A program made the position numbers and the translations under genes. From IMG/VR virus record IMGVR_UViG_3300007274_000042: a stretch of 64,000 bases of DNA; one strand, written 5' to 3'. The notes under the pieces were generated by a model, which was not told the origin of the DNA, did no database searches, and was given only the letters and a program-made list of their open reading frames with translations. The stretch comes from an uncultured virus (IMG/VR IMGVR_UViG_3300007274_000042). Lineage: Duplodnaviria > Heunggongvirae > Uroviricota > Caudoviricetes. Shown piece after piece: positions 1 to 64,000 of this stretch (positions are counted from its first letter, which is position 1; the number at the start of each line of letters is the position of its first letter).

Positions 1-526
1 TAGCTGTGTCTTCATCGTGGGTAGTTGCTGCATTTGTTGGGTCATACGCATCAATCGCGTGTGGGTTTTCGCGGTCGTACGTGTTCTTGGTAAATCTTGG
101 GTCGTCATCTTCAAAGAATGGTTCGATGGATATGGACAACTCGCGAGCAAGTCTTGCCGCTCTACGGAACTCGTCTTTATAAAACGGTTCCCATTCGTGA
201 GCTAGGACTACGAGCTTTCGTATTCCCATGATGTATGCCTGAAAGACACCATCAGCAAAAGGATAGCGAGTTGAATAGATAACGGCACCGTTAGTGAAGG
301 TACCGTTCTTGGCTGCTGTAGCGATTGCATGGCATAGACAATCGATCTCTACTTTGCAGTCAGCTAGTAGTGACCGTCCGTCGCCAATGATCTCTCTGTC
401 TCGCACAATCACGCAGCCACCAGGGGCAGCAGGGTGTGTGCTTGCTTGAGCAATTGTTTTAGCTACAGACATATAGAACAAATCTTTGTTCTTTATATAA
501 GTGGGGTCACCTTTAGGGCTAGTCAT
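1..526 (-). CDS. dCMP/cytidine deaminase-fold protein with degenerate Zn site (runs off the window edge)
   Basis: Own translation: MTSPKGDPTYIKNKDLFYMSVAKTIAQAS...GCVIVRDREIIGDG...HAIATAAKNG...GAVIYSTRYPFADG...MGIRKLVV follows the deaminase layout but lacks HAE and PCxxC. Confidence 0.7.
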   Translation of the reverse strand, partial: MTSPKGDPTYIKNKDLFYMSVAKTIAQASTHPAAPGGCVIVRDREIIGDGRSLLADCKVEIDCLCHAIATAAKNGTFTNGAVIYSTRYPFADGVFQAYIMGIRKLVVLAHEWEPFYKDEFRRAARLARELSISIEPFFEDDDPRFTKNTYDRENPHAIDAYDPTNAATTHDEDTA

Positions 527-581
527 CTCGCATATTCTCTGCTTCTTTCTTATAGTAGGAAGAGAATAGAGGAAACGTGAG

Positions 582-920
582 ATGAATAACTTTGATAATC
601 AGGACAAATTTCAAGGTTCGTGGAGCTTGTACGAGAATATCGATCAGCTCACACAGGCAGGGTTCTGGACAAAGAACGATGATGTAATCTTTGGTGCTGC
701 TGGAGAAGATCGTGTGAACTCACCAGCGCATTACACGCAAGGTACGCAGGAAGCGATCGATATTATCGAAGAAGCTATTGACGCAGCGCCGTCTGTCCAG
801 GCGGGTATGCTCCAGGCTCAGGTCCTCAAATATCTTTTGCGCATTTGGCACAAAGACAATCCTCGCCAGGATGCAGAGAAAGCTGAGTGGTATCTGAAGC
901 GTTTAATTGATTCGCTATGA
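582..920 (+). CDS. DUF3310 (SaV / T7 gp1.7-like) protein
   Basis: VNSPAHY..G..EAIDII...KYLLR..K...D..KA.WYL motif set. Confidence 0.8.
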   Translation: MNNFDNQDKFQGSWSLYENIDQLTQAGFWTKNDDVIFGAAGEDRVNSPAHYTQGTQEAIDIIEEAIDAAPSVQAGMLQAQVLKYLLRIWHKDNPRQDAEKAEWYLKRLIDSL

Positions 921-921
921 T

Positions 922-943
922 GTTAAAGCACCCGACAGGGTGC
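922..943 (-). promoter_or_regulatory. Hairpin element 1
   Basis: Plus strand GTTAAA-GCACCC-GACA-GGGTGC, between convergent genes. Confidence 0.7.
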
Positions 944-946
944 CTG

Positions 947-1360
947 TTAACAGCGGCGGAAGTGTAGATATCCGTGGTGTAACTCTAGAGTCTCGTGATC
1001 GAGAACGTGCTGTGAAAGTGCATCATATACGTCGTTACAACCTAGGGTCGTGTGGTTAAAGTGAACGGAGATACCCTCAGACAACTGAGGTTCAGCCGGT
1101 TGATACCAACGGATAGGTGATAGAAAATCAGACAACTCATTTACTTGAGACACCCAACTGTTCAGTTCCTCTAGGCGCTGAGCAGTTTTTATAATGTGCT
1201 GCTCGTGTGCTTCAGCGACAGGCAGATTAGGAATGTTATTGCTGAGCAGAGCGTGCTTCCACATCAACGTCCCATCTTTCTGGATGAGTCGGCAAGGGTG
1301 AACTTTGGTTCCACTAGGCAGGCTGTAAAAGTAATTAGGATTAATATGCTTAGACATCAC
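947..1360 (-). CDS. Hypothetical protein
   Basis: 137-aa ORF overlapping the stop of the upstream gene. Confidence 0.6.
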   Translation of the reverse strand: MMSKHINPNYFYSLPSGTKVHPCRLIQKDGTLMWKHALLSNNIPNLPVAEAHEQHIIKTAQRLEELNSWVSQVNELSDFLSPIRWYQPAEPQLSEGISVHFNHTTLGCNDVYDALSQHVLDHETLELHHGYLHFRRC

Positions 1361-1960
1361 AGTTCTCCTTTAGCAGTTTCATAGTAGTCAAGGTCTTTAG
1401 CCCAGTTGTCACCGGCATACTCGTTGTAAATGACTCGACCTACATCTCTGAAAGTGTTGTAGAAGAGAGTTACTTTATCGATATCTGTAAGCGCATGATC
1501 CTGTGGTGGACCGTAGACCACAAGGTTCCAAGTAGATGGAGACACTGTTTCAAACCCGGTAGCTGTAGCGCGGAGCTGCTTGATTCGTTTGAACGGGATA
1601 CACAATGGGTAGTCCCAGACCACAGGAGCTGCACGGAGCAGTTCAGAAGCACTAGCAAAGTAGACGAAGCTCTTGATATAGCCATTGCGATACTCGTTAA
1701 TACATTTGTTCAACCAGATTCGGCAGTCACGGACAGCACCCTTGGGTGATACCCAGACGTTGCCGTGCCAGTGTTCCTTCAATGGATTGTTCTCGATGCC
1801 AGGTACAGACGTAGCATCTACCAACACCTGCTGAACGGGATCAGAGGTGGGGTCATAGTCAATGGAACCCATCACTTGACGGGCACGTTCGATGAGCTGT
1901 GGTGTTGGGTAGAGAGGAAGTTTAAGTCCTTTGGCTGCGAGCTTATCCGCTAAATTCTTC
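1357..1960 (-). CDS. Phage N6-adenine methyltransferase-like protein with degenerate motif IV (start lies in or near the N gap)
   Basis: PTPQLIERARQVMGSIDYDPTS...W.G.VWVSPKG; the NPPY position reads SPKG. Confidence 0.6.
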
Positions 1961-2374
1961 NNNNNNNNNNNNNNNNNNNNNNNNNNNNTCTTGGCTCCCA
2001 CCTGCTTCGACAGCAAAAGTTCTTGTTCCTGCATCAGATATTAGAGTAATTAGTACGTTCTTAGACCAGTCATTCTCGTCAATCTCTTCCATCAACCCGC
2101 GCAAGAACTCAAGGATATCTTCGTCACCTTCTCGTTCAGCAATACGGATGTCGAATTCGACAGCGTGGCCTGACATAAAGGTGGTGGAGTCGTTGCACAG
2201 ATTGATCACAAGTGATCCAGCGCCGTGCTTCTCTACTCCAGTGCAAGAAATGTCGATCAGATCCATAAGGATCAACTCGGCAGTTGCAACTAGGAACTTT
2301 TGTTCGTTGGTTTTCTCCTCGCCAAATTTATCAGAGGCGATGAGTTGTTGTAGCAAGTCGTTTCTTCTAGACAT
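1943..2374 (-). CDS. Hypothetical protein (contains N gap)
   Basis: 143-aa ORF in the operon. Confidence 0.6.
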   Translation of the reverse strand: MSRRNDLLQQLIASDKFGEEKTNEQKFLVATAELILMDLIDISCTGVEKHGAGSLVINLCNDSTTFMSGHAVEFDIRIAEREGDEDILEFLRGLMEEIDENDWSKNVLITLISDAGTRTFAVEAGGSQXXXXXXXXXXEEFSG

Positions 2375-2406
2375 ATTCGAATGACTCTTTGTTTAGGTTA
2401 AGTAAT

Positions 2407-3213
2407 TTATTCTTCTGATGTGGAGTTTTCCTCATTATCAGTAGGCTTTTTCAAGCTATCAGGGTTAGGTATTGCTTGTTGACTAGGGTGTCGTCCCGCC
2501 AACATATCCGCAAGCACTGCTTCAAAGCGTTCGCCAAACCCTGTATCTACATCAAACATCAATGCAGCACGTGCATCGTGTTCGTCTTGAGCGATGAGCT
2601 TCTCTTGTTCTTTGAGAGCTTCTTCCATTACATACTCAGCAACTTGTTGCTTGAGAGTGTGTAGCTCACATGCGAGCTCAAAACTTTCTAGATAGGAATC
2701 GTGGTCAACAAAGACCCCAATTTTCTGGGGTATTAAATGGAAAGGGTTACAGCAGTACTTGTTACCGCAGGTAGTTTTAACTCCAGCAAAGCCTAGGTCT
2801 CCCCAGGTAAACCACATCGCAACACGTTGAGGGTGGTGCTGAGTGGAGGAAGAGATGCCGTGCCTACGCCAGCTGAACTGAGGCATCCCAGTCCGTTGAT
2901 TAATACAACCCTTCCAGTCCCAGCATTCATCGGGTGCACCGATCTCTACTTGTGACCAGAACTTAAGTGCTCGCTTCTGTTCTTTCTTTAGGAGACGGCC
3001 GATGTCGAAAGACATCCGTCCCTCACGAGCAGAGGCTACGCAACGGCAGCAGGCTTGGTGACTATCGAAACGCATTGAGGTGGAGCTGAACCTACCGATG
3101 CTGTGACCGGCATAGATACAGAGCTCACCTTCCTCAGCTGTGTTGCTGAGCTGTAGGTTGCGCCGTCCATATGTATGACCACCACGTTTCTTGGCAGGCT
3201 GTGCTTCAGACAT
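2407..3213 (-). CDS. HNH/His-Me-like Zn-binding protein with degenerate active site
   Basis: FWSQVE...ECWDWKG...RVAMWFTWG...TTCGNKYCCNPFHL. Confidence 0.6.
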   Translation of the reverse strand: MSEAQPAKKRGGHTYGRRNLQLSNTAEEGELCIYAGHSIGRFSSTSMRFDSHQACCRCVASAREGRMSFDIGRLLKKEQKRALKFWSQVEIGAPDECWDWKGCINQRTGMPQFSWRRHGISSSTQHHPQRVAMWFTWGDLGFAGVKTTCGNKYCCNPFHLIPQKIGVFVDHDSYLESFELACELHTLKQQVAEYVMEEALKEQEKLIAQDEHDARAALMFDVDTGFGERFEAVLADMLAGRHPSQQAIPNPDSLKKPTDNEENSTSEE

Positions 3214-3449
3214 CAGAAATCTCCTTCAGGTTTGACGTGAGTACCACCGTGTGCTGGGTACTGCTGTTCTTCTGGGAGCAATGCCAGTTGGTGATTTAGT
3301 TTGCGCTCAAAGCGAGTGCTGTTTTCGAACTTGATCATCACTAGTTTTGCTCGTCCGGTGTAGTACTCAGGGCGACCAACAACAAGTGCGGTGCGATGAC
3401 CGGGCAGGACAGTAACGCGCTGGCCGATCATGATATCTTCTGCTTTCAT
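3213..3449 (-). CDS. Small SH3/KOW-like hypothetical protein
   Basis: IMIGQRVTV..G...ALVVG...VMIKFE. Confidence 0.5.
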   Translation of the reverse strand: MKAEDIMIGQRVTVLPGHRTALVVGRPEYYTGRAKLVMIKFENSTRFERKLNHQLALLPEEQQYPAHGGTHVKPEGDF

Positions 3450-3492
3450 TTGAATCTTATTTATGTATTGAACCTAGTAGTTAAAGTGTAAT

Positions 3493-5730
3493 TTAAAAGT
3501 CGTTGAGAATGTGACCTTCATCGATAGGATCACTCTCAGGACGCTTCCAAATACGAATGGATTTAGACTTTCCAGTAACAGTATCTTTGCGGCTAGTGAC
3601 TTGCCTACGCCAGCCCATAGCCTGAAGTACATCCGCTACACGGCGTCCTTCTCTACGTCCTTGTGAACGTGGATCGAGTTCCAATGCTTTGCTGAGAACT
3701 TCAGCAGCAGTGACCTCAGTACGGATGGTTACATACGCAGCAATCTTATCCATCCAAGGATCTGGATCACCAAACTCTTGGATGTAATCTGAAATCTGAG
3801 CAATCTCTCCAGCCGTAAACTCGTGCGGTTGTTCTTGCCGGTAAGCTTGAACTGCCGCAGCCCACAGACTATCACGCTCAGCGATCATTTGCCGCCAAGG
3901 AATAAGAAAGTTTGCTCCGACTTCCAGAGGGATGAAGCGTCTATTTCCTGTAGAGTCCACCAGAAACTGGTTACGGTTAGTAGTACCAATAAGAACAAAA
4001 CGACGAGCAAGCTTAGAAGGAAGAGATGCGTAGGGGAATCTAACTTCATCGACACGTGTAGTAATTAAGTTCTTGAAGTTCTCGATGTTGCGTGTATTGA
4101 AGTAGTTATCAATCTCAGGAAGCTCCAAGAGCCACGCAACGTGTAATCGATACTGTTCTTTCATCAGTGTATCCAGAGGAGTACTGACTTCAGAGAACAG
4201 TCCAGTTGGTACAAGTGAGCGGGAGAACATTGACTTACCAACACCCTGTGCGCCCACAAGGATTGGGAGCCAAGACATCTCACAGCCAGGGTTGTAAGCC
4301 CTTGCTACAGCTCCGATCATCATCCGCTGCATAGCCAGTGTGGCTAGGCGGTGCTTGTTACCAAGGAAGATCTCACCGATGTTGTCCCACTGTTCGTGAG
4401 GCTTAGCGTGAGCAGCACATCCATCGAGGTAACGACGGATGGGACAGTACTGATTACGGTTAGCGGCGTATTGAACTGCTGCCTTGACACGCATCTCAGG
4501 AATAAAGACACCGTTCTCACAGCTGAGTTTGGTAGTCATCAGGTCAAGCTGATTGCCTTCCATGACAATCGTCTTGCCGTTGCTGTCTGTATATTCAATC
4601 GCGTTCGTCAGTTCATTACGACGCAGGTCAGTGAGAATTTCTTTGACCTTACGGACATCATCCGCACGCTCTTTCGCGGCGTCGTCTGAGGACTTTTTTG
4701 GCCGTCCTCTCTTGACTACTGCCTGAGATTGATCAGGCACTGGCTCCATAGCCACGTCATCTTGAAGCATATCTCCTCCTGAAGTTATTGTTTGTACAAA
4801 TGAACCGAAGTCCGGCACTGGATCGAACTCGGTGTACCCCGTTGCTGTACCCACAGCACCGAAGCGAAGGTGACTAGGAAGTGCTCTAGTCCAAGCCTTA
4901 TCTTGTTTCTTTGCCAGCGAATAAAGTTTAGTATGACCGCCGTACTTACCGAGACCTCGCCACTTAAATGGCTTGGTATTCTCTGGTTTTTCTCCATGGT
5001 GTCCACGTAGGACCCAGTCAACCCAGTCATTAAAGAGTGCCTTACCTACGCCAGCACAGGCAGCCATGACAGGTAGGTAGTACTCTTCGTACTCGCCGTC
5101 TTCTGAGGGCCGTAGGAACTCACGCAGGAGCCACTGACAGCGTCTCACGTCAAGGTCCGTGACCTCACTAGACGTGAACTCCACCTCATCTTCATAGGCG
5201 ATGTCTTGAAGTAGGAACTCGGGTACAGCTTCTACTTCTTCGTTGTATTTAAACTCAGCTTTCTGGTTACCAAACCATAGTCTTTCTGGTTTTTGCCCGC
5301 AGTTGTCCTTGAGCTTGTCGAGACCTAGGTCAGCAAGCAATCGGTTAACCACAAGCCAGTAAGCACCACGGTGCTGAGCAACTGACTCAAGCTCCATAGC
5401 CAACGGGAAGATGGCACGGAACCTGTGCTCCTGCTCTGAGTGAGAGGAGCTGGTGTATGTAGCCGCACACCACTGACGAGCTGTCGTAGTGGACCAGAAG
5501 CGTGCGAGCGTTGTGTCACCGTCAATGTCAATGACGATGACGTTTGAACCACAAGCATTGTCTGTAAGCCGATGGCGGTTAGCAAAATGTGTCGAACACC
5601 ATCCATAGCCAGCCTTGACCCAGCCCTCTAGCCAGGTCACAGGCTCTTGAATGTTGAGCCAACCATGGGCTACATCTTGTGGGTTTGTCTTGTTTAGACA
5701 GCCCTTATTAACTGCTAGCTTTAGCTTCAA
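3493..5730 (-). CDS. Primase-helicase (primase-like N-terminus, PriCT-2-like domain, VirE/VapE ATPase)
   Basis: IDIDG and YTSSSH...RFRAIFP; Walker A GAQGVGKS; GTTNRNQFLVDSTGNRRF; probable TTG start at 5730 with GGAGG upstream. Confidence 0.85.
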   Translation of the reverse strand: MKLKLAVNKGCLNKTNPQDVAHGWLNIQEPVTWLEGWVKAGYGWCSTHFANRHRLTDNACGSNVIVIDIDGDTTLARFWSTTTARQWCAATYTSSSHSEQEHRFRAIFPLAMELESVAQHRGAYWLVVNRLLADLGLDKLKDNCGQKPERLWFGNQKAEFKYNEEVEAVPEFLLQDIAYEDEVEFTSSEVTDLDVRRCQWLLREFLRPSEDGEYEEYYLPVMAACAGVGKALFNDWVDWVLRGHHGEKPENTKPFKWRGLGKYGGHTKLYSLAKKQDKAWTRALPSHLRFGAVGTATGYTEFDPVPDFGSFVQTITSGGDMLQDDVAMEPVPDQSQAVVKRGRPKKSSDDAAKERADDVRKVKEILTDLRRNELTNAIEYTDSNGKTIVMEGNQLDLMTTKLSCENGVFIPEMRVKAAVQYAANRNQYCPIRRYLDGCAAHAKPHEQWDNIGEIFLGNKHRLATLAMQRMMIGAVARAYNPGCEMSWLPILVGAQGVGKSMFSRSLVPTGLFSEVSTPLDTLMKEQYRLHVAWLLELPEIDNYFNTRNIENFKNLITTRVDEVRFPYASLPSKLARRFVLIGTTNRNQFLVDSTGNRRFIPLEVGANFLIPWRQMIAERDSLWAAAVQAYRQEQPHEFTAGEIAQISDYIQEFGDPDPWMDKIAAYVTIRTEVTAAEVLSKALELDPRSQGRREGRRVADVLQAMGWRRQVTSRKDTVTGKSKSIRIWKRPESDPIDEGHILNDF

Positions 5731-6484
5731 ATCTTGCCTCCATATCGTGAAATTGTTTACAACGCTTAAGGAATCTGCTCTCATGCAGTTCCAATTGATC
5801 ACCGTCTATAAATATTGCTTGGCTAGTTTCCGGAGTGGAAACAATAATCAACGCAACATCGCAATGATAACCTGTTCTCTCTTCGAGTGCTAGTCGGTAT
5901 GCCGACATTTGCTGCGCACATTTAGTATATTTTCTGAAGCCTCCAAAGCCAATGCGATCACCACGATCAGGGAACGATGAGTGATACGGAGCGTTACTTG
6001 TTTTGAAGTCAGCGATGACACGCACGCCACCGATCTCTCCGATCAAGTCGGGGCAGCCAGCGTACAAATGTTCTGTGCTCCAGACGTAAGCAACCTCTCT
6101 GTCATCACTACGCAGGTGGTTCCAGTCAGGACGCAGTGGTCGCTCGGACCAATGGATCTCATCAAACCAATCTAAATACTGGCTTATTCCATCCCAGAAG
6201 GGTTGGTATTGTTCAGGAACTCCTGGGTCAATTCCCCGAAGATAGTTTTCACATCCGAGGTGAATGGCAGAGCCCCTGGTGCTTGCCTCTTCCAGGGCAC
6301 CTGGGTTTCGTTGTTGCCACTGCTTGAGTCCGGCTTTGGACTTCTCTGATTCAGTTGCTGAGAGGACTGTTGTAACGCTTGGCATGTACAGGCCGGAGCA
6401 CAAGTACTTGCGATAGCCGCTTGGCGTTTGGATTCTGTATGGTTTTTCTTCAGCTGGCTCAGGGGCCAGGGGGGTAGTAGACAT
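5708..6484 (-). CDS. PD-(D/E)XK exonuclease
   Basis: PSVTTVL, RGSAIH, YAGCPDLIG, ADFKTS, QMSAY. Confidence 0.85.
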   Translation of the reverse strand: MSTTPLAPEPAEEKPYRIQTPSGYRKYLCSGLYMPSVTTVLSATESEKSKAGLKQWQQRNPGALEEASTRGSAIHLGCENYLRGIDPGVPEQYQPFWDGISQYLDWFDEIHWSERPLRPDWNHLRSDDREVAYVWSTEHLYAGCPDLIGEIGGVRVIADFKTSNAPYHSSFPDRGDRIGFGGFRKYTKCAQQMSAYRLALEERTGYHCDVALIIVSTPETSQAIFIDGDQLELHESRFLKRCKQFHDMEARFEAKASS

Positions 6485-6834
6485 AGTTTTTCTTTGTGTA
6501 TTTTTCGATGACAGCTCACGCACAGCGGAATACATTTCAGCACTTCATCCCACCAGGCAGAATGATTTCTGCTGGTGTGACCAATGTTGAATTTCTTTTC
6601 GCTTTCGTCTACGTGATGCCAGTCAATCATGTCGGGATCTGATTCGTCGCAGAACAGACACCCAAACTGTGCGAGGATATTTTTACGGAAGTCTCGATTG
6701 CGTTCGGCTACTTTCTTAGATTCGCGGAGAATTTTTTCTCTATTGCGTTTGTAGAACTCTTTCTTTTCGGCGCGAATACGTTCCTGGTTATCCAGGTAGT
6801 ACTCACGCCTAGCTTCCGGGGAAGACCTACCCAT
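6184..6834 (-). CDS. HNH endonuclease
   Basis: CLFC...DWHHVD...KCIPLCVSCHRKIH; tail overlaps the exonuclease gene. Confidence 0.75.
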   Translation of the reverse strand: MGRSSPEARREYYLDNQERIRAEKKEFYKRNREKILRESKKVAERNRDFRKNILAQFGCLFCDESDPDMIDWHHVDESEKKFNIGHTSRNHSAWWDEVLKCIPLCVSCHRKIHKEKLCLLPPWPLSQLKKNHTESKRQAAIASTCAPACTCQALQQSSQQLNQRSPKPDSSSGNNETQVPWKRQAPGALPFTSDVKTIFGELTQEFLNNTNPSGME

Positions 6835-7133
6835 TAGAAGTCTTCCGACGCTTGGTAAGTTGCGCCTTGATCTGTAGCTGTGGTCTGTTCATGAAACATG
6901 GCATACAGCTGCCCCACTGCTTGACCAGTAGCTTCAACAACTTGGCCAATGGCAGCAAGCTGTTGAGAGAGAGCAGCAACCTCTTGACGCAGAGCGATGG
7001 TGTGATCCATCAGCGACGGAGGTTTAGTAATTGGAGCAGGTGCAGGAGCAGCCTGTGGTTGTGGCTGCTGTGCTTGGTTCATGATTTGTGCAATACGCTC
7101 CTGCATTTCAGGAGGGAGATTTTCAATAGACAT
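6834..7133 (-). CDS. Hypothetical coiled-coil protein
   Basis: 99-aa ORF with start/stop overlaps on both sides. Confidence 0.6.
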   Translation of the reverse strand: MSIENLPPEMQERIAQIMNQAQQPQPQAAPAPAPITKPPSLMDHTIALRQEVAALSQQLAAIGQVVEATGQAVGQLYAMFHEQTTATDQGATYQASEDF

Positions 7134-7873
7134 TAGAATTCAGTTTCCTCTTCTTCTACTTTTGCTTTGGCGGTGGTGGGAGATACGTGGGCACCACGTT
7201 TGTCTGTGCCGCCAGAAGGAAGACCTTTCTCGTCAGTTTGTTTGCCGTCGAAAGGATCTTTTCCCTCGAAAAAATTTGGAAGCCAGATTGATTCTTTCTG
7301 GGACTCCCATTCCTTTGCAATCTTGTCAGGTACCTTTCGTACTTTCGGAAGAATGCTATATGTAGTCTCAAGGCCAGTACCTTTACGGGAGATTTTAATT
7401 GAAAAATTTGCCAATCCATGTTCAGTCCAGGTATAGTCTTCGATTTCTTGGAGGATTTCAGTGAGCTGATCACGCAAAGACTTCTGCTCAATGAACAGAA
7501 CCTCCAGTCGTCCGCGTGCTGCTGAGGTTGCTACCCAAGCAAGGAACCGCCGTGGCTTGACGAAGGATCCGTCGATCTTGGGACGGTCGGGTTTGGACCA
7601 ATCGGTTTCTCTGGCGAGGTCGTCGGGCGTTCCAGGATGGGAACGAGTAACCACGTAGCCATTAAAACGAAGGTCACCAGTCTTAGCATCACGGCATTCG
7701 GATGCGTACTGCCAACCCACGACGCTATGTCCTGTCTCGTAACATCCGAGCAGTCGAAACTCTTCTGACTCCCCATCTTTGAGGGAGGAAGGTTTCCAGT
7801 AGAGATTTTCTTTGGTTTCAATTTTATCTTTGGGGGCCTCCAACATTTCGGGAGGTAAAACTTGTAGGGTCAT
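7133..7873 (-). CDS. Putative ssDNA-binding protein (gp32-like) with acidic tail
   Basis: LKDGES..FRLLG, ISRKGTGLETTYSILP, C-terminus EEEETEF; located in the replication operon. Confidence 0.55.
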   Translation of the reverse strand: MTLQVLPPEMLEAPKDKIETKENLYWKPSSLKDGESEEFRLLGCYETGHSVVGWQYASECRDAKTGDLRFNGYVVTRSHPGTPDDLARETDWSKPDRPKIDGSFVKPRRFLAWVATSAARGRLEVLFIEQKSLRDQLTEILQEIEDYTWTEHGLANFSIKISRKGTGLETTYSILPKVRKVPDKIAKEWESQKESIWLPNFFEGKDPFDGKQTDEKGLPSGGTDKRGAHVSPTTAKAKVEEEETEF

Positions 7874-7927
7874 ATGTGAATTTCATCGACTTATTTAATA
7901 TAAGAAGAACAGTTGTAAAATGTGGGG

Positions 7928-8527
7928 TTAATTAAAGCACACGTTGAATGAGATAGATATTCTATCGTCGTCACTTTGGTTAGGCATAACTAAGTGCTGT
8001 AGCCATCCAGGGAATAAAACAATCTGATCTTGCTCAGGTATGTGATCGTGTGCTGTGGCATTTGATGGCATCCACTCTGACACCAAGTGTTCAGGGATGT
8101 CTCTGTGCATTATTTCAAAGCCAGGGTTGTAGAAAACTAAATTAGAGTTAGCATCTTTAGGGACTTTGACGTAGTACACACCAGCAACTTGAATTGTTGG
8201 GTGAGTGTGCAGCAGGTTGCCGTTACCTCTGCCATTTATATTTACCCAGATATTATTGATGCCCCACTTACGTATCTGTAAGCGGAGCACGTTTTGAGCG
8301 TAAGTTTTTGCTGTTTGTTGTATAGCAGTAATCAATCCAGATGCTTTTAAAAACATCTCGTCAGCTCTCATGTCTTCTGATTGCCAGCCACCAAGATTGC
8401 TTTTCTTACGACCAGAAGAAAGGTCTCTTAACTGATAGCACCATTGAGTGATGTCATCAGTGTCAAGACCTAACTTCCCATGGTAAATCGCTGTAATAAA
8501 TAAAGGCTCAAGCGATATCTTTCGCAT
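7928..8527 (-). CDS. 2OG-Fe(II) oxygenase (TIGR02466-like)
   Basis: SNLGGWQS, WVNIN...HTHP...GVYYV, LFPGWLQHLV.PN...RISISFN. Confidence 0.85.
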   Translation of the reverse strand: MRKISLEPLFITAIYHGKLGLDTDDITQWCYQLRDLSSGRKKSNLGGWQSEDMRADEMFLKASGLITAIQQTAKTYAQNVLRLQIRKWGINNIWVNINGRGNGNLLHTHPTIQVAGVYYVKVPKDANSNLVFYNPGFEIMHRDIPEHLVSEWMPSNATAHDHIPEQDQIVLFPGWLQHLVMPNQSDDDRISISFNVCFN

Positions 8528-8832
8528 CAGCCAAGGACGATCTTACAAACTCCTTTGTAGCTCATCTCACCATCGAAGTAATCATCGATTGCATTCTTGG
8601 CTTCACGTTCAAGCTTGCTATCGACTTTAGAGAACAGCCATTCATAGCAGTTCTTAGTCAGTTCATCCTTCATGGCCTGAACTTCTGCTTGTGCAGTTGT
8701 CATTTCCAAGGACTTGTTAGTCAGTGCAGTGGTAGCTGAGAGCTGTCCAGCAATAGGCACAGCAACTACCAAGCCAACAGCACCGCCTACCACGGTACGG
8801 ATAATGTTATTGATGTCAAATGTGATGTTCAT
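8527..8832 (-). CDS. Hypothetical membrane protein
   Basis: N-terminal hydrophobic helix. Confidence 0.55.
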   Translation of the reverse strand: MNITFDINNIIRTVVGGAVGLVVAVPIAGQLSATTALTNKSLEMTTAQAEVQAMKDELTKNCYEWLFSKVDSKLEREAKNAIDDYFDGEMSYKGVCKIVLG

Positions 8833-8862
8833 AATTAAAAGTTAGGTGTATCTAGGTCTGGA

Positions 8863-9522
8863 TCAGTAGTCGGGGGTGGGGTCCACCTCGTTGTAACCGG
8901 CTGCCGACCCGTTTGTTTGAGGATTTCGGTTGCTTCGCTTTGAATCTTTTCGAGTCGTGAAGTCAGACGCAACAATGGCTCGATAAGGAGAGTCGTTGTC
9001 GTCTTTGCGGTACTCGCGGAGATAACCTTGAACGCAAATAGGGCGTCCTTTACGAAGGCGGTCTTCAAGTTTTGCTTTTCGTGAGTCATGGGTTTCAAGA
9101 TATAGCCAGGTAACTACATCAGAGTTATCGAGAGTTGTTCCAATTTTAACGGCGAGCTGACTATTCTTACGCTCGGTGACACGATCATCACCGAAGAAAG
9201 CGTTGCCAAGTACCACTTGATTGCAGTACATATCTTGAGGGATATTAGTTTCAATCGTAGAAACAATCAGATCGTATGGCTTGCTTGTGTCATCAGAGAA
9301 GACAAGGTTGCCAGTGATCAAAGCTCTGTTCCCTTCTTTCCAACCGGTAAAGGAATCAAGCTTGGCTCCAGCGCGGTCGTAGCAGAGGAGCCGGACTCGG
9401 ACCTCTGAAGGACCGCTGCCAGCGGGGATAACAGCATCAGCAGTGCGATAAGACAACCCGTAAGCAGTGACGGGATCTGGGCTAGTGGATTTGAGTACAA
9501 CAGTTGCGGCAATAAAGTTCAT
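8863..9522 (-). CDS. Tandem OB-fold, SSB-like protein
   Basis: Two SSB-like signatures: KEGNRALITGNL and NQVVLGN...RKGRPICVQGYLRE. Confidence 0.6.
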   Translation of the reverse strand: MNFIAATVVLKSTSPDPVTAYGLSYRTADAVIPAGSGPSEVRVRLLCYDRAGAKLDSFTGWKEGNRALITGNLVFSDDTSKPYDLIVSTIETNIPQDMYCNQVVLGNAFFGDDRVTERKNSQLAVKIGTTLDNSDVVTWLYLETHDSRKAKLEDRLRKGRPICVQGYLREYRKDDNDSPYRAIVASDFTTRKDSKRSNRNPQTNGSAAGYNEVDPTPDY

Positions 9523-9559
9523 TATTTGCTATTCATTTACCAGCCTCTACTATAAGATC

Positions 9560-10183
9560 TTAATCCCACATAGCGCGAGCTACATTAGGAAGTTTGTCAG
9601 CAAGTACTCGGCCAGCAGATCTAGCAATTGTGCGGTGCTCTAGTTGAGTACTATCGTCACCGCGCAGGTCAATGTAGTGTAACCAACTACGGATTGTGCC
9701 TGACATATACAGTCTAGTCTCTGTGCTTAGGGGGAGAACCGAACGAGCACATTCTTTAGCGACACCGTGAGCCAGCATGTCCTGGTATAGATCGAAGGAC
9801 TCATCAAACAAGTTGTTGATTTTGTCCTGGAATTCGATCTTAAGTTCGAACGGTAAATCGTCTATCGAATTTTGCCGGTTCTTTTTGTCTTGCCTACGGA
9901 GTTGGGGTACATCCGCATCGATAGCTTCGGCGTACCTTTGACTAAACTCCTGAAAGCTAAAGCTCCTATGACGTAGGATCTGCGGAGCAATGGCACGTGT
10001 GGTAGTGATCTCCAAGCACATTGAAGCCATCTCAAATGGGCTCCAATGTTTGTGTTTAATGAGATAGCTGAGTAGCTTGACATATTCAGGGTTATTTTCG
10101 TTTTTAGGGTTGGACACTCGGGCAAGACGAGCGATCAGCTCTTCGGCATTGGGTGTGACCCAGACTAGCTTTGCTTGGTGCAT
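9560..10183 (-). CDS. thyX: FAD-dependent thymidylate synthase
   Basis: HWSPFE, QILRHRSFSFQEFSQRY, KECARSVLP, TQLEHR. Confidence 0.95.
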   Translation of the reverse strand: MHQAKLVWVTPNAEELIARLARVSNPKNENNPEYVKLLSYLIKHKHWSPFEMASMCLEITTTRAIAPQILRHRSFSFQEFSQRYAEAIDADVPQLRRQDKKNRQNSIDDLPFELKIEFQDKINNLFDESFDLYQDMLAHGVAKECARSVLPLSTETRLYMSGTIRSWLHYIDLRGDDSTQLEHRTIARSAGRVLADKLPNVARAMWD

Positions 10184-10213
10184 TCGTTTTTTACAATCAG
10201 GTGGGTTAGTTGT

Positions 10214-10408
10214 TTATGAGTTAATTTCTCTAAACGTTCTTCTGTCCAGGTAAGAATCAATTTCTTCATCTGTTTCTTCGTCATTAGTCACTTGGGGTAC
10301 ATATCTACAGTCAGTGTGAATGCCAGCGACCATACAGGTGCGCTGAGGTATATCAAAGTTGCCGGTTGATGAACAACTCAGCAGTAATAAGCATAAAGGT
10401 ATAGTCAA
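10214..10408 (-). CDS. Hypothetical lipoprotein-like protein
   Basis: LLLLSC lipobox-like N-terminus. Confidence 0.4.
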   Translation of the reverse strand: MTIPLCLLLLSCSSTGNFDIPQRTCMVAGIHTDCRYVPQVTNDEETDEEIDSYLDRRTFREINS

Positions 10409-10417
10409 TGTGTTGCG

Positions 10418-10720
10418 TCAATCTGTTTTTATTTTTCCGTATAGCTTTGGTTTGATTTTGCCGTAGCCACTTTTAATGGAGAGGATCTCACCGTCGGAGC
10501 CGAGCTTGTCATAGTAGGCATCAAAGATATCCACTTTTGCGTAAGCACGGACAGCATCGAAGTGAGTTTCATCTCCAATCTTGTAAGTAATAATATGAAT
10601 GTCAGTAGGAAGCTGACTGTCATCAAAAGAATCCGGTACAATTCCTTCCTCAACAATTTGAATATTTGCGGTTGTCTTGTTACTAGGCATACTGTGGCAA
10701 GTTAATGTTATTTGTTTCAA
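10418..10720 (-). CDS. Hypothetical protein
   Basis: ORF in the operon; true start may be internal. Confidence 0.55.
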   Translation of the reverse strand: MKQITLTCHSMPSNKTTANIQIVEEGIVPDSFDDSQLPTDIHIITYKIGDETHFDAVRAYAKVDIFDAYYDKLGSDGEILSIKSGYGKIKPKLYGKIKTD

Positions 10721-11414
10721 AGAATGCAGGCATACGGGAGGCCCGTGTCTCTGCTAGTCCGTCAGCTTTTCCTCTCTCATAGAGAGAATCTGAACTTGAA
10801 AGCCAGAAGTTACTGGAGAGATGCTTGTTATCAGCCTCCCCCTTGAGGGACTGAAGGCACCACGCGACCGTAGCGCGTCTAAGATTGTTGATGGTCTTGT
10901 CAGTCTTAAGGTCGAGCGCTTGGCATACAAGTGTGTTCGCGCATACGTGGGTCTGTTCATCTCGGGAAATATCTGCTGAGGTTGTACGGAGTCCTGTGTC
11001 TCCAAGGAATCGGAAGATTGGGAGGAGTACAAAGAACACGCTGCGTTCGAGGACAACAGCTTTGAGGACAGGGTGTCGGTCGAGTTCGAGCCACGCTTTA
11101 CAAATGTGCGCAGCCTCCTTCTCAAACCGAGGGGCGACTCCATGTGCTTGAGCCGCGAAATTAAGTGCGATATCATGGTTTTCTTCATCCTTTACGTTGG
11201 ATAGAAGCAGCTCCTTACAGCCTTCTACATCCGGTAGGTCACCCTTCATAGCGTCAGTAATGAAGTCACCCACTGGGATTTCAAGGCAACGGAGTGCTAG
11301 TGCTCGTTGAATGACTTCTTCACCACCGTTAAGCAGCTGTCCAGCAGACACTTGGACCGGAGTCCAGGTGCGCTTACGTGCGTGGAGATGGAGATAAGGA
11401 GTTGCGGCGTTCAT
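10683..11414 (-). CDS. nrdB: Ribonucleotide reductase class I beta subunit (short cyanophage type)
   Basis: Ferritin-like DEENH and DEQTH diiron motifs; adjacent to the alpha subunit. Confidence 0.85.
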   Translation of the reverse strand: MNAATPYLHLHARKRTWTPVQVSAGQLLNGGEEVIQRALALRCLEIPVGDFITDAMKGDLPDVEGCKELLLSNVKDEENHDIALNFAAQAHGVAPRFEKEAAHICKAWLELDRHPVLKAVVLERSVFFVLLPIFRFLGDTGLRTTSADISRDEQTHVCANTLVCQALDLKTDKTINNLRRATVAWCLQSLKGEADNKHLSSNFWLSSSDSLYERGKADGLAETRASRMPAFFETNNINLPQYA

Positions 11415-11431
11415 TGTATTGATAGTTAGGT

Positions 11432-12862
11432 TTACTCTGCGCAGCCAACACAGGCTGCTGGGTCGTTGAAGATTGCGTTGAAGTCTGGAACAGCATCGCT
11501 ATCACTATCGATGTCACTGAAGTCAAAGAGGTCAGCAAACTGGCCGTCAAGTGCAGCCATTGCATCATCTTTAGCCTGAGTATTTTGCATCACCTGAAGT
11601 GAATAGTAGAGGCTTGTCTGCGGTGACGCGAGCCAGTTATCAATGAAGTCATTGTCATACTGAACTACGTCACTCCAGGAATTAAAGCTATATCCATGGC
11701 TGAGGCCGGTGGAATGCACAAGGTGCATGATTCCATTGACTACACGGTAGTAGTCATCCCAGCCGACCTCTTCAGCAGTTTCTACGTTGCCGTAGTCATA
11801 CTGTTGAACGCCAAATGTAGAGCTGTCCCTATCAACGGTGCGCCCGATAGGCGGTGCTAGTTCGGGGGCGGTTGTATAGCCTGCTCGATCTTCGTAACGG
11901 TAAGAACAAGATGCAGTGGGAGCAATGGCGAAAGCCCTGTCCATGTTGTGGGCCCGTGCTACGGAAGCGGCGGACTTGATACCTGCATCGATTGCTTTCA
12001 CAATTTTAAGAGCAGCGGGAGTCACCTGTGCGTCTGTACCCTCACCTCGGTTGAAGTCCAGTGCATCAGCGAACTGTGAGTAAGTCACACCTTCAATCGC
12101 GAGAAGATTCGCGAGTCCGAGCATTCCCAGACCAACCTGACGATCTTCTTCTTGAGTGAGATACTCGCCTGTGCTTTCGACACCAGTCTTGGCATGAAGA
12201 TCACAGAGCTCAGTCATCCCATCAATGAAAGCCTGAGGCAGCTCTGTAAGCTCCCCTGCGGCGAGGTTGATGTGTTCGAGTAGACAAGTGCCCCGGCTCT
12301 TAAGGAAGACCTCTAGGCAGACATTTGCGTAGATGCGTTCGTTGTTTTGATCACGACGGATCTTTGCTAGCCAGATGTCACCACGTGCGATACCAGCAAG
12401 CACAGCTTCTTTAACTTTACTGCTTGCCATATCCCACATGACGTTGCTCAAGTTGACACAACGTTTGGCCCAAGGGATCTCTGAACGGGAAACGTTGACG
12501 AACTCAAGGATGTCCGGGTGGTTGAGGTCGAGGTGGAGCACGACTGCTCCGTTTTTGTAGACACCTCCTCGGCGTAGCTGTTCATTGAGGCAGCTATAGA
12601 TCTTGCCAAATGAGACTGGGCCCGAAGCAACAAGGCCTTTTCCGTTGTCAGTTCCTTGGGACCGAATTTTGCTGAGATGCACCGCGACACCTGCTCCAAA
12701 TCGCAGAGCGTGTGATACAAATCTCCAACTGGCTTCAATTCCATTAGGACCCTCCATTGAGTCTTCAACAACAAAGACCGTGCAGCTAACAGGCAGACGG
12801 CTAGATGGGTCGTCAATCCAGGACTGGACACGACCGGTACGTGCAATAAATTCGGTGCTCAT
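11432..12862 (-). CDS. nrdA: Ribonucleotide reductase alpha subunit (short cyanophage type)
   Basis: PVSCT, ANVCLE, RQVGLG, AIAPTASCSY, TSLYY, C-terminal CVGCAE. Confidence 0.9.
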   Translation of the reverse strand: MSTEFIARTGRVQSWIDDPSSRLPVSCTVFVVEDSMEGPNGIEASWRFVSHALRFGAGVAVHLSKIRSQGTDNGKGLVASGPVSFGKIYSCLNEQLRRGGVYKNGAVVLHLDLNHPDILEFVNVSRSEIPWAKRCVNLSNVMWDMASSKVKEAVLAGIARGDIWLAKIRRDQNNERIYANVCLEVFLKSRGTCLLEHINLAAGELTELPQAFIDGMTELCDLHAKTGVESTGEYLTQEEDRQVGLGMLGLANLLAIEGVTYSQFADALDFNRGEGTDAQVTPAALKIVKAIDAGIKSAASVARAHNMDRAFAIAPTASCSYRYEDRAGYTTAPELAPPIGRTVDRDSSTFGVQQYDYGNVETAEEVGWDDYYRVVNGIMHLVHSTGLSHGYSFNSWSDVVQYDNDFIDNWLASPQTSLYYSLQVMQNTQAKDDAMAALDGQFADLFDFSDIDSDSDAVPDFNAIFNDPAACVGCAE

Positions 12863-13269
12863 TTGACTAGTGATTTAAGGTCGGGTTGGCGGTAGAACGG
12901 TCCTTTCAGAACCTTTCCATCTTCTCGATAGATGGGGTTCCCACGTTCATCTAGCTTACTCATGTTGGACTTGAAGACGCGAGACATTGCTTCGTCTAAA
13001 TCAAGGCCAAAACAAGCAGCAAACTGAAAACAAACAAAGACAAGATCAGAAAGTTCCTTAAGAAGATTCTCTCGTTTCGGTTCATTGTCCATCTCCGTCG
13101 TGAGTACTTCGGCGGCATCAAATAGCTCTCCACATTCTTCTTCAATAAGGTCAATTTGCATATCCCAGAGCCTACGAAGCTCATCAGTAGATATGTCTAG
13201 CTTCCCAATAATGGGTTGCCCAAAGGTCTCTCGAAATTTGAGAGCCTCTTGTAGTCGTGTCATAGTCAT
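12859..13269 (-). CDS. MazG-like nucleoside triphosphate pyrophosphohydrolase
   Basis: LIEEECGE, KELSDL, SNMSKL...REDGKVLKGP. Confidence 0.85.
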   Translation of the reverse strand: MTMTRLQEALKFRETFGQPIIGKLDISTDELRRLWDMQIDLIEEECGELFDAAEVLTTEMDNEPKRENLLKELSDLVFVCFQFAACFGLDLDEAMSRVFKSNMSKLDERGNPIYREDGKVLKGPFYRQPDLKSLVK

Positions 13270-13302
13270 TTAGCTATTCTCAATATTGTATTTTGGTTTC
13301 GT

Positions 13303-13530
13303 TCATTTATCACGGAGCGTGATACGCCCACGTGTCAAGTCATATGGAGAGAGTTCAACAGTGACTCTGTCTCCCACAAGCAATTGTATTTTGCGTGTGA
13401 TTAGTTTGCCCGATGCTCGGCACAAACATTCATGACCTTCGGGTTCATTGAGTTCTACGTTGAAATATCCATTGCCGCTTTCGCGAATGATGGTTCCTCG
13501 TGTCTCAATTACATTCGCTTTTTTGCTCAT
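13303..13530 (-). CDS. infA: Translation initiation factor IF-1
   Basis: IE.RG.I..E..NG.F.VEL...SGK....KI.LLVGDRVTVELSPYDLTRGRI. Confidence 0.9.
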   Translation of the reverse strand: MSKKANVIETRGTIIRESGNGYFNVELNEPEGHECLCRASGKLITRKIQLLVGDRVTVELSPYDLTRGRITLRDK

Positions 13531-13693
13531 CAGTTAATATTCCATTTACTAGTTGGTGGACGAGCAGATCCCTTGTTTGGTCAATCCGCTCATCGTCATA
13601 TTTCCGAAACAATCCTCGCTTATCTACTTTCTTGTAGTAGTGCAGTGCGTTCAGAATTATTGTGTGATCTTCTATGTTCAGTTCAAACAGCAT
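13505..13693 (-). CDS. Hypothetical protein
   Basis: 62-aa ORF in the operon. Confidence 0.5.
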   Translation of the reverse strand: MLFELNIEDHTIILNALHYYKKVDKRGLFRKYDDERIDQTRDLLVHQLVNGILTDEQKSECN

Positions 13694-13696
13694 TGG

Positions 13697-14044
13697 TCAT
13701 TCAACGTGTGCGTACGTATATGCGTCGAGAGTTGCGTCGAGGTGCTCGATGATGTTGTTAGCACCAACGAATCGCTCAACTGATTCCTCTTCCAGGTCAC
13801 AGAACTCATAGCCGTACAGCTCGTCGTACTCACAGCTCACTGTTTCGTGAACGACAACTAGTGTGGGGGAGAGCTCTACGTTGAGCTCTTCTGCGAGTGC
13901 TGTGCGTTGGCCGGTAGTCGTTTTAAGAGGGACGAAGTCCAGCTCTTTGACATCAGCTTCTGGCAAAGTTTCGACGTAGCTTTTGAGACGTGTGCAAGGA
14001 GCACAAGATTCTTGTTCAAATACATAGATGTGATACTTTTTCAT
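13697..14044 (-). CDS. Thioredoxin/glutaredoxin-like protein
   Basis: CAPC active site and SPTLVV cis-Pro motif; probable start at MKKYH. Confidence 0.75.
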   Translation of the reverse strand: MKKYHIYVFEQESCAPCTRLKSYVETLPEADVKELDFVPLKTTTGQRTALAEELNVELSPTLVVVHETVSCEYDELYGYEFCDLEEESVERFVGANNIIEHLDATLDAYTYAHVE

Positions 14045-14051
14045 GATTAAT

Positions 14052-14360
14052 TCAGGCAGGTGTACCGTCGGTGTAATAAAAGCCACCAGTGCAGTTGTCA
14101 TCATTAGACGTAGATACGTGGCGGCTGTGCTGGTAACAGCGCATTCCAGAGTGATAAGAAATCAGCACTGGCTCGCCAACACGTACGGTGTCTAGGCGAG
14201 TGCACATAATCAAACGCATAGCGGGAGGCTTGCGCTTGTACTGAATCTCAGCGTCGTAGCCGAGGTGTTCGTCCTCTTCCAAAGTGGCGGGGTTGAACAC
14301 AGTCCTCAACGTGGGGGGAGTGATAGCAATCGCCTCCATTTCCGCTTGAGTTTTGAACAT
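14052..14360 (-). CDS. Hypothetical protein
   Basis: 102-aa ORF. Confidence 0.45.
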   Translation of the reverse strand: MFKTQAEMEAIAITPPTLRTVFNPATLEEDEHLGYDAEIQYKRKPPAMRLIMCTRLDTVRVGEPVLISYHSGMRCYQHSRHVSTSNDDNCTGGFYYTDGTPA

Positions 14361-14408
14361 CGTTAGCTTTTGCCTCGATAAATTTGTTAAAGGTTTTTCT
14401 GTCCATAG

Positions 14409-14567
14409 TCAGAATTGGGGTACAGGTAGAACACTTGTAATCCGCACTGCTTCTGGACGTAATTCCAAAGCAGAAGTCATGGCGTGCTTTGGATCTTTGG
14501 CTCCAAGGGTGAAGCCACCGGGGAGGCCACGCTTATCAACAAAGCGGACCTCATACATGGTGATCAT
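14409..14567 (-). CDS. Small hypothetical protein
   Basis: Own translation MITMYEVRFVDKRG...PVPQF, coupled to the upstream stop. Confidence 0.45.
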   Translation of the reverse strand: MITMYEVRFVDKRGLPGGFTLGAKDPKHAMTSALELRPEAVRITSVLPVPQF

Positions 14568-14797
14568 TGATTGGTAATCAGTTCGATTTTTGGTGCAGGT
14601 GGGAGGTACTCTTTCTCTGCGAGATAGACCTCGATCTTCTGCTTGTAGTGTTTAGACAGGTGAGGCCACACCAGATTTAAGATCCGGTTGATGTAATCCC
14701 GCTCAGTGGCGGGAGCATCTTGGGCCATCGCTGCGTGACACAGACAAGCAATGTCGTATAGGTCTTCAATATCAATCGACAGGTTTGTCTTCGTCAT
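14564..14797 (-). CDS. Hypothetical protein
   Basis: Probable start at MTKTNLSID. Confidence 0.5.
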   Translation of the reverse strand: MTKTNLSIDIEDLYDIACLCHAAMAQDAPATERDYINRILNLVWPHLSKHYKQKIEVYLAEKEYLPPAPKIELITNQ

Positions 14798-15251
14798 TGG
14801 TTTCGTCATTAGTTTCCTCGTCGTCTTCTGAGTAATACTCATCGACGGCTTCATCAATTGTAGTAATCAAATGAGAGAAAAGATCTTCCAAAACATCGTC
14901 TTCTTCTTGGTCCATATCGTCCCAATTAGCAAGAACGTAGTTGTAGAGAGCGTCTTTAAGCTCATCAGTTTCTTGATCGTCTTCCTCATCAGTTTCGTCA
15001 TCGGTAGTATCGATTACAAAACGAGGATTACGAGCAGCTTCTTCAACGACAAAGCTGTCAATTTGTACAATTACAGAGTCCCAATTGAACTCTTCGTTAG
15101 CTTGTAGGGAAGCCCATACAGCTTGACGGTTTTTAAAAGTAAGTGTTGGCCAGCTCTCAATACAGTATTCGTTGACATCGAAGGTCAGACAACAGTCAAA
15201 ATCTTCGATGTCTTCTTGTACGAGCTGCCTACGATTAGCAGCATTAGACAT
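14772..15251 (-). CDS. Highly acidic hypothetical protein
   Basis: Very D/E-rich 159-aa ORF. Confidence 0.6.
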   Translation of the reverse strand: MSNAANRRQLVQEDIEDFDCCLTFDVNEYCIESWPTLTFKNRQAVWASLQANEEFNWDSVIVQIDSFVVEEAARNPRFVIDTTDDETDEEDDQETDELKDALYNYVLANWDDMDQEEDDVLEDLFSHLITTIDEAVDEYYSEDDEETNDETNDEDKPVD

Positions 15252-15880
15252 CAGAAATCAATCTCCTCTTTGTTAGTTTCTTCAGTAACTGCAACAGGCT
15301 CAATGCCTACGGCAGCTTGTAGCTGAGTCACGGCATTGCGACACAGCTGTTGGACGAGTGCGTTGTCACGGTCAGAACGTGCGTCACGCAGCAGGTCGTA
15401 GGTCTCTTGGTCAGAGATCTTGTTACCAGAGACACGGATAGCAGCAAAGCAAGGGCGAAGCTTGCTGGTGCCTTTCCAAGTGTCGAGCTGGAAGAACTCT
15501 TCCATGGAATAGCTTTGGTACAGACCCATAAGTGAGGTCAGTACACACTGAGACCAGATGGTAGTGAGACCAGAAGTAAGCATCACCTTGGTACCAGAAG
15601 TGGTCTCAAGGATCAAATTAAGTTTAGTGGATTTGAACTCACCGATGTCTTCTGCAATCTCAACAGCAGACAGACGAACATTAGACATACGAGTGAGAGG
15701 CTTACCAGAAGGAAGCATCAGTGCACTGGGCTGCTGCTCGTCACCCAGGTATTGAAAGAACACGCCCTCGCTATCTTTGACGAGGCCAACGCCGATCATC
15801 ATCGATACGTCGGAAGAACTGCCACCGGCAAACTCAGCAACGAGAGCGGAGGTTTCGGGGCGAACTGCGATGTTAGTCAT
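15251..15880 (-). CDS. Hypothetical protein
   Basis: Start at MTNIAV, downstream of hairpin element 2. Confidence 0.65.
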   Translation of the reverse strand: MTNIAVRPETSALVAEFAGGSSSDVSMMIGVGLVKDSEGVFFQYLGDEQQPSALMLPSGKPLTRMSNVRLSAVEIAEDIGEFKSTKLNLILETTSGTKVMLTSGLTTIWSQCVLTSLMGLYQSYSMEEFFQLDTWKGTSKLRPCFAAIRVSGNKISDQETYDLLRDARSDRDNALVQQLCRNAVTQLQAAVGIEPVAVTEETNKEEIDF

Positions 15881-15915
15881 GTAGTTGAAAATGTAATGTG
15901 TACGTTTGTCCCGAA

Positions 15916-15948
15916 GGACACTGATAGTTAGACCACGCGACAGCGTGG
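15916..15948 (-). promoter_or_regulatory. Hairpin element 2
   Basis: Plus strand GGACA-N6-GTTAGA-CCACGC-GACA-GCGTGG. Confidence 0.75.
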
Positions 15949-15956
15949 CCTGGTTG

Positions 15957-16112
15957 TTACCGATTGCGATCTGAACGCAGAACACGAAGACGATTGACTT
16001 CCGTTTCAGCCATATGCCAAACGAGGTCGTACATCTCCTGTCTGTCCAGATAATTGGTATTGATCACCGCATCGATAAAGTTCTCGATGCTTGGGAGCAT
16101 TTGTTTTTCCAT
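15957..16112 (-). CDS. Small hypothetical protein (51 aa)
   Basis: Own translation MEKQMLPSIENF...; TGATG coupling to the upstream ORF. Confidence 0.5.
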   Translation of the reverse strand: MEKQMLPSIENFIDAVINTNYLDRQEMYDLVWHMAETEVNRLRVLRSDRNR

Positions 16113-16279
16113 CAAACTTCTACTAACTCTCCGTTGAGTTCAGCAAGTTTGGCAGTGGCTAAGCATTCAGCCATTGTCCAGGCAAGTTGTCCGGACATGA
16201 TGTTTTGGTCACAGTAATATTCGATTGTGTCTTCGAGGAGTTCTTGGAACTCTTTGAGTTGTGGTCTGGATATTTCCAT
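16112..16279 (-). CDS. Small hypothetical protein (55 aa)
   Basis: Own translation MEISRPQLKEFQELLEDTIEYYCD... Confidence 0.55.
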   Translation of the reverse strand: MEISRPQLKEFQELLEDTIEYYCDQNIMSGQLAWTMAECLATAKLAELNGELVEV

Positions 16280-16323
16280 TCAGTTTGAAATATGGTTCAC
16301 TTGGCCTTAATGACCACCCCTTA

Positions 16324-16345
16324 ACTATAGCCCCCGACAGGGGGC
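16324..16345 (-). promoter_or_regulatory. Hairpin element 3
   Basis: Plus strand ACTATA-GCCCCC-GACA-GGGGGC. Confidence 0.65.
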
Positions 16346-16368
16346 CATAGTGGGTTCTAAATATAAAA

Positions 16369-16752
16369 TTATCGACGCATTCTCCGCATTGGACGACGCA
16401 TTGGACGACGCATAGGTCTAGGCATAGGTCTAGGCATCGGACGAGGCATAGGTCTAGGCATTGGTCTAGGCATAGGCCGTGCCATAGGTCTAGGCATAGG
16501 TCTAGGTCTAGGACGCGGCATAGGACGCGGCATCGGTCTAGGCATGGGCCTTGGTTTAGGTCGAGGCATCGGCCTAGGCATTGGTCTAGGCATAGGCTTC
16601 GGCTTAGGCCTTGGCTTAGGCATAGGTCTCGGCATTGGTCGAGCCATTGGCCGAGGCATGGGCCGAGGCATCGGCCTACGCATTGGTTTACTAGGCCTAG
16701 GTTTCGGACGAGTCATCATGCGGGCCATTGGTTTAGCCCGCATATTCATCAT
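16369..16752 (-). CDS. Basic (MPRP)n repeat protein
   Basis: 127 aa with no acidic residues; repeats use varied synonymous Arg and Pro codons. Confidence 0.7.
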   Translation of the reverse strand: MMNMRAKPMARMMTRPKPRPSKPMRRPMPRPMPRPMARPMPRPMPKPRPKPKPMPRPMPRPMPRPKPRPMPRPMPRPMPRPRPRPMPRPMARPMPRPMPRPMPRPMPRPMPRPMRRPMRRPMRRMRR

Positions 16753-16757
16753 CCGAT

Positions 16758-17468
16758 CTACCGCTTTCCCCGCATCATGCGGCGCATCCCCCTACCGTTC
16801 ATACGACGGTTTTGGATACGCATACGTCGTTGCATTCCGCCACGGTTCATACGCATTCCGCCACGGTTCATACGCATTCCGCCACGGTTGTTGCGCATTG
16901 AGCCACGGTTAGGCCGAGGCATTGGACGACGGTTAGGACGAGGCATCATTCGGCGACCAGCACCAGGACGTCTTCCCTTCATCATTCCGATCTTCGGAGG
17001 ACGCATTCCAATGTTGCGCATCTTGGGATTCTTGGGCTTGGGCTGGCGACCCATCATCATCATCATCATGCCGCCGCCTTCTTCGCCGACAGCTTGTGAA
17101 GTGAGTTTGCGGCCACCCATCATGTTCATCATGTTCATCATGCGTTCAGCACGAATTCGCATATTGCGCATCATGCGTTCGCGTCTGGCCTTTTGCCGTT
17201 CAGCCATTCTTTTCTGACGCTCTTCACGCATTTTATTTGGCTTCATACCGCCATTCATGCCGCCATTCATGCCGCCGTTCATGCCGCCATTCATGCCGCC
17301 CATGCCGCCGTTGCCGTTTTTTCCACCGGAATTACCGGAGCCGTTTACGGATGCGGTTGCGTTGCCGATGTTCGACAAACTGATGGAGTTGTTGTTTGTG
17401 GTACCACCACTACCACCTGCCTGACCTCGCATGCCTGAGCCTGCGGCGGCAGATTTTCTTGCTGACAT
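16758..17468 (-). CDS. Low-complexity Met/Arg/Gly/Asn-rich basic protein
   Basis: GGMN and RGGMRMN repeats; AAGGA SD-like sequence upstream. Confidence 0.7.
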   Translation of the reverse strand: MSARKSAAAGSGMRGQAGGSGGTTNNNSISLSNIGNATASVNGSGNSGGKNGNGGMGGMNGGMNGGMNGGMNGGMKPNKMREERQKRMAERQKARRERMMRNMRIRAERMMNMMNMMGGRKLTSQAVGEEGGGMMMMMMGRQPKPKNPKMRNIGMRPPKIGMMKGRRPGAGRRMMPRPNRRPMPRPNRGSMRNNRGGMRMNRGGMRMNRGGMQRRMRIQNRRMNGRGMRRMMRGKR

Positions 17469-17728
17469 AGTAAGTTCCTTTTCTAAGGATTAACTACTTA
17501 ATATTAACAATTAGTTTTTGTCTAATTTGCCTTCAATGCGATTGAGAGTAGCAATCAATCGCTCAAGAATAGGAGCAATATCAGATGCCTGCTTGGTTCC
17601 ATTGCCACCAGCAATTCCATTAGTCTGTTGGCGCGTTAATGCTTTTCGATGTGACATAATCAGTTTCAGTCAGTTCTTTTATTTTAATAAGTCTCAGCAA
17701 GCTGCTCGACAGAATAAGCAAGGAGTAC

Positions 17729-17753
17729 AAAAAAGACCACCGATGTGGTGGTC
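17729..17753 (-). terminator. Intrinsic terminator after hli
   Basis: GACCACC/GGTGGTC stem followed by T6 on the minus strand. Confidence 0.7.
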
Positions 17754-17776
17754 CAGAGAAGTTCAGTCATTGTTTA

Positions 17777-17983
17777 TCACCAGAGGCCCGGGATAATCTG
17801 ACCAGTTACGGCATAGGCCCCCAAGGCAGCGATGATGCCAAGCATGGCAGCACGGCCATTGAGCTTTTCAGCTTTCTCGTTGTGTGTTTCGTAGTTTTCA
17901 GACATGGTTTTAGGGTCGATGTACATTTTGGGTTCGATAGCGTAGGCATTGAGGCGTCCACGCTCTTCTTGAATTACGGTCAT
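17777..17983 (-). CDS. hli: High-light inducible protein
   Basis: AEKLNGRAAMLG...TGQIIPGLW. Confidence 0.95.
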   Translation of the reverse strand: MTVIQEERGRLNAYAIEPKMYIDPKTMSENYETHNEKAEKLNGRAAMLGIIAALGAYAVTGQIIPGLW

Positions 17984-18170
17984 TTATATTTGCTTTAGAT
18001 TTACTTTACTTAATATAACAAGAACTATCGGGCAATGAGGGCCTCAGTGAGGACATCAATAATGTTTTCTAGTTCTTTGTATTGTGGGCTACGGATACTC
18101 ACGTTGTGATGCCGATGCTTGTCTAAAACAGCCCTGATAGTCAGGATTTGTTCAGTTGATAGGTTCATTT

Positions 18171-18869
18171 TCAATCAGGTATGTAGCGTTCACAGCGACC
18201 GTAATAGTATTTACGATCGTCCAGTCCATTGTAGCCGCCGTTAACGCGCTTTGTCACTTGCTCAACACTAGGATTAGTGTCGCATAGTTCATTCATTCGG
18301 TTGTTAGTCCACCAGAATCCAGCAGAAGTAAATGGATATACTTCAGCCACATGATCACAGCCAATGGCCATGATTTTTGGATCGTCCTTCTTCCAGTTAG
18401 AGAAGTCTTGGTAGTTGGCACGTCCAGTTAGTTGGATGTAACCGGCACCTTTGTATTTGGGTCCGTCACCAGCTTGAGTGTTGCCGATGTCAGTACGTCC
18501 TTCTAGATACCATCCGTCACTCAGTTCCTTCTTCCACTTGCCGCCACCACTTTCGTGTGCCGTTTGGGAAAGGAAATGCCTAATACGAAGAGTATTAGTA
18601 ATATTCCATTCTTGTAAGCATCGATTAAGTTCAAGAATTTCTTCATCGAGGATAAGCGATTCGGCGCAGTTCCAGATTCCTGCGAGTTGCTGCTTAGTGA
18701 CATATTCTTGTGGTACTTCAGGTCCTTCTTCTACAGTAGGTCCAGCACGATACATGTCTGCGAACTTAGACAGGGTTTCAATACCAATTTCGTCTTGAAG
18801 CCAATCCCAAGCTTTATCTTGGTGATCTAGTTCGCTGTAGTACTTAGCAGCATCTGTAAGAATAATCAT
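18171..18869 (-). CDS. Glycoside hydrolase family 19 endolysin
   Basis: HFLSQTAHESGG, YKGAGYIQLTGRANY, VTKRVNGGYNGL.DR. Confidence 0.9.
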   Translation of the reverse strand: MIILTDAAKYYSELDHQDKAWDWLQDEIGIETLSKFADMYRAGPTVEEGPEVPQEYVTKQQLAGIWNCAESLILDEEILELNRCLQEWNITNTLRIRHFLSQTAHESGGGKWKKELSDGWYLEGRTDIGNTQAGDGPKYKGAGYIQLTGRANYQDFSNWKKDDPKIMAIGCDHVAEVYPFTSAGFWWTNNRMNELCDTNPSVEQVTKRVNGGYNGLDDRKYYYGRCERYIPD

Positions 18870-19132
18870 TGTCTACCTGGGGGTGGAGGTGGAGGTCTTT
18901 TTGTTGGGTTGTTATCTTTCATAACAGTTGCTCCAGTGAGTAAAGCAAGTGTTGTAGCGATCATCCCACCGAAGGTTGTATCAAATCTTCTTCCAATTTC
19001 AGGGCAAACATCGGCAAATGTTTTGGGTTTATCTATATCAGTGCAAGTACGTAAGCCGTAGACAAAAACAGCCGCTTGAATAGCAAAAATGCCCGAGAGG
19101 ATTGTCAGTAGCCATTTCTCTCGGGTTTGCAT
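18866..19132 (-). CDS. Two-helix membrane protein, holin candidate
   Basis: Two hydrophobic segments; overlaps the endolysin start. Confidence 0.45.
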   Translation of the reverse strand: MQTREKWLLTILSGIFAIQAAVFVYGLRTCTDIDKPKTFADVCPEIGRRFDTTFGGMIATTLALLTGATVMKDNNPTKRPPPPPPGRQ

Positions 19133-19250
19133 TGGTTTAGGAAGAGGGACTATTTAATTTTATCTTTCTTTCGAAAGTCCCATACGGTGAGAAACCATAT
19201 GAGAGAAATGAAAGCAATACTTCCAATACAGATAGCAGCTACAGCAGGCA

Positions 19251-20138
19251 TTATTCGGTAAGCAAGTTAACGATAGATTGAGTGACTGTGTGTCCAGTCA
19301 TCTCGTCGTAGTTAGCGAAGCATGGAGCAAAGTTAGCTTCTAAGAAGTAATAGTCTCCATCTTCACTTTTAATCCAGTCAATAGCTGTGTAGCTATAACC
19401 TAGTTCATCTGTAATTTTAGAACAGAGTGAACGTAGCTCTTCATCTATTTCAATAGGTACAGGAGGACGATTGTCAATTCGGAAGTCGCATTCAGTAGTG
19501 GGCATACGTGAAGCAAAGATATCTTCACCACTGCCCCATGCGTGTTTAATTACATAAGTCCGAATGTTCTGTCCTTTGACATAGCTTTGAATAGTCTGCG
19601 GTTGCTTGTGCATAAGGATATGAGTTTCCAATGCTGTAGCACTCTTGAATCGAACAGTGTGCTGACCACCTGATACAGGTTTAACAGCAACGTCACAGCC
19701 TACGGCGCTAAAGAAATCGTTTGCTATACGATAATCGTTAGTAGCAATTGTCTCAGGCGTGTAGGCATAAAGACCAGCTGTGTACAGCTGAGGTAGTTTG
19801 TGCATATGTTCTAAGAAGCTGGTAGGAGTATTCACCCAGCGTGCTCCACCAAATGCTCTAGTGAAGATGTGATAGAAAGCTTCTTCATTGTTGTGGTTGT
19901 TTGTTGGACAATCAAACCACGAGTAGTTTAGTGTTCTCCAATAGATTGAGTCAGGTTCAATCACTTGACCACAGTATGAAACTGTATAGACTTGAACGTC
20001 TACATCAAAGGTGAAGTTGAATGAGCCGACAGTCTTCTTATTGAAGTAAATGACTCGGTGCCCTAGTTCATGCAGTCGCTTAGCAACAGCTTTGACTTCT
20101 GGGTCTTTCTTTTTTCCAAGGATTAGTATTGTTTTCAT
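19251..20138 (-). CDS. RimK-like ATP-grasp ligase
   Basis: KL.QL...TPETIATND, VKPVSGG, Q.YVKG.NIR, AIDWI...YFLEAN.AP. Confidence 0.85.
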   Translation of the reverse strand: MKTILILGKKKDPEVKAVAKRLHELGHRVIYFNKKTVGSFNFTFDVDVQVYTVSYCGQVIEPDSIYWRTLNYSWFDCPTNNHNNEEAFYHIFTRAFGGARWVNTPTSFLEHMHKLPQLYTAGLYAYTPETIATNDYRIANDFFSAVGCDVAVKPVSGGQHTVRFKSATALETHILMHKQPQTIQSYVKGQNIRTYVIKHAWGSGEDIFASRMPTTECDFRIDNRPPVPIEIDEELRSLCSKITDELGYSYTAIDWIKSEDGDYYFLEANFAPCFANYDEMTGHTVTQSIVNLLTE

Positions 20139-20163
20139 AAAAAAGGCCCACTTTTGTGAGCCT
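20139..20163 (-). terminator. Intrinsic terminator after psbD
   Basis: Minus strand AGGCTCAC-AAAA-GTGGGCCT followed by a T-run. Confidence 0.65.
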
Positions 20164-20172
20164 AACTAGTTA

Positions 20173-21234
20173 TCAAAGAGCATTGCCTCTAGGCAGCACT
20201 TCTTCAGGAAAAATGAATCGCTCGTGTGGTTGATCCACTTCAGCCATCCAGTTCCTTAGACCTTCGTTGAGCAGAATGTTCTTCGTGTAGAACGTTTCAA
20301 ACTCAGGATCTTCAGCTGCTCGTAACTCTTGGCTTACAAAATCGTAAGCTCTGAGGTTAAGAGCAAGGCCAATGATGCCAATGCTAGAAGTCCAAAGGCC
20401 CATAACGGGTACAAATAGCATAAAGAAATGCAGCCAACGCTTATTACTAAAAGCAATACCAAAGATCTGAGACCAGAACCGGTTCGCAGTAACCATTGAA
20501 TACGTTTCTTCCTCCTGTGTCGGCTCAAAGCCTTTGAAGGTGTTAGCGGTGTCACCATCTTCGTATAAAGTATTTTCTACAGTTGCTCCGTGAATTGCAC
20601 AGAGTAGGGCACCACCAAGGATGCCAGCGACACCCATCATATGGAATGGATTGAGTGTCCAGTTATGGAAGCCTTGCAGGAATAGCAGGAATCGGAAGAT
20701 TGCATCGACACCAAAGCTTGGTGCAAAGAACCATCCGCTCTGTCCTAGTGGGTAGATAAGAAATACACTCACAAAGACAGCGATAGGTCCGCTAAATGCA
20801 ATTGCGTTATAAGGACGAATGCCGACTAGTCGAGCAATCTCGAACTGCCGAAGCATAAAGCCTATAAGAGCGAAGGCACCGTGGAGAGCGACAAACGTCC
20901 AAAGCCCTCCAAGCTGGCACCAGCGGACGAAATCGCCTTGAGCTTCAGGACCCCAAAGTAGAAGAAGAGAATGACCCAAAGCATTAGCAGGAGTTGACAC
21001 TGCTGCCGTAAGAAAGTTAGCACCCTCCAGGTAGCTAGACGCCAGCCCGTGGGTGTACCAGCTAGTAACAAACGTTGTGCCAGTAAGCCAGCCACCAACT
21101 GCAAGATAAGCAGTGGGAAGAAAAAGTAGTCCAGACCAGCCCACAAAGACAAAGCGGTCACGTTTAAGCCAGTCGTCCAGTCCATCGAAGAGACCTATTT
21201 GTTTGCGTTGCGGTGTAAGTACTGAGGTAGTCAT
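20173..21234 (-). CDS. psbD: Photosystem II D2 protein
   Basis: [16 protein letters not shown]...[11 protein letters not shown]. Confidence 0.99.
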
Positions 21235-21404
21235 TTGGACACCTCATAAATAGTGGAATCTCCGTACAGCTTGTGATCTTTATAGCCAACCATTCGTCCC
21301 TTAGTGTTCTGAAGGGCAGGCATAAAAACGATCAAGAAAAAGATCGCCGGAGCTCCGACGATCAACAGTGCAGAGATTACGTAGTAAGTAATCAGTTCAG
21401 CCAT
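21231..21404 (-). CDS. Small single-pass membrane protein between psbA and psbD
   Basis: [37 protein letters not shown]. Confidence 0.65.
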
Positions 21405-21408
21405 ATAT

Positions 21409-22491
21409 TCAACCAATAGAAGGAGCGAGCAGAGCAACAGGAAGACTTTCCGAAGTTGCCAGGTCAAGAGGGAAGTTGTGAGCATTACGCTCATGCATAA
21501 CTTCCATGCCGAGACCAGCGCGGTTCAGCACATCTGCCCAGGTATTAACAACACGGCCTTGGCGATCAACGATGGATTGATTGAAGTTGAATCCGTTGAG
21601 GTTGAAAGCCATGGTGCTGACGCCGAGGGCGGTAAACCAGATACCGACGACAGGCCAAGCTGCGAGGAAGAAGTGCAGCGAGCGAGAGTTGTTAAAAGAG
21701 GCATATTGGAAGATCAAGCGTCCGAAGTAACCGTGAGCGGCAACGATGTTGTAAGTCTCTTCTTCTTGGCCAAACTTGTAGCCATAGTTTTGAGATACTT
21801 CTTCTGTCGTCTCACGGATGAGGCTACTGGTAACCAGAGAGCCGTGCATAGCAGAGAACAAGCTACCGCCGAATACGCCAGCAACGCCAAGCATATGGAA
21901 GGGGTGAGAAAGAATATTATGCTCTGCTTGGAAGACAAGCATATAGTTGAAAGTACCCGAGATGCCCAGTGGCATTCCGTCAGAGAAACTTCCTTGACCG
22001 AAGGGATACACCAGAAAGACCGCAGTTGCAGCAGCGACAGGTGCGCTGTATGCAATGAAGATCCAGGGGCGCATACCTAGTCGATAGCTAAGTTCCCACT
22101 CTCGTCCCATGTAAGCAAAGATGCCAATGAGGAAGTGGAACACGACGAGCTGGTACGGGCCCCCGTTGTAGAGCCATTCATCAAGTGAATTAGCTTCCCA
22201 AATTGGGTAGAAGTGTAGTCCGATGGCATTGCTGCTTGGTACGACGGCTCCCGATATGATGTTGTTTCCATAAAGCAAAGAACCAGCGACTGGTTCACGA
22301 ATGCCGTCGATGTCAACAGGCGGTGCTGCAACAAAAGCGACGACGAAACATACAGTTGCTGCGAGCAGAGTCGGGATCATCAGTGTTCCAAACCAGCCGA
22401 CATAGAGACGGTTGTTTGTTGATGTGACCCAGTCACAGAAGTTGTCCCAATTACTCTTGGGACTAGAAATAGAAATTGTAGTTGAAGACAT
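21409..22491 (-). CDS. psbA: Photosystem II D1 protein
   Basis: NRLYVGWFG...[13 protein letters not shown]; 360 aa with the Synechococcus-type C-terminal extension. Confidence 0.99.
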
Positions 22492-22853
22492 TAATAAGAC
22501 ATGTTTATTTAGGGGGTTAGGTAAAACTCGGCCGATAACAATCGCCTACCCCTTTATTTTAAGTTATGTTAAGCGTATTTTAAGAGAGTGATTGTACTTA
22601 ACTTTGTGCAAGTTGAGTAAAGTTTGTGTCCGAATCCCAATCAATATCGACGTTGATGAGATCAGCCTTCAGTTCACGAGCGACTTGACGAGCTTTGCGT
22701 ATTTTGCCTGCGTGCTCCAAGAAACCAGTGGTCTTCTCGTGTTTGATGGATCTAGACATTTTGTATTCTCCAATTCAATAATGTTGGAGATGTTGGTACA
22801 TCCCCAACTGACTTAAGTATAAGTGTTAAAACACACATATACAAGAGTAAGTG

Positions 22854-23192
22854 TCAAATGTATTCAACACTTACAGAAGCTACTCCAGGATGAATTAGTC
22901 CAATTTTCGCTGCGGCTCCCCGGCTAAGATCAAGCTCACGGCTACCAATGTAGGGACCGCGATCATTGATACGTACATCCACGCATCCTTGGTAGCAAAC
23001 ACGTAGTTTTGTCCCGAAAGGTAAGTACTTATGTGCGGCGGTATTCCCGTACATATTGTAAGTTTCACCGTTGGCGGTGGTCCTTCCGTGGAAATACGGG
23101 CCGTACCAGGAAGCAAGCATGGAGGTGCTGCTTTCACCAGCGATGGGAAGGCAGAGAAGAGCAGCAAGACTGCTGAAAATAATTTTACGCAT
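22854..23192 (-). CDS. rlpA: RlpA-like (DPBB) lytic transglycosylase
   Basis: ASWYGP.FHGR.TANGE, TAAH..LPFGT, INDRGP, DLS..AA. Confidence 0.9.
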   Translation of the reverse strand: MRKIIFSSLAALLCLPIAGESSTSMLASWYGPYFHGRTTANGETYNMYGNTAAHKYLPFGTKLRVCYQGCVDVRINDRGPYIGSRELDLSRGAAAKIGLIHPGVASVSVEYI

Positions 23193-23261
23193 GAGTATTT
23201 ATACATATCAGTTACCTAGAGTAACAAGTTGGAGCCCACAGATGTGAGCTCTATATATCAA

Positions 23262-24181
23262 TCAGACGCTAACAAGAAGATCTTGTGCAACAGCGAATGC
23301 TCGCTTGCTGATTTGAGCGCCGACACCGAAGGTGCCACGTGCAAACTGAGCTCGACCCTTGGCAGCACTGGTGCCACGAGTGCTTGTTTCTACTTGTGTG
23401 ATGGCATTGACAGCATTCCAGAGTGAGGCAGGAGCGTATTCAGAGCCATAGCCACGTAGAAATGCAGCTTGAAGCTTGTCACGCTTACGGAAGACTTGGC
23501 CTTCGTCAATGTTGTAGACCTCGTCAACAAACTCACGGAAGCCGTCAAGTCCCAGAGACGCACGTGAGAACTCACGCATGAGCTCGCACTCAGTGACAAA
23601 GTCCTGACGGGCTACATCGATACTGCTGATAAGAGCATCGAAGTTGTTGTTAGCACCATTTTTGTGAGTGATGCTGCTACGTGCACCGCTGTCTTGCATT
23701 GCAGCAGTCAGTGTGTTTTGACAGACAACACGGATGTTGGTGAACTTGGCACCACAACCAGTNNNNNNNNNNNNNNNNNNNNNNNNNNNNNNNNNNNNNN
23801 NNNNNNNNNNNNNNNNNNNNNNNNNNNNNNNNNNNNNNNNNNNNNNNNNNNNNNNNNNTCAACCTCTTCGCGGATGAACTCGGCCATCCGAAGGAGTGAA
23901 TCGTTCTGCACGATTTCGTACTGACGTGAGACAACCCCAAGTAGGGCTTGCGTGTCAGTGCGGACGACAGCGAATGATTCTGAAGGGAACCACAGGGGCA
24001 CTTCCTTGTTGTTACATGCGTCGTCGTTGACGTAGTAAAGCTCTCGCTTCTCGACAGTAAAGAGTGCGTCGGCAGTTTCAAACGCCTCTCGCGCTGGGAG
24101 TGTGCCTTGGGTGACGACCCCTTGGCCGTGCCAGGCAGCTTCGCCGTTGCCGAGCCAGCCGGATGTGAAATTTGCGGGCAT
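23262..24181 (-). CDS. DUF932-family phage protein (split by N gap)
   Basis: AWHG.G, VVRTD....LGVVS..Y..VQN, SLWNAVNAIT. Confidence 0.8.
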
Positions 24182-24199
24182 TGTTGCTCCATTTATTTG

Positions 24200-24231
24200 A
24201 ACAAGCGCTGTTAGACCCCACGACAGTGGGG
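24200..24231 (-). promoter_or_regulatory. Hairpin element 4
   Basis: Plus strand GAACA-N5/6-GTTAGA-CCCCAC-GACA-GTGGGG, 35 nt from the DUF932 start. Confidence 0.75.
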
Positions 24232-24262
24232 CTTTCAGAGATTATTCAAATAGGAACGATTG

Positions 24263-24415
24263 TCATTCCTGAGCGTTCTTTTCGTCCCCATATTTCTGTA
24301 AATACAGTTCTACAGCTTCCAGGATTTGGTCGTTCATAGATATGTCTCGTTGAATACTTCCGAACTTGAGAAGCCTGTGCATCTCAAGTGGCATCACCAC
24401 GGTTACTCGTTTCAG
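24263..24415 (-). CDS. Ribbon-helix-helix DNA-binding protein (about 50 aa, probable CTG start)
   Basis: Own translation KRVTVVMPLEMHRLLKFGSIQRDISMNDQILEAVELYLQK; GAGG upstream of the CTG. Confidence 0.6.
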   Translation of the reverse strand: MKRVTVVMPLEMHRLLKFGSIQRDISMNDQILEAVELYLQKYGDEKNAQE

Positions 24416-24618
24416 GAAAGCCTCGTGGCATCAGTCCCTAGCATACCTAGGCAGCTGCTGTGGGACCGATAGAACGAGAATGAGTATCGTTTTGTCAGTA
24501 TCCGGAAATACAGTTTTACAGCGTGAAGCGTTATTGAGAACGTAGTTTTCGAAAAAGCGGTTTTTTGCTCGAATGTGTCTGGTATCACAGAAAATTATAC
24601 TATTCTCAATAAGGCAAA

Positions 24619-24762
24619 AACTACGCAAACTACGCTTTGCTACGCTATTTCCTATAAACTTCTTTTTTTATTCCCTCTTGGGGTATAGCACTACGTAGTT
24701 CCTCTACCCTATTTAATTTTGAAGGGTATAGACAGTAGCGTAGCTAGCGTAGCTTTTTTGTA
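24619..24762. repeat. CTACG iteron array, copy A
   Basis: Three direct CTACG, CTATAAAC, CTACGTAG palindrome, AGCGTAGCTAGCGTAG. Confidence 0.75.
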
Positions 24763-24771
24763 GCAGATACT

Positions 24772-24794
24772 AAAAAACCCAGTACTTGACTGGG
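24772..24794 (-). terminator. Intrinsic terminator
   Basis: CCCAGT/ACTGGG stem followed by T6 on the minus strand. Confidence 0.6.
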
Positions 24795-24821
24795 CTTTGA
24801 GAAACTACGCTAAATGCAGCT

Positions 24822-25553
24822 TTACCGACCAAATGGGTCTTGAACACGTTTAGCAGCGTTGCTTACTTCACGTTCGGTGTTAGTTAGAGGGCCATACTTC
24901 TCTTTGACTTTATCTTTGTAGTCATACAGAAACGATTGAGTCGCATCTCTCTGTGGATTATCGGTCGCAGCAGGACCATTGGATTGACGGTAAATGCCGC
25001 CAATGCCTTGTTCTGCTTCAGCCAGTCTGTCCTCAGCACGAGCAAGAGCATCGCTCTTTTCCATAGGTTGCTGTTGCTGATGGTTGGTTGCCTCTTCCTG
25101 TTGTTCGAGATCATCACGCAAAGCGTTCATGTCATCGACAGTGGCGAGGCCATCGCTAAATTTTTGGCGATCACGCTCAACCATTGATCGGGTCAAGCCC
25201 ATGTAGTCAGAGGCAGAGCTGAAGTCACCACCTTGGCCGTGACGCTTCGCTGCTTTTTCAGAGAAGTTCTGCCAGTTACGCACATCATCAATATCTTTGA
25301 AGCCTTTCTTTTGAAGCTTGGTAGCTTTCTTTTTACCGCTCATAGCGGCAGCTTCCATAGTACGGCGCAGGTCGTAATCATTACGAGCGCCTTCAATCAT
25401 ATTTTTTGAGTAATTCTCACGGTTTTCCTTGTCTTTTGGCCAAGTAGGACCGCCTGGTCTGCTCAACCTGACACTAGAGACGCCAAAACGCTTTTCTAGG
25501 TCCTGGTTTTTACCTGACAGTGAGTCAATCCAATGTCCGTGTTCCTTACTCAT
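24822..25553 (-). CDS. Hypothetical hydrophilic protein (paralogous tail with 25582..26223)
   Basis: ALARAEDRL...QSFLYDYKDKV. Confidence 0.65.
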   Translation of the reverse strand: MSKEHGHWIDSLSGKNQDLEKRFGVSSVRLSRPGGPTWPKDKENRENYSKNMIEGARNDYDLRRTMEAAAMSGKKKATKLQKKGFKDIDDVRNWQNFSEKAAKRHGQGGDFSSASDYMGLTRSMVERDRQKFSDGLATVDDMNALRDDLEQQEEATNHQQQQPMEKSDALARAEDRLAEAEQGIGGIYRQSNGPAATDNPQRDATQSFLYDYKDKVKEKYGPLTNTEREVSNAAKRVQDPFGR

Positions 25554-25581
25554 TGCTACGTCTAAGCACTATGTATATAGT

Positions 25582-26223
25582 TTAACGACGGATACGATTG
25601 TCCCGCCCAGTTCGTGCGTAGTAAGAAGCGTCAACGGAGTTGTCGTTAGCACCAGAGGCAACTTTTGAAGAGTTGTTCGTTGCTTGGTGCCGTTTTTCAT
25701 CGACGTTTTCAGAGAATTTCTTTTCGTGGTAGTTACCGTTCTCTAGTTGTGGACCTAGCTTGTCCTTGTATCGGTTGAGGAAAGACTGAGCTCCGTCAGG
25801 ACGATAGTCCATGTCGTAGAGATCGGAAGTGTATTTACCAGAGACAATATCTTCTTCGTGTTGTTGTACACGTGCTTTGGCGTGAGCCAAGTTAGGAGAG
25901 AGTTCAGTCGGTTTACCGCTGTCTGTTGAAGCAGATTGGCTTTTAGGTTTGACAGCAATGTTGGAGTGGGTGAAATCCCCACCATCCATATCAATTGCTT
26001 TTACGTCAAAGCCTGCGGCAGACCATTTCTTGACGAAGTCTTCGTACTCAGCAGCAGTTTTAGGAGGAGCGTCTCGTGCTACTTGCCGCCATCCTTCACC
26101 ATCATCTACACGGCTACCTTGATTTTCTTCGGTAGCTAGATATTCTTTGGCCAACGCGGAACTCTTGTTGTAAGTACCGGTAGATCCAAAGTCCTGATGT
26201 ACTGCGCTTCTGTCCCAAGACAT
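25582..26223 (-). CDS. Hypothetical hydrophilic protein
   Basis: NLAHAKARV...QSFLNRYKDKL. Confidence 0.65.
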   Translation of the reverse strand: MSWDRSAVHQDFGSTGTYNKSSALAKEYLATEENQGSRVDDGEGWRQVARDAPPKTAAEYEDFVKKWSAAGFDVKAIDMDGGDFTHSNIAVKPKSQSASTDSGKPTELSPNLAHAKARVQQHEEDIVSGKYTSDLYDMDYRPDGAQSFLNRYKDKLGPQLENGNYHEKKFSENVDEKRHQATNNSSKVASGANDNSVDASYYARTGRDNRIRR

Positions 26224-26224
26224 A

Positions 26225-26500
26225 TTAATCTGTATTGTCTGACTTAACTATTTTAGCTTTTAAAGCTTCGAACTCTTCAGGTTTAGTGAGAGTAGGTTTT
26301 TGAGTCATTTCAAGGCCATAGGCTTCATAGATCATTTCAGCTAGATCCCAGTACCGGAGAAACCAGTCCGGGACCATAGCCATATGTGGGTAGTAGTGAT
26401 AGTCCATAAAGGACTGGTAGATTTCACCAAGGATCGTCTGGCGTTTTGCACAGAAGGAATCGTCCGTGGAGTTCTTTATATCGTGTGACTGCGTCTTCAT
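26225..26500 (-). CDS. Hypothetical protein
   Basis: 91-aa ORF. Confidence 0.5.
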   Translation of the reverse strand: MKTQSHDIKNSTDDSFCAKRQTILGEIYQSFMDYHYYPHMAMVPDWFLRYWDLAEMIYEAYGLEMTQKPTLTKPEEFEALKAKIVKSDNTD

Positions 26501-26654
26501 GGTATTTCATCATTTCGATGATTGCGTTTTCAAAACCTTGGAGCATGTTGACGGCAGTCTGCCTGTCCGTATCAGCATCTCCTGTTGCAACATCAACAAC
26601 GATGTCTTGAAAGAGTTCGGAGTAGTGTTCGATTGATCCATATTCATTATTCAC
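26424..26654 (-). CDS. Hypothetical protein
   Basis: Probable GTG start (VNNEYGS) overlapping the upstream stop, with GGAGG before it. Confidence 0.5.
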   Translation of the reverse strand: MNNEYGSIEHYSELFQDIVVDVATGDADTDRQTAVNMLQGFENAIIEMMKYHEDAVTRYKELHGRFLLCKTPDDPW

Positions 26655-26860
26655 AGGTGTGCCTCCAGATTCCAGATGATTTGACCCAAGGTTGCACGGG
26701 AGTAACCACATGCACCAGGCCAAGATTCAGTTGGCTCTGATTGTTCATCAGGTTTTACAGTACGAGCATTTGAACAATAGTTCTCTGCTCGTTTCATCAT
26801 TGTAATCATGGTCGTGATGTTTTCACGAGAGATCAGAACAAAGTCTTGATCCATTGTCAT
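26651..26860 (-). CDS. Hypothetical protein
   Basis: Follows hairpin element 5. Confidence 0.6.
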   Translation of the reverse strand: MTMDQDFVLISRENITTMITMMKRAENYCSNARTVKPDEQSEPTESWPGACGYSRATLGQIIWNLEAHL

Positions 26861-26868
26861 TTAGTAAA

Positions 26869-26901
26869 GGACAATAGGAGTTACATCGCACGACAGTGCG
26901 A
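26869..26901 (-). promoter_or_regulatory. Hairpin element 5
   Basis: Plus strand GGACA-N6-GTTACA-TCGCAC-GACA-GTGCGA. Confidence 0.75.
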
Positions 26902-26902
26902 C

Positions 26903-27490
26903 TCAATACGGGTTGGGAGACATATCAGTACGGTTGTACGGATTAGGAGACATACGTTTGATTTCTTGAGGCTTTTTCATCCATGTAACGCAACGCTCTG
27001 CTGCTTCAACACGTCTGTCCATATGAGGTGTGGAAGGACGGAAGTATTCATTAGTCATTGCGACAGCTGCTGAACCAGCGTCGTCTGATTGTCCGTGTCT
27101 TTGAAGAGAGCCAGTCCAGCCAGAAAGTGATTTACCGCCTACATCGTGTTTACCAGCGTATTCATCAGCTGCATAGCCAAGCTGCCAATCAAGTGAATTG
27201 ACATCTTCACCACGTGCAAGAGCGGCTTCACGTGCTTTGTCATAAGCAGTACGACGTACGCCCGTGTATTGAGACATGCCACGGCCTTTTTGTCCGTTGT
27301 TTCTTTCAACAACATCAAGCTTACGTAATTCGGGATCGCCAGTTTCAACTGTCCATCCACCAATAAGTCCGCAAGCAGCCTCAGTAGTCATAGGAGGAAC
27401 TAAACCACCAGTGGCTTCAGTAAAGCCGCCATTAGTGAGGTAATCGTGCGCCTTACGGACGTTAGCAATAGCAAAGCCCATTGTTATCAA
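26903..27490 (-). CDS. Phage tail lysozyme-like protein
   Basis: AACGLIG...ETG, GRGMSQYTG.RR, QL.Y...E, YFRP. Confidence 0.65.
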   Translation of the reverse strand: MITMGFAIANVRKAHDYLTNGGFTEATGGLVPPMTTEAACGLIGGWTVETGDPELRKLDVVERNNGQKGRGMSQYTGVRRTAYDKAREAALARGEDVNSLDWQLGYAADEYAGKHDVGGKSLSGWTGSLQRHGQSDDAGSAAVAMTNEYFRPSTPHMDRRVEAAERCVTWMKKPQEIKRMSPNPYNRTDMSPNPY

Positions 27491-27588
27491 TTAGTGCGAT
27501 ATATCTAGTTTAATAAGTGTTACTTAATAGATAGAATTGTATGGATGTAAGTAATACCAATGGCTAATAACTATAGGTATAGGCATGG

Positions 27589-28236
27589 GTGGATAGATTA
27601 TCTAGAGAACAGAATATTGCGAAGCAAAATCTATTTCAAGGACACTCAGATGATCATTTGACTGCATATCCAATGCAGGTTCAAGGTAGGCAGATGTACA
27701 GAGATACTGCCGACAACAGATTTTTAAAGTTAGGGAAAGGGCAAGAGCTACATCACAAAGTGATTATTCAAGGTCTTGAGCCTTGCTATAGAGGATTGAA
27801 TGATGCGGAAGCTGTTGAGCTAACGCGGTACATTCAAGAAGATTTAGGGGTAGCTATTGGAAACAATGCTCGCAATCACATGCCTATGGAGGTTAGTGAT
27901 CACAAAGACATTCATCGTCTTGCAGTAGCGATTGGAGCACAGCCCAATAACAAGGGTAATTATATGGTTGAAGAGATAGAAGAGATAATGCAGGTAGCAG
28001 GCCCTGCTGATTTAGAAGGAAGCAAGCAGTGTGCTAAAGCATTTTTAGGCAAAGTACTGCCTGACATGGAAGAACGGATTGATGATTTGAAGACAGCTCG
28101 TGACTTCAAGGATGAAGTAGAGAAGGGTAATGTCTTCGAAGCAATTGCTTCGTTGCCTGCTGGTAACAAGGAAGTTAACCAGCTGATTGAGGGATCTCAA
28201 GTAATGGATCTTGTGATGCGCAGATTGAGGTCATAA
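27589..28236 (+). CDS. Hypothetical protein, possible HNH-like domain
   Basis: ELHH...GN...N...H.DIH spacing. Confidence 0.45.
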   Translation: MDRLSREQNIAKQNLFQGHSDDHLTAYPMQVQGRQMYRDTADNRFLKLGKGQELHHKVIIQGLEPCYRGLNDAEAVELTRYIQEDLGVAIGNNARNHMPMEVSDHKDIHRLAVAIGAQPNNKGNYMVEEIEEIMQVAGPADLEGSKQCAKAFLGKVLPDMEERIDDLKTARDFKDEVEKGNVFEAIASLPAGNKEVNQLIEGSQVMDLVMRRLRS

Positions 28237-28446
28237 CTTCCCATCAACCGTTGCTTTGCCCATTACTGAGGTAACTCCGTCGTATTCACCACGGAGTACG
28301 GGGATTCTTATGTTATCTGTGACATAGCGGCAAGCATCTTCGGTGAGTGCCGTAGTCATTTTAGTACCGTCTTTCAAGACAGAGGTATAGAGGCCGTACC
28401 TTGATTGTTCAATGGTATAGGTCCAGTCATTCTTAGGTTTAGTCAT
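28231..28446 (-). CDS. Hypothetical protein
   Basis: 71-aa ORF. Confidence 0.55.
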   Translation of the reverse strand: MTKPKNDWTYTIEQSRYGLYTSVLKDGTKMTTALTEDACRYVTDNIRIPVLRGEYDGVTSVMGKATVDGKL

Positions 28447-28470
28447 ATTGTCCGTTAGGAGTTAAAAGTA

Positions 28471-28498
28471 AAAAAGGGATCTCCCGTCAGGGAGACCC
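28471..28498 (-). terminator. Hairpin element 6 (variant), also terminator-like
   Basis: Plus strand TCTCCC-GTCA-GGGAGA with an extended stem and a T-run on the minus strand. Confidence 0.55.
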
Positions 28499-28506
28499 GG
28501 TAGCGA

Positions 28507-28947
28507 TCAATAATCGCTGGGAGTGGCATCCACGGGAGCCTTGCGGATCACCTTGGTGCCAGCAGCAGCCTTAGGCTGTACTTGGTCTTTGGGAAGCATT
28601 CCCAGACCACCGTCAGGGATCTGAGCGGAGTAACCCAGCTCGATCTGAGGACGCTTGCGCATGTTGAGCTCGCCGTCCTTCTCGTAAGTCTCGGACACAG
28701 CTTCGATGTGACCAGTGACCGTGATCATCCGACCCTTAGGGAGGTGACCTGCGGTGAACAGAGCCATAAGGTTGGTCTGATTCACGAAGGTGACGCTCAC
28801 GCCACGCTCGTCATTTTTGACGGGAGTCGTGATCATCGTCACGGCAAGCATGTCATTGCCTGCCTTGGTCTCGACGATTTGGGAATCGGAAATACGACCG
28901 GTAACAACGAAGTTGTTGAAGTTAGCGTATGCGGTGTAATCGGACAA
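28507..28947 (-). CDS. SSB-like OB-fold protein
   Basis: NNFVVTGRI...KGRMITVTGHI; probable TTG start. Confidence 0.6.
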   Translation of the reverse strand: MSDYTAYANFNNFVVTGRISDSQIVETKAGNDMLAVTMITTPVKNDERGVSVTFVNQTNLMALFTAGHLPKGRMITVTGHIEAVSETYEKDGELNMRKRPQIELGYSAQIPDGGLGMLPKDQVQPKAAAGTKVIRKAPVDATPSDY

Positions 28948-28965
28948 AGTTCGAATGAAGTTAAA

Positions 28966-28998
28966 GAACACGAAGTGTTAGACCCCACGGCAGTGGGG
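28966..28998 (-). promoter_or_regulatory. Hairpin element 7
   Basis: Plus strand GAACA-CGAAGT-GTTAGA-CCCCAC-GGCA-GTGGGG. Confidence 0.75.
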
Positions 28999-29009
28999 CC
29001 TGGCTGTTA

Positions 29010-29414
29010 TTACTCGTGGCCAACGAGGTAGGTATCGTTACCACCGAGTGAGATGGACATTGCGATGTCCATGATGGCCTGCCATTTGCCCGCATCGCGG
29101 AGCCAGGCAGCGCCACATTCGGTGTCGCCACGCTCCATGGCGTTTTCACCGACAGTCGTGTGCCAAGCAACCATGTTGTTGGCAACCTTCAGGAGTGCGA
29201 CTTTGTGCACGAGAGGGTCTTTGACCATATCGCACATGAGGTCGAGACCTGCATGAGCAGCATCTTCGATTGCTTTCTCAGTAGGGTCTTCACACTCAGG
29301 ACAGCCGGGGCAGTCATCAGAATGTTGAGCTTTGAGTTCTTCCTCTTTAGGGGCAGACTCAAGGAGCTCTTCGAGAGCCTTGGGAGAGAAGCTATCGGGG
29401 ATTGACGAAGTCAT
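29010..29414 (-). CDS. Hypothetical protein
   Basis: 134-aa ORF bracketed by elements 7 and 8. Confidence 0.65.
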   Translation of the reverse strand: MTSSIPDSFSPKALEELLESAPKEEELKAQHSDDCPGCPECEDPTEKAIEDAAHAGLDLMCDMVKDPLVHKVALLKVANNMVAWHTTVGENAMERGDTECGAAWLRDAGKWQAIMDIAMSISLGGNDTYLVGHE

Positions 29415-29427
29415 ATTGCTGTTTAAA

Positions 29428-29460
29428 GAACACGAAGTGTTAGATCCCCCAACCGGGGGA
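29428..29460 (-). promoter_or_regulatory. Hairpin element 8 (loop variant)
   Basis: Plus strand GAACA-CGAAGT-GTTAGA-TCCCCC-AACC-GGGGGA. Confidence 0.7.
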
Positions 29461-29471
29461 CCTGGCTGTTA

Positions 29472-29795
29472 TCAGTGACCTTGCTCAGAGCAGAATGCAT
29501 CTGCAAGGGACTGAAGAGCAGGTTTACCTGCTGGTCCGAACGCTTCCCACGTACCACCACATACGAGGTAGAGAGTGGTTGCGTACTCAGGACGATTGCT
29601 CACTTCACGAAGTGAAAGTGTGTACGTCCGAGGTCGGATTGATTGCCAACAAACTGAGTGACCACCAGTTGTTGTGTAGCAACCACCGTCGGAACGATGG
29701 GTTGCTTGGTCGAAGGCATCACCTACAGTTGCAAGGGCAGGGTTGCCCAAGCAGCAGGTGATGGCAGCTGTAGCTGCGAAGAGAGATTTGAACAT
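29472..29795 (-). CDS. Hypothetical secreted protein
   Basis: Signal-peptide-like MFKSLFAATAAITCCLGNPALA. Confidence 0.6.
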   Translation of the reverse strand: MFKSLFAATAAITCCLGNPALATVGDAFDQATHRSDGGCYTTTGGHSVCWQSIRPRTYTLSLREVSNRPEYATTLYLVCGGTWEAFGPAGKPALQSLADAFCSEQGH

Positions 29796-29818
29796 TGTTT
29801 GAATCGAGAGTGTGTATA

Positions 29819-30034
29819 TCAGACGAGCTCGCAGCACAGATGTGCATTGCCCGCGTCGGAGACAAAGTCACCTACGTATTCTTCGAAGAGGGGAGCAGTC
29901 CCATCTTCAAAGACAGTGAGGTGCGCTTCGTCTACGAGATAGCGGAACGCATCTTCGTTCTGAGCACACACTAACGAGACGCCCAAAAGTTCGGTATCGA
30001 AGATTTGGAAGTCGTAGTTGGTGAATGTGCTCAT
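29819..30034 (-). CDS. Hypothetical protein
   Basis: Follows element 9. Confidence 0.6.
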   Translation of the reverse strand: MSTFTNYDFQIFDTELLGVSLVCAQNEDAFRYLVDEAHLTVFEDGTAPLFEEYVGDFVSDAGNAHLCCELV

Positions 30035-30049
30035 TCAAAGGATGTTTAG

Positions 30050-30082
30050 GAACACGAAGTGTTAGATCACACGGCAGTGTGA
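30050..30082 (-). promoter_or_regulatory. Hairpin element 9
   Basis: Plus strand GAACA-CGAAGT-GTTAGA-TCACAC-GGCA-GTGTGA. Confidence 0.75.
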
Positions 30083-30132
30083 TAGTTGTTTGGCTGTTTG
30101 GTTTACAATTGATTTATTAGATATGTTCAGTT

Positions 30133-30339
30133 ATGAATAACAGAATTATGGCCCGCCCTCGCTTTGCGGGTGAAGCACTGCAAGGTGTGCGAGAGCAGCC
30201 ATTAGAAGTTAAGTTTTCAGATGATAAGAAGCTGAATAATCCCCAGATGGGGCTTATCCGAGAACGGTCTTCGATTCAGGCTCGACAGAATCCTGGTGGA
30301 GACTTTGAGCCGACTCAGACTGAGAAACAGCTTTCTTAG
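30133..30339 (+). CDS. Small protein with RFAG motif
   Basis: TACAAT box upstream; RPRFAGEAL. Confidence 0.55.
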   Translation: MNNRIMARPRFAGEALQGVREQPLEVKFSDDKKLNNPQMGLIRERSSIQARQNPGGDFEPTQTEKQLS

Positions 30340-30517
30340 TAGCTTCCAAGCGTTCGATGCTTTGCTTATGACCATCAATAAGACGGTCAAGCTCAGCAAT
30401 CTCAGCTTGTGCTTGTTTAGCTTTGTATTCTGCTAGTTGACTATCAGAGATTACATAGACTGATGTGCGTGGCTGAAAGAAGTCAGCCACTAGTGAGTAA
30501 GGGAATGTGTTGTACAT
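30254..30517 (-). CDS. Hypothetical coiled-coil protein
   Basis: AGGAG SD-like sequence; 87 aa. Confidence 0.55.
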   Translation of the reverse strand: MYNTFPYSLVADFFQPRTSVYVISDSQLAEYKAKQAQAEIAELDRLIDGHKQSIERLEATKKAVSQSESAQSLHQDSVEPESKTVLG

Positions 30518-30589
30518 AGCTCCTGCTTGTTTATATTTACTACCCTTCTAGGGTATTGATGATCGATAGCCCAATGTATTCGGGTGACA

Positions 30590-31087
30590 CTACACAGGAG
30601 TGCAGTGTTTCCGAACCATCGACATCAGCGTTTGAGCTGTATAAGTATTCGCAGCAGCGAAAGCTTCGTACTCTATAGCACGTACATGCTCAGGATAGCT
30701 GAGGTTAATACGCTCAATAGCATTGTCACTAAGAGCATTTTGAACGAACGAAATGTACTGTCCACGGTCTTTATGCAAAGGGATTAAACCTACAGTGTTG
30801 GGGTTCTTACACCACTGAAGATAATGCCATGTTTCATGGCGCACGGTATCGTGATCTTCAGCTGTAGGGCTTTTACCTTGATAGCAGATTTGCATAATGG
30901 GCTGAGGGGTAAGTGCGAATCTACCCATAGCCCCAGCGCATCTGTCAGAAGGATTAACTTGAACAGTTACTCCGTAGTCAGTACTAAGTAAGTTAAGTAG
31001 ATCACTAGTACGTGTCTCTACACGAGCCTGAGCTGGTAACAGTCCAAATAGGACTGCACCGCTTGCGGCCATAAGTTGTTTAATCAT
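30590..31087 (-). CDS. Secreted zincin-like metallopeptidase
   Basis: Signal peptide; HETWH (HExxH) and downstream EYEA. Confidence 0.6.
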   Translation of the reverse strand: MIKQLMAASGAVLFGLLPAQARVETRTSDLLNLLSTDYGVTVQVNPSDRCAGAMGRFALTPQPIMQICYQGKSPTAEDHDTVRHETWHYLQWCKNPNTVGLIPLHKDRGQYISFVQNALSDNAIERINLSYPEHVRAIEYEAFAAANTYTAQTLMSMVRKHCTPV

Positions 31088-31201
31088 CGATAGATCGTTG
31101 TAGTTTGTCAGCTTTCTTGATAAGTTTCCGGGCCTTCTTACGGCTAGTGCACTCGTCAGCCTTAGTAAAAAGCTTGGCGAGTTTATGCACTATGTCCTTC
31201 A

Positions 31202-31495
31202 TTAGAACCGGAAGGTAAGGGACGGTTCACCCCAAGGTGCGATGTATATAGAGGGAGGTTGCCAACCTGGACGTACACCTGGATGTTGCCAGTGTGCTCG
31301 TCTTACACGGTGTGGCCTACGGAACCTTGCAGTTCGGTAGGTGTACAAACGACAGCGTTTAGGGGCGCTGTCTTTAATTACACGAACGATCTCTCTGTAT
31401 TCAATACGTGTGAAGTATTCAGGGGTGACCCTGTTTATGAGCGTCTGTGCTTCATTACATGAGAGCACAGCAGCAGTAGCGATTAGAGTAATCAT
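31202..31495 (-). CDS. Hypothetical protein
   Basis: 97-aa ORF with an SD-like sequence. Confidence 0.5.
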   Translation of the reverse strand: MITLIATAAVLSCNEAQTLINRVTPEYFTRIEYREIVRVIKDSAPKRCRLYTYRTARFRRPHRVRRAHWQHPGVRPGWQPPSIYIAPWGEPSLTFRF

Positions 31496-31667
31496 TTAGA
31501 TCCTGCTTATTTATAGTTCTTAACTACATATTAATTCCCAGTATTCGTCATCCGTGAGTCCCAATTCGGGATCTGTTTCACAGAACAGAGGATGACCATA
31601 CTCGTCATATGCAGTTAATTGAGTAAAGGGAGGTTCGGTTATAGAAACCTCACGGAGGAGAACAGCA

Positions 31668-31793
31668 CTAACCACGGGCCTTCAGCTTGCGCTTGAGAGC
31701 TTTGAGAGCTTCTAAGCGAGCCCGTTTAGCTTGAGGCTTCAAGCGACGTTTCTGTTCTTTAGAGGAGTGATGTTGCCAATTGGGGAAATTCAT
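31668..31793 (-). CDS. Small basic protein (41 aa)
   Basis: Own translation MNFPNWQHHSSKEQKRRLKPQAKRARLEALKALKRKLKARG; follows element 10. Confidence 0.6.
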   Translation of the reverse strand: MNFPNWQHHSSKEQKRRLKPQAKRARLEALKALKRKLKARG

Positions 31794-31816
31794 TTGTTTA
31801 TAGCGAAGTACTGAAA

Positions 31817-31838
31817 GCTAGATCACACGACAGTGTGA
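31817..31838 (-). promoter_or_regulatory. Hairpin element 10
   Basis: Plus strand GCTAGA-TCACAC-GACA-GTGTGA. Confidence 0.75.
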
Positions 31839-31888
31839 CCTGCTTGTTTATCTATATACAATATTAGAGTGATTGTAGTTATTAAGTA

Positions 31889-34003
31889 ATGCCTAGAAAT
31901 AGTCAATATGAACAGATGGCAGCTGAGTTTGAGCGCCAACAGGCAGCACAAAGAGCATCTACATTTAAGGAATTAATAGATTCAGGTGAGCTTTCAGGTA
32001 GTGAGATAGATGATTGGATGATTTCAGAAGGAATGTCTGAAGAAGAGTTAGGTAGTTTGGCAGAAGCCAGGTATAAGCAAGCTGTTGAAAGAGCTAAAGA
32101 GATTTCTGATGCAGAGAAAGCTGCAACATCTAAGCTTGCAGGTGAGATTGAAGCAGATACATTGGCTCAAGAAGCAGATGACCTAGCCTTTGATCGTAAA
32201 GAAAGGCCTGGTCATTATCTTGAGGAAGACCTTCGACCTACATATAAGAAGGTACAAGGTCACTACAAACGATTAGGTTTAGATCCCAGCCATGCTAAGA
32301 CGGTTGAAGGTGCTACAAATATTCCAGGTACTCAAGTGCCTAGAGAATTACGTATTCCTGAACCCGCAGGTGGTCGCACTCGTATAGCTACATCACCACA
32401 CAGAGTGGATGGTATTACGATGCTAATGCCAATGGAAGACCCTGTAGACAAGGGTAAGCCATTAGCTATGTTTGAAGGGACCGAAGTTGAAGCTAGAGGC
32501 TCTGTATATGGTCGAGACCAAGTGCCTTTTAAAAGAAAGTCAGAATATACACAGACAAAAATCGCCCGCCGAGCAGGCCGCAGGCTGCGAGCAAACAATA
32601 ACAGCAACACGAGAGCAACCGACTTTATCGATATTGATACGGGAGCACGTGTAGACGGACAGATTGATACTGGACGTAAACAATCACAGTTATATAACTG
32701 GGTAGATGCTGCTGAAGACACATTCATTCCTATGAATGAAGTGCCATCAGCGTTTGAGAGAGATGAACGTACAGCTAAGGTTAAACAGCGTGTAAGAGCT
32801 CACATTGATGCTAACCCTGATAAATCTATTACAAAGGTAATGGACGAGCTTGGTAGTGGAGATGAGCCACAGCTACGCGGTAAAGATCCAGGCACACCTC
32901 CACAGAAGGGCAAGCTGCTTGATCAAGGTTATGAGCCTAAAGATGAGGTTATATACACAGAGTATGAAGGAAGAGACAGGAATAAGTTGGACTACAACAA
33001 GCCATCTCCTCGTTCACAAGCCCCTAAGGGTGCTCGTATTGAGGATATTCCGAAGCAAGCTGCTGTAGTACAGAATATTACTGGTGATGAGCTGAAACAA
33101 TCACTACATATACATCCCAACTCATTAGGAAGAGTGGATGCAAATGGTGTTGAGTTCCCAAGTAGAACAAATGTAGATATTGTTATACCTGAGAAGTATA
33201 GAAGTGAATTTACAACACGCTTAGGTGAACCACCTACTAGTGCTGTCAATCAGTTCCTTGATTATGATGGATCATCAAGGCCAAGTAACCCTGTCAGACA
33301 GACAAGTACACCTGTCACAAGGCAAGTACGCCAAGCTCCACCTGCTGGTACACCAGTGAGACGCAGAGTCGTTCCTCCAGGTGAAGGTGGATTTGTAATT
33401 ACACCTGGGAAAAGACCCGCTGCTAGAGCACGGGTACAACCCAGAGTTAGACCTAGAGTTCCTGGCAAAGGACCTAGTGCTATTACAAAGATCACAAAGG
33501 CAGCACCCGTAGTAGATATTGCAGTAGAGGGTGGTCTTTCGTATTTGACAGGGGAGACTGATCGATTAGATCATGCTGCATGGAAAGGTGTTACCTCGTT
33601 AATACCTGATGCTGGTGCAACAGGAGGGAACACCATAGAAATCGGCGGTAAGGTCTACACCCACGATGAATCAACAAATATGATTACACCAATGGGTGGT
33701 GGTAAGACACAAGGACTGGCATACAAGGATGGGAAGCCTGTAGCCGTTGAGTACGGCAGTGTTAAAGGCCGGACATCTATGGTGGATGATGTTGTGACTC
33801 CACTTGTTGAGACAGGTAAAGCCATCAAAGAGACTGCTGTAAGGAGAGCTAAGGAATGGACGAAGCCCAAGCCTGCTGCTACTCCACAGCGTGTGATGGC
33901 AGTGCTCAACGGTAAGGAGGGCTACATGCTGAAAGGTGACAGTAGTTCCTTCAGGATGGCCAACTGGAGTGATGCACAACGGAATAAGTATTACGGTAAG
34001 TAA
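31889..34003 (+). CDS. Large hypothetical protein, possibly virion-associated
   Basis: 704-aa ORF with a TACAAT box upstream. Confidence 0.7.
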   Translation: MPRNSQYEQMAAEFERQQAAQRASTFKELIDSGELSGSEIDDWMISEGMSEEELGSLAEARYKQAVERAKEISDAEKAATSKLAGEIEADTLAQEADDLAFDRKERPGHYLEEDLRPTYKKVQGHYKRLGLDPSHAKTVEGATNIPGTQVPRELRIPEPAGGRTRIATSPHRVDGITMLMPMEDPVDKGKPLAMFEGTEVEARGSVYGRDQVPFKRKSEYTQTKIARRAGRRLRANNNSNTRATDFIDIDTGARVDGQIDTGRKQSQLYNWVDAAEDTFIPMNEVPSAFERDERTAKVKQRVRAHIDANPDKSITKVMDELGSGDEPQLRGKDPGTPPQKGKLLDQGYEPKDEVIYTEYEGRDRNKLDYNKPSPRSQAPKGARIEDIPKQAAVVQNITGDELKQSLHIHPNSLGRVDANGVEFPSRTNVDIVIPEKYRSEFTTRLGEPPTSAVNQFLDYDGSSRPSNPVRQTSTPVTRQVRQAPPAGTPVRRRVVPPGEGGFVITPGKRPAARARVQPRVRPRVPGKGPSAITKITKAAPVVDIAVEGGLSYLTGETDRLDHAAWKGVTSLIPDAGATGGNTIEIGGKVYTHDESTNMITPMGGGKTQGLAYKDGKPVAVEYGSVKGRTSMVDDVVTPLVETGKAIKETAVRRAKEWTKPKPAATPQRVMAVLNGKEGYMLKGDSSSFRMANWSDAQRNKYYGK

Positions 34004-34032
34004 TACAATAGGGATATTGAATATATAGTGAA

Positions 34033-34470
34033 ATGCTCGGAATTAAATTTGCTGGAGATAGACTGCGTGATTTAGATACTGCGTATGCTGACGCTGTCTA
34101 CAATCCAGAAAAGCCATTCAGGGCTATGACGAGTGGTATTCCGTTGTCAGAGTTCAACGGTAGATATACCACTGCGAATGATTATGAAGCTGCTGGTGGC
34201 ATAGGTCCAAGGACACAGGGAGATGCACGGAATGCTGCGATATCAGACGCTGTATATCTGACAGCAAATGTGGCATCAAGGTATGCACTACCAGCAGGAG
34301 GAGTGACGTTGGCTGGTAAAGCGTTGCATGATTTATCAGGCAATCTGTTTGCATTGTCAGCAGAAGATGCAGAACAGTACGCTCAAGCATTTGAACGAAA
34401 TGATATGCCTGAGTATGCTGCAACTATGAGAGCATCACAGGCAAGTACACAGGGCGAACTGCCCATGTGA
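34033..34470 (+). CDS. Hypothetical protein with KFAG motif
   Basis: 145 aa; TACAAT box upstream. Confidence 0.65.
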   Translation: MLGIKFAGDRLRDLDTAYADAVYNPEKPFRAMTSGIPLSEFNGRYTTANDYEAAGGIGPRTQGDARNAAISDAVYLTANVASRYALPAGGVTLAGKALHDLSGNLFALSAEDAEQYAQAFERNDMPEYAATMRASQASTQGELPM

Positions 34471-34477
34471 ACGTAAA

Positions 34478-34499
34478 AGTAGACCCACCGACAGGTGGG
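34478..34499 (-). promoter_or_regulatory. Hairpin element 11
   Basis: Plus strand AGTAGA-CCCACC-GACA-GGTGGG, between convergent genes. Confidence 0.7.
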
Positions 34500-34510
34500 C
34501 CGTACGTCCG

Positions 34511-34840
34511 TCAAGAGACGGGAGTGACATCGACGGACTCAGTTACAGAGTCAGCGATGGCCTGGTTGCGCTCGGCAGAGCCAACATAGGACTGTTCAGT
34601 GTCGTCGGCATTAGCCACGAGACGAGGAGTGACTGTGCGACCCTGTGATTTATCAAGGGCATCGCAGATGTGGTCACTACGTCCACCAACCTCTACATAT
34701 GAGGTCTGGTAGGTCTGGTCAGCACCAGATCCAGAGTAGGTGGTGAGACCGATCTGGAACGTGGCAGCTGAGCCATCGTCGTACGTACGAGTGCCAACGA
34801 AGGGACGGACACGTCCGGTGCGAGCTGAGAGCATATGCAT
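34511..34840 (-). CDS. Hypothetical early-type protein
   Basis: Between elements 12 and 11. Confidence 0.6.
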   Translation of the reverse strand: MHMLSARTGRVRPFVGTRTYDDGSAATFQIGLTTYSGSGADQTYQTSYVEVGGRSDHICDALDKSQGRTVTPRLVANADDTEQSYVGSAERNQAIADSVTESVDVTPVS

Positions 34841-34849
34841 CTGTGTATA

Positions 34850-34882
34850 GAACAGTAAGAGTTAGATCGCCCGACAGGGCGA
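34850..34882 (-). promoter_or_regulatory. Hairpin element 12
   Basis: Plus strand GAACA-N6-GTTAGA-TCGCCC-GACA-GGGCGA. Confidence 0.78.
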
Positions 34883-34892
34883 CCATATGCCG

Positions 34893-35021
34893 TCAGCTAA
34901 TCGGCTGATTAGCCTTACGGACATAGAGGAGATCACGTGCCTTCTCACGGTCCTGACGCAGCAGAGCAGCGTTGAGCCGTTGAGCAGCACGGATTTGGAT
35001 ATCGGTCATTAGACACTCCAT
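34893..35021 (-). CDS. Small hypothetical protein (42 aa)
   Basis: Own translation MECLMTDIQIRAAQRLNAALLRQDREKARDLL...; fills the gap between elements 13 and 12. Confidence 0.6.
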   Translation of the reverse strand: MECLMTDIQIRAAQRLNAALLRQDREKARDLLYVRKANQPIS

Positions 35022-35026
35022 TTGTA

Positions 35027-35059
35027 GAACAAAGAGAGTTAAACCCCGCGACAGCGGGG
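35027..35059 (-). promoter_or_regulatory. Hairpin element 13
   Basis: Plus strand GAACA-N6-GTTAAA-CCCCGC-GACA-GCGGGG. Confidence 0.78.
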
Positions 35060-35065
35060 CATATC

Positions 35066-35266
35066 TCATAGGTCCGGAGCAACCCAGTCAGGGTTCTCCA
35101 GGATGGTGATGTACACCTCAGCCTCAGCGTCCTCCCAGGTAGGAGGGTCGCCAGGATGTGGGAACAGCTCAGGATCATCGGAGCCGTAGGTCTCGTGATC
35201 CCAGAGGTAGTTATCCCAGGTGTAGTACATCTCATCGAGAGTGTTGGAGATGATGGTGTCGAGCAT
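35066..35266 (-). CDS. Small acidic protein
   Basis: Start at MLDTIISN, between elements 14 and 13. Confidence 0.6.
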   Translation of the reverse strand: MLDTIISNTLDEMYYTWDNYLWDHETYGSDDPELFPHPGDPPTWEDAEAEVYITILENPDWVAPDL

Positions 35267-35281
35267 AGTTAGATATTGATA

Positions 35282-35312
35282 GTACAAACAGTTAGATCAC
35301 CCGACAGGGTGA
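35282..35312 (-). promoter_or_regulatory. Hairpin element 14
   Basis: Plus strand GTACA-N4-GTTAGA-TCACCC-GACA-GGGTGA. Confidence 0.75.
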
Positions 35313-35333
35313 ATTTCTGACCCAGGGGGGTCG

Positions 35334-35492
35334 TCACCGGGTGACACCCTCCAGGTCAGCCAGACCGTCCATCAGGTCCTGGAAGGCCAGGTCCATATAG
35401 AGGTCACGGTCGAGCTCGTCGAACTGTTCACGACGGTCGTAGACCTCGGTCCAGTATTCGACAGATTCGATGATGTTGTTCATAGAGTTCAT
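35334..35492 (-). CDS. Small acidic protein
   Basis: Start at MNSMNN, between elements 15 and 14. Confidence 0.6.
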   Translation of the reverse strand: MNSMNNIIESVEYWTEVYDRREQFDELDRDLYMDLAFQDLMDGLADLEGVTR

Positions 35493-35508
35493 TGTAGTTG
35501 TGACCTCC

Positions 35509-35530
35509 GTTAAATCACACGACAGTGTGA
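35509..35530 (-). promoter_or_regulatory. Hairpin element 15
   Basis: Plus strand GTTAAA-TCACAC-GACA-GTGTGA. Confidence 0.75.
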
Positions 35531-35875
35531 ATGGCTGCTGGCTGCTCACTACAGACGTGCGTCTGTCCGTCCATCGGTCCGTCCGAACGTAAGGACGAAG
35601 GACAATATGTCCGTCCGTCCGTTAGTGAGGAGCGTAGGTCCGAACGCAAGCTGTTAAAAAAAAAGTTGCATCGAACGGAAGTGAGAGCCCAAAGGGCCGG
35701 AGTGCACACAAGGTGCGAGCGTAGCGAGCTACATCTATTGCCGGTTATCACATACATATCCATTATCAAAGGAGGTACACCATGTAGAAAACTCTATTAT
35801 TATCAAAGTCAGGATCAAGAAGGGTGGGGTCTCGCGGTAGATAGGGCGAGCTCAAAAAAATACAAGGAGAACTGG

Positions 35876-36319
35876 TTACCACCAGTCTCCGAGTATCGCA
35901 CGACGTTGCGCACGAGTTAGAGCGTTACTAGTACGTAACTGCTCACGAGTTTCGCTATGCAGCGGTCCCGTAGTTTTGACCCACTGGTCAAAGGGACGCT
36001 GCGAGTATGGGACACCCCTACGGCCCATGTACACAGTATGTGTGTCATCAGCCGTATATAGGGTGTACCGGTTGTTGCTGCACATAGCAGTCAACAGAGG
36101 TACGACAGCATCGAAGCTGCTGTACCACCGATCGTGGCGATATGTCACTGGTGCTGGCTGCACTCGTTTACGAGCTGACCACGCCCAGTAAGCCTCAGTA
36201 GGCTGATCGCGACGTTGTACACGCCAACGTCCGTCGGGGTAGGCACACACCACGACCTCAAAGGGATCGCGTGCGTGTGCACATTCGTCGTTACGAGCGA
36301 AGAGATAGTAATCGAGCAT
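35876..36319 (-). CDS. Hypothetical early-type protein
   Basis: 147 aa; follows element 16. Confidence 0.6.
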   Translation of the reverse strand: MLDYYLFARNDECAHARDPFEVVVCAYPDGRWRVQRRDQPTEAYWAWSARKRVQPAPVTYRHDRWYSSFDAVVPLLTAMCSNNRYTLYTADDTHTVYMGRRGVPYSQRPFDQWVKTTGPLHSETREQLRTSNALTRAQRRAILGDWW

Positions 36320-36332
36320 AATATGTGCGAAA

Positions 36333-36363
36333 GTACAAAGAGATAAACCCCTCGACAGAGGGG
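36333..36363 (-). promoter_or_regulatory. Hairpin element 16
   Basis: Plus strand GTACA-N4-GATAAA-CCCCTC-GACA-GAGGGG. Confidence 0.75.
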
Positions 36364-36371
36364 TATTAGAG

Positions 36372-36563
36372 CTACGCAGGACGGCAGATATCAGAATCAG
36401 CCGTGATCTGGTAGTAGTAGCCGTTGGGCCAGTTCTCCTCGTAGTACTCGACTAGTGATTCACAGTCGCCGTACCCACGAGGGGCATACGCCATTTTGAA
36501 CCAGTACTGTGGTTCAGTAGAGATGCGTTTGGCCCATACACGGCACAAACCAGGAATAAACAT
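36372..36563 (-). CDS. Small hypothetical protein
   Basis: Start at MFIPGL, between elements 17 and 16. Confidence 0.6.
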   Translation of the reverse strand: MFIPGLCRVWAKRISTEPQYWFKMAYAPRGYGDCESLVEYYEENWPNGYYYQITADSDICRPA

Positions 36564-36578
36564 CGCGTTAGTTGTATA

Positions 36579-36611
36579 GAACAACCAGCGATAAACCCCG
36601 CGACAGCGGGG
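36579..36611 (-). promoter_or_regulatory. Hairpin element 17
   Basis: Plus strand GAACA-N6-GATAAA-CCCCGC-GACA-GCGGGG. Confidence 0.78.
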
Positions 36612-36622
36612 TAGAGCAGGGA

Positions 36623-36781
36623 CTACCAGTAGTAGCCCTCTCCATCGATCGTGCAGTATCCGAGGACATTGTCATCGGTATCTAGCACTGGATATTCCAT
36701 CCAGAGATCGAGACACATGCTCTGTGCTGTGTCATAGTCGTCCGAGTTATAGTCATCGAACTGTTCACAGTTATATTCCAT
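36623..36781 (-). CDS. Small acidic protein (52 aa)
   Basis: Own translation MEYNCEQFDDYNSDDYDTAQSMC...GYYW, between elements 18 and 17. Confidence 0.6.
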   Translation of the reverse strand: MEYNCEQFDDYNSDDYDTAQSMCLDLWMEYPVLDTDDNVLGYCTIDGEGYYW

Positions 36782-36793
36782 AGTGAGATGTAG

Positions 36794-36826
36794 TAACAAG
36801 GAAAGATATACCCCCAGACATGGGGG
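36794..36826 (-). promoter_or_regulatory. Hairpin element 18
   Basis: Plus strand TAACA-N6-GATATA-CCCCCA-GACA-TGGGGG (compensatory A-T closing pair). Confidence 0.72.
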
Positions 36827-37072
36827 CTAGAACCTCTCGAAAGGGAGTGGTTCGTCATCACGTACATCACGCTCTATCTGGATCTCAGTAGCACGTACAC
36901 GTGCCATGCTCCAGAAATGAGCTAGGGACTGGAATCCCGCATTACGTGCGTCCTCATCTGTTTGGATGGGGAATTCACGGAGGGATTTCATGAACTCATA
37001 GTATTCATGAGAACGTCCCTCACGCTCTAGACGAGCACGAAGTGCGAGGAGTGGAGTGGTGAATTTAGCCAT
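36827..37072 (-). CDS. Small hypothetical protein
   Basis: Between elements 19 and 18. Confidence 0.6.
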   Translation of the reverse strand: MAKFTTPLLALRARLEREGRSHEYYEFMKSLREFPIQTDEDARNAGFQSLAHFWSMARVRATEIQIERDVRDDEPLPFERF

Positions 37073-37104
37073 AACAATGGCAAGTAAACCCCCCGACAGG
37101 GGGG
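37072..37104 (-). promoter_or_regulatory. Hairpin element 19
   Basis: Plus strand TAACA-N6-AGTAAA-CCCCCC-GACA-GGGGGG. Confidence 0.75.
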
Positions 37105-37115
37105 GCTACGTTCGC

Positions 37116-37373
37116 TCATACATCGAACGAGAGCTGCTCGATTACAGGCAGCTGTTCGATAGTGTCAGCTACAGCGGACTCACCTAGTGGCATATAGCCA
37201 TAGGAGATGTACTGTGAGTACAGACTACGTAGCTCATCGATGTTGACGAACCGCTTAGCGAGCGGTTTGTGGCAGCCACCGATGGCCCAGTATTCATCAC
37301 CTATGGCAATGAAATGCCAGGTAGATGTGTGACCGTGTTTTGTGACACGGGAGAGAGTACCGTATGTACGCAT
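37116..37373 (-). CDS. Small hypothetical protein
   Basis: Between elements 20 and 19. Confidence 0.6.
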   Translation of the reverse strand: MRTYGTLSRVTKHGHTSTWHFIAIGDEYWAIGGCHKPLAKRFVNIDELRSLYSQYISYGYMPLGESAVADTIEQLPVIEQLSFDV

Positions 37374-37389
37374 TGATTGTGATAGTTAT

Positions 37390-37422
37390 GAACAATCAGG
37401 AGTAAACCCCGCGACAGCGGGG
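37390..37422 (-). promoter_or_regulatory. Hairpin element 20
   Basis: Plus strand GAACA-N6-AGTAAA-CCCCGC-GACA-GCGGGG. Confidence 0.78.
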
Positions 37423-37431
37423 TATGTCCGA

Positions 37432-37635
37432 TCAGTCACGGTCAGTGACGATAGCTATAGCTGCGCCTACCGCAGCAGATGGCAGCAGTATCCAGGGATT
37501 CTGGAACTGCCAGTTGATCATCTGCTGATACCACGCGATGTGCGTGTACAGGTAGTACGCGATTGCGAGTCCAGGCACTGTGCCGATGACGGCACCAGTG
37601 GTGAGTGGATGACGCAAGAGAGCATTACGGAGCAT
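37432..37635 (-). CDS. Small two-helix membrane protein
   Basis: Between elements 21 and 20. Confidence 0.6.
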   Translation of the reverse strand: MLRNALLRHPLTTGAVIGTVPGLAIAYYLYTHIAWYQQMINWQFQNPWILLPSAAVGAAIAIVTDRD

Positions 37636-37652
37636 TGATTGTGATAGTTATT

Positions 37653-37685
37653 GAACAATCGAAGCTAGACCCCGCGACAGCGGGG
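37653..37685 (-). promoter_or_regulatory. Hairpin element 21
   Basis: Plus strand GAACA-N6-GCTAGA-CCCCGC-GACA-GCGGGG. Confidence 0.78.
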
Positions 37686-37763
37686 TAGCTATACATCAAC
37701 GGAAGACATAGTCCGTGATGAGTCCTAGTGCGGTAATGGCCGCCGCAGCGAGTAGTAGTTCCA

Positions 37764-37940
37764 TCAGCAGTTTGCTGCGTACTCACGGATAGCATCCGCA
37801 TACTCCTCGACTGTGTCGTAGCCATGACGCTGAGCATCAGCGAGAGTGAGAGTAGCGGGACGCAGTGAGCTGCGCACCTCGGTACGAGTACCACCGATAC
37901 GAGCGGCAGCATCATCGAGAACATCGTTGAGATATGACAT
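37764..37940 (-). CDS. Small hypothetical protein (58 aa), followed by a coupled 22-aa hydrophobic ORF at 37696..37764
   Basis: Own translation MSYLNDVLDDAAARIGG...EYAANC; follows element 22. Confidence 0.6.
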   Translation of the reverse strand: MSYLNDVLDDAAARIGGTRTEVRSSLRPATLTLADAQRHGYDTVEEYADAIREYAANC

Positions 37941-37957
37941 AGTTGTGAATAGTTATA

Positions 37958-37990
37958 GAACAACTCGTGTTGAACCACACGACAGTGTGG
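37958..37990 (-). promoter_or_regulatory. Hairpin element 22
   Basis: Plus strand GAACA-N6-GTTGAA-CCACAC-GACA-GTGTGG. Confidence 0.75.
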
Positions 37991-38523
37991 AGGGAGGGGG
38001 TTACTAGCGGAGTCAGATAGTATATCTATAAGCGGAGACAGGTAACACCTAAGAATATACAAATGAATTACGAATGTATTACACAAGTTAACTAGTAACT
38101 GTGAAACATAAGTAATAACAATTGTGATAACTCACGCTTAACATACGTTACGAAAGTGTAACTGAAATGTTACGTGAGTTTAAATCCTCAGCCAAACACA
38201 GACGTTACAATCAAATGTAATAAAGCAGCAGTTAAATACAAATGTAAGCGAGCGAAGCGAGCGTTACACTCATGTATTACTGGCGTATATTTTTTTTTGT
38301 TTGACCCGTTGTTTGGGTACAGAGGATATTAGACATGTCTAAAATTTTGTACCAAAAAATGGTTCCTATAGGGGTTTTTGTTGGGGTACACAGCAGTTAG
38401 ACCGCGTTGCTGCTTGTGTATGTACAAATATTTAAGAATGTTAGTAAAAGACGCGCCACGACATTGTGTTACACTCATTCTGAGCCACTATATCTAGTGG
38501 GTGGCGGTGCTTATTTGGAATCG

Positions 38524-38650
38524 TGCTACGAAACTACGCTCAACTACGTAGTTTTCTATAAACCTGTATTTTTAATCCTCGCTACGTAGCTCCCCTATCC
38601 TTTTTAAATAAACAGTTATAGAGAGCAGCGTAGCTAGCGTAGTTTTGTAG
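38524..38650. repeat. CTACG iteron array, copy B
   Basis: Same order of blocks as copy A, including an identical AGCGTAGCTAGCGTAG at 38627-38642. Confidence 0.75.
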
Positions 38651-38683
38651 TTTTATAGAATTAGAAGATGTGATTTTACGTTA

Positions 38684-39799
38684 GTGATGGATCTTGAAAG
38701 GTATAAGGGCGCAAAGCCTGGCTTCTACGAAGTAGAGGGTGGTAAAGTAAAAGTCGGTAGGGACGGCAAGGTAACTTTCTATAAAAGTGGTGGTGATCCT
38801 GGTACCTTCTTTGATGGAGCTGAAGGCGGTAAATATGATGTAGACGAAGAAAACGTCGCGCCCGGCGGCGGAGCCGACGATGAAGATAAAGGAGACACCC
38901 GTACAAATCAGAACGACATTGTGCAGAGAGGTATGACACTCGGTGGTATCAAGGATTTCAACGCTGCTTATGGCCTAGAAGTTGCAGATGCTTCCAAGCT
39001 GTTTAACTTGAACAGTACTAAAAGCCCCGATGCTTTTAAAGGTGAAGACAATAAGATCAGTACTGGTAAAACCGGGTACACAGTTCCCAAGGCAGCCGCG
39101 CCAATCGTGGGATCTACGCCATACAAAGGCGCTGATCTGAAGATCGGTACAGGTGATTCAGGCGGATATACCATTCCTCCTGCGTCTGTGCCTGGAACAA
39201 CGGGCCATACGCCGGAAGATCCGCAGAATGGCGTGTCTTCACAGCCAGATGAAGCGGATCAGAGCCGTGGAATCAGCATGAGGAGCGGAAAACGGGGCGC
39301 TCGACAGCAAGAATTTGCCGGTCGGCCCGGTAATCGGGCGTTTGGTGGCGAAGAGCCGTCGAATTCAAGCCTTGTTAGCCCGATGTACGCCGATAAAGGG
39401 CGTAATGCGTACCGATCTGGCATCTTAGACAGCACATCCAAGGGTCCGATGGGCGTATTGCGTGATGCTGCTGCTAATGCGGGGATGATTCGCACTAATG
39501 ACGGCAAGATCGCCATGAAAGATGGGGATGGGTACCGCACATACACCGGAGATAAGTCAGCTCGCGAGGTTGCATTCGATATTGGCGGTGGTCAGAAGGG
39601 ATATGACAAACATGCTGCCAACTTCGAGAGTATTGGGGTGCCTGATCAACCTGAAGTCCAAGCAGATGACGAACAGACGCCAGCAACCATCGAACCTACT
39701 TGGAAAGACATGAGTATTGATCAGAAGAAGGGTGCAGTCACTGCATATGCTCAGGATTTCGTAAATACATTCAAGGATAAGCTCAAGGATAAGAAGTAA
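38684..39799 (+). CDS. Hypothetical protein, probably virion-associated
   Basis: 371 aa, Gly-rich, first gene of the plus-strand block. Confidence 0.7.
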   Translation: MMDLERYKGAKPGFYEVEGGKVKVGRDGKVTFYKSGGDPGTFFDGAEGGKYDVDEENVAPGGGADDEDKGDTRTNQNDIVQRGMTLGGIKDFNAAYGLEVADASKLFNLNSTKSPDAFKGEDNKISTGKTGYTVPKAAAPIVGSTPYKGADLKIGTGDSGGYTIPPASVPGTTGHTPEDPQNGVSSQPDEADQSRGISMRSGKRGARQQEFAGRPGNRAFGGEEPSNSSLVSPMYADKGRNAYRSGILDSTSKGPMGVLRDAAANAGMIRTNDGKIAMKDGDGYRTYTGDKSAREVAFDIGGGQKGYDKHAANFESIGVPDQPEVQADDEQTPATIEPTWKDMSIDQKKGAVTAYAQDFVNTFKDKLKDKK

Positions 39800-39846
39800 T
39801 GACGGAATTGCCTACAATAAATGTAGGTTTCCGTTAAATATGCGAA

Positions 39847-42321
39847 GTGGCATCTCTAGAGAACGTACAAGGCGCTAATAGCAGTCAAGATGTGAATCTT
39901 GCGGGTGTTAGTCCCAGTAATGACCCCATTCAGATTGGCGCTGATGAACTGGCACGTGGACGAAGTGCTGGATTCAGTGATGAAGAGACTTTGGGTGTAC
40001 TTTCACGCCGTCGAAGGCAGCAACAGCCTGCTCGACTGACTAATCGTGAAGTTCGTGAGGCTAAACAGCGTTTTGCCACTATTACAGCCGAAGATGGCAC
40101 CGTAATGCCTCAAGAACCCGAGCGTGGCGTGCGTTCTTTGGCAAATGAGCAAGTTCAGTTCAATTTAGACCAAGGTGAGCGTGATCAGTCGGAACAAGAC
40201 GCAAATTACGGTCGTGATGAGAATGAATTCAGCCGTTGGAACAAAGATCGGGGTGCATTCGAAGATGTATACATTAAAGACGGCTTAAAGACGCCAGATG
40301 ACCTCAGAGACCAAGCTCTGCTGCGTTCTTACGGTCTTGCAAGGCGTTTAAAGATAAGTAACAACAAAGCGGTACAAGAACCCAAACTTGACCGTCGTGG
40401 AAAGGCAATTCGCAACCAAGATGGCGAAGTAGTCATGCGAAACACGTATGACATCGAAAGTGTCAACGAAACCACGTCTGGTCAAGGCTGGCAAGGTGGT
40501 GGAGGCGGTGCCGCCAGCGATGCATACAAGCAAATTCAAGTTGCCATTGAATTAGGCAAGATTACACCTGAAGAAGCTGCTCCATTGATGGAAAGGCTTC
40601 GTAGAACGGCAGATCCACAATATGCCAAGAATATTGAGAATTTTATGGGTCGTCGCACCGTACAGCGTGATAGTAGAAGGTTTAGCCCCGCAGCAAGGTC
40701 AATCAGTGATCAACGCGCTGCTCGTGATGCATCAGCAGCCATTGTCAGTGGACAAGCCGGTGTTGATGGAGCCGACTATCTGCCCGGCTCACTGACGAAG
40801 TACAACTCTGACCCCGATGGTGGAATCACTATTGGCACACAGATGGCGGAGCCTGACCCAATTTTCGGCGCCCGGCCGCAGGCCGTTCAACTGAGCGGAG
40901 ATTCTGCTGAGATAGCTCGCGCTCTTGGCGACGACGTTTCGGGTTACGTAGATCTTGCTACTGGAGAAGGTGTTCAGGGTGTTACCCCTTCACGTCTACA
41001 GACAAACCTTCCAAACACTAGTCAGCAGGTCAATGCTCCTGTAACAGCTGCTGCTTCCTGGGCTGCCTCCAATATCAAGGAAGGTAAGACCGGTGACGTG
41101 CTTGCTGACACCAACATCAGTCAGATCACTGCTGACTTCAGCCGTCGTGTCGAAGCAAGCGCACCTCGCTACCGCTCTCGCCCTGTTCGTACTTTTGACG
41201 ACTTTGCAGTTCAGATCCAACGTGTAATCGATGGGCGTGCATCAGAAGGTAAGAACTTCTACGAACCTGCTTATGACGAGCAAGGTCAGCCTATCCGTAC
41301 TCGTGCTGGACGACAGAAGCAGACCAAGGTCACTGATCCCGGCATTAGCGATGTACTACGTCACCTGCGTATGACATCTGGTGAGCAAGGTGAACTGGCT
41401 AATGCTCTGTACACAATGGGTATGGCTGGTGAGGGTGCTCGCCCTGTCACTGCTTTCAGTGATGGTGTGAACGTAACTACCGGTTCAATGTTTGGCGAGA
41501 AGCTTGACGTTGGTGTAGCCGGTCGCGATACACAGCGTGCTGCATTTGCCAAAGCAGGTCTTAGCCCCGATGCTCCTGAGTATGACGACGATGGGATGCT
41601 GATCGATTATGGGGATGCACAGCGTCCTCAGATTGGTGCAATCCGTGAGCGTGATGAGTTTGGTGGTGTAACCCGTGAGGAGCCCGCACTCAAGCGTGCT
41701 GTGATGAAAGGCCGTAGTCCTGACGAAGCAGTCGCTACATACGCTGCTCAGCGCAAGAAGAACAAGCAACCTGTTGACCCCGTATACGCGGAGAAGATCC
41801 GTAGTGAAAACGCAAGCCTCCGTAGAGATCAAGCTGCTACGGAAGAGAACCAAGCTGTACGCCGTGTAATTCAGAAGACTGGTGCTGGACCTCTCCCTGC
41901 ACGCCAGCAACAAGACGAAGAGTTCTTCAGCACTCCTATCAACAAGTACAACGGCTCCTATCGCTCAACACCTGAGACTGCGATTGTTGCAACACGTAGA
42001 CCTACAGAACCTGTAGCACTTCAGTCCTCTTACTACGACGGCTCTAGCAAGTACGACGTGGTTAGCCGCTTCAGCGAAGAGTTCACTGGAGCTGGTGGTG
42101 GTGGAGGTGTGAAGCCCCCAGTCGCTGCCCCCGCTCCTGCGCCTGAACCCAACAGCAACACAAATTCAGTGTCTAGTGCACTGAAGCGTGAGATCGCAGC
42201 ACGTGTGGATCAGAAGCGTAATGCGCGTAGGCGTCACATTGGTGGTGCGGCTGGTGCGGGTGCCGGAATCGCAGCAGTAATGGCTGCACTAAGTGGTGGA
42301 CAACAAGAGGAGCAATTCTAA
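39847..42321 (+). CDS. Large hypothetical protein, possibly internal virion protein
   Basis: 824 aa with a C-terminal Gly/Ala hydrophobic segment. Confidence 0.7.
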   Translation: MASLENVQGANSSQDVNLAGVSPSNDPIQIGADELARGRSAGFSDEETLGVLSRRRRQQQPARLTNREVREAKQRFATITAEDGTVMPQEPERGVRSLANEQVQFNLDQGERDQSEQDANYGRDENEFSRWNKDRGAFEDVYIKDGLKTPDDLRDQALLRSYGLARRLKISNNKAVQEPKLDRRGKAIRNQDGEVVMRNTYDIESVNETTSGQGWQGGGGGAASDAYKQIQVAIELGKITPEEAAPLMERLRRTADPQYAKNIENFMGRRTVQRDSRRFSPAARSISDQRAARDASAAIVSGQAGVDGADYLPGSLTKYNSDPDGGITIGTQMAEPDPIFGARPQAVQLSGDSAEIARALGDDVSGYVDLATGEGVQGVTPSRLQTNLPNTSQQVNAPVTAAASWAASNIKEGKTGDVLADTNISQITADFSRRVEASAPRYRSRPVRTFDDFAVQIQRVIDGRASEGKNFYEPAYDEQGQPIRTRAGRQKQTKVTDPGISDVLRHLRMTSGEQGELANALYTMGMAGEGARPVTAFSDGVNVTTGSMFGEKLDVGVAGRDTQRAAFAKAGLSPDAPEYDDDGMLIDYGDAQRPQIGAIRERDEFGGVTREEPALKRAVMKGRSPDEAVATYAAQRKKNKQPVDPVYAEKIRSENASLRRDQAATEENQAVRRVIQKTGAGPLPARQQQDEEFFSTPINKYNGSYRSTPETAIVATRRPTEPVALQSSYYDGSSKYDVVSRFSEEFTGAGGGGGVKPPVAAPAPAPEPNSNTNSVSSALKREIAARVDQKRNARRRHIGGAAGAGAGIAAVMAALSGGQQEEQF

Positions 42322-42620
42322 TGAACTTCGATTACTCAAAACAAACAATCGCCCAAGGCCGTGACAACCAACAACGTATCCAAGAGCAGCCCAACACGTT
42401 TGGTAAATCAAACGGTGCTGACGATTACACCCAGACTTCTTACTTGGATAAACCTAAGCAAAGAATGGCTGGTCGTGTTGGTCAACGAGCTCTGGATTAT
42501 ATGACTGACTCAGAAGAACAGAACCGTACAAACAAGTGGATGGAAAGCTTTGGCCTATCGAATGAAGGGGCAGCCTTCAATATGGCTAAAATGAATGGAG
42601 GAATGATGCCTCAGGAATAA
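42321..42620 (+). CDS. Hypothetical protein with RMAG motif
   Basis: Coupled ORF. Confidence 0.65.
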   Translation: MNFDYSKQTIAQGRDNQQRIQEQPNTFGKSNGADDYTQTSYLDKPKQRMAGRVGQRALDYMTDSEEQNRTNKWMESFGLSNEGAAFNMAKMNGGMMPQE

Positions 42621-42622
42621 CT

Positions 42623-43111
42623 ATGGCAAAAGGAAGAATGGCTGGTAAAGCCTTAGAAGCACTTAAGTGGTTATTCAAAGGCGATGACGCTGGACAAATT
42701 GCTTTAAGGGTAATTCCTGACGTAGGTTTTGGGGTACTAGAAGGTGCACTTACACCTGGAGATCTTGGAGATAAGATCGTTGCCGGTGCTGGCACAGCAT
42801 TAGGTGGTGTAACTGGTGGTGCCGCACTAGGTAAGCTTGGTGGAAACAGTATGGCTGCACGGCAGCTGCTTGACCTTGCTGGTTCAGTGGGTGGTGATTT
42901 TGCAGGACGTTATGTTGCTGAAGGTGTTCAGCGTGGTAAAGACAAGGTGATGGGTGGCAAGGGCCAAACAGCATATGAACGAATGAGTGAAGAGCAGTTC
43001 AATGTAATGAAGGAAGAAGCCGCACGGCAAGCACTTGCTGAGTTAGGTCTACTGCCTCAGGGTTATCAGAGTGCACTGACTGATATGTACACCGGTCAGG
43101 GAGTTAGCTGA
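42623..43111 (+). CDS. Glycine-zipper protein with RMAG motif
   Basis: GxxxG-rich helices. Confidence 0.65.
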   Translation: MAKGRMAGKALEALKWLFKGDDAGQIALRVIPDVGFGVLEGALTPGDLGDKIVAGAGTALGGVTGGAALGKLGGNSMAARQLLDLAGSVGGDFAGRYVAEGVQRGKDKVMGGKGQTAYERMSEEQFNVMKEEAARQALAELGLLPQGYQSALTDMYTGQGVS

Positions 43112-44406
43112 TGAGTAGAAGAGAATCAATTGGCAACATCCTCCAACAACTTAACCCTATAAACGAAGAGAACCGTCGTAACTTCTCTGAAGGCTTTCAA
43201 CGTGACTATCAAATAGGACGTGACGACACACAGCAAGTCTTCTACCGTAAGCGTGATCTTCAAAAGCTACAAAAAGAAGCTCCACGTTTGAACTCCTTGC
43301 TTGGTAATCACCCAGGTATAACAAGACTAAAAGAACTGACAGGTACTATTTCCGAGCAGCATCAGCAAGCACTGCTTGAAGCTGATATGCACCTAGACAG
43401 AACCGCGCCTTTGGCGCGACAGGTTGGACAGCTGGCAGGTACCGCTGGAGCTGACCTGACTCAAGACATCAGCCGTAGTGCGTGGTGGCTCATCAATGCC
43501 CTACAAGCTACAGGTGAGATTATCAATGAGCAAGCTCTTGCAAGAACTACACCTCAGCTGTGGCAGCACAGTCCTGTACAAGCGCAATCATTGCCAAAGT
43601 TGAAAATCACTGGTCAGAAGCCTGTATCTAATTTCCTTGAGAAAGGAAACAGTAGAGCTGAAGATGAGATGAGAGATCGTGATCTACTTCAAATGATCGA
43701 TGGGAAAGAAGTACCTAAACGTGGTTACAAATTTGAAACAGCTGATATCCCAGTAGAAGGTGGTGGTAGCAGGAAAGCTACTGTCCTACAGCAGCGTAAC
43801 TACGCTCCAGGTATGTTGGCTGCATTGTCTATCCCTACAGGTTTAGCAATCAACAACGGCTTGGGATTGCTGACCCCACTTGGTGGAGCTGAGGGTTTCA
43901 AAGCAAACAACCCTTCTCCAGAAGACCCTACTAAAACCAACAACGTCGTTGCTGAGGTTGCTCAGAAATACATCTTGGGTAAAACTGGTGGACTTCTTCC
44001 ATACAGTGAATTCAAACAGGTTCGTCCTGATGTATCTCTAGCAGAGTACAAGGCGTATCAAGCTGACAAGTTTGACAACTCAGAAGACTGGAATCCATTT
44101 GACGGAGATATCAGCATACTTGGCGGAGCAATTAAAGCTAATACAGATGGCATTCTCGGACCTGAAGCCTCAATGCTTGGACGCAGTCTTCCAGTGACTA
44201 CAGGTGTAGTTCCATTCTTAACAGCACTTGCAGGCACTTCTGCCGGTGCGTACTACGGTCATAACTATCGTGGCCGTAAAGGTGCACAAACCGGACTAAT
44301 GGGCGGACTAGCTGGTGTGGCTGTAGGTACTGCAACTGGATCTATAATTGAGAATGAAAGACGCCGTCGTAACGGTATAGAGAATGGGGAGCTACCACTG
44401 TCATGA
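43111..44406 (+). CDS. Hypothetical protein with C-terminal glycine zipper
   Basis: 431-aa coupled ORF. Confidence 0.7.
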   Translation: MSRRESIGNILQQLNPINEENRRNFSEGFQRDYQIGRDDTQQVFYRKRDLQKLQKEAPRLNSLLGNHPGITRLKELTGTISEQHQQALLEADMHLDRTAPLARQVGQLAGTAGADLTQDISRSAWWLINALQATGEIINEQALARTTPQLWQHSPVQAQSLPKLKITGQKPVSNFLEKGNSRAEDEMRDRDLLQMIDGKEVPKRGYKFETADIPVEGGGSRKATVLQQRNYAPGMLAALSIPTGLAINNGLGLLTPLGGAEGFKANNPSPEDPTKTNNVVAEVAQKYILGKTGGLLPYSEFKQVRPDVSLAEYKAYQADKFDNSEDWNPFDGDISILGGAIKANTDGILGPEASMLGRSLPVTTGVVPFLTALAGTSAGAYYGHNYRGRKGAQTGLMGGLAGVAVGTATGSIIENERRRRNGIENGELPLS

Positions 44407-44810
44407 GATTTGCTGGTGAAAAATTAGGCGGCGGTTATGCAGCTTTAGTTGGTCAAGGTGGTCCTAACTTTGGCGAGATGAGTGGGAACACACTGGAGTA
44501 TCGGGGTAAAGAGAAAGTTGCTGCGCATCAAGCTGAATCCCAGACACATCAGTATGGTCTGAAATCCGTTGCTGATATTCGTGCTGCCGAAGAAGAGGCT
44601 GAAGCGACTAAGTACGCAGGACAACAAGCTGGTCAAGCTGCAATGGTTGATGGACTGTTCAGCGGTATTAGCGGAATTGCTTCTGCTGGTATCCAGAAGT
44701 GGGGTGCCCCTGCAAGTGGTGGTATGCCAAAACCTGCCCCCACACAGCTAGGAGTTAATCACTTCAATCCAACTACTGGGTTTCCAGGTGGAGTAGCCCC
44801 AAGGCAGTAG
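44403..44810 (+). CDS. Carrier-domain-only protein (RFAG N-terminus)
   Basis: Aligns by eye to the N-terminal parts of 44845 and 47050. Confidence 0.65.
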   Translation: MRFAGEKLGGGYAALVGQGGPNFGEMSGNTLEYRGKEKVAAHQAESQTHQYGLKSVADIRAAEEEAEATKYAGQQAGQAAMVDGLFSGISGIASAGIQKWGAPASGGMPKPAPTQLGVNHFNPTTGFPGGVAPRQ

Positions 44811-44844
44811 TTGATAACATATATAGAGGCTTATAAAACAATAA

Positions 44845-45498
44845 ATGAACTTCGCTAAATCACGGCAAATAGATTTCCAAATGCCTGATCTTCCAGGCAG
44901 TATGAGTCTCCAACACGGCAATGCTGCTGGTCTTGGTGGGTTCGCTGGAATCTATGGGGCCAACATGAAAACGTCCCCAGACTTTGGCTCTCTAGGTGCA
45001 ACCAACGTTGCTGCTAGATCTAATGAACGGGCTGCTGTTACTAAGGCAGAAGCTGACGTTCACGCCATGGGTCTACAGAGTGTGGCTTCTGTCCGCTCCG
45101 CAGAGATTCAAGCAGAAGCTGCTAAGTCTGCTGCTAAATCTGAAGCTCAGGGTCAGATGGTGGGTTCTGCACTAAGTGCTGTAGGAACTATTGGTGGTGC
45201 GCTAATCGGCTTGTCCGATGCGAGTACTAAAGAGAACGTAGCTGAAATTGATGATGGTCTGTCCGTAATCAAAAAGCTGAAGCCTAAGACCTACAACTAC
45301 AAGCCTGAGTGGCAAGGTTACTCAAACCGCAAGCATAGCGGGTTCATCGCACAGGAGTACCAAAAGGTTATTCCCGAAGGTACATATAATGATGAAGAGA
45401 GCGGTAAGCTCTGTGTAGATCTAGCTGAAGTGATTGCTCCTCTTGTGAGTGCTGTTCAGCAACTCGAAGCCCGTATCGCTGAACTGGAGACAAAATGA
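44845..45498 (+). CDS. Protein with C-terminal peptidase S74 (intramolecular chaperone) domain
   Basis: SDASTKENV...LKPKTYNY...GFIAQE..KVIPE...LV.AVQQL. Confidence 0.8.
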   Translation: MNFAKSRQIDFQMPDLPGSMSLQHGNAAGLGGFAGIYGANMKTSPDFGSLGATNVAARSNERAAVTKAEADVHAMGLQSVASVRSAEIQAEAAKSAAKSEAQGQMVGSALSAVGTIGGALIGLSDASTKENVAEIDDGLSVIKKLKPKTYNYKPEWQGYSNRKHSGFIAQEYQKVIPEGTYNDEESGKLCVDLAEVIAPLVSAVQQLEARIAELETK

Positions 45499-45989
45499 GT
45501 ACTGGATTCCCTATTGATGAGCTAGCTCAACAAGTAGCGAAGATTAAAGGCATCAGTATTGATGACGCTCTGCGTGTATTGAACGGTCGTGACTTCGCTA
45601 ACTCTGCACAGTGGGCAATGCGTGGTGCCACTGGTGGTGCCAAAGGTGTCCTCGATAAAGGCATTAAAGGAACCATTGCTCGGATGGCTGGCAGCAAGCC
45701 TGTCTACAACGCTCTCCGTGTAGTGCCTGGATTGACTGCTGGTCTTGTAGCACTAGATGCAGCTGACGTTGTCACTAACGACACAAGCATTTTGAACAAA
45801 GGTATGGACACCACGGCTATGGCTATTGGTGGTGTACTAGGTGCCGCTGGCGGTCCTGTTGGCGCTATGGCTGGCGCATCCACTGGCAAGTTTGTCAGTG
45901 ATGGACTCCAGTGGTTGTTCGGAGACAAGAAAACACCAGAACAACGTAAAATGGAAGACATGCTTGCATTACTTGGAGGTAGAAACTGA
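45495..45989 (+). CDS. Glycine-zipper protein with RMAG motif
   Basis: IGGVLGAAGGPVGAMAG. Confidence 0.65.
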   Translation: MSTGFPIDELAQQVAKIKGISIDDALRVLNGRDFANSAQWAMRGATGGAKGVLDKGIKGTIARMAGSKPVYNALRVVPGLTAGLVALDAADVVTNDTSILNKGMDTTAMAIGGVLGAAGGPVGAMAGASTGKFVSDGLQWLFGDKKTPEQRKMEDMLALLGGRN

Positions 45990-47056
45990 TGTCCGACGCA
46001 CCAACTATTAGTTCACGGGTACCGGGTCTCTCCCTTCACACAGACCTTACTGCACGTGGTGAGGAAATGTACCTTAGTGGTCCAGATCCCCAGAAGCCTA
46101 AGCAGTCCGGTAGAGGTAAAAGCAATCTTGAGTCTGCGCTCACATACCTCTCTACACTAGCGACTGATCCTATTCAAGGTCTTTATCGTACGGCTACTGC
46201 CTACACGCAGAACGACAAAGTGCGTTCAGATAAGATTAAACAACTGGCAGGCAGCCAAGATTTCTTAGATTCATACGATAAAGATAGTAATACTTACGGT
46301 TCTCTTGATTGGATTACACGAAATCTCTATAACATCAAAGCTGATGATGTTACGTCTCAACGAATCCGTACTCGACAGAGTGACCTAGAGAACAGCCCAG
46401 GCTATAGAGCCCTAAAGACTGAATTTCGAAATTCAGATCCTGGTTTAACAAAATTATTTCCTAAGGGTGCGCTTACCTCCTTAGAAGATGTTAGTGCAGC
46501 AGCTAGCGATCTAAACACAAGAACTGAATTGCTAAAAGCGCTGAATGACCAAACGATGGGCCCAGGCCTGCTGGCTACTAAACGTGCTGAGGTTGGTGGT
46601 CGCCGGTTGACTAATGATGAGCTGCGTCAACTCCAATCTGTTGCAACTGTCAAAGACCCCGTCTACATCGAAAATCGTGACGCTGCCAAAGACAAAGGGC
46701 GTTTGGTTGATCAAGAGATCCAAGCTTCAAAAGATAATACTCGTATCAATCAGGACACTCTTTCTCTTGCTCAGACAAAAGAGCGAAACGCAAATACTCT
46801 GGCTAACTCTGAGATCGCCTTCGGTAACCGTAAGCTTGATTATGAGTGGCGCAACGCAAATGCTGATAGGGATTACCAGTGGCGTTCGGATGAAGCAGAC
46901 CGTGAGCAGAGGAAGGTCCTAACCATGCTAGGTCTAGAAGATAAAGGTGATGCTCGTCGTGAACGGAGTGAAGAGCGAGCTGCTGAACAGCGCCAACTGT
47001 TTATCCTTCAACTCATGAAGGGGCTGGGCAGTTTAGGTAACGCAGTGAGTTACTGA
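45989..47056 (+). CDS. Hypothetical protein
   Basis: 355-aa coupled ORF. Confidence 0.7.
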   Translation: MSDAPTISSRVPGLSLHTDLTARGEEMYLSGPDPQKPKQSGRGKSNLESALTYLSTLATDPIQGLYRTATAYTQNDKVRSDKIKQLAGSQDFLDSYDKDSNTYGSLDWITRNLYNIKADDVTSQRIRTRQSDLENSPGYRALKTEFRNSDPGLTKLFPKGALTSLEDVSAAASDLNTRTELLKALNDQTMGPGLLATKRAEVGGRRLTNDELRQLQSVATVKDPVYIENRDAAKDKGRLVDQEIQASKDNTRINQDTLSLAQTKERNANTLANSEIAFGNRKLDYEWRNANADRDYQWRSDEADREQRKVLTMLGLEDKGDARRERSEERAAEQRQLFILQLMKGLGSLGNAVSY

Positions 47057-48000
47057 AAAGAGTAGGTCTTAATAAATCCGTTCTGCGTCTGAATATCCCG
47101 GTCGGGATGCGCAGGACGTTCCCAGTACCGAGTCCAATGCGCAGCTGCATCGTTAGGTGTATTGAACGTAGTGGTCAAGTAGTTGTTGCCTGATTCACCT
47201 GGCTCATTAAGTGCATAGTCAATTTGCCCTTGCCAGTTGGTCTGCCAATCAGGTACAGCTTTCTGCATTGCTGTTAAGCGACCTTTGTGCCATTGGAACA
47301 GACCATTAGAGAATCCACCATCACCTGGGTTGTTCAGTTTGAAAGAACTCTCACGTTGAGCGTTGGCGATCAGGCCAACAGCTTTGTTGTGTGAAACGCC
47401 CTTAGTCTTAGTCAGATAGGTGTACATCTCCTGTGGCTTCACATATCCACCACCAGTCGGAACATCAGGGGCACCAGACATCTGACTTACAGATGAAGGC
47501 TGAGTACCGCCAGGATCTTCAAAATTAATCTCCTCTCGCATCGGAGGCTTCTCAATTTCAGGTGGCTTCACACCAGGCTTACTGAGTAGTGCCTCAGTAC
47601 GAGTCATCCGTTCCTCCCAACGCTGTTGCCACTTATCTTCACGAACCTTAGCTTCGTCGTTGAACTTCTTAAGAACAAATCCTCCAGCAATAGTACCTGC
47701 TGCGCCAACAATACCAGCCATACGTTTAGCCGGTTTTTTGATATCAACTAGATCTTTCTTGAGTTCCGCATCCTGAGCATAGATGTTCTGTTTGGCCATC
47801 TCATTGAGGCCAGTCTTATGGATCGATGCCTCTGCTGCAATAGCAGCCCTACGCTCTCTAGACCTACCCTTAATGGCCTCATTAGCAATCGCCGTATAGT
47901 CAGGCGATGATTCCATATTGACAGCGTTGAGCGTCTGGTTCTGTTTATTGATCTGTTGACCTACAGAACCATAGTTACCGCCACGGACATTCCCAAACAT
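47050..48000 (-). CDS. Virion-associated peptidoglycan hydrolase (phage tail lysozyme domain)
   Basis: AVGLIANAQRESSF, GLFQWHKGR, QIDYALNE, YWERP; probable start at MFGNV. Confidence 0.8.
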   Translation of the reverse strand: MFGNVRGGNYGSVGQQINKQNQTLNAVNMESSPDYTAIANEAIKGRSRERRAAIAAEASIHKTGLNEMAKQNIYAQDAELKKDLVDIKKPAKRMAGIVGAAGTIAGGFVLKKFNDEAKVREDKWQQRWEERMTRTEALLSKPGVKPPEIEKPPMREEINFEDPGGTQPSSVSQMSGAPDVPTGGGYVKPQEMYTYLTKTKGVSHNKAVGLIANAQRESSFKLNNPGDGGFSNGLFQWHKGRLTAMQKAVPDWQTNWQGQIDYALNEPGESGNNYLTTTFNTPNDAAAHWTRYWERPAHPDRDIQTQNGFIKTYSFQ

Positions 48001-48065
48001 TTCAGTCTCGCTTTTTCTTCTATTGTAGTTGGGATACAATATAGAAAGTTTAATGCGCGTAGAAG

Positions 48066-48929
48066 ATGTACCGTACACATGACTTTAAAGATGCCAATAA
48101 TAATGGCGTCGATGATAGGGATGAAAAGACTGATCGGAATAACCGGTATATCAAGGGACAGGATCCCTCGTCTAATCCGCAGAACCAGACAGATACGACT
48201 GGGAGTAATAATCTGGGTCAGATGTATATGGGACAGGAATGGGGCAATAGCTTGATGACTGACCTGTTCTCTAATGGTGGATCAGAAGATGATGACGGAC
48301 GCCGCGCTATGCGTGATGCGTTTCAGTTTGATGTAGGAAGTAAGTTCTTTAATACCCAACTGGGTATGGCTCAGTCTGAGCACAACCTGGCTCAGAACAA
48401 AGAAGGTATGGCGTTTGCCAACTATCTGGACCGGCAGACAATGCAAGAAAGCCGTAACCACATCTTTGGTCTGAACATGAAGACTATGGATAAGCAGTTC
48501 GCTTTGAACGATGAGTTTGCAAACCGTGACTTCAGCCGTAACCTTGGAATGCTCTCAGCAACCGGTGAGCAGACCCGTAAGAACTATGCAGCTGAAGGTC
48601 AGCAACAGCGACTAGGCACCATTGTTGCCGGTGAGCAGCAGCGTCTCGGCATCCAGGCAACTGGACACCAGACTCGGATGAACATTGCTCAGCAAGGTCA
48701 GCAGGATCGTCTGGGATACCGGGTCCAAGGTGATGAGCAACGTAAGAACATCTCCGCCACTGGAGTTGAGAACCGTAAGCAAGCAGTCACTGAAGGTGAG
48801 CAGAAGCGTCTGAACATCGGCAAGACAGCTGAAGAAGAGCGGACAACGATGAGTCACAGCGACAACATCTCCGCTGGACGTGAGAAGCGTCAGAGTGCAT
48901 CTGCCCGTGCTGCTGCGAGGGCCTTCTGA
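48066..48929 (+). CDS. Hendecad-repeat protein, pilot/ejection candidate
   Basis: About nine 11-aa repeats of the form xxG[EQ]QxRxxxx. Confidence 0.65.
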   Translation: MYRTHDFKDANNNGVDDRDEKTDRNNRYIKGQDPSSNPQNQTDTTGSNNLGQMYMGQEWGNSLMTDLFSNGGSEDDDGRRAMRDAFQFDVGSKFFNTQLGMAQSEHNLAQNKEGMAFANYLDRQTMQESRNHIFGLNMKTMDKQFALNDEFANRDFSRNLGMLSATGEQTRKNYAAEGQQQRLGTIVAGEQQRLGIQATGHQTRMNIAQQGQQDRLGYRVQGDEQRKNISATGVENRKQAVTEGEQKRLNIGKTAEEERTTMSHSDNISAGREKRQSASARAAARAF

Positions 48930-49459
48930 TGACAACCGCAACTGAGACAGGAAAGCTATATCTCTCCGTAGTAGATCAGTGGCTGGATAGCATCCCAGCT
49001 TCTGAGAGTGAGATGTTCAAAGAATTTGCTGAGGTCACTCCTTCAGCAGTAGAAATTTGGGTATATGCCGGGATTATGAATTACCCCGGTACATTCAATG
49101 ATCTTGCCCGTTGGGTCAAGATGAAATACAAGAAACTGGATAGCCGTGGAATCCTTAACAGTGAGATTAGTGCCCTACACTCTGACGTACAAGAGCTCAG
49201 AATGGCAATTACATCCGGTGAGATCAAAGGATCTGACGGTGCTGCCAGGCTGGCGTCCTTGGAAAAAGAGCTTCGTAGTCATATTGAAACATCCGAAAGG
49301 CTCAACAAAACTGTTGATAAACGCGGGCTTACTCTCGCTGGAGCTGACCGAGTCATGCGTGAACTCACAGCAATCTTTAAAGACGATCCGCAATTTGCTG
49401 AACCCATAGAGAACGCAATGAATGCTGTATGGGCCAAGATCTATAGCGAGATGAACTGA
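48929..49459 (+). CDS. Hypothetical protein, possible terminase small subunit
   Basis: Helical 176-aa ORF upstream of terL; positional inference only. Confidence 0.4.
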   Translation: MTTATETGKLYLSVVDQWLDSIPASESEMFKEFAEVTPSAVEIWVYAGIMNYPGTFNDLARWVKMKYKKLDSRGILNSEISALHSDVQELRMAITSGEIKGSDGAARLASLEKELRSHIETSERLNKTVDKRGLTLAGADRVMRELTAIFKDDPQFAEPIENAMNAVWAKIYSEMN

Positions 49460-49911
49460 TGGCTGGCGGATGGGGCTATTCGGTTCAAGCGCCTATGGAG
49501 ATTCCACAGGAACCTCCTCTTAGGTATCTCGATGACGATATGCCGGAGGTCCAGAGTCCTGGTGAACTCCCCCTGCCTGATGCACCAAACGTAGATACAT
49601 CGCGACTGCGTATCCTCAATAAGGCTATGCCCCGTAAGCCTGGTGGAGAGATCCAACAGCCTGGACGTATGGAAGATGCTGCTGAGTATGCAGCTGCTAT
49701 GGGCAATGCCTATGCCATCACTAAGTCGTACAACAAAGCTTACGCTCGTAGAGCTAAAGCAAAAGGTCGTGCTGCTGAGCGTATTAGTAAGACAGCTGGC
49801 AACACAGGATCTGGCTTGCCTAGAAGTAGTAGGAACAAGGCAATAGAAAGGAATTCAATGCAGCAAGCTGCGAAAGCATACGGATATAACCCTTGGTACG
49901 CCATGTACTAG
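49459..49911 (+). CDS. Hypothetical protein
   Basis: Coupled ORF. Confidence 0.6.
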   Translation: MAGGWGYSVQAPMEIPQEPPLRYLDDDMPEVQSPGELPLPDAPNVDTSRLRILNKAMPRKPGGEIQQPGRMEDAAEYAAAMGNAYAITKSYNKAYARRAKAKGRAAERISKTAGNTGSGLPRSSRNKAIERNSMQQAAKAYGYNPWYAMY

Positions 49912-49938
49912 TTAGACTAGGGGGAAAGAGTACCCCAT

Positions 49939-51477
49939 ATGGCTAACACTAGTATTGCAGCAGCGTATAGGCGAAGCGCTCTAATGACGGCTACGAAAGT
50001 AACCACCAAAGCGCCTAGTGAAGAAGTACTTAGAGCAAGAGATGACTTCAAAGACTTCTGCGTCTTTATGGGTAAAGCACCAGCACATCACATGCTGGAG
50101 TGGCACACACAGTTATGTACAGGAGAAGATAGTGAATGTCTATTAGGAATCGGCGGACCAAACACATCGATCCTCGCACCACGGGGATCTGCGAAAAGCA
50201 CTGTCCTTGGTTTGTTCGCTGCTTGGATGATCGGGAGACATGCAGCTGCCAAGCAAATGCTGCGCATTCTGTATATCGCTTACATGGTGGACATTAGTCG
50301 AGCTAAGTCTGCAACGATTAAAGGCATCCTTCAAAGCAACAAATACAGAGAAGTCTTTCCTATGGTGAGACTATCGAAGATAAAACGATCAGACGAATAC
50401 TGGAGTATTGACTATGAATTTGCGGGGATTGATACAGCAGGTGAAGAAGCTTTTACCATTGCATGTGGTGGTCTCAAAGGCGCTATTACCTCAAAGCGAT
50501 CTCAGCTCGTTCTTATCGATGACCCTATCAAATCCGCTGCGTCAATCAACAATCCCGATATTCGCCGTGAAATGGAACAAACGTGGAGTAATGTTATTGC
50601 GCCCACTATGTTCCAAGGTGCACGCGCCATTTGCCTGGGCACCCGTTTTCACTTTGACGATGTACACGCAACGCTATTTGTCCCAAAGAACAACTGGAGA
50701 CAGATTGTCCAGCAAGCAGTCATAACCGACAACGACGGTAAGCAGCGTTCGTATTGGCCTGAGTTCTGGTCGATGAAGTACCTAAACGAACGCAAGATGG
50801 AGGACCGTATTGCGTTTGCCTACCAGTACTTGAACACAGCTGTGAAGTCCACAGACGTGGGCATCTCACCTGAGCTCATCATTAAAGGCCCTGTCCCAGA
50901 AGACTACGACTGTATTGGTGTAGGCATGGACTTGTCTGCCGGTCTACGTGAGAAGAATGACTGGACGGTGATGACGCTTGGAGGCATCAAAGACGACAAG
51001 GTCTACCTGATTGATCAACGACGGCATCGAACGATGGGTAACATCGAGAAGATGGATCTGCTGTGCGAGATGCTGGCAGATTGGAATATCCTTGCGGAGA
51101 ATGATGATGGTCAATACTTCCCTACATATTCGACTTGCATCATATGGCCAGAAGCTGTGGCTTATCAGAACTCTTTTGAAGGGGACTTCAAACGAATCAT
51201 GTTGGAAGAACGAGCGCTATATAATCTCTCGGTTAGCCCAGTCAAAGGATTTAAAGGAGACAAGCTAGCAAGACTGCGTGGTGTTTTAGGTCTGTATGAG
51301 AATGGAAAGGTGGTATGGAATAAGTGGAGAAAGTGGGATCAGCTAGAAGAAGAGCTGCTTAATTTTGGCCAAACAGCTCATGATGATACTGTTGATGCGA
51401 TGGTATTAACGATCGGAGGATTACTGCGCAGAGGTAAACTCCAAATGGAATATAATGAGAACAGTTTTGTTATGTAG
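49939..51477 (+). CDS. terL: Terminase large subunit
   Basis: APRGSAKST, LVLIDDP, GTRFH, nuclease GMDLS and HDDTVDA. Confidence 0.92.
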   Translation: MANTSIAAAYRRSALMTATKVTTKAPSEEVLRARDDFKDFCVFMGKAPAHHMLEWHTQLCTGEDSECLLGIGGPNTSILAPRGSAKSTVLGLFAAWMIGRHAAAKQMLRILYIAYMVDISRAKSATIKGILQSNKYREVFPMVRLSKIKRSDEYWSIDYEFAGIDTAGEEAFTIACGGLKGAITSKRSQLVLIDDPIKSAASINNPDIRREMEQTWSNVIAPTMFQGARAICLGTRFHFDDVHATLFVPKNNWRQIVQQAVITDNDGKQRSYWPEFWSMKYLNERKMEDRIAFAYQYLNTAVKSTDVGISPELIIKGPVPEDYDCIGVGMDLSAGLREKNDWTVMTLGGIKDDKVYLIDQRRHRTMGNIEKMDLLCEMLADWNILAENDDGQYFPTYSTCIIWPEAVAYQNSFEGDFKRIMLEERALYNLSVSPVKGFKGDKLARLRGVLGLYENGKVVWNKWRKWDQLEEELLNFGQTAHDDTVDAMVLTIGGLLRRGKLQMEYNENSFVM

Positions 51478-51484
51478 ATAGCCA

Positions 51485-52429
51485 ATGTCTGAGACACGTA
51501 TGGCTGGCGATGCGCTGAATGGTAAGCGTAAGTCACAACTTCAACAACGTCTAGGTGATGAAGAGTTTGATCGCATTGGTGCTCAAGGACACGATGCCCC
51601 AGATGATGGTGGTAAATATAACGCTGCTGAAGTAAAAGCTGAACTGCGTAGCGGTCAGTACGGAGATACAGTTGATGAGCGTGTTGATCATTTCCGTCAG
51701 CTTCAGGAAGATGGCACAAAGTTCAATAAGCGTGCTCAGAACTTCTTGTCCAGTAAGTATGGATTTGAGTTTGGTAAGAAAGAATCTCCTGTTGAAGAGC
51801 CTGTAGATGAGACTCCCTCACCTACCCCCACACCTGCTCCGACAGGCACTACCCCCGCTCCAATTACTGGTGGACCTGGCAACACACAAGGTGTTAACCA
51901 AGATAATGATGTAACCATCAACGGTGATGGAAACCAAGTGAATCAAGATAATTCAGTTACTCAGACAATCGACAACTCTGTGAACTACGGAGACGACATC
52001 CGTAACTTCTCATATAACGGAAGCAAAGGTGCCGGTGATGGTGCCAACTACGACACTCCTGCCTCTATGGCCACTATGGGTGGTTTCTATGACGTGAATG
52101 ATAGTGCCGGTGCTACGCAGCAGTTCCTTGGTAAGTACATCCACGGAAACAACCTTGCTCAGAAGGGAATGCGCGATAGCTACGACGCACGTACCGATAC
52201 CGACTACAAGACTCAGGCTGACTCTGTGAACCAGTTCAACCCACAGGCAATGCAAGAGCGCATTGACCGTGAGCCTCTGATCAACCGCAGCCGCTCTACT
52301 GTTGACTTCGCCAAGCTGTTCGGTGATGTTGATAACTGGCAGACACCTTGGACACCTACTACTGCTCCTAAACCAATTGAGAGCAATGTTGGTGACATCG
52401 CAGAAGAGTATAAGGACGACCTAGACTGA
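51485..52429 (+). CDS. Hypothetical virion protein with RMAG motif
   Basis: P/T linker followed by N/Q/D-rich repeats. Confidence 0.65.
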   Translation: MSETRMAGDALNGKRKSQLQQRLGDEEFDRIGAQGHDAPDDGGKYNAAEVKAELRSGQYGDTVDERVDHFRQLQEDGTKFNKRAQNFLSSKYGFEFGKKESPVEEPVDETPSPTPTPAPTGTTPAPITGGPGNTQGVNQDNDVTINGDGNQVNQDNSVTQTIDNSVNYGDDIRNFSYNGSKGAGDGANYDTPASMATMGGFYDVNDSAGATQQFLGKYIHGNNLAQKGMRDSYDARTDTDYKTQADSVNQFNPQAMQERIDREPLINRSRSTVDFAKLFGDVDNWQTPWTPTTAPKPIESNVGDIAEEYKDDLD

Positions 52430-52457
52430 TAGACTAGTAGAAAAGTAGTAATAACAA

Positions 52458-54671
52458 ATGGATAACAGTGCTGTAAAGACTCAGTTTAAACAGATCCTCA
52501 CCGCTGCTAAAGAGCGACGTGGGGATCTTTCTGTAGACACAATGATTGTGTCTAGCCACTTGGCACAGATGCGCACCTTCATGTTGCGTCGTGGCGTTGA
52601 GTTCTTTGCAGAGCAAGATAGCTTCGGTACACGGAAAGACTTTGTTGCCCGTGTTGTAGAAGACAACATGCTTGAGATGAAGATGGAGTCCATAGTGGAC
52701 CATTTCCTCTGTGACGGCAACGGTCTGTTCTACTTCCGACCAGCAGGTGAGTCATATCAAATCCTTTATTTCCCAGCAGAAAGTTACCGTGCTTATCGTG
52801 ATCAAGGCGGTGAACTTGAAAGTGTAGTTCTTGTCTACTCCTTCAATGTGCGTGCTGCTAATGCTATTGATAACTATGCACCTATTGATGCACGTGGTGG
52901 TAAGAAGAAGTGGATTCAGCTGAAGGTATACAAAGATCGTATTGAGCAGACCGTCTCTGATGAGCGAATCGAGTTCGATAACGACATGGGTACTAAGCCC
53001 TTCCAAATGCCGGGTCAAACCGAAACACTGACGAACAGCCTCGGGTACATCCCTGCGGTCGAAGTGTTTAACCATATGGACTGCACCGGAGAAGCCACAG
53101 GCAACGGTGAGTTCGATTGGTTGGCACACCAGATTCTGTACCACGATGAGTTGGTGCGGAACATCCGTAAGAACATGAAGTTCTTCGGGAACCCCACACT
53201 GGTCAGCAGTCGCCCCAAACACGACATTCTGGACAGTGGGGAGGATCAATCGTTCCGACCAACAATTAGTAGTCAGGCTGGATTCGCAGCACTTGGTGCT
53301 AGGCCCAGTACAAGGGTCTCACAACCGTTCGGCCAAGGCTCACTAGATGGATCGATCAAGGTGCCTCGGGTTATCGCAAACCTGGAGCCAACTGATCGTG
53401 TCCAGTACATGACACCTGACTCGGTATCTGGAGACCAGAACTTATATGTCAAACAGTATCGTTCTGAAATTCGTCTGGCTCTCGGTGGTGTTGACGACAT
53501 TGAAATTAACACTGCTTCTACGGCTTATGAGATTAAGTCGCTCTACGGTCGCGTTGCTGCCACCGCAGAGAAAAAAGCTCGATCGCTCTTTACATACGGA
53601 TTGTGCAAGCTATTTGGAATGATGATCTTCACCGAAGAGAAAAACTTCAAAGAAAGCTTTGCTATCGCTGAGAATATTAAAGAGCCAGTCATTCCTCTGC
53701 CTGAAGAGTTTGAGGATGAGAAAGAGTATGCAACAGCTATCGAGAAATACGAAAACAGCTACAAGCGTTTTATCAATAAACGTGATAAATCTATCCGTGA
53801 TAAACTTGATAAAGGTGAAATGCCTGAAGGCGTCACGGGTCTTGTACCTGACGGCTCAACGAAAGTTAGCTGGCGTTGGATGGGCGAAGTCTTTGAAGAT
53901 AGTACCGACGACATTTTGAATAACTCAATTGTTGTCCGTAACCTTCAAGAGCTTGGTGTTGATTCTATCGAAGCACTCAAGTACCTCTTCCCTGGAAAAA
54001 CCGATGAGGAACGTGCCGCCATGCTTAGTGGCTACCCCTTCCGAATGGTCCAGCAAACGCAACAAAGCATTAACAGCTTTATCAGTCTTTTAGGTCAGCT
54101 ATATCAGCTGCCACACCCACAGATGCCAGACATGCCTCTTGCATCTGACCCGAATCTTGATCTAACAGGATTCTTATATAGATCACTCGAATTTTTACGT
54201 AAGGAGTTAAGTTACAGTGGAAGTTACAAGCCAACCAGTATCTCAGGCAGCCCCGACGAGCTCAGCGCCGCAGACCGCGTACGCGCCGACCGTGGCCAGC
54301 CAACCCGTGATGAACGCCCCGCAACCCTCCCAGGTATCGGCGGCCCCACAACAAACCCAACAAATTCCGGCCTACCAGGCACCGGCCCAGGCCTCGCAGC
54401 CTTCGGCTCAGGGCAATCCATGGCAGCAGGCGTTTCAGGCTCTGAGCGCCAGCCTGAATTCAGGCAGCCCCTCCCAGGCCCAGGCGACACCGTCGGCCTA
54501 CCAAACGACGCCAACGTATCAACAGGCAACTACGCAGCAGAACTGGGGTTCAATGGCACCCCAGGCAGCCCCGACCTATCAGCCCCAAGTTTCAACCCAG
54601 AGCTACTCGGAATCCGAGGTCGCCAATCTGGTTCAACAGGCAGCCGCACAAGGTCAGGCAAACGCAAGTGA
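52458..54671 (+). CDS. Portal protein
   Basis: Size and position after terL; HFLCDGNGLFY, LTNSLGYIPAVEV, FFGNP, EALKYLFP. Confidence 0.75.
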   Translation: MDNSAVKTQFKQILTAAKERRGDLSVDTMIVSSHLAQMRTFMLRRGVEFFAEQDSFGTRKDFVARVVEDNMLEMKMESIVDHFLCDGNGLFYFRPAGESYQILYFPAESYRAYRDQGGELESVVLVYSFNVRAANAIDNYAPIDARGGKKKWIQLKVYKDRIEQTVSDERIEFDNDMGTKPFQMPGQTETLTNSLGYIPAVEVFNHMDCTGEATGNGEFDWLAHQILYHDELVRNIRKNMKFFGNPTLVSSRPKHDILDSGEDQSFRPTISSQAGFAALGARPSTRVSQPFGQGSLDGSIKVPRVIANLEPTDRVQYMTPDSVSGDQNLYVKQYRSEIRLALGGVDDIEINTASTAYEIKSLYGRVAATAEKKARSLFTYGLCKLFGMMIFTEEKNFKESFAIAENIKEPVIPLPEEFEDEKEYATAIEKYENSYKRFINKRDKSIRDKLDKGEMPEGVTGLVPDGSTKVSWRWMGEVFEDSTDDILNNSIVVRNLQELGVDSIEALKYLFPGKTDEERAAMLSGYPFRMVQQTQQSINSFISLLGQLYQLPHPQMPDMPLASDPNLDLTGFLYRSLEFLRKELSYSGSYKPTSISGSPDELSAADRVRADRGQPTRDERPATLPGIGGPTTNPTNSGLPGTGPGLAAFGSGQSMAAGVSGSERQPEFRQPLPGPGDTVGLPNDANVSTGNYAAELGFNGTPGSPDLSAPSFNPELLGIRGRQSGSTGSRTRSGKRK

Positions 54672-55203
54672 TTCCTATCTGAACGGAATCTCTGACCAGT
54701 CCCTGGAAGTTCTTGAGCACTTTGGTGCTGAAGCTCCCGCTCTGCTTAACCAGTACGCCTGTGCCGTTGAAGACGCTCTGATTGAGCAAGTCCAACGTGG
54801 CAACAGCATGAACACCATGCTTGAAGCTGCTGGTGAAGAGCACGCTGCTACCAACCTGATCCTCACTAACCCTGACGTTCTGGCTGATTATGTCAACGAG
54901 TTCTTTGGTCCCCAAGGTCCGTATCCGACTGAGACGCCCGACGAAACCGTTGTTCGGCAACAAGCCGAAGCGCGTGCCGCCTTCGAACAGGAAATCCTGG
55001 CTCAAGAACAGAATGCTGTCCCCCGCCAGTTCCAGCGTCCCGAAATGGATATGCCGACCCCTGGCCGTCAAGCCAACGTGTCCGGCGACTTCTGGGGCAA
55101 CTTCAGCGAGATGATGGATTCCTCTCCTGAGAACGCTTGGAAGTTCCTCTCTCAGGCTCCTCAAGGTGCCTTGCAAGCTAAGGCCCTCGTCCAGGACCTT
55201 TGA
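54217..55203 (+). CDS. Probable head scaffolding protein
   Basis: GTG start with AAGGAG upstream; Q/A/P-rich then acidic helical region; lies between portal and capsid. Confidence 0.6.
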   Translation: MEVTSQPVSQAAPTSSAPQTAYAPTVASQPVMNAPQPSQVSAAPQQTQQIPAYQAPAQASQPSAQGNPWQQAFQALSASLNSGSPSQAQATPSAYQTTPTYQQATTQQNWGSMAPQAAPTYQPQVSTQSYSESEVANLVQQAAAQGQANASDSYLNGISDQSLEVLEHFGAEAPALLNQYACAVEDALIEQVQRGNSMNTMLEAAGEEHAATNLILTNPDVLADYVNEFFGPQGPYPTETPDETVVRQQAEARAAFEQEILAQEQNAVPRQFQRPEMDMPTPGRQANVSGDFWGNFSEMMDSSPENAWKFLSQAPQGALQAKALVQDL

Positions 55204-55261
55204 TAAGAAACGGGGGTCCAAATGGATCCCCTAAAATGTAATTAATGTAATCGTTAAAAAG

Positions 55262-55744
55262 ATGGCTCAACCACTTCAACCATACGGAACTAACCCTGCT
55301 GCTGAAGAAACTCTGCGCATCTCTGAAGCACAGCGTCAACAGCCTGGAATGGGTCGGACTGCCGCTCCGGTTGGGCCGAACCTTCAAGACGGAGGTGCTA
55401 TGTCTAAGCCCTCTGTTAACTCACAGCCTTACAACAACGCACGGCTGATGGGACAGAACCAGCAGCAGAACATGGAAACTGCTGTACCTGGAGCACAAGC
55501 AAATGCAATTGGACAAGTTCGTAAGCAAAATGCTGAACTTTCTAACGCTGAGCACAAAGCAATTGAACAGAAAAACAGGACCGTCGCAGAGATCCTCTAC
55601 GCCAACGATGGTGGCGCTGCTACGTTCCAACTCGGCATCCCTGAAGTCGCACAGCAAGTGGGTCAACACGTGGCTGAGCAGAAGCTGATGGCTCACGGAA
55701 TTAACCCTCAAACGCCCTTCACTTCTAACCGACTGCCTGTCTGA
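55262..55744 (+). CDS. Hypothetical protein
   Basis: 160 aa; TAAAAT box upstream. Confidence 0.6.
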   Translation: MAQPLQPYGTNPAAEETLRISEAQRQQPGMGRTAAPVGPNLQDGGAMSKPSVNSQPYNNARLMGQNQQQNMETAVPGAQANAIGQVRKQNAELSNAEHKAIEQKNRTVAEILYANDGGAATFQLGIPEVAQQVGQHVAEQKLMAHGINPQTPFTSNRLPV

Positions 55745-55781
55745 ATTAACTACAATTAGTAGTAGTTGATATAAAGATACC

Positions 55782-56108
55782 GTGCGTTTAGCAGGACAAG
55801 CTACTCAACAAGATCCGGAGATGTTCCAAACTATTTGGAAACATCTTAAGTCAGATGGTGTGCCTGATCAGGCTGCCAATCAGATGACGGCAGAGATGAT
55901 GACACACGGAGAAGACTTCGAGTCTTCTGTCGAGAAGTATCAGCAATACGAAGATAACTACAAGTCCAAAGGTTTTAACGAGCACGCTGCTCAAGCAATG
56001 GCTGTTGAAGCTTTGGAAGGTAGGGAAGAAGCACCAAAGAAAAGTTTACGATTTGCGAGGTTGAATAATGGCGAACAAGAAGATCAAGGAGTTGGTATCG
56101 GGTTATGA
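55782..56108 (+). CDS. Hypothetical protein with RLAG motif and internal repeat
   Basis: KSDGV..QAANQM and KSKGF..HAAQAM repeat. Confidence 0.6.
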   Translation: MRLAGQATQQDPEMFQTIWKHLKSDGVPDQAANQMTAEMMTHGEDFESSVEKYQQYEDNYKSKGFNEHAAQAMAVEALEGREEAPKKSLRFARLNNGEQEDQGVGIGL

Positions 56109-56517
56109 AGGCTGGGGTCCAGATTTTTATGACGACGGGATAATCACATACAAAGCTCCAAGACGAAGTGACTTCCATAAAGCATTTAGGAAGTTGGAAA
56201 GAACACTTGGTATTGATACCAAGATGGTTCGGAAGAGAAGTGAAGCCGACATTGTTTGTTTGTGGGGAGACACTGGTAACTACGCAGGCTGGTGCACGTA
56301 TGAACAGACCAAGCGTGGACGTAAGTATTCGACAGTTGTTGTTGAAGATGGTAACTGGTACACGCAGTCAACAGTGGTACACGAGCTTGGACATGCCTTA
56401 GGTATGGCACACCCTAATGACCACAGCAGGGCTGACACAATCATGAGCTATGGAGCACCTGGAGACCTGCCTTGGTTCACAAGATTAGATCGTAAAGTTC
56501 TCGACTATTTGTATTAG
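56068..56517 (+). CDS. Metzincin (matrixin-like) metalloprotease
   Basis: HELGHALGMAHP with IMSY Met-turn. Confidence 0.8.
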   Translation: MANKKIKELVSGYEGWGPDFYDDGIITYKAPRRSDFHKAFRKLERTLGIDTKMVRKRSEADIVCLWGDTGNYAGWCTYEQTKRGRKYSTVVVEDGNWYTQSTVVHELGHALGMAHPNDHSRADTIMSYGAPGDLPWFTRLDRKVLDYLY

Positions 56518-56586
56518 ATAGTCCCCATAATCCTCTTGACAGAGGTAGAATTAAGGGCTATGATTAATATATAGAGACAGAACCAT

Positions 56587-57525
56587 ATGGCATCATCAAA
56601 AATTTCAGGAGACTCAGTTCGTGCATACCTTCGTGATATCGGACGCATCCCTCTCCTAGAGCATGACGAAGAGATTCTTCTCGGTCGTCAGGTGCAACGA
56701 TTGATGCAGTTGGAAGAAATGAAGAAAGAGCTAGACCTCGATGTGCAAGGTTTAGCAGAAGCAATGGATTTACCAGTTCGTCAGTTACTTCGAGAATTCC
56801 GAGATGGAACTAAAGCGAAAGACAAAATGGTCACGGCGAACCTTCGTCTCGTCGTTAGTGTCGCCAAGAAATACACTAAGCGGAACATGGAACTTCTGGA
56901 CATCATCCAAGAAGGAACTATCGGTCTCGTCCGTGGCGTTGAGAAGTTTGATCCTGGTCGCGGGTACAAGTTTAGTACTTATGCTTATTGGTGGATTCGC
57001 CAAGGCATCACGCGGGCCATTGCGGAGAAGTCCCGAGCCATCCGTCTACCAATCCACGTTACAGAGAACCTCAACAAACTTAAGAAAGCCCAGCGCGAAT
57101 TAAGTCAAATCAATGGACGGCTGCCCAATGTATTTGAGTTGTCCGATCACCTTGAGTTAGGTGTAGAAGAGATCAAAGATCTAATGTGTAAGGCGAGGCA
57201 ACCTACCTCACTGGAAATTAAAATCGGTGAAAATAGAGACACTGCGCTCATCGATCTGCTGGAAGATGAAACCCAGTTGCCCGACACTCTGCTTGAGCAA
57301 CAGTTCGTCAAAGAAGACATGCGTGAACTGATTCGTGACCTGCCTGAAATGCAAGCTGCTGTCATCTCCATGCGCTACGGCATTGGTGAAGAGATGCTTG
57401 AGCCGATGTCTATGACTGCTATCGGTCAAGTACTGAATATGTCTCGTGACCGTGTACGTACTCTGGAGCACAAAGCTGTGCGCAGTCTGCGTGAGATGTC
57501 TTCAAAAGTGAGCGAATATCTCTAA
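56587..57525 (+). CDS. RpoD-like (group 2 type) sigma-70 factor
   Basis: DSVRAYL.DIGRIPLL, ANLRLVVSVAKKY, DIIQEG.IGL, GYKFSTYAYWWIRQ, region 4 HTH. Confidence 0.93.
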   Translation: MASSKISGDSVRAYLRDIGRIPLLEHDEEILLGRQVQRLMQLEEMKKELDLDVQGLAEAMDLPVRQLLREFRDGTKAKDKMVTANLRLVVSVAKKYTKRNMELLDIIQEGTIGLVRGVEKFDPGRGYKFSTYAYWWIRQGITRAIAEKSRAIRLPIHVTENLNKLKKAQRELSQINGRLPNVFELSDHLELGVEEIKDLMCKARQPTSLEIKIGENRDTALIDLLEDETQLPDTLLEQQFVKEDMRELIRDLPEMQAAVISMRYGIGEEMLEPMSMTAIGQVLNMSRDRVRTLEHKAVRSLREMSSKVSEYL

Positions 57526-57554
57526 TACAATAGAGGTAAAGACGCGAACTGCTA

Positions 57555-58286
57555 ATGCCTATAAATAGGACTGCTGTACAACCGCCAACTATTACTGGAC
57601 GCATCAGCCGTAATCACCTTCACTACGGTGGGAGTGATTACACAGCAGCTCATGCGGCTGCTTCTGGTAAGTCGTTGAACTATGCAAACGGTCCTACACT
57701 GATTAGGCCTGACGTACAGAAGCTCTACGCTCTACCCACAGTAGATAAGTGGGAAGATGCCGTAGGGTTATTTGGCGCTGAGAATAAGTTTGTACTGTAC
57801 ACATATAACGATGCTGACGAGTTGATTGCTAATGCGTGCTATGAAGATGTTGGATACGAGTGTGCTCAGTACTCTCACCTCGCATCTGAAATTGACGACG
57901 GATACAAAGAACTGAAATGGAATCGAAAGAATTTTCCAATTGAAGATACTTACGAGCAAGCAATGTGGATTGCTGAAAATAAATTCCCTACAGTTTTGAA
58001 GGATAAACTATTCGTCAGTGTGGAGTTAGTCAACCACGGTACAGGTAATATCTATAACGACGACTGGTTAGACACACGTCTGTATGCAGTCGATCGTATT
58101 GAGCACCCATACCCGAAGATGTATGTGCCTTGGCTTGAGCCGTTCTATGTAGGTTTCCACGCTCGGAACACTCGCCGTTTGCCTTATAACGTAGATGTCG
58201 TTGTTGGTAAAGAAGTAGTGCCGCTCTCCCAGATTGAGGACAAGCGGCTTATTCGTCAAACTATTGAATACGGAAATCAGTTCTAG
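57555..58286 (+). CDS. Hypothetical protein
   Basis: 243-aa ORF. Confidence 0.65.
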   Translation: MPINRTAVQPPTITGRISRNHLHYGGSDYTAAHAAASGKSLNYANGPTLIRPDVQKLYALPTVDKWEDAVGLFGAENKFVLYTYNDADELIANACYEDVGYECAQYSHLASEIDDGYKELKWNRKNFPIEDTYEQAMWIAENKFPTVLKDKLFVSVELVNHGTGNIYNDDWLDTRLYAVDRIEHPYPKMYVPWLEPFYVGFHARNTRRLPYNVDVVVGKEVVPLSQIEDKRLIRQTIEYGNQF

Positions 58287-58795
58287 TCTTCAGCATCAAC
58301 TTTGACCTTAGCTCGTTTACGAGGCTTAGTACCTTCGGCAGCACTTTGACGTTTAACGCGGCCCTCCATGTAGACGTAGCCATCTCCTGGAGGAGCAGGA
58401 GGAGTAGGACGGCTAGCACCATCAGCAGGAGTAACAGTCATCACTTGACCACTAGCCAAGCGAGGCATCACGTAATACTCAATCAACTCAAAGTCTTCGG
58501 TGTACAGAGCTGCGTAGTCAATATCACGAACTCCATAGAAGGCAAAGTCTGTACCGTCGTAATCAATACGAACAATGCTGCTAGCAGAAGTATTGAGTGC
58601 AAGCTTCACAGTACCGCCGCCTAGCGCAACATCGAACACAGTTGCAGAGCAGTACTGGGTGCTGACTTGACCGTTGATCCACCAACGCTTCAGCTTCCAC
58701 TGGTCGCCACCACCCTTAGGGCGGCGAAGCAGAAGATCCGTACCTTTGTGCTTACGGACATCTTTTACGCCCTTAAGTATGAGACTATCAGCCAT
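58283..58795 (-). CDS. Hypothetical protein
   Basis: 170-aa ORF coupled to the HNH gene. Confidence 0.6.
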   Translation of the reverse strand: MADSLILKGVKDVRKHKGTDLLLRRPKGGGDQWKLKRWWINGQVSTQYCSATVFDVALGGGTVKLALNTSASSIVRIDYDGTDFAFYGVRDIDYAALYTEDFELIEYYVMPRLASGQVMTVTPADGASRPTPPAPPGDGYVYMEGRVKRQSAAEGTKPRKRAKVKVDAED

Positions 58796-59172
58796 TAGAT
58801 TTCTGATTTACATTCCTCTATTTTAGTCCATTTAAGATTATCTATTTTGTTGTTCCGTTTATTCCCGTCAATATGAGCTACACGGCTACAACCTTTGCCC
58901 CTACCTGGGATTGTAACTGGGTTACCTAAGAACGCAAGCGCTACTAATTTATGGATAGTCACGGTGATTGTCTTCCGTCTGCCTATCCGTTGCGTCAGAT
59001 TTACCTGCGTGTAACCATTCTTATTGACCCTGGTTTTAAGGATCCGTTCAATCTGTCCTTTGGTAGATTTCACCTGGCCACTGTCGTTTATATAGTATTC
59101 AATACAGCACTCGTAGCCAGGTAAAAGGTGAATAGGTTTCCAGTGCCTGTCGTCGATAAAATCCATTACCAC
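58795..59172 (-). CDS. NUMOD4/HNH homing endonuclease-like protein
   Basis: WKPI..GY...Y.I...G.VKS, HKLVALAFL, HIDGNKRNN..DNL.W. Confidence 0.85.
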   Translation of the reverse strand: MVMDFIDDRHWKPIHLLPGYECCIEYYINDSGQVKSTKGQIERILKTRVNKNGYTQVNLTQRIGRRKTITVTIHKLVALAFLGNPVTIPGRGKGCSRVAHIDGNKRNNKIDNLKWTKIEECKSEI

Positions 59173-59280
59173 AATATATTAGGGTACTTAAGTATTATTA
59201 TAGCTATAGGAATTACTATCTATATATGTGTCTAAGTCGAAGACACTTATAAACCTTTTAGCTTACGGAGTTACGATCCT

Positions 59281-60442
59281 ATGTGGATTGATAATGATTT
59301 TCCGAAGCTTCTTGGTGCTGAGCTNNNNNNNNNNNNNNNNNNNNNNNNNNNNNNNNNNNNNNNNNNNNNNNNNNNNNNNNNNNNNNNNNNNNNNNNNNNN
59401 NNNNNNNNNNNNNNNNNNNNNNNNNNNNNNNNNNNNNNNTCCGCCTCCGCACGCAACATCGTCAAGGACAAGGTGCTCGTGACTCTCCGTGAGTACACCG
59501 GCCCCGCTGATTCCCGTGACGCAACACAGCCTTCTACTTTCAAGGTGGCTCGTGAAACCCTGATCACCGCTCAGCGCCTGCTGCTGGACACCGGAAACCT
59601 GAACGTCTTCCACCAGTCCATCGGTTCGCTGACTCTGCTTGATGACTACCGCCGCTGGCGCGACCGGGTGTTCGCTAACGAACTCCTGAAAGCCGAAGCT
59701 TGTGGCAAAGCTGATGCAACCCAAGGTGGTTACTACCTGCCTGGTGGCCAAGAGAAAGGCTCCGATTCCTCCGACGGTGGAACTCTGGGTGTGACCTACG
59801 ACGCTGGCGAAAGCGCCAAGTTCGATGTCACCACTGACCTTCTCGAAGTCGTTAAGGATATGCGTAAGCGCAACGTCCCGACTTTNNNNNNNNNNNNNNN
59901 NNNNNNNNNNNNNNNNNNNNNNNNNNNNNNNNNNNNNNNNNNNNNNNNNNNNNNNNNNNNNNNNNNNNNNNNNNNNAACTCTGACTTCCGTGAGATCGCA
60001 CGCTACCCGGGCACCGGAATGGTGAACCCCATGCAGCCGCATCTCCACCCCGACGCTAACTTCTTCCAAGGCATGGGCCCCGCATACGGCCAGGCTGGCT
60101 TCGTTGCTGGTCANNNNNNNNNNNNNNNNNNNNNNNNNNNNNNNNNNNNNNNNNNNNNNNNNNNNNNNNNNNCGTTGGTTCGAGTCCACCAACCTGCCTG
60201 AAACCTCTTACAACCTGAAGATCACCGACGAGAACGCTACTGCGACTGACTACGACGCAGCTCAGCTTATCTTCTTCGGCCCTCAAGCTGTGGGTGTGGG
60301 TATTGGTGGTAACAACGCACAGATTCTGTTGAACAACAACGATGATTTCTCTCGTTTCATCATCATGATCTGGAGCTTGTTCGCCGGTTTTGAAACGCTT
60401 AACCGCGATTTCATCACGGTTGGTTACTCTTTCGTTTATTGA
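59281..60442 (+). CDS. Major capsid protein (three N gaps; frames joined across a gap)
   Basis: About 390 aa, strongly C-ending codon bias, position after portal and scaffold, FFGPQAVG...WSLFAGF.TLN C-terminus. Confidence 0.75.
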
Positions 60443-60457
60443 TAGGAGAACTAACTA

Positions 60458-61153
60458 ATGGCTACTTTCCAATTTGACCCGGCCTCTGGCGATAACGCTA
60501 CTGCCCCTCTCGCACGTAAGCCCTGGAATAACAAAATCTTCCCCGGTAACTACGTTGCTCATCTGAACGCATACCGTGACCAAGGTGTGGTCGCACTTCC
60601 TGGTGCTGTGTTCTTCCGTGGTGTTGGCGCACTTGTGCTCAACCCCGATACTGACGGTGTACTGAATACCTCCGGTGTTCTGCCCGCTGGTACCTACGAC
60701 CTGCAAATCCTGTCTCCCGACCTGCGTCAGGATGACAAGCCTCGCTTGGACCGTCCCTTCATCATCCCCGAAGGCGCTGTGGTGTATCGCACCGCTGTGA
60801 ACGCTGTGGGTACTCGTGAAGAGACTATTGCTGGTACTGCCACTGTCACCATTGCTGGCCTTTCCAGCCCCACTGCTCCTGTTGCTACGGCTCTGGCCGA
60901 TGGTTTCTTCGAGCCCGTGGGTGAGTTCTCTGCCTTCGTTTCCATCCTCGATGGAACTGGTTTGGGTGCTGACACCCCTGTTCAAGTGACCACCACTGGA
61001 TCACTGGTTGCCCGTCAGAATCCTTCTGCCGGTGCTTGCCGCAATAGCCCCTCCGCCATCCTGGTCGAGGTTTGCTACTTCCTGCCTGATGCTGCACCTG
61101 ATGCAGACGACGTGCATATCCCCTACGGCGTTGAAGCTGGTCAAGGTTATTGA
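60458..61153 (+). CDS. Highly expressed virion protein (decoration-like)
   Basis: AGGAG SD; same codon bias as the capsid gene; followed by a terminator. Confidence 0.6.
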   Translation: MATFQFDPASGDNATAPLARKPWNNKIFPGNYVAHLNAYRDQGVVALPGAVFFRGVGALVLNPDTDGVLNTSGVLPAGTYDLQILSPDLRQDDKPRLDRPFIIPEGAVVYRTAVNAVGTREETIAGTATVTIAGLSSPTAPVATALADGFFEPVGEFSAFVSILDGTGLGADTPVQVTTTGSLVARQNPSAGACRNSPSAILVEVCYFLPDAAPDADDVHIPYGVEAGQGY

Positions 61154-61170
61154 TCTAATCAACCCAATTA

Positions 61171-61198
61171 AGAGAGCTCCTACGGGGGCTCTTTTTTT
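61171..61198 (+). terminator. Intrinsic terminator
   Basis: AGAGCTCC-TACG-GGGGCTCT followed by a T-run (cUACGg loop). Confidence 0.85.
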
Positions 61199-61232
61199 GT
61201 GCCTATAATAATGTTATGTGTACCCTAAAGAT

Positions 61233-61667
61233 ATGTCAGAGCACAGACTGTTTCAAGATACAAAGACCGGAAAGCTGGTTGAATTCGTAAGCAAGCACGA
61301 TAAAGAATTCGCAATGGTGAAGGATGCTGCTGGCAACATTACGTTTATGACCCTCGAACAATTGACGCCTTATGAACAAGGTAAAGGCCGACTGGCAAAG
61401 GTCAAAGCACCTGAGCTCATTGTCCCTGAAGAGGAAGCTCCCGCAACTGTTGTCCCCATCGAAGACACTCGACTTAACCTCAACTTCGCTCCTGCTGAAC
61501 AGATTGCCAAGCGACTGCCTGGTGTTGGTTTTGCTACAGCTAAGAAGATTGTTGAGCTCCGTATGTCTCTCAGTGGTGAGCGGTTTGCAAACCTAAAACA
61601 ACTAGAGAATATCCCTCGTGTGAACTGGGATCAGTTGATTGAAGAAGACCTTATCTTCATTAGTTAA
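61233..61667 (+). CDS. Helix-hairpin-helix (ComEA-like) DNA-binding protein
   Basis: LNLN.A..EQI..RLPGVG...AKKIV.LR...F.NL.QL. Confidence 0.75.
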   Translation: MSEHRLFQDTKTGKLVEFVSKHDKEFAMVKDAAGNITFMTLEQLTPYEQGKGRLAKVKAPELIVPEEEAPATVVPIEDTRLNLNFAPAEQIAKRLPGVGFATAKKIVELRMSLSGERFANLKQLENIPRVNWDQLIEEDLIFIS

Positions 61668-61694
61668 ACTAGTTATAGTGTCAGCACTTTAATA

Positions 61695-62117
61695 ATGTCC
61701 GTCAACATTGAAGATATTCTTCTACTTAAGGCGCAGCAAGATTCTGCCAATCAAAACAACGATGTCGGGATGATTGCCGGTGGCACCCTTGGTGCTGCTT
61801 TGGGTGCTTTAGACGGAACAGGTCGTCATCGCAAAGGACAGGCCGAGCTACTTGAGCGTCTAGTAACTAGAACTAAACAGCCCTTGACTGGTGCTCCTGG
61901 TCTGCATAACGCTCGCCCAGGCGCTCGTATGGCAGGTGGACTTGTTGGCTTGATCTTAGGTGGCGGCTTGGGTGCTGGAACTTCAGCACTGATGCAACGT
62001 GAGAGCCCTTCTGCTCGTTTGCTAGCCAAGTTGCAAACAGAAGGAAGCCTGACACCTCAAGAAGCTGATCAGCTTGAAGATGTACTGACAGCAACGTACT
62101 CCAACATTGCTAAGTGA
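61695..62117 (+). CDS. Glycine-zipper protein with RMAG motif
   Basis: ARMAGGLVGLILGGGLG. Confidence 0.6.
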   Translation: MSVNIEDILLLKAQQDSANQNNDVGMIAGGTLGAALGALDGTGRHRKGQAELLERLVTRTKQPLTGAPGLHNARPGARMAGGLVGLILGGGLGAGTSALMQRESPSARLLAKLQTEGSLTPQEADQLEDVLTATYSNIAK

Positions 62118-62118
62118 C

Positions 62119-62616
62119 ATGCAGTTATCTGAACACGAAAAATCAAAAGTCAGGTTCCACTTAGGAATTAACAGCGGTGCTCAGATCCCAGCAGGTGATC
62201 GTTCCCGCATTGAGGAAGCGATGGCCTTGGTGCCTGATGAGCTTTGGTACAACGAGATCATTTATCACATCGGACGTTGCGATCGTGCTTGGAAAGCAAG
62301 TGCTGCTATACCTGATGATTACTTTGAAGAAAACGGGACCAAACAGCTGAATCCGACACGACAAGAAATCATTGCAGGTGATGTCAACCGTTCAATCTCA
62401 ACCTCAGACCCTCTCAAAGGAGACGAGTACTTCCGTGAGATCTACCTCAGAGAAGTCGATCGTCTTGCTGAAACTTTGTACGTTCCTAACTATCGACGCC
62501 CTGAAGTACGTCGGTATTGTTTTGAAAGAGCTGGGTCGGAATTTATTATGGCTGTGCCAGGACCTGCGGATACTGCCGTCGGATCACGAATGATGTTACA
62601 TAGTAGTTGGCGGTAA
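62119..62616 (+). CDS. Possible head-tail adaptor protein
   Basis: MQLSEHEKSKVRFHLG N-terminus and position after the capsid operon. Confidence 0.45.
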   Translation: MQLSEHEKSKVRFHLGINSGAQIPAGDRSRIEEAMALVPDELWYNEIIYHIGRCDRAWKASAAIPDDYFEENGTKQLNPTRQEIIAGDVNRSISTSDPLKGDEYFREIYLREVDRLAETLYVPNYRRPEVRRYCFERAGSEFIMAVPGPADTAVGSRMMLHSSWR

Positions 62617-62650
62617 GTGTAGAATAGGTTTAGGATTATTGGATTAGATT

Positions 62651-63085
62651 ATGAATGCCGTAACTAGTCACGGTGCGCCTAAGATTACGATGAATAGTGG
62701 CGAGCAAGAATATCGCCAGAAGCTTAAGTCTGCCAAACAGACTCAAGGCAATCCGTACGTCGATGGTGTATATGACGTGTTTGCAGATGGCCCCGGTCAT
62801 GCTGTAAGTGATAGCCGTACAAACTACGGTGCTCCTACTGTGATGCCTCAAACCATCATGGAAGGCGGTCACTCTAACTTTGAGCAGAAAGATACTCCTA
62901 ATAATTCACCGACGAATATCTATACCAAGCAGACTGGATCCCAAGAGCTCGGTACTTCTGCTACTAGCAACCCGAACCAAGACCCTGAGCTGTTTGAGAC
63001 AAACGCTCTTGAGAAGCGTCTTGCTATGTACGCAAAAGCCGGTGGTAACGCCAACTTTGGCCTGAACAATCGCGCTGCTGTCTGA
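62651..63085 (+). CDS. Hypothetical protein
   Basis: 144 aa; TAGAAT box upstream. Confidence 0.6.
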   Translation: MNAVTSHGAPKITMNSGEQEYRQKLKSAKQTQGNPYVDGVYDVFADGPGHAVSDSRTNYGAPTVMPQTIMEGGHSNFEQKDTPNNSPTNIYTKQTGSQELGTSATSNPNQDPELFETNALEKRLAMYAKAGGNANFGLNNRAAV

Positions 63086-63624
63086 TGTCTAAAAGAACTA
63101 AATCACAAGAGAACGCAATGATGCTCGATCCGAATCGGGCAAAGATTGCTAAACAGAATGCTGTTCTCCCCGGTGGTCCCGAGAACAACAACCCAATGAA
63201 CGTCACCAGTATTGCTGACGGAACTGTGAGTGCTGAAAGCATCTACGGTGATTACAAACAACAGTACCCGCAGATGGGTGCTGGTGTAATTAACCCTCAA
63301 GGTGTTGGTCCTTCTGGTCTACAGCAGAACTTCCCTAAGGCACAGTTTGGTTTTAACCAACAGCCTTACGGGACACAGCAGCAGCCCAACGCATCAGGTA
63401 ACTCACCTGAATGGGAACTCATGGAAGGCGGTCGTCTCGCTGGTTATGGTAAAGCTCAAGGTCTACCCACCGCACCGATGGGACTCATCGGCGGTCCCCC
63501 AATTCCTGGTGCTCTGCCTGGCGCTATGCCTGGAACCTCTGGTCCACCACTCATGCCCGGTAACCAAGGCATCGTCCCCGGCTCAACCCCACAGAAAATC
63601 GGTAAGAAAGGAGGTAAAAAGTAA
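63085..63624 (+). CDS. Pro/Gly/Gln-rich hypothetical protein
   Basis: Coupled ORF containing RLAG. Confidence 0.6.
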   Translation: MSKRTKSQENAMMLDPNRAKIAKQNAVLPGGPENNNPMNVTSIADGTVSAESIYGDYKQQYPQMGAGVINPQGVGPSGLQQNFPKAQFGFNQQPYGTQQQPNASGNSPEWELMEGGRLAGYGKAQGLPTAPMGLIGGPPIPGALPGAMPGTSGPPLMPGNQGIVPGSTPQKIGKKGGKK

Positions 63625-64000
63625 TGGCATCAACTAGTACTAATAAGCAACCACTGCTTGTAGATCGCCCTTTCCTGAAGATTGTGGACACTAGCGGACT
63701 TCTGGTAGGCACCCTGCCTGCTGGTACTGCTGTGGATCCTCAGACAGCCGCTGGCGCATTGATGGTTGATTGCACTAAGAATGATGGTGCAATTGTTGAG
63801 CATCTGTGGACTATCGCTCGTGAACAGACAGTCGAGACATACGACGAAGATCCAGATACCGATCCTGACGCTACTGTTGGGATTTGGGGATATGTAGTCA
63901 ATTTCTATCTGTGCCCCTCCAACGTTGTCTTTGATCCAGCCAACGCATACTATATCTGTGGCATTGTTTCAGACACTCAAGAAGGTAGTCGAGTTCAGGC
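63624..64000 (+). CDS. Hypothetical protein (runs off the window edge)
   Basis: TAATG coupling, GGAGG SD, MASTSTNKQPLLVDRP... Confidence 0.6.
   Translation, partial: MASTSTNKQPLLVDRPFLKIVDTSGLLVGTLPAGTAVDPQTAAGALMVDCTKNDGAIVEHLWTIAREQTVETYDEDPDTDPDATVGIWGYVVNFYLCPSNVVFDPANAYYICGIVSDTQEGSRVQ

Follow-up and report, generated by a model that had tools for sequence, protein, structure and literature searches.

A recurrent 33-nt hairpin and box module ahead of rearranging single-gene cassettes in a cyanophage, a candidate transcript-punctuation element

A single-orientation hairpin family in intergenic DNA

The stretch analysed, hereafter the window, is 64,000 nucleotides of the uncultured virus record IMGVR_UViG_3300007274_000042. 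Its psbA, psbD and sigma factor genes identify it as a cyanophage. It is a distant relative of S-EIV1, whose large terminase was the nearest in the phage records searched (55%) and which lacks the element described here. A contig with the 704-aa protein of the window spans 92,119 bases, so about 28 kb of the genome may fall outside the window. This protein and one of 824 aa are large, charged and of low complexity, and neither gave a meaningful match in PDB or Pfam (the lone PDB row for the 824-aa protein was cytochrome c peroxidase, E = 0.047). As a preliminary description of the window had stated, no RNA polymerase was found among its ORFs (106 compared with Pfam, 47 with PHROGs). The scanned window ORFs included HNH endonucleases but no HUH, tyrosine or serine recombinase, and N-, Q- or Nus-like genes were not identified in the window.

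The preliminary description had listed 22 hairpins, and at every listed start six base pairs without a mismatch enclose a 4-nt loop; the plus-strand loop counts (GACA 18, GGCA 2, GTCA 1, AACC 1) were reproduced. A covariance model built from these copies recovered exactly 22 in the window, all on the minus strand at 28.4–47.9 bits. Three related contigs contain 16 more full copies. The next-best match in the window scored 11.9 bits, both with default filters and with filters off, and neither setting yielded a family member on the plus strand. The virion block and the 38–64 kb region also gave zero copies in the covariance scan, in agreement with the shared orientation and the empty plus-strand virion block described earlier. 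The gap between 28.4 and 11.9 bits therefore indicates that no copies exist beyond the 22, whether degenerate, oppositely oriented or within 38–64 kb. All 22 copies are intergenic and on one strand; the motif is not spread equally through genes and both strands. A third GGCA hairpin, at 16661, falls outside the family.

The core pattern CNCNCTGTCGNGNG occurs 16 times, on the minus strand each time, against an expectation of 0.14 and a maximum of 2 in 100 dinucleotide-preserving shuffles. In the 22-copy alignment 132/132 stem cells are paired versus 72.3% in shuffles (0/500 reached 132/132), and sliding the partners drops pairing to 33–54%. Twelve copies crowd 34.47–37.99 kb among small ORFs of unknown function, and copies are sparse among DNA-metabolism genes. 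The copies are as follows (sequences on the gene strand; distances from the hairpin to the ATG).

911..943, minus strand: h928, GCACCC-TGTC-GGGTGC, TTTAAC, second box lost (GCGAA), 31.2 bits; located where genes 947-1360 (minus) and 582-920 (plus) converge, with a stop codon 3 nt upstream and no ORF downstream
15916..15948, minus strand: h15933, CCACGC-TGTC-GCGTGG, TCTAAC-N6-TGTCC, ATG at 52 nt (ORF to 15251), 39.5 bits
16313..16345, minus strand: h16330, GCCCCC-TGTC-GGGGGC, divergent box TATAGT..GTGGT, ATG at 50 nt, 28.4 bits
24199..24231, minus strand: h24216, CCCCAC-TGTC-GTGGGG, TCTAAC-N6-TGTTC, ATG at 23 nt (ORF 23677-24192), 44.4 bits
26869..26901, minus strand: h26886, TCGCAC-TGTC-GTGCGA, TGTAAC-N6-TGTCC, ATG at 25 nt, stop codon 1 nt before the hairpin, 41.1 bits
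28463..28495, minus strand: h28480, TCTCCC-TGAC-GGGAGA, no box, T-rich tail, ATG at 33 nt, 30.7 bits; terminator-like, stem extendable to 9 pairs, picked up by the terminator scan
28966..28998, minus strand: h28983, CCCCAC-TGCC-GTGGGG, TCTAAC-ACTTCG-TGTTC, followed by ORF 28507-28971 (non-ATG start), 46.6 bits
29428..29460, minus strand: h29445, TCCCCC-GGTT-GGGGGA, TCTAAC-ACTTCG-TGTTC, ATG at 30 nt, 42.7 bits
30050..30082, minus strand: h30067, TCACAC-TGCC-GTGTGA, TCTAAC-ACTTCG-TGTTC, ATG at 32 nt, 42.2 bits
31806..31838, minus strand: h31823, TCACAC-TGTC-GTGTGA, TCTAGC-N6-TACTT, ATG at 29 nt, 38.7 bits; head of a minus-strand gene run, 50 nt from the diverging 704-aa gene, no long same-strand ORF ending just upstream
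34467..34499, minus strand: h34484, CCCACC-TGTC-GGTGGG, degenerate box, T-rich tail, terminator-like with 8 pairs, 34.7 bits; located where genes 34511-34840 (minus) and 34033-34470 (plus) converge, with no ORF downstream
34850..34882, minus strand: h34867, TCGCCC-TGTC-GGGCGA, TCTAAC-N6-TGTTC, ATG at 26 nt, 47.1 bits
35027..35059, minus strand: h35044, CCCCGC-TGTC-GCGGGG, TTTAAC-N6-TGTTC, ATG at 22 nt, 47.9 bits
35280..35312, minus strand: h35297, TCACCC-TGTC-GGGTGA, TCTAAC-N6-TACTA, ATG at 30 nt, 41.7 bits
35498..35530, minus strand: h35515, TCACAC-TGTC-GTGTGA, TTTAAC-N6-CACAA, ATG at 22 nt, 30.6 bits
36331..36363, minus strand: h36348, CCCCTC-TGTC-GAGGGG, TTTATC-N6-TACTT, ATG at 28 nt, 39.4 bits
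36579..36611, minus strand: h36596, CCCCGC-TGTC-GCGGGG, TTTATC-N6-TGTTC, ATG at 32 nt, cassette F, 43.3 bits
36794..36826, minus strand: h36811, CCCCCA-TGTC-TGGGGG, TATATC-N6-TGTTA, ATG at 29 nt, cassette E, upstream stop codon abutting the hairpin, 42.2 bits
37072..37104, minus strand: h37089, CCCCCC-TGTC-GGGGGG, TTTACT-N6-TGTTA, ATG at 16 nt, cassette D (absent from contig L077), 37.7 bits
37390..37422, minus strand: h37407, CCCCGC-TGTC-GCGGGG, TTTACT-N6-TGTTC, ATG at 33 nt, cassette C, 40.8 bits
37653..37685, minus strand: h37670, CCCCGC-TGTC-GCGGGG, TCTAGC-N6-TGTTC, ATG at 34 nt, cassette B, 44.3 bits
37958..37990, minus strand: h37975, CCACAC-TGTC-GTGTGG, TTCAAC-N6-TGTTC, cassette A, 37.6 bits; opens the early run, no same-strand ORF upstream

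Anatomy of the module

The gene-strand consensus is [yCnCnC-TGTC-GnGnGr]-TYTAAC-N6-TGTTC, followed by a G-poor leader and the start codon. Stem length is fixed at 6 bp and loop length at 4 nt; the loop, of the TG(Y)C type, has an invariant G. The stems had been described as fully covarying; the alignment showed instead that pairs 2, 4 and 6 are nearly invariant C:G (22/22, 21/22 and 21/22 window copies) and that covariation is confined to pairs 1, 3 and 5. In the 38 full copies of the window and its relatives, 227/228 core stem cells are Watson-Crick and none is G-U (0/228), pairs 1, 3 and 5 are complementary in all 114 cells, and the C-then-G order of the arms never flips. On the template strand the loop reads G-N-N-A with a C:G closing pair in 35/38 copies, and the mini-hairpin motif GCGNNAGC is spelled in 10/38. 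DNA folding parameters slightly prefer this strand (-7.3 versus -6.9 kcal/mol).

The base before the hairpin may form a seventh pair with the invariant T after it (G-U in 16, A-U in 14 and unpaired in 8 of 38 copies). Because it is G-U in 16 copies, this pair could form there solely in gene-sense RNA; the template strand would give a C-A mismatch. Support for the reality of the pair is modest: 30/38 copies have a purine at this position, though related copies share ancestry. Position -2 is G in seven copies where position +2 is C. Beyond the hairpin, T+1 is kept in 38/38 copies and T+3 and A+4 in 36/38 each.

The module runs, on the gene strand, from the preceding stop codon through 0–34 nt (typically about 10) to the hairpin, the box TYTAAC-N6-TGTTC, a leader of 5–20 nt and the start codon. 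The leaders contain 7% G (18/258 nt), and no Shine-Dalgarno sequence was found in them. After TGTTC the sequence varies, so that the conserved part is those five bases only; three copies lengthen the box to TGTTCTTTAA(C/A) or TGTTCCTAAAC. Upstream of the hairpin no sequence is conserved across copies. A gene follows in 20/22 copies. The preliminary description had placed 20 copies 17–53 nt before a minus-strand start; in 19 of the 22, an ORF that opens with ATG and encodes at least 38 aa begins 16–52 nt past the hairpin, and the ORF behind h28983 has a non-ATG start.

The box is retained where a gene follows. No downstream gene was found for h928 and h34484; both sit where two genes converge, and in both the second box has been lost. 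T-rich tails are present in h34484, h28480 and a copy of a related contig (L077 h849), and the stems of h34484 and h28480 are longer. The box loss at converging ends, the T-rich tails and the longer stems therefore suggest that the hairpin has its own job at gene ends. Two other copies, h37975 and h31823, stand at the start of gene runs and have no upstream same-strand transcript that they could terminate.

A sigma-70-like promoter was not found in the module, and a scan of 22–41 kb gave 21 promoter-like sites versus 25.2 expected. The earlier remark that most copies lack a U-tract was right in that most have TYTAAC in place of a U-run, but 5/19 copies within 22–41 kb passed a simple terminator scan. 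An ordinary terminator, a hairpin with a T-run, is present in the same phage at 17729-17753. Together with the few scan passes, this makes efficient termination unlikely for most copies.

Conservation and rearrangement of cassettes in relatives

The 16 additional full copies come from contigs L046 (5 full and 1 cut copy in 1440 bp), L077 (9 copies in 2150 bp) and L004 (2 copies). The element is retained although the cassette proteins of these relatives share just 35–60% identity. Cassette F has orthologs in L046 and L077 (56–60% amino acid identity) with a copy kept in front, and h36596 and its L046 counterpart show compensated stem differences. The L004 ortholog of h15933 carries two compensated stem changes (CCCCAC/GTGGGG), and the h16330 hairpin is identical in L004.

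Comparison of these three short contigs with the window showed that single-gene cassettes, each with its own copy ahead, have been gained, lost and reordered. The order is A-B-C-D-E-F-G in the window, A-B-C-E-F, a terminator-like copy and X1-X2 in L077, and Y0-A-Y1-F-C in L046. Relative to L004 the window has 1336 extra bp (16348-17683), which begin 2 nt from the edge of h16330. The 20 downstream proteins are mutually unrelated, the sole pair being reported at E = 0.001. Three copies (h28983, h29445 and h30067) have an identical box and different stems; between h28983 and h29445 the flanks match at 13/15 and 22/30 positions and the hairpin at only 9/16, and further pairs share much of the downstream flank. 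The near-identical boxes and leaders ahead of unrelated proteins demonstrate that the module is portable. Of the proposal that the hairpins form an ssDNA-hairpin promoter or gene-cassette system, the unrelated proteins, the rearrangements and the 1.3-kb indel bear out the gene-cassette half; the promoter half appears unlikely.

Possible functions of the element

The closest parallel in layout is the promoter-early stem-loop (PeSL) of T4-like phages (Comeau, Arbiol and Krisch, 2014; PMC4122927). Like the present element, PeSLs are short composite modules in the spacer ahead of a start codon with the stem-loop at the upstream end. Both kinds of module cluster among small variable ORFs, seldom occur among structural genes, include degraded copies and adjoin insertions, deletions and exchanges between related phages. 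PeSLs carry a sigma-70-like -35/N17/-10 promoter and a Shine-Dalgarno sequence, whereas the present element has neither and carries its box instead, and PeSL stems vary in sequence and length, whereas here 6 bp, 4 nt, the loop G and three C:G pairs are fixed. PeSL hosts are T4-like; the window phage, with S-EIV1 as its closest terminase match, is not.

We give an even chance to our preferred reading, that each copy is a portable transcript-punctuation cassette, working like a PeSL but without the sigma-70 promoter. The hairpin would fold in the transcript and may end or protect the message that precedes it, acting either as a weak terminator or as a processing or 3′-stabilizing hairpin. The box and leader would serve the downstream gene, possibly by providing a restart or a processed 5′ end together with an unstructured stretch on which ribosomes can land, and each early gene would thereby be a self-contained, movable cassette. 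As one 33-nt module recurs, it may also be the joint where cassettes are gained, lost and reordered, presumably by recombination at the modules. Counting against this reading are h37975 and h31823, which have no upstream same-strand message to end. Like intrinsic terminators, the element is a GC-rich hairpin right behind a stop codon with conserved T+1 and T+3, some T-rich tails and extended stems; unlike them it mostly has TYTAAC, and its loop and half of its stem are conserved in sequence. Neither a plain terminator nor a stabilizer needs the invariant loop G, the three invariant C:G pairs or the G-U-free core. These features suit protein recognition, possibly of a DNA hairpin, and the conserved loop and invariant pairs suggest that some putative protein reads the hairpin.

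Such a reader would also be expected if the element were a nut-like antitermination or regulatory RNA site, in which a hairpin of boxB type would bind protein and TGTTC(TTT) would be a boxA counterpart in the leader, modifying the elongating polymerase or recruiting an RNA-binding protein. A hairpin followed by a nearby conserved single-stranded box is the order of the boxB-boxA antiterminator of rRNA operons in the 16S-23S spacer of one Synechococcus genome, and the G-U seventh pairs and the three lengthened boxes point the same way. The spacer, however, has a 9-bp hairpin with another loop and the box GAACCTTGACAAC, with which the phage box shares few bases, conservation stops at TGTTC, and the window lacks identified N-, Q- or Nus-like genes. 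The phage box precedes every gene, and we know of no precedent for a loading site so placed. We regard a nut-like role as quite improbable. An N4-type promoter, which we consider unlikely, would place recognition on DNA: the template-strand hairpin (loop GACA) would be extruded and TYTAAC would be the initiation site for a putative phage RNA polymerase, or for the host polymerase with a phage factor. As the N4 review describes them (PMC4496689), N4 early promoters also have a small GC hairpin on the template strand upstream of early genes, conserved stem bases beside variable ones that need only pair, a conserved loop that can close by a G:A pair, and a short conserved stretch between hairpin and likely start; here T+1, T+3 and A+4 are conserved. 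The G-U-free core, the G-N-N-A loop on the template strand and the lack of a sigma-70 promoter in the scan also favour it, as does the very stable DNA mini-hairpin GCGNNAGC or GCGNAGC (PMC13037366): copies with G as fifth stem base and a GNNA loop read GCG-N-C-AGC inside a longer stem. That motif, however, is defined by in vitro thermodynamic stability, and it does not require the loop base that is invariant here (C on the template strand, G in the sense strand). In N4 the loop is 3 nt, the promoters number three and the virion polymerase has about 3500 residues; the window has 4-nt loops, 22 copies per 38 kb and no polymerase among its scanned ORFs. Moreover, two copies between converging ends have nothing to transcribe, 16/38 seventh pairs are incompatible with the template strand, the folding preference for that strand is slight and the promoter model does not account for the TGTTC box.

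The preliminary description had also offered HUH or recombinase substrates as an alternative. The element would then be a dedicated recombination site: an HUH/REP-type or integron-attC-type enzyme would act on the hairpin folded from single-stranded DNA and move the cassettes, a reading consistent with the element-bounded rearrangements, the indel beginning beside a hairpin, the differing stems between nearly identical flanks (h28983 versus h29445) and the strictly Watson-Crick core. Yet no candidate enzyme gene was found among the scanned ORFs, homologous recombination between 33-nt repeats would account for the same rearrangements, and a role in gene expression fits better with the constant placement and direction of the element between stop and start codons and with the loss of its box where a downstream gene is lacking; we judge this reading very improbable. 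The remaining explanation, which we consider barely credible, is a double-stranded DNA operator whose C-rich/G-rich palindrome would be the target of a dimeric regulator, with no function for the hairpin itself. Invariant positions 2, 4 and 6 in both arms and the unflipped arm order suit it, but a duplex-binding protein would not require the 114/114 complementarity of pairs 1, 3 and 5, and symmetry is lacking in the centre (TGTC) and in both flanks.

The hairpin family and its module

The 22 hairpins listed in the preliminary description were all present at the positions claimed. A scan of the window with a covariance model built from these copies returned exactly 22 copies, all on the minus strand, in agreement with the earlier statement that the hairpins share one orientation and that none lies in the virion block. 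The model recovered its 22 copies at 28-48 bits and the next match scored 11.9 bits, with filters at default or switched off; thus, there are no decayed, reversed or virion-block copies in the window. All 16 occurrences of the core pattern of the family are on the minus strand, compared to 0.14 expected from shuffles. In the window copies 132 of 132 stem cells were paired, compared to 72% in shuffles and 33-54% when the partners were slid. The stems had been described as fully covarying, but only half of each stem proved variable: pairs 2, 4 and 6 are nearly fixed as C:G (22/22, 21/22 and 21/22 copies, respectively), whereas pairs 1, 3 and 5 vary, every change occurring on both arms.

Sixteen further full copies on related contigs (L004, L046 and L077) extended the set to 38. 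Across these, C:G was found in 38 copies at pair 2 and in 36 copies each at pairs 4 and 6, and pairs 1, 3 and 5 covaried with no unpaired cell. The core contained 227 Watson-Crick cells out of 228, a single C-A and no G-U. On the gene strand, which is the minus strand, the loop was TGTC in 26 copies, TGCC in seven, TGAC in two, GGTT in two and TGAT in one; it was 4 nt long in all 38, and its second base was always G. Downstream of the hairpin, T+1 was kept in 38 copies, T+3 in 36 and A+4 in 36, and in the second box the T was kept in 34 and the G in 27.

Read on the gene strand, the stop codon of the previous ORF is followed, after 0-34 nt (as a rule about 10), by the hairpin yCnCnC-TGTC-GnGnGr, the box TYTAAC, six unconserved bases, the second box TGTTC (usually followed by T), an A/T/C-rich leader and a start codon. 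A gene lies downstream of 20 of the 22 window copies; in 19 of the 22, an ATG ORF of at least 38 aa starts 16-52 nt past the hairpin, and the ORF behind h28983 (copies are named by their plus-strand start) has a non-ATG start codon. G accounts for 18 of the 258 nt of leader sequence, and no GGAG-type Shine-Dalgarno motif was found in the aligned leaders of the window copies. Two copies, h928 and h34484, lie between converging gene ends; neither retains the TGTTC box, and the second carries a T-rich tail. Two others, h37975 and h31823, stand at the head of minus-strand gene runs, where an upstream ORF on the same strand is absent. Twelve copies are packed into 34.47-37.99 kb, one per small ORF, with five in 28.4-31.8 kb and five in the other 27 kb. 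Five masked runs of N (1961-1988, 23763-23858, 59325-59439, 59886-59976 and 60114-60172; 389 bases in total) touch none of them. In a sub-family of four copies (h15933, h28983, h29445 and h31823), CCTGGYTGTTA-like bases also occur on the upstream side of the hairpin, where they lengthen the RNA helix via a G-U pair.

Upstream-side bases of the sub-family (plus-strand coordinates, right of the hairpin)
15949-15960: beside h15933
28999-29010: beside h28983
29461-29472: beside h29445
31839-31850: beside h31823

The phage, its relatives and the shuffling of cassettes

PHROGs and Pfam scans showed that the window belongs to a tailed cyanobacterial phage.

Genes assigned in the window
3493-5802, minus: primase/helicase (PHROGs/Pfam)
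20173-21234, minus: photosystem II D2 gene, psbD-like, adjoining the psbA-like gene
21409-22491, minus: photosystem II D1 gene, psbA-like, adjoining the psbD-like gene
Minus strand: ribonucleotide reductase, ThyX and MazG (PHROGs/Pfam)
From 38.7 kb, plus: virion and packaging block, including a 737-aa virion protein and tail-fibre-like proteins
49939-51477, plus: large terminase, inside the virion and packaging block
56587-57525, plus: complete sigma-70-family factor with regions 1.2, 2, 3 and 4, inside the same block

Among the phage records searched, the nearest large terminase was that of Synechococcus phage S-EIV1 (55%); the match to TIM5-like cyanophages was 24% among the matches listed. 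Matches to S-EIV1 exist for only 8 of the 45 window proteins tested. The D1 protein and its cyanobacterial counterparts have 85-90% identity, the best match being a marine Synechococcus (90%), with a Cyanobium at 89%; from this similarity to Synechococcus and Cyanobium, the sole basis for a host assignment, we infer a picocyanobacterial host. One contig bearing a 704-aa protein of the window is 92,119 bases long; therefore, the phage genome probably extends beyond the 64-kb window, and roughly 28 kb may lie outside it.

Relatives of the element were few. The covariance model found no copy in S-EIV1, and that phage also showed no hairpin family with a conserved loop. When two stretches of the window were compared with phage records by Megablast, nothing matched; a scan of viral contigs with an 824-aa protein of the window gave no relative, and motif scans of viral contigs gave one related contig only. 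The contig L004 (L003, L004 and L206 are views of one IMG/VR contig) has DNA 73-89% identical to the window at 5.2-22.3 kb and holds orthologs of h15933 and h16330. Among 116 metagenome loci matching the pattern, more than one copy was present only in two contigs from a single assembly: L046, with five full copies and a truncated one in 1440 bp, and L077, with nine in 2150 bp. Their proteins are 35-60% identical to those of the window cassettes. Compensated changes separate orthologous copies: the arms of h15933 are CCACGC/GCGTGG in the window and CCCCAC/GTGGGG in L004, and the copy before cassette F reads CCCCGC in the window and CCCCCC in L046.

In the window, L046 and L077 alike, every cassette consists of one ORF behind its own copy. 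The window cassettes are lettered A to G from h37975 downwards.

Order of cassettes
Window: A-B-C-D-E-F-G
L077: A-B-C-E-F, followed by a terminator-like copy that lacks an ORF and by two unrelated cassettes
L046: an unknown cassette, A, another unknown cassette, F and C

The 20 proteins behind the window copies are mutually unrelated, the sole pair reported having E = 0.001. The sequence TCTAAC-ACTTCG-TGTTC is identical in h28983, h29445 and h30067, and h37407 and h37670 have their leader in common almost throughout. Between h28983 and h29445 the flanks match at 13/15 and 22/30 positions, and the hairpins at only 9/16. Compared to L004, the window has 1336 extra bp (16348-17683), the left edge of which is 2 nt from h16330; its two ORFs (16369-16752 and 16758-17468) have no family match.

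Logan contigs from four public DNA runs of three studies were also inspected. Among the joints listed, those at hairpin edges were 28999 to 31686 (23 letters between, in 4/4 runs), 35058 to 38035 (shorter side 21 letters), 35311 back to 35076, and 24183 to 35018 (one run). As their sides are short and contigs tend to break at repeats, these joints are compatible with cassette shuffling but are no proof of it. The summed depth of the runs was about zero over 32.0-34.0 kb and low across most of 34.0-37.5 kb, a hole that was not taken as evidence.

The folded strand and the possible roles of the module

The 6-bp core is silent on which strand folds, because the reverse complement of the hairpin keeps the composition of the arms. 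A possible seventh pair, which joins the nucleotide just preceding the hairpin to the T that invariably follows it, is G-U in 16 of the 38 copies, A-U in 14 and absent in eight. A G-U on the gene strand is a C-A mismatch on the template, which favours gene-sense RNA, and copies with 'cagg...tct' flanks, in which the helix reaches nine pairs via G-U, also favour gene-strand RNA. The lack of any G-U pair in the core favours DNA instead, but it could be due to mutation rather than selection. At near-palindromes, template switching copies a change in one arm into the other arm. DNA is also favoured by the template-strand loop, which is G-N-N-A closed by C:G in 35/38 copies, and in 10/38 copies the template strand spells GCGNNAGC, which is described as a very stable DNA mini-hairpin motif (PMC13037366). 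Mean folding energies did not separate the two strands, either as RNA (-11.7 versus -12.3 kcal/mol) or as DNA (-6.9 versus -7.3 kcal/mol).

A search of the module for a sigma-70 promoter showed nothing conserved upstream of the hairpin or at the places of a -35 and -10, and a promoter scan of 22-41 kb returned 21 sites, compared to 25.2 expected from shuffles, none of them tied to the copies. Three assignments were tried and rejected. In by-eye alignments, TYTAAC as a -35 left inconsistent hexamers at 17 bp, where the -10 should lie, and the TG of TGTTC as an extended -10 gave the wrong spacing. Placing the -35 in the loop and the -10 at TGTTCT, with 17 bp between them, would demand a G where sigma-70 requires A and gives no account of TYTAAC. 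The T-run criterion for terminators was passed by 5/19 copies in 22-41 kb, the others reading T-Y-T-A-A-Y; judged by sequence, the module mostly appears to be no textbook terminator. An ordinary intrinsic terminator (17729-17753, minus-strand reading; a 7-8-pair stem and six T) follows the ORF at 17777-17983 and is kept in L004, indicating that the phage uses textbook terminators too. Neither Rfam nor tRNA scans gave a match in the window.

These data fit a portable punctuation module of gene expression that doubles as a recombination joint. In the reading that we prefer, and to which we give an even chance, the hairpin would fold in the transcript, where it would end or protect the upstream message, and the box and the unstructured leader would serve expression of the following gene. 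The hairpin persists, with T-rich tails, where genes converge, suggesting that its role at gene ends is independent of the following gene, and the box is decayed where no gene follows, suggesting that it is tied to the next gene.

Among described systems, the nearest is the PeSL of T4-like phages, in which a stem-loop lies immediately upstream of an early promoter and is tied to indels in variable regions (PMC4122927). In both, a short intergenic module opens with a stem-loop and runs as far as the next start codon (20/22 copies here), and copies are concentrated among small variable ORFs (12 copies in 34.47-37.99 kb) near indels or exchanges (h16330; L046 and L077). However, the sigma-70-like promoter of the PeSL (-35, about 17 bp, -10) is absent from the phage module, as is its Shine-Dalgarno sequence, and PeSLs occur in T4-like myoviruses, whereas this phage is nearest S-EIV1 by terminase among the records searched. 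Because promoter, Shine-Dalgarno sequence and phage group all fail, the module is filed as a PeSL-like variant: it may act like a PeSL but is not one. One paper that examined cyanophage S-PM2 for PeSLs describes them as sparse. Literature searches on S-EIV1 and cyanophages, on cyanophage intergenic stem-loop motifs and on promoter or terminator hairpins of cyanophage early genes gave no description of the element, and the words promoter, hairpin and stem-loop are absent from a preprint on a marine lineage related to S-EIV1.

The preferred transcript-hairpin mechanism does not explain why the loop G and three C:G pairs are invariant. These positions would imply a specific reader and raise the question of which protein it is. 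They keep alive an otherwise unlikely alternative, a promoter of the N4 type formed by a DNA hairpin of the template strand, since they resemble the promoter hairpins of the N4 virion RNA polymerase, in which conserved stem bases contact the polymerase and the other bases need only pair (PMC4496689). The 6-bp stem lies within the N4 range of 5-7 bp and likewise consists of conserved bases and variable bases that merely pair, but the N4 loop is 3 nt and the loop here is 4 nt in 38/38 copies. N4 promoters also have their transcription start at a set distance beyond the hairpin, and they depend on supercoiling and SSB. Moreover, neither a virion RNA polymerase nor any other RNA polymerase gene was found among the window ORFs scanned (Pfam, 106 ORFs; PHROGs, 47 ORFs), a scope to be read with the roughly 28 kb that may lie outside. 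It is quite improbable that the copies are true structure-read promoters, in which a very stable d(C-GNNA-G) template hairpin, the three base-specific C:G contacts and TYTAAC as initiation box would be recognized by a polymerase or factor of a type new to cyanophages, either encoded outside the window or consisting of a host polymerase retargeted by a phage protein. If so, each early gene would have a portable hairpin promoter, at least 22 in number, shuffled between phages. Mapping of 5' ends and strand-specific mutants should give opposite outcomes for an RNA hairpin and for an N4-style DNA hairpin.

An RNA site of the nut type is very unlikely. The second box of the module was compared with a host-type boxA, and this assignment was rejected: the rRNA spacer of one Synechococcus genome, chosen to represent a host assigned from psbA only, has a hairpin and then GAACCTTGACAAC, which differs from the phage TGTTC and variable bases. 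Highly improbable, too, is a dedicated recombination site: the same scans of window ORFs found no HUH protein or transposase, integron integrase or recombinase, and the palindromes of REP/RAYT and integron attC systems are imperfect with extrahelical bases, whereas 227/228 stem cells are paired here. That the element is an operator acting as duplex DNA is scarcely credible.

If the punctuation-module reading is right, a non-T4 cyanophage lineage assembles its early region out of cassettes of one gene each. The border of every cassette is then a single rigid signal, hairpin plus box, for which recognition of the host sigma-70 type offers no explanation, and the PeSL idea that regulatory repeats are recombination joints too would extend to another phage lineage. 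The covariance model would in that case provide a simple sequence handle for locating the early regions of uncultured cyanophages and the borders of their cassettes.

Other features of the genome

A 75-aa ORF (13303-13530, minus) matches the IF-1/eIF-1A S1-like fold (PF01176, E 4.8e-17) and resembles translation initiation factor 1, an RNA-binding protein; it belongs to a phage whose early leaders are without a Shine-Dalgarno sequence. Three ORFs for HNH-type endonucleases (2407-3213, 6184-6834 and 58795-59172; PHROGs or Pfam) may be homing endonucleases adding to the mosaicism.

A plus-strand island (31889-34470) with ORFs of 704 and 145 aa lies within the minus-strand region, flanked by h31823 and h34484, and is nearly without homologues (one protein, 42% identity). 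A promoter-like site, GTGACC-16 bp-TACAAT, overlaps the right arm of h31823 and is directed into the 704-aa gene. The 704-aa and 824-aa proteins are both charged and of low complexity and had no Pfam or PHROGs match; their atlas scores were at most 0.80, with one distant homologue only, and the sole PDB row was cytochrome c peroxidase for the 824-aa protein (E = 0.047).

The non-coding stretches 24232-24821 and 37991-38683 have CTACG/CGTAG iteron-like repeats in common, as well as a similar block of about 26 nt (24727-24752 and 38617-38642, 92%), and GTTAC/GTAAC repeats are abundant at 38.0-38.3 kb. Contigs of the public runs join the two stretches, and the summed depth is about tenfold up at 24.0-24.5 kb. 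They may represent an origin or, alternatively, a region of late promoters.
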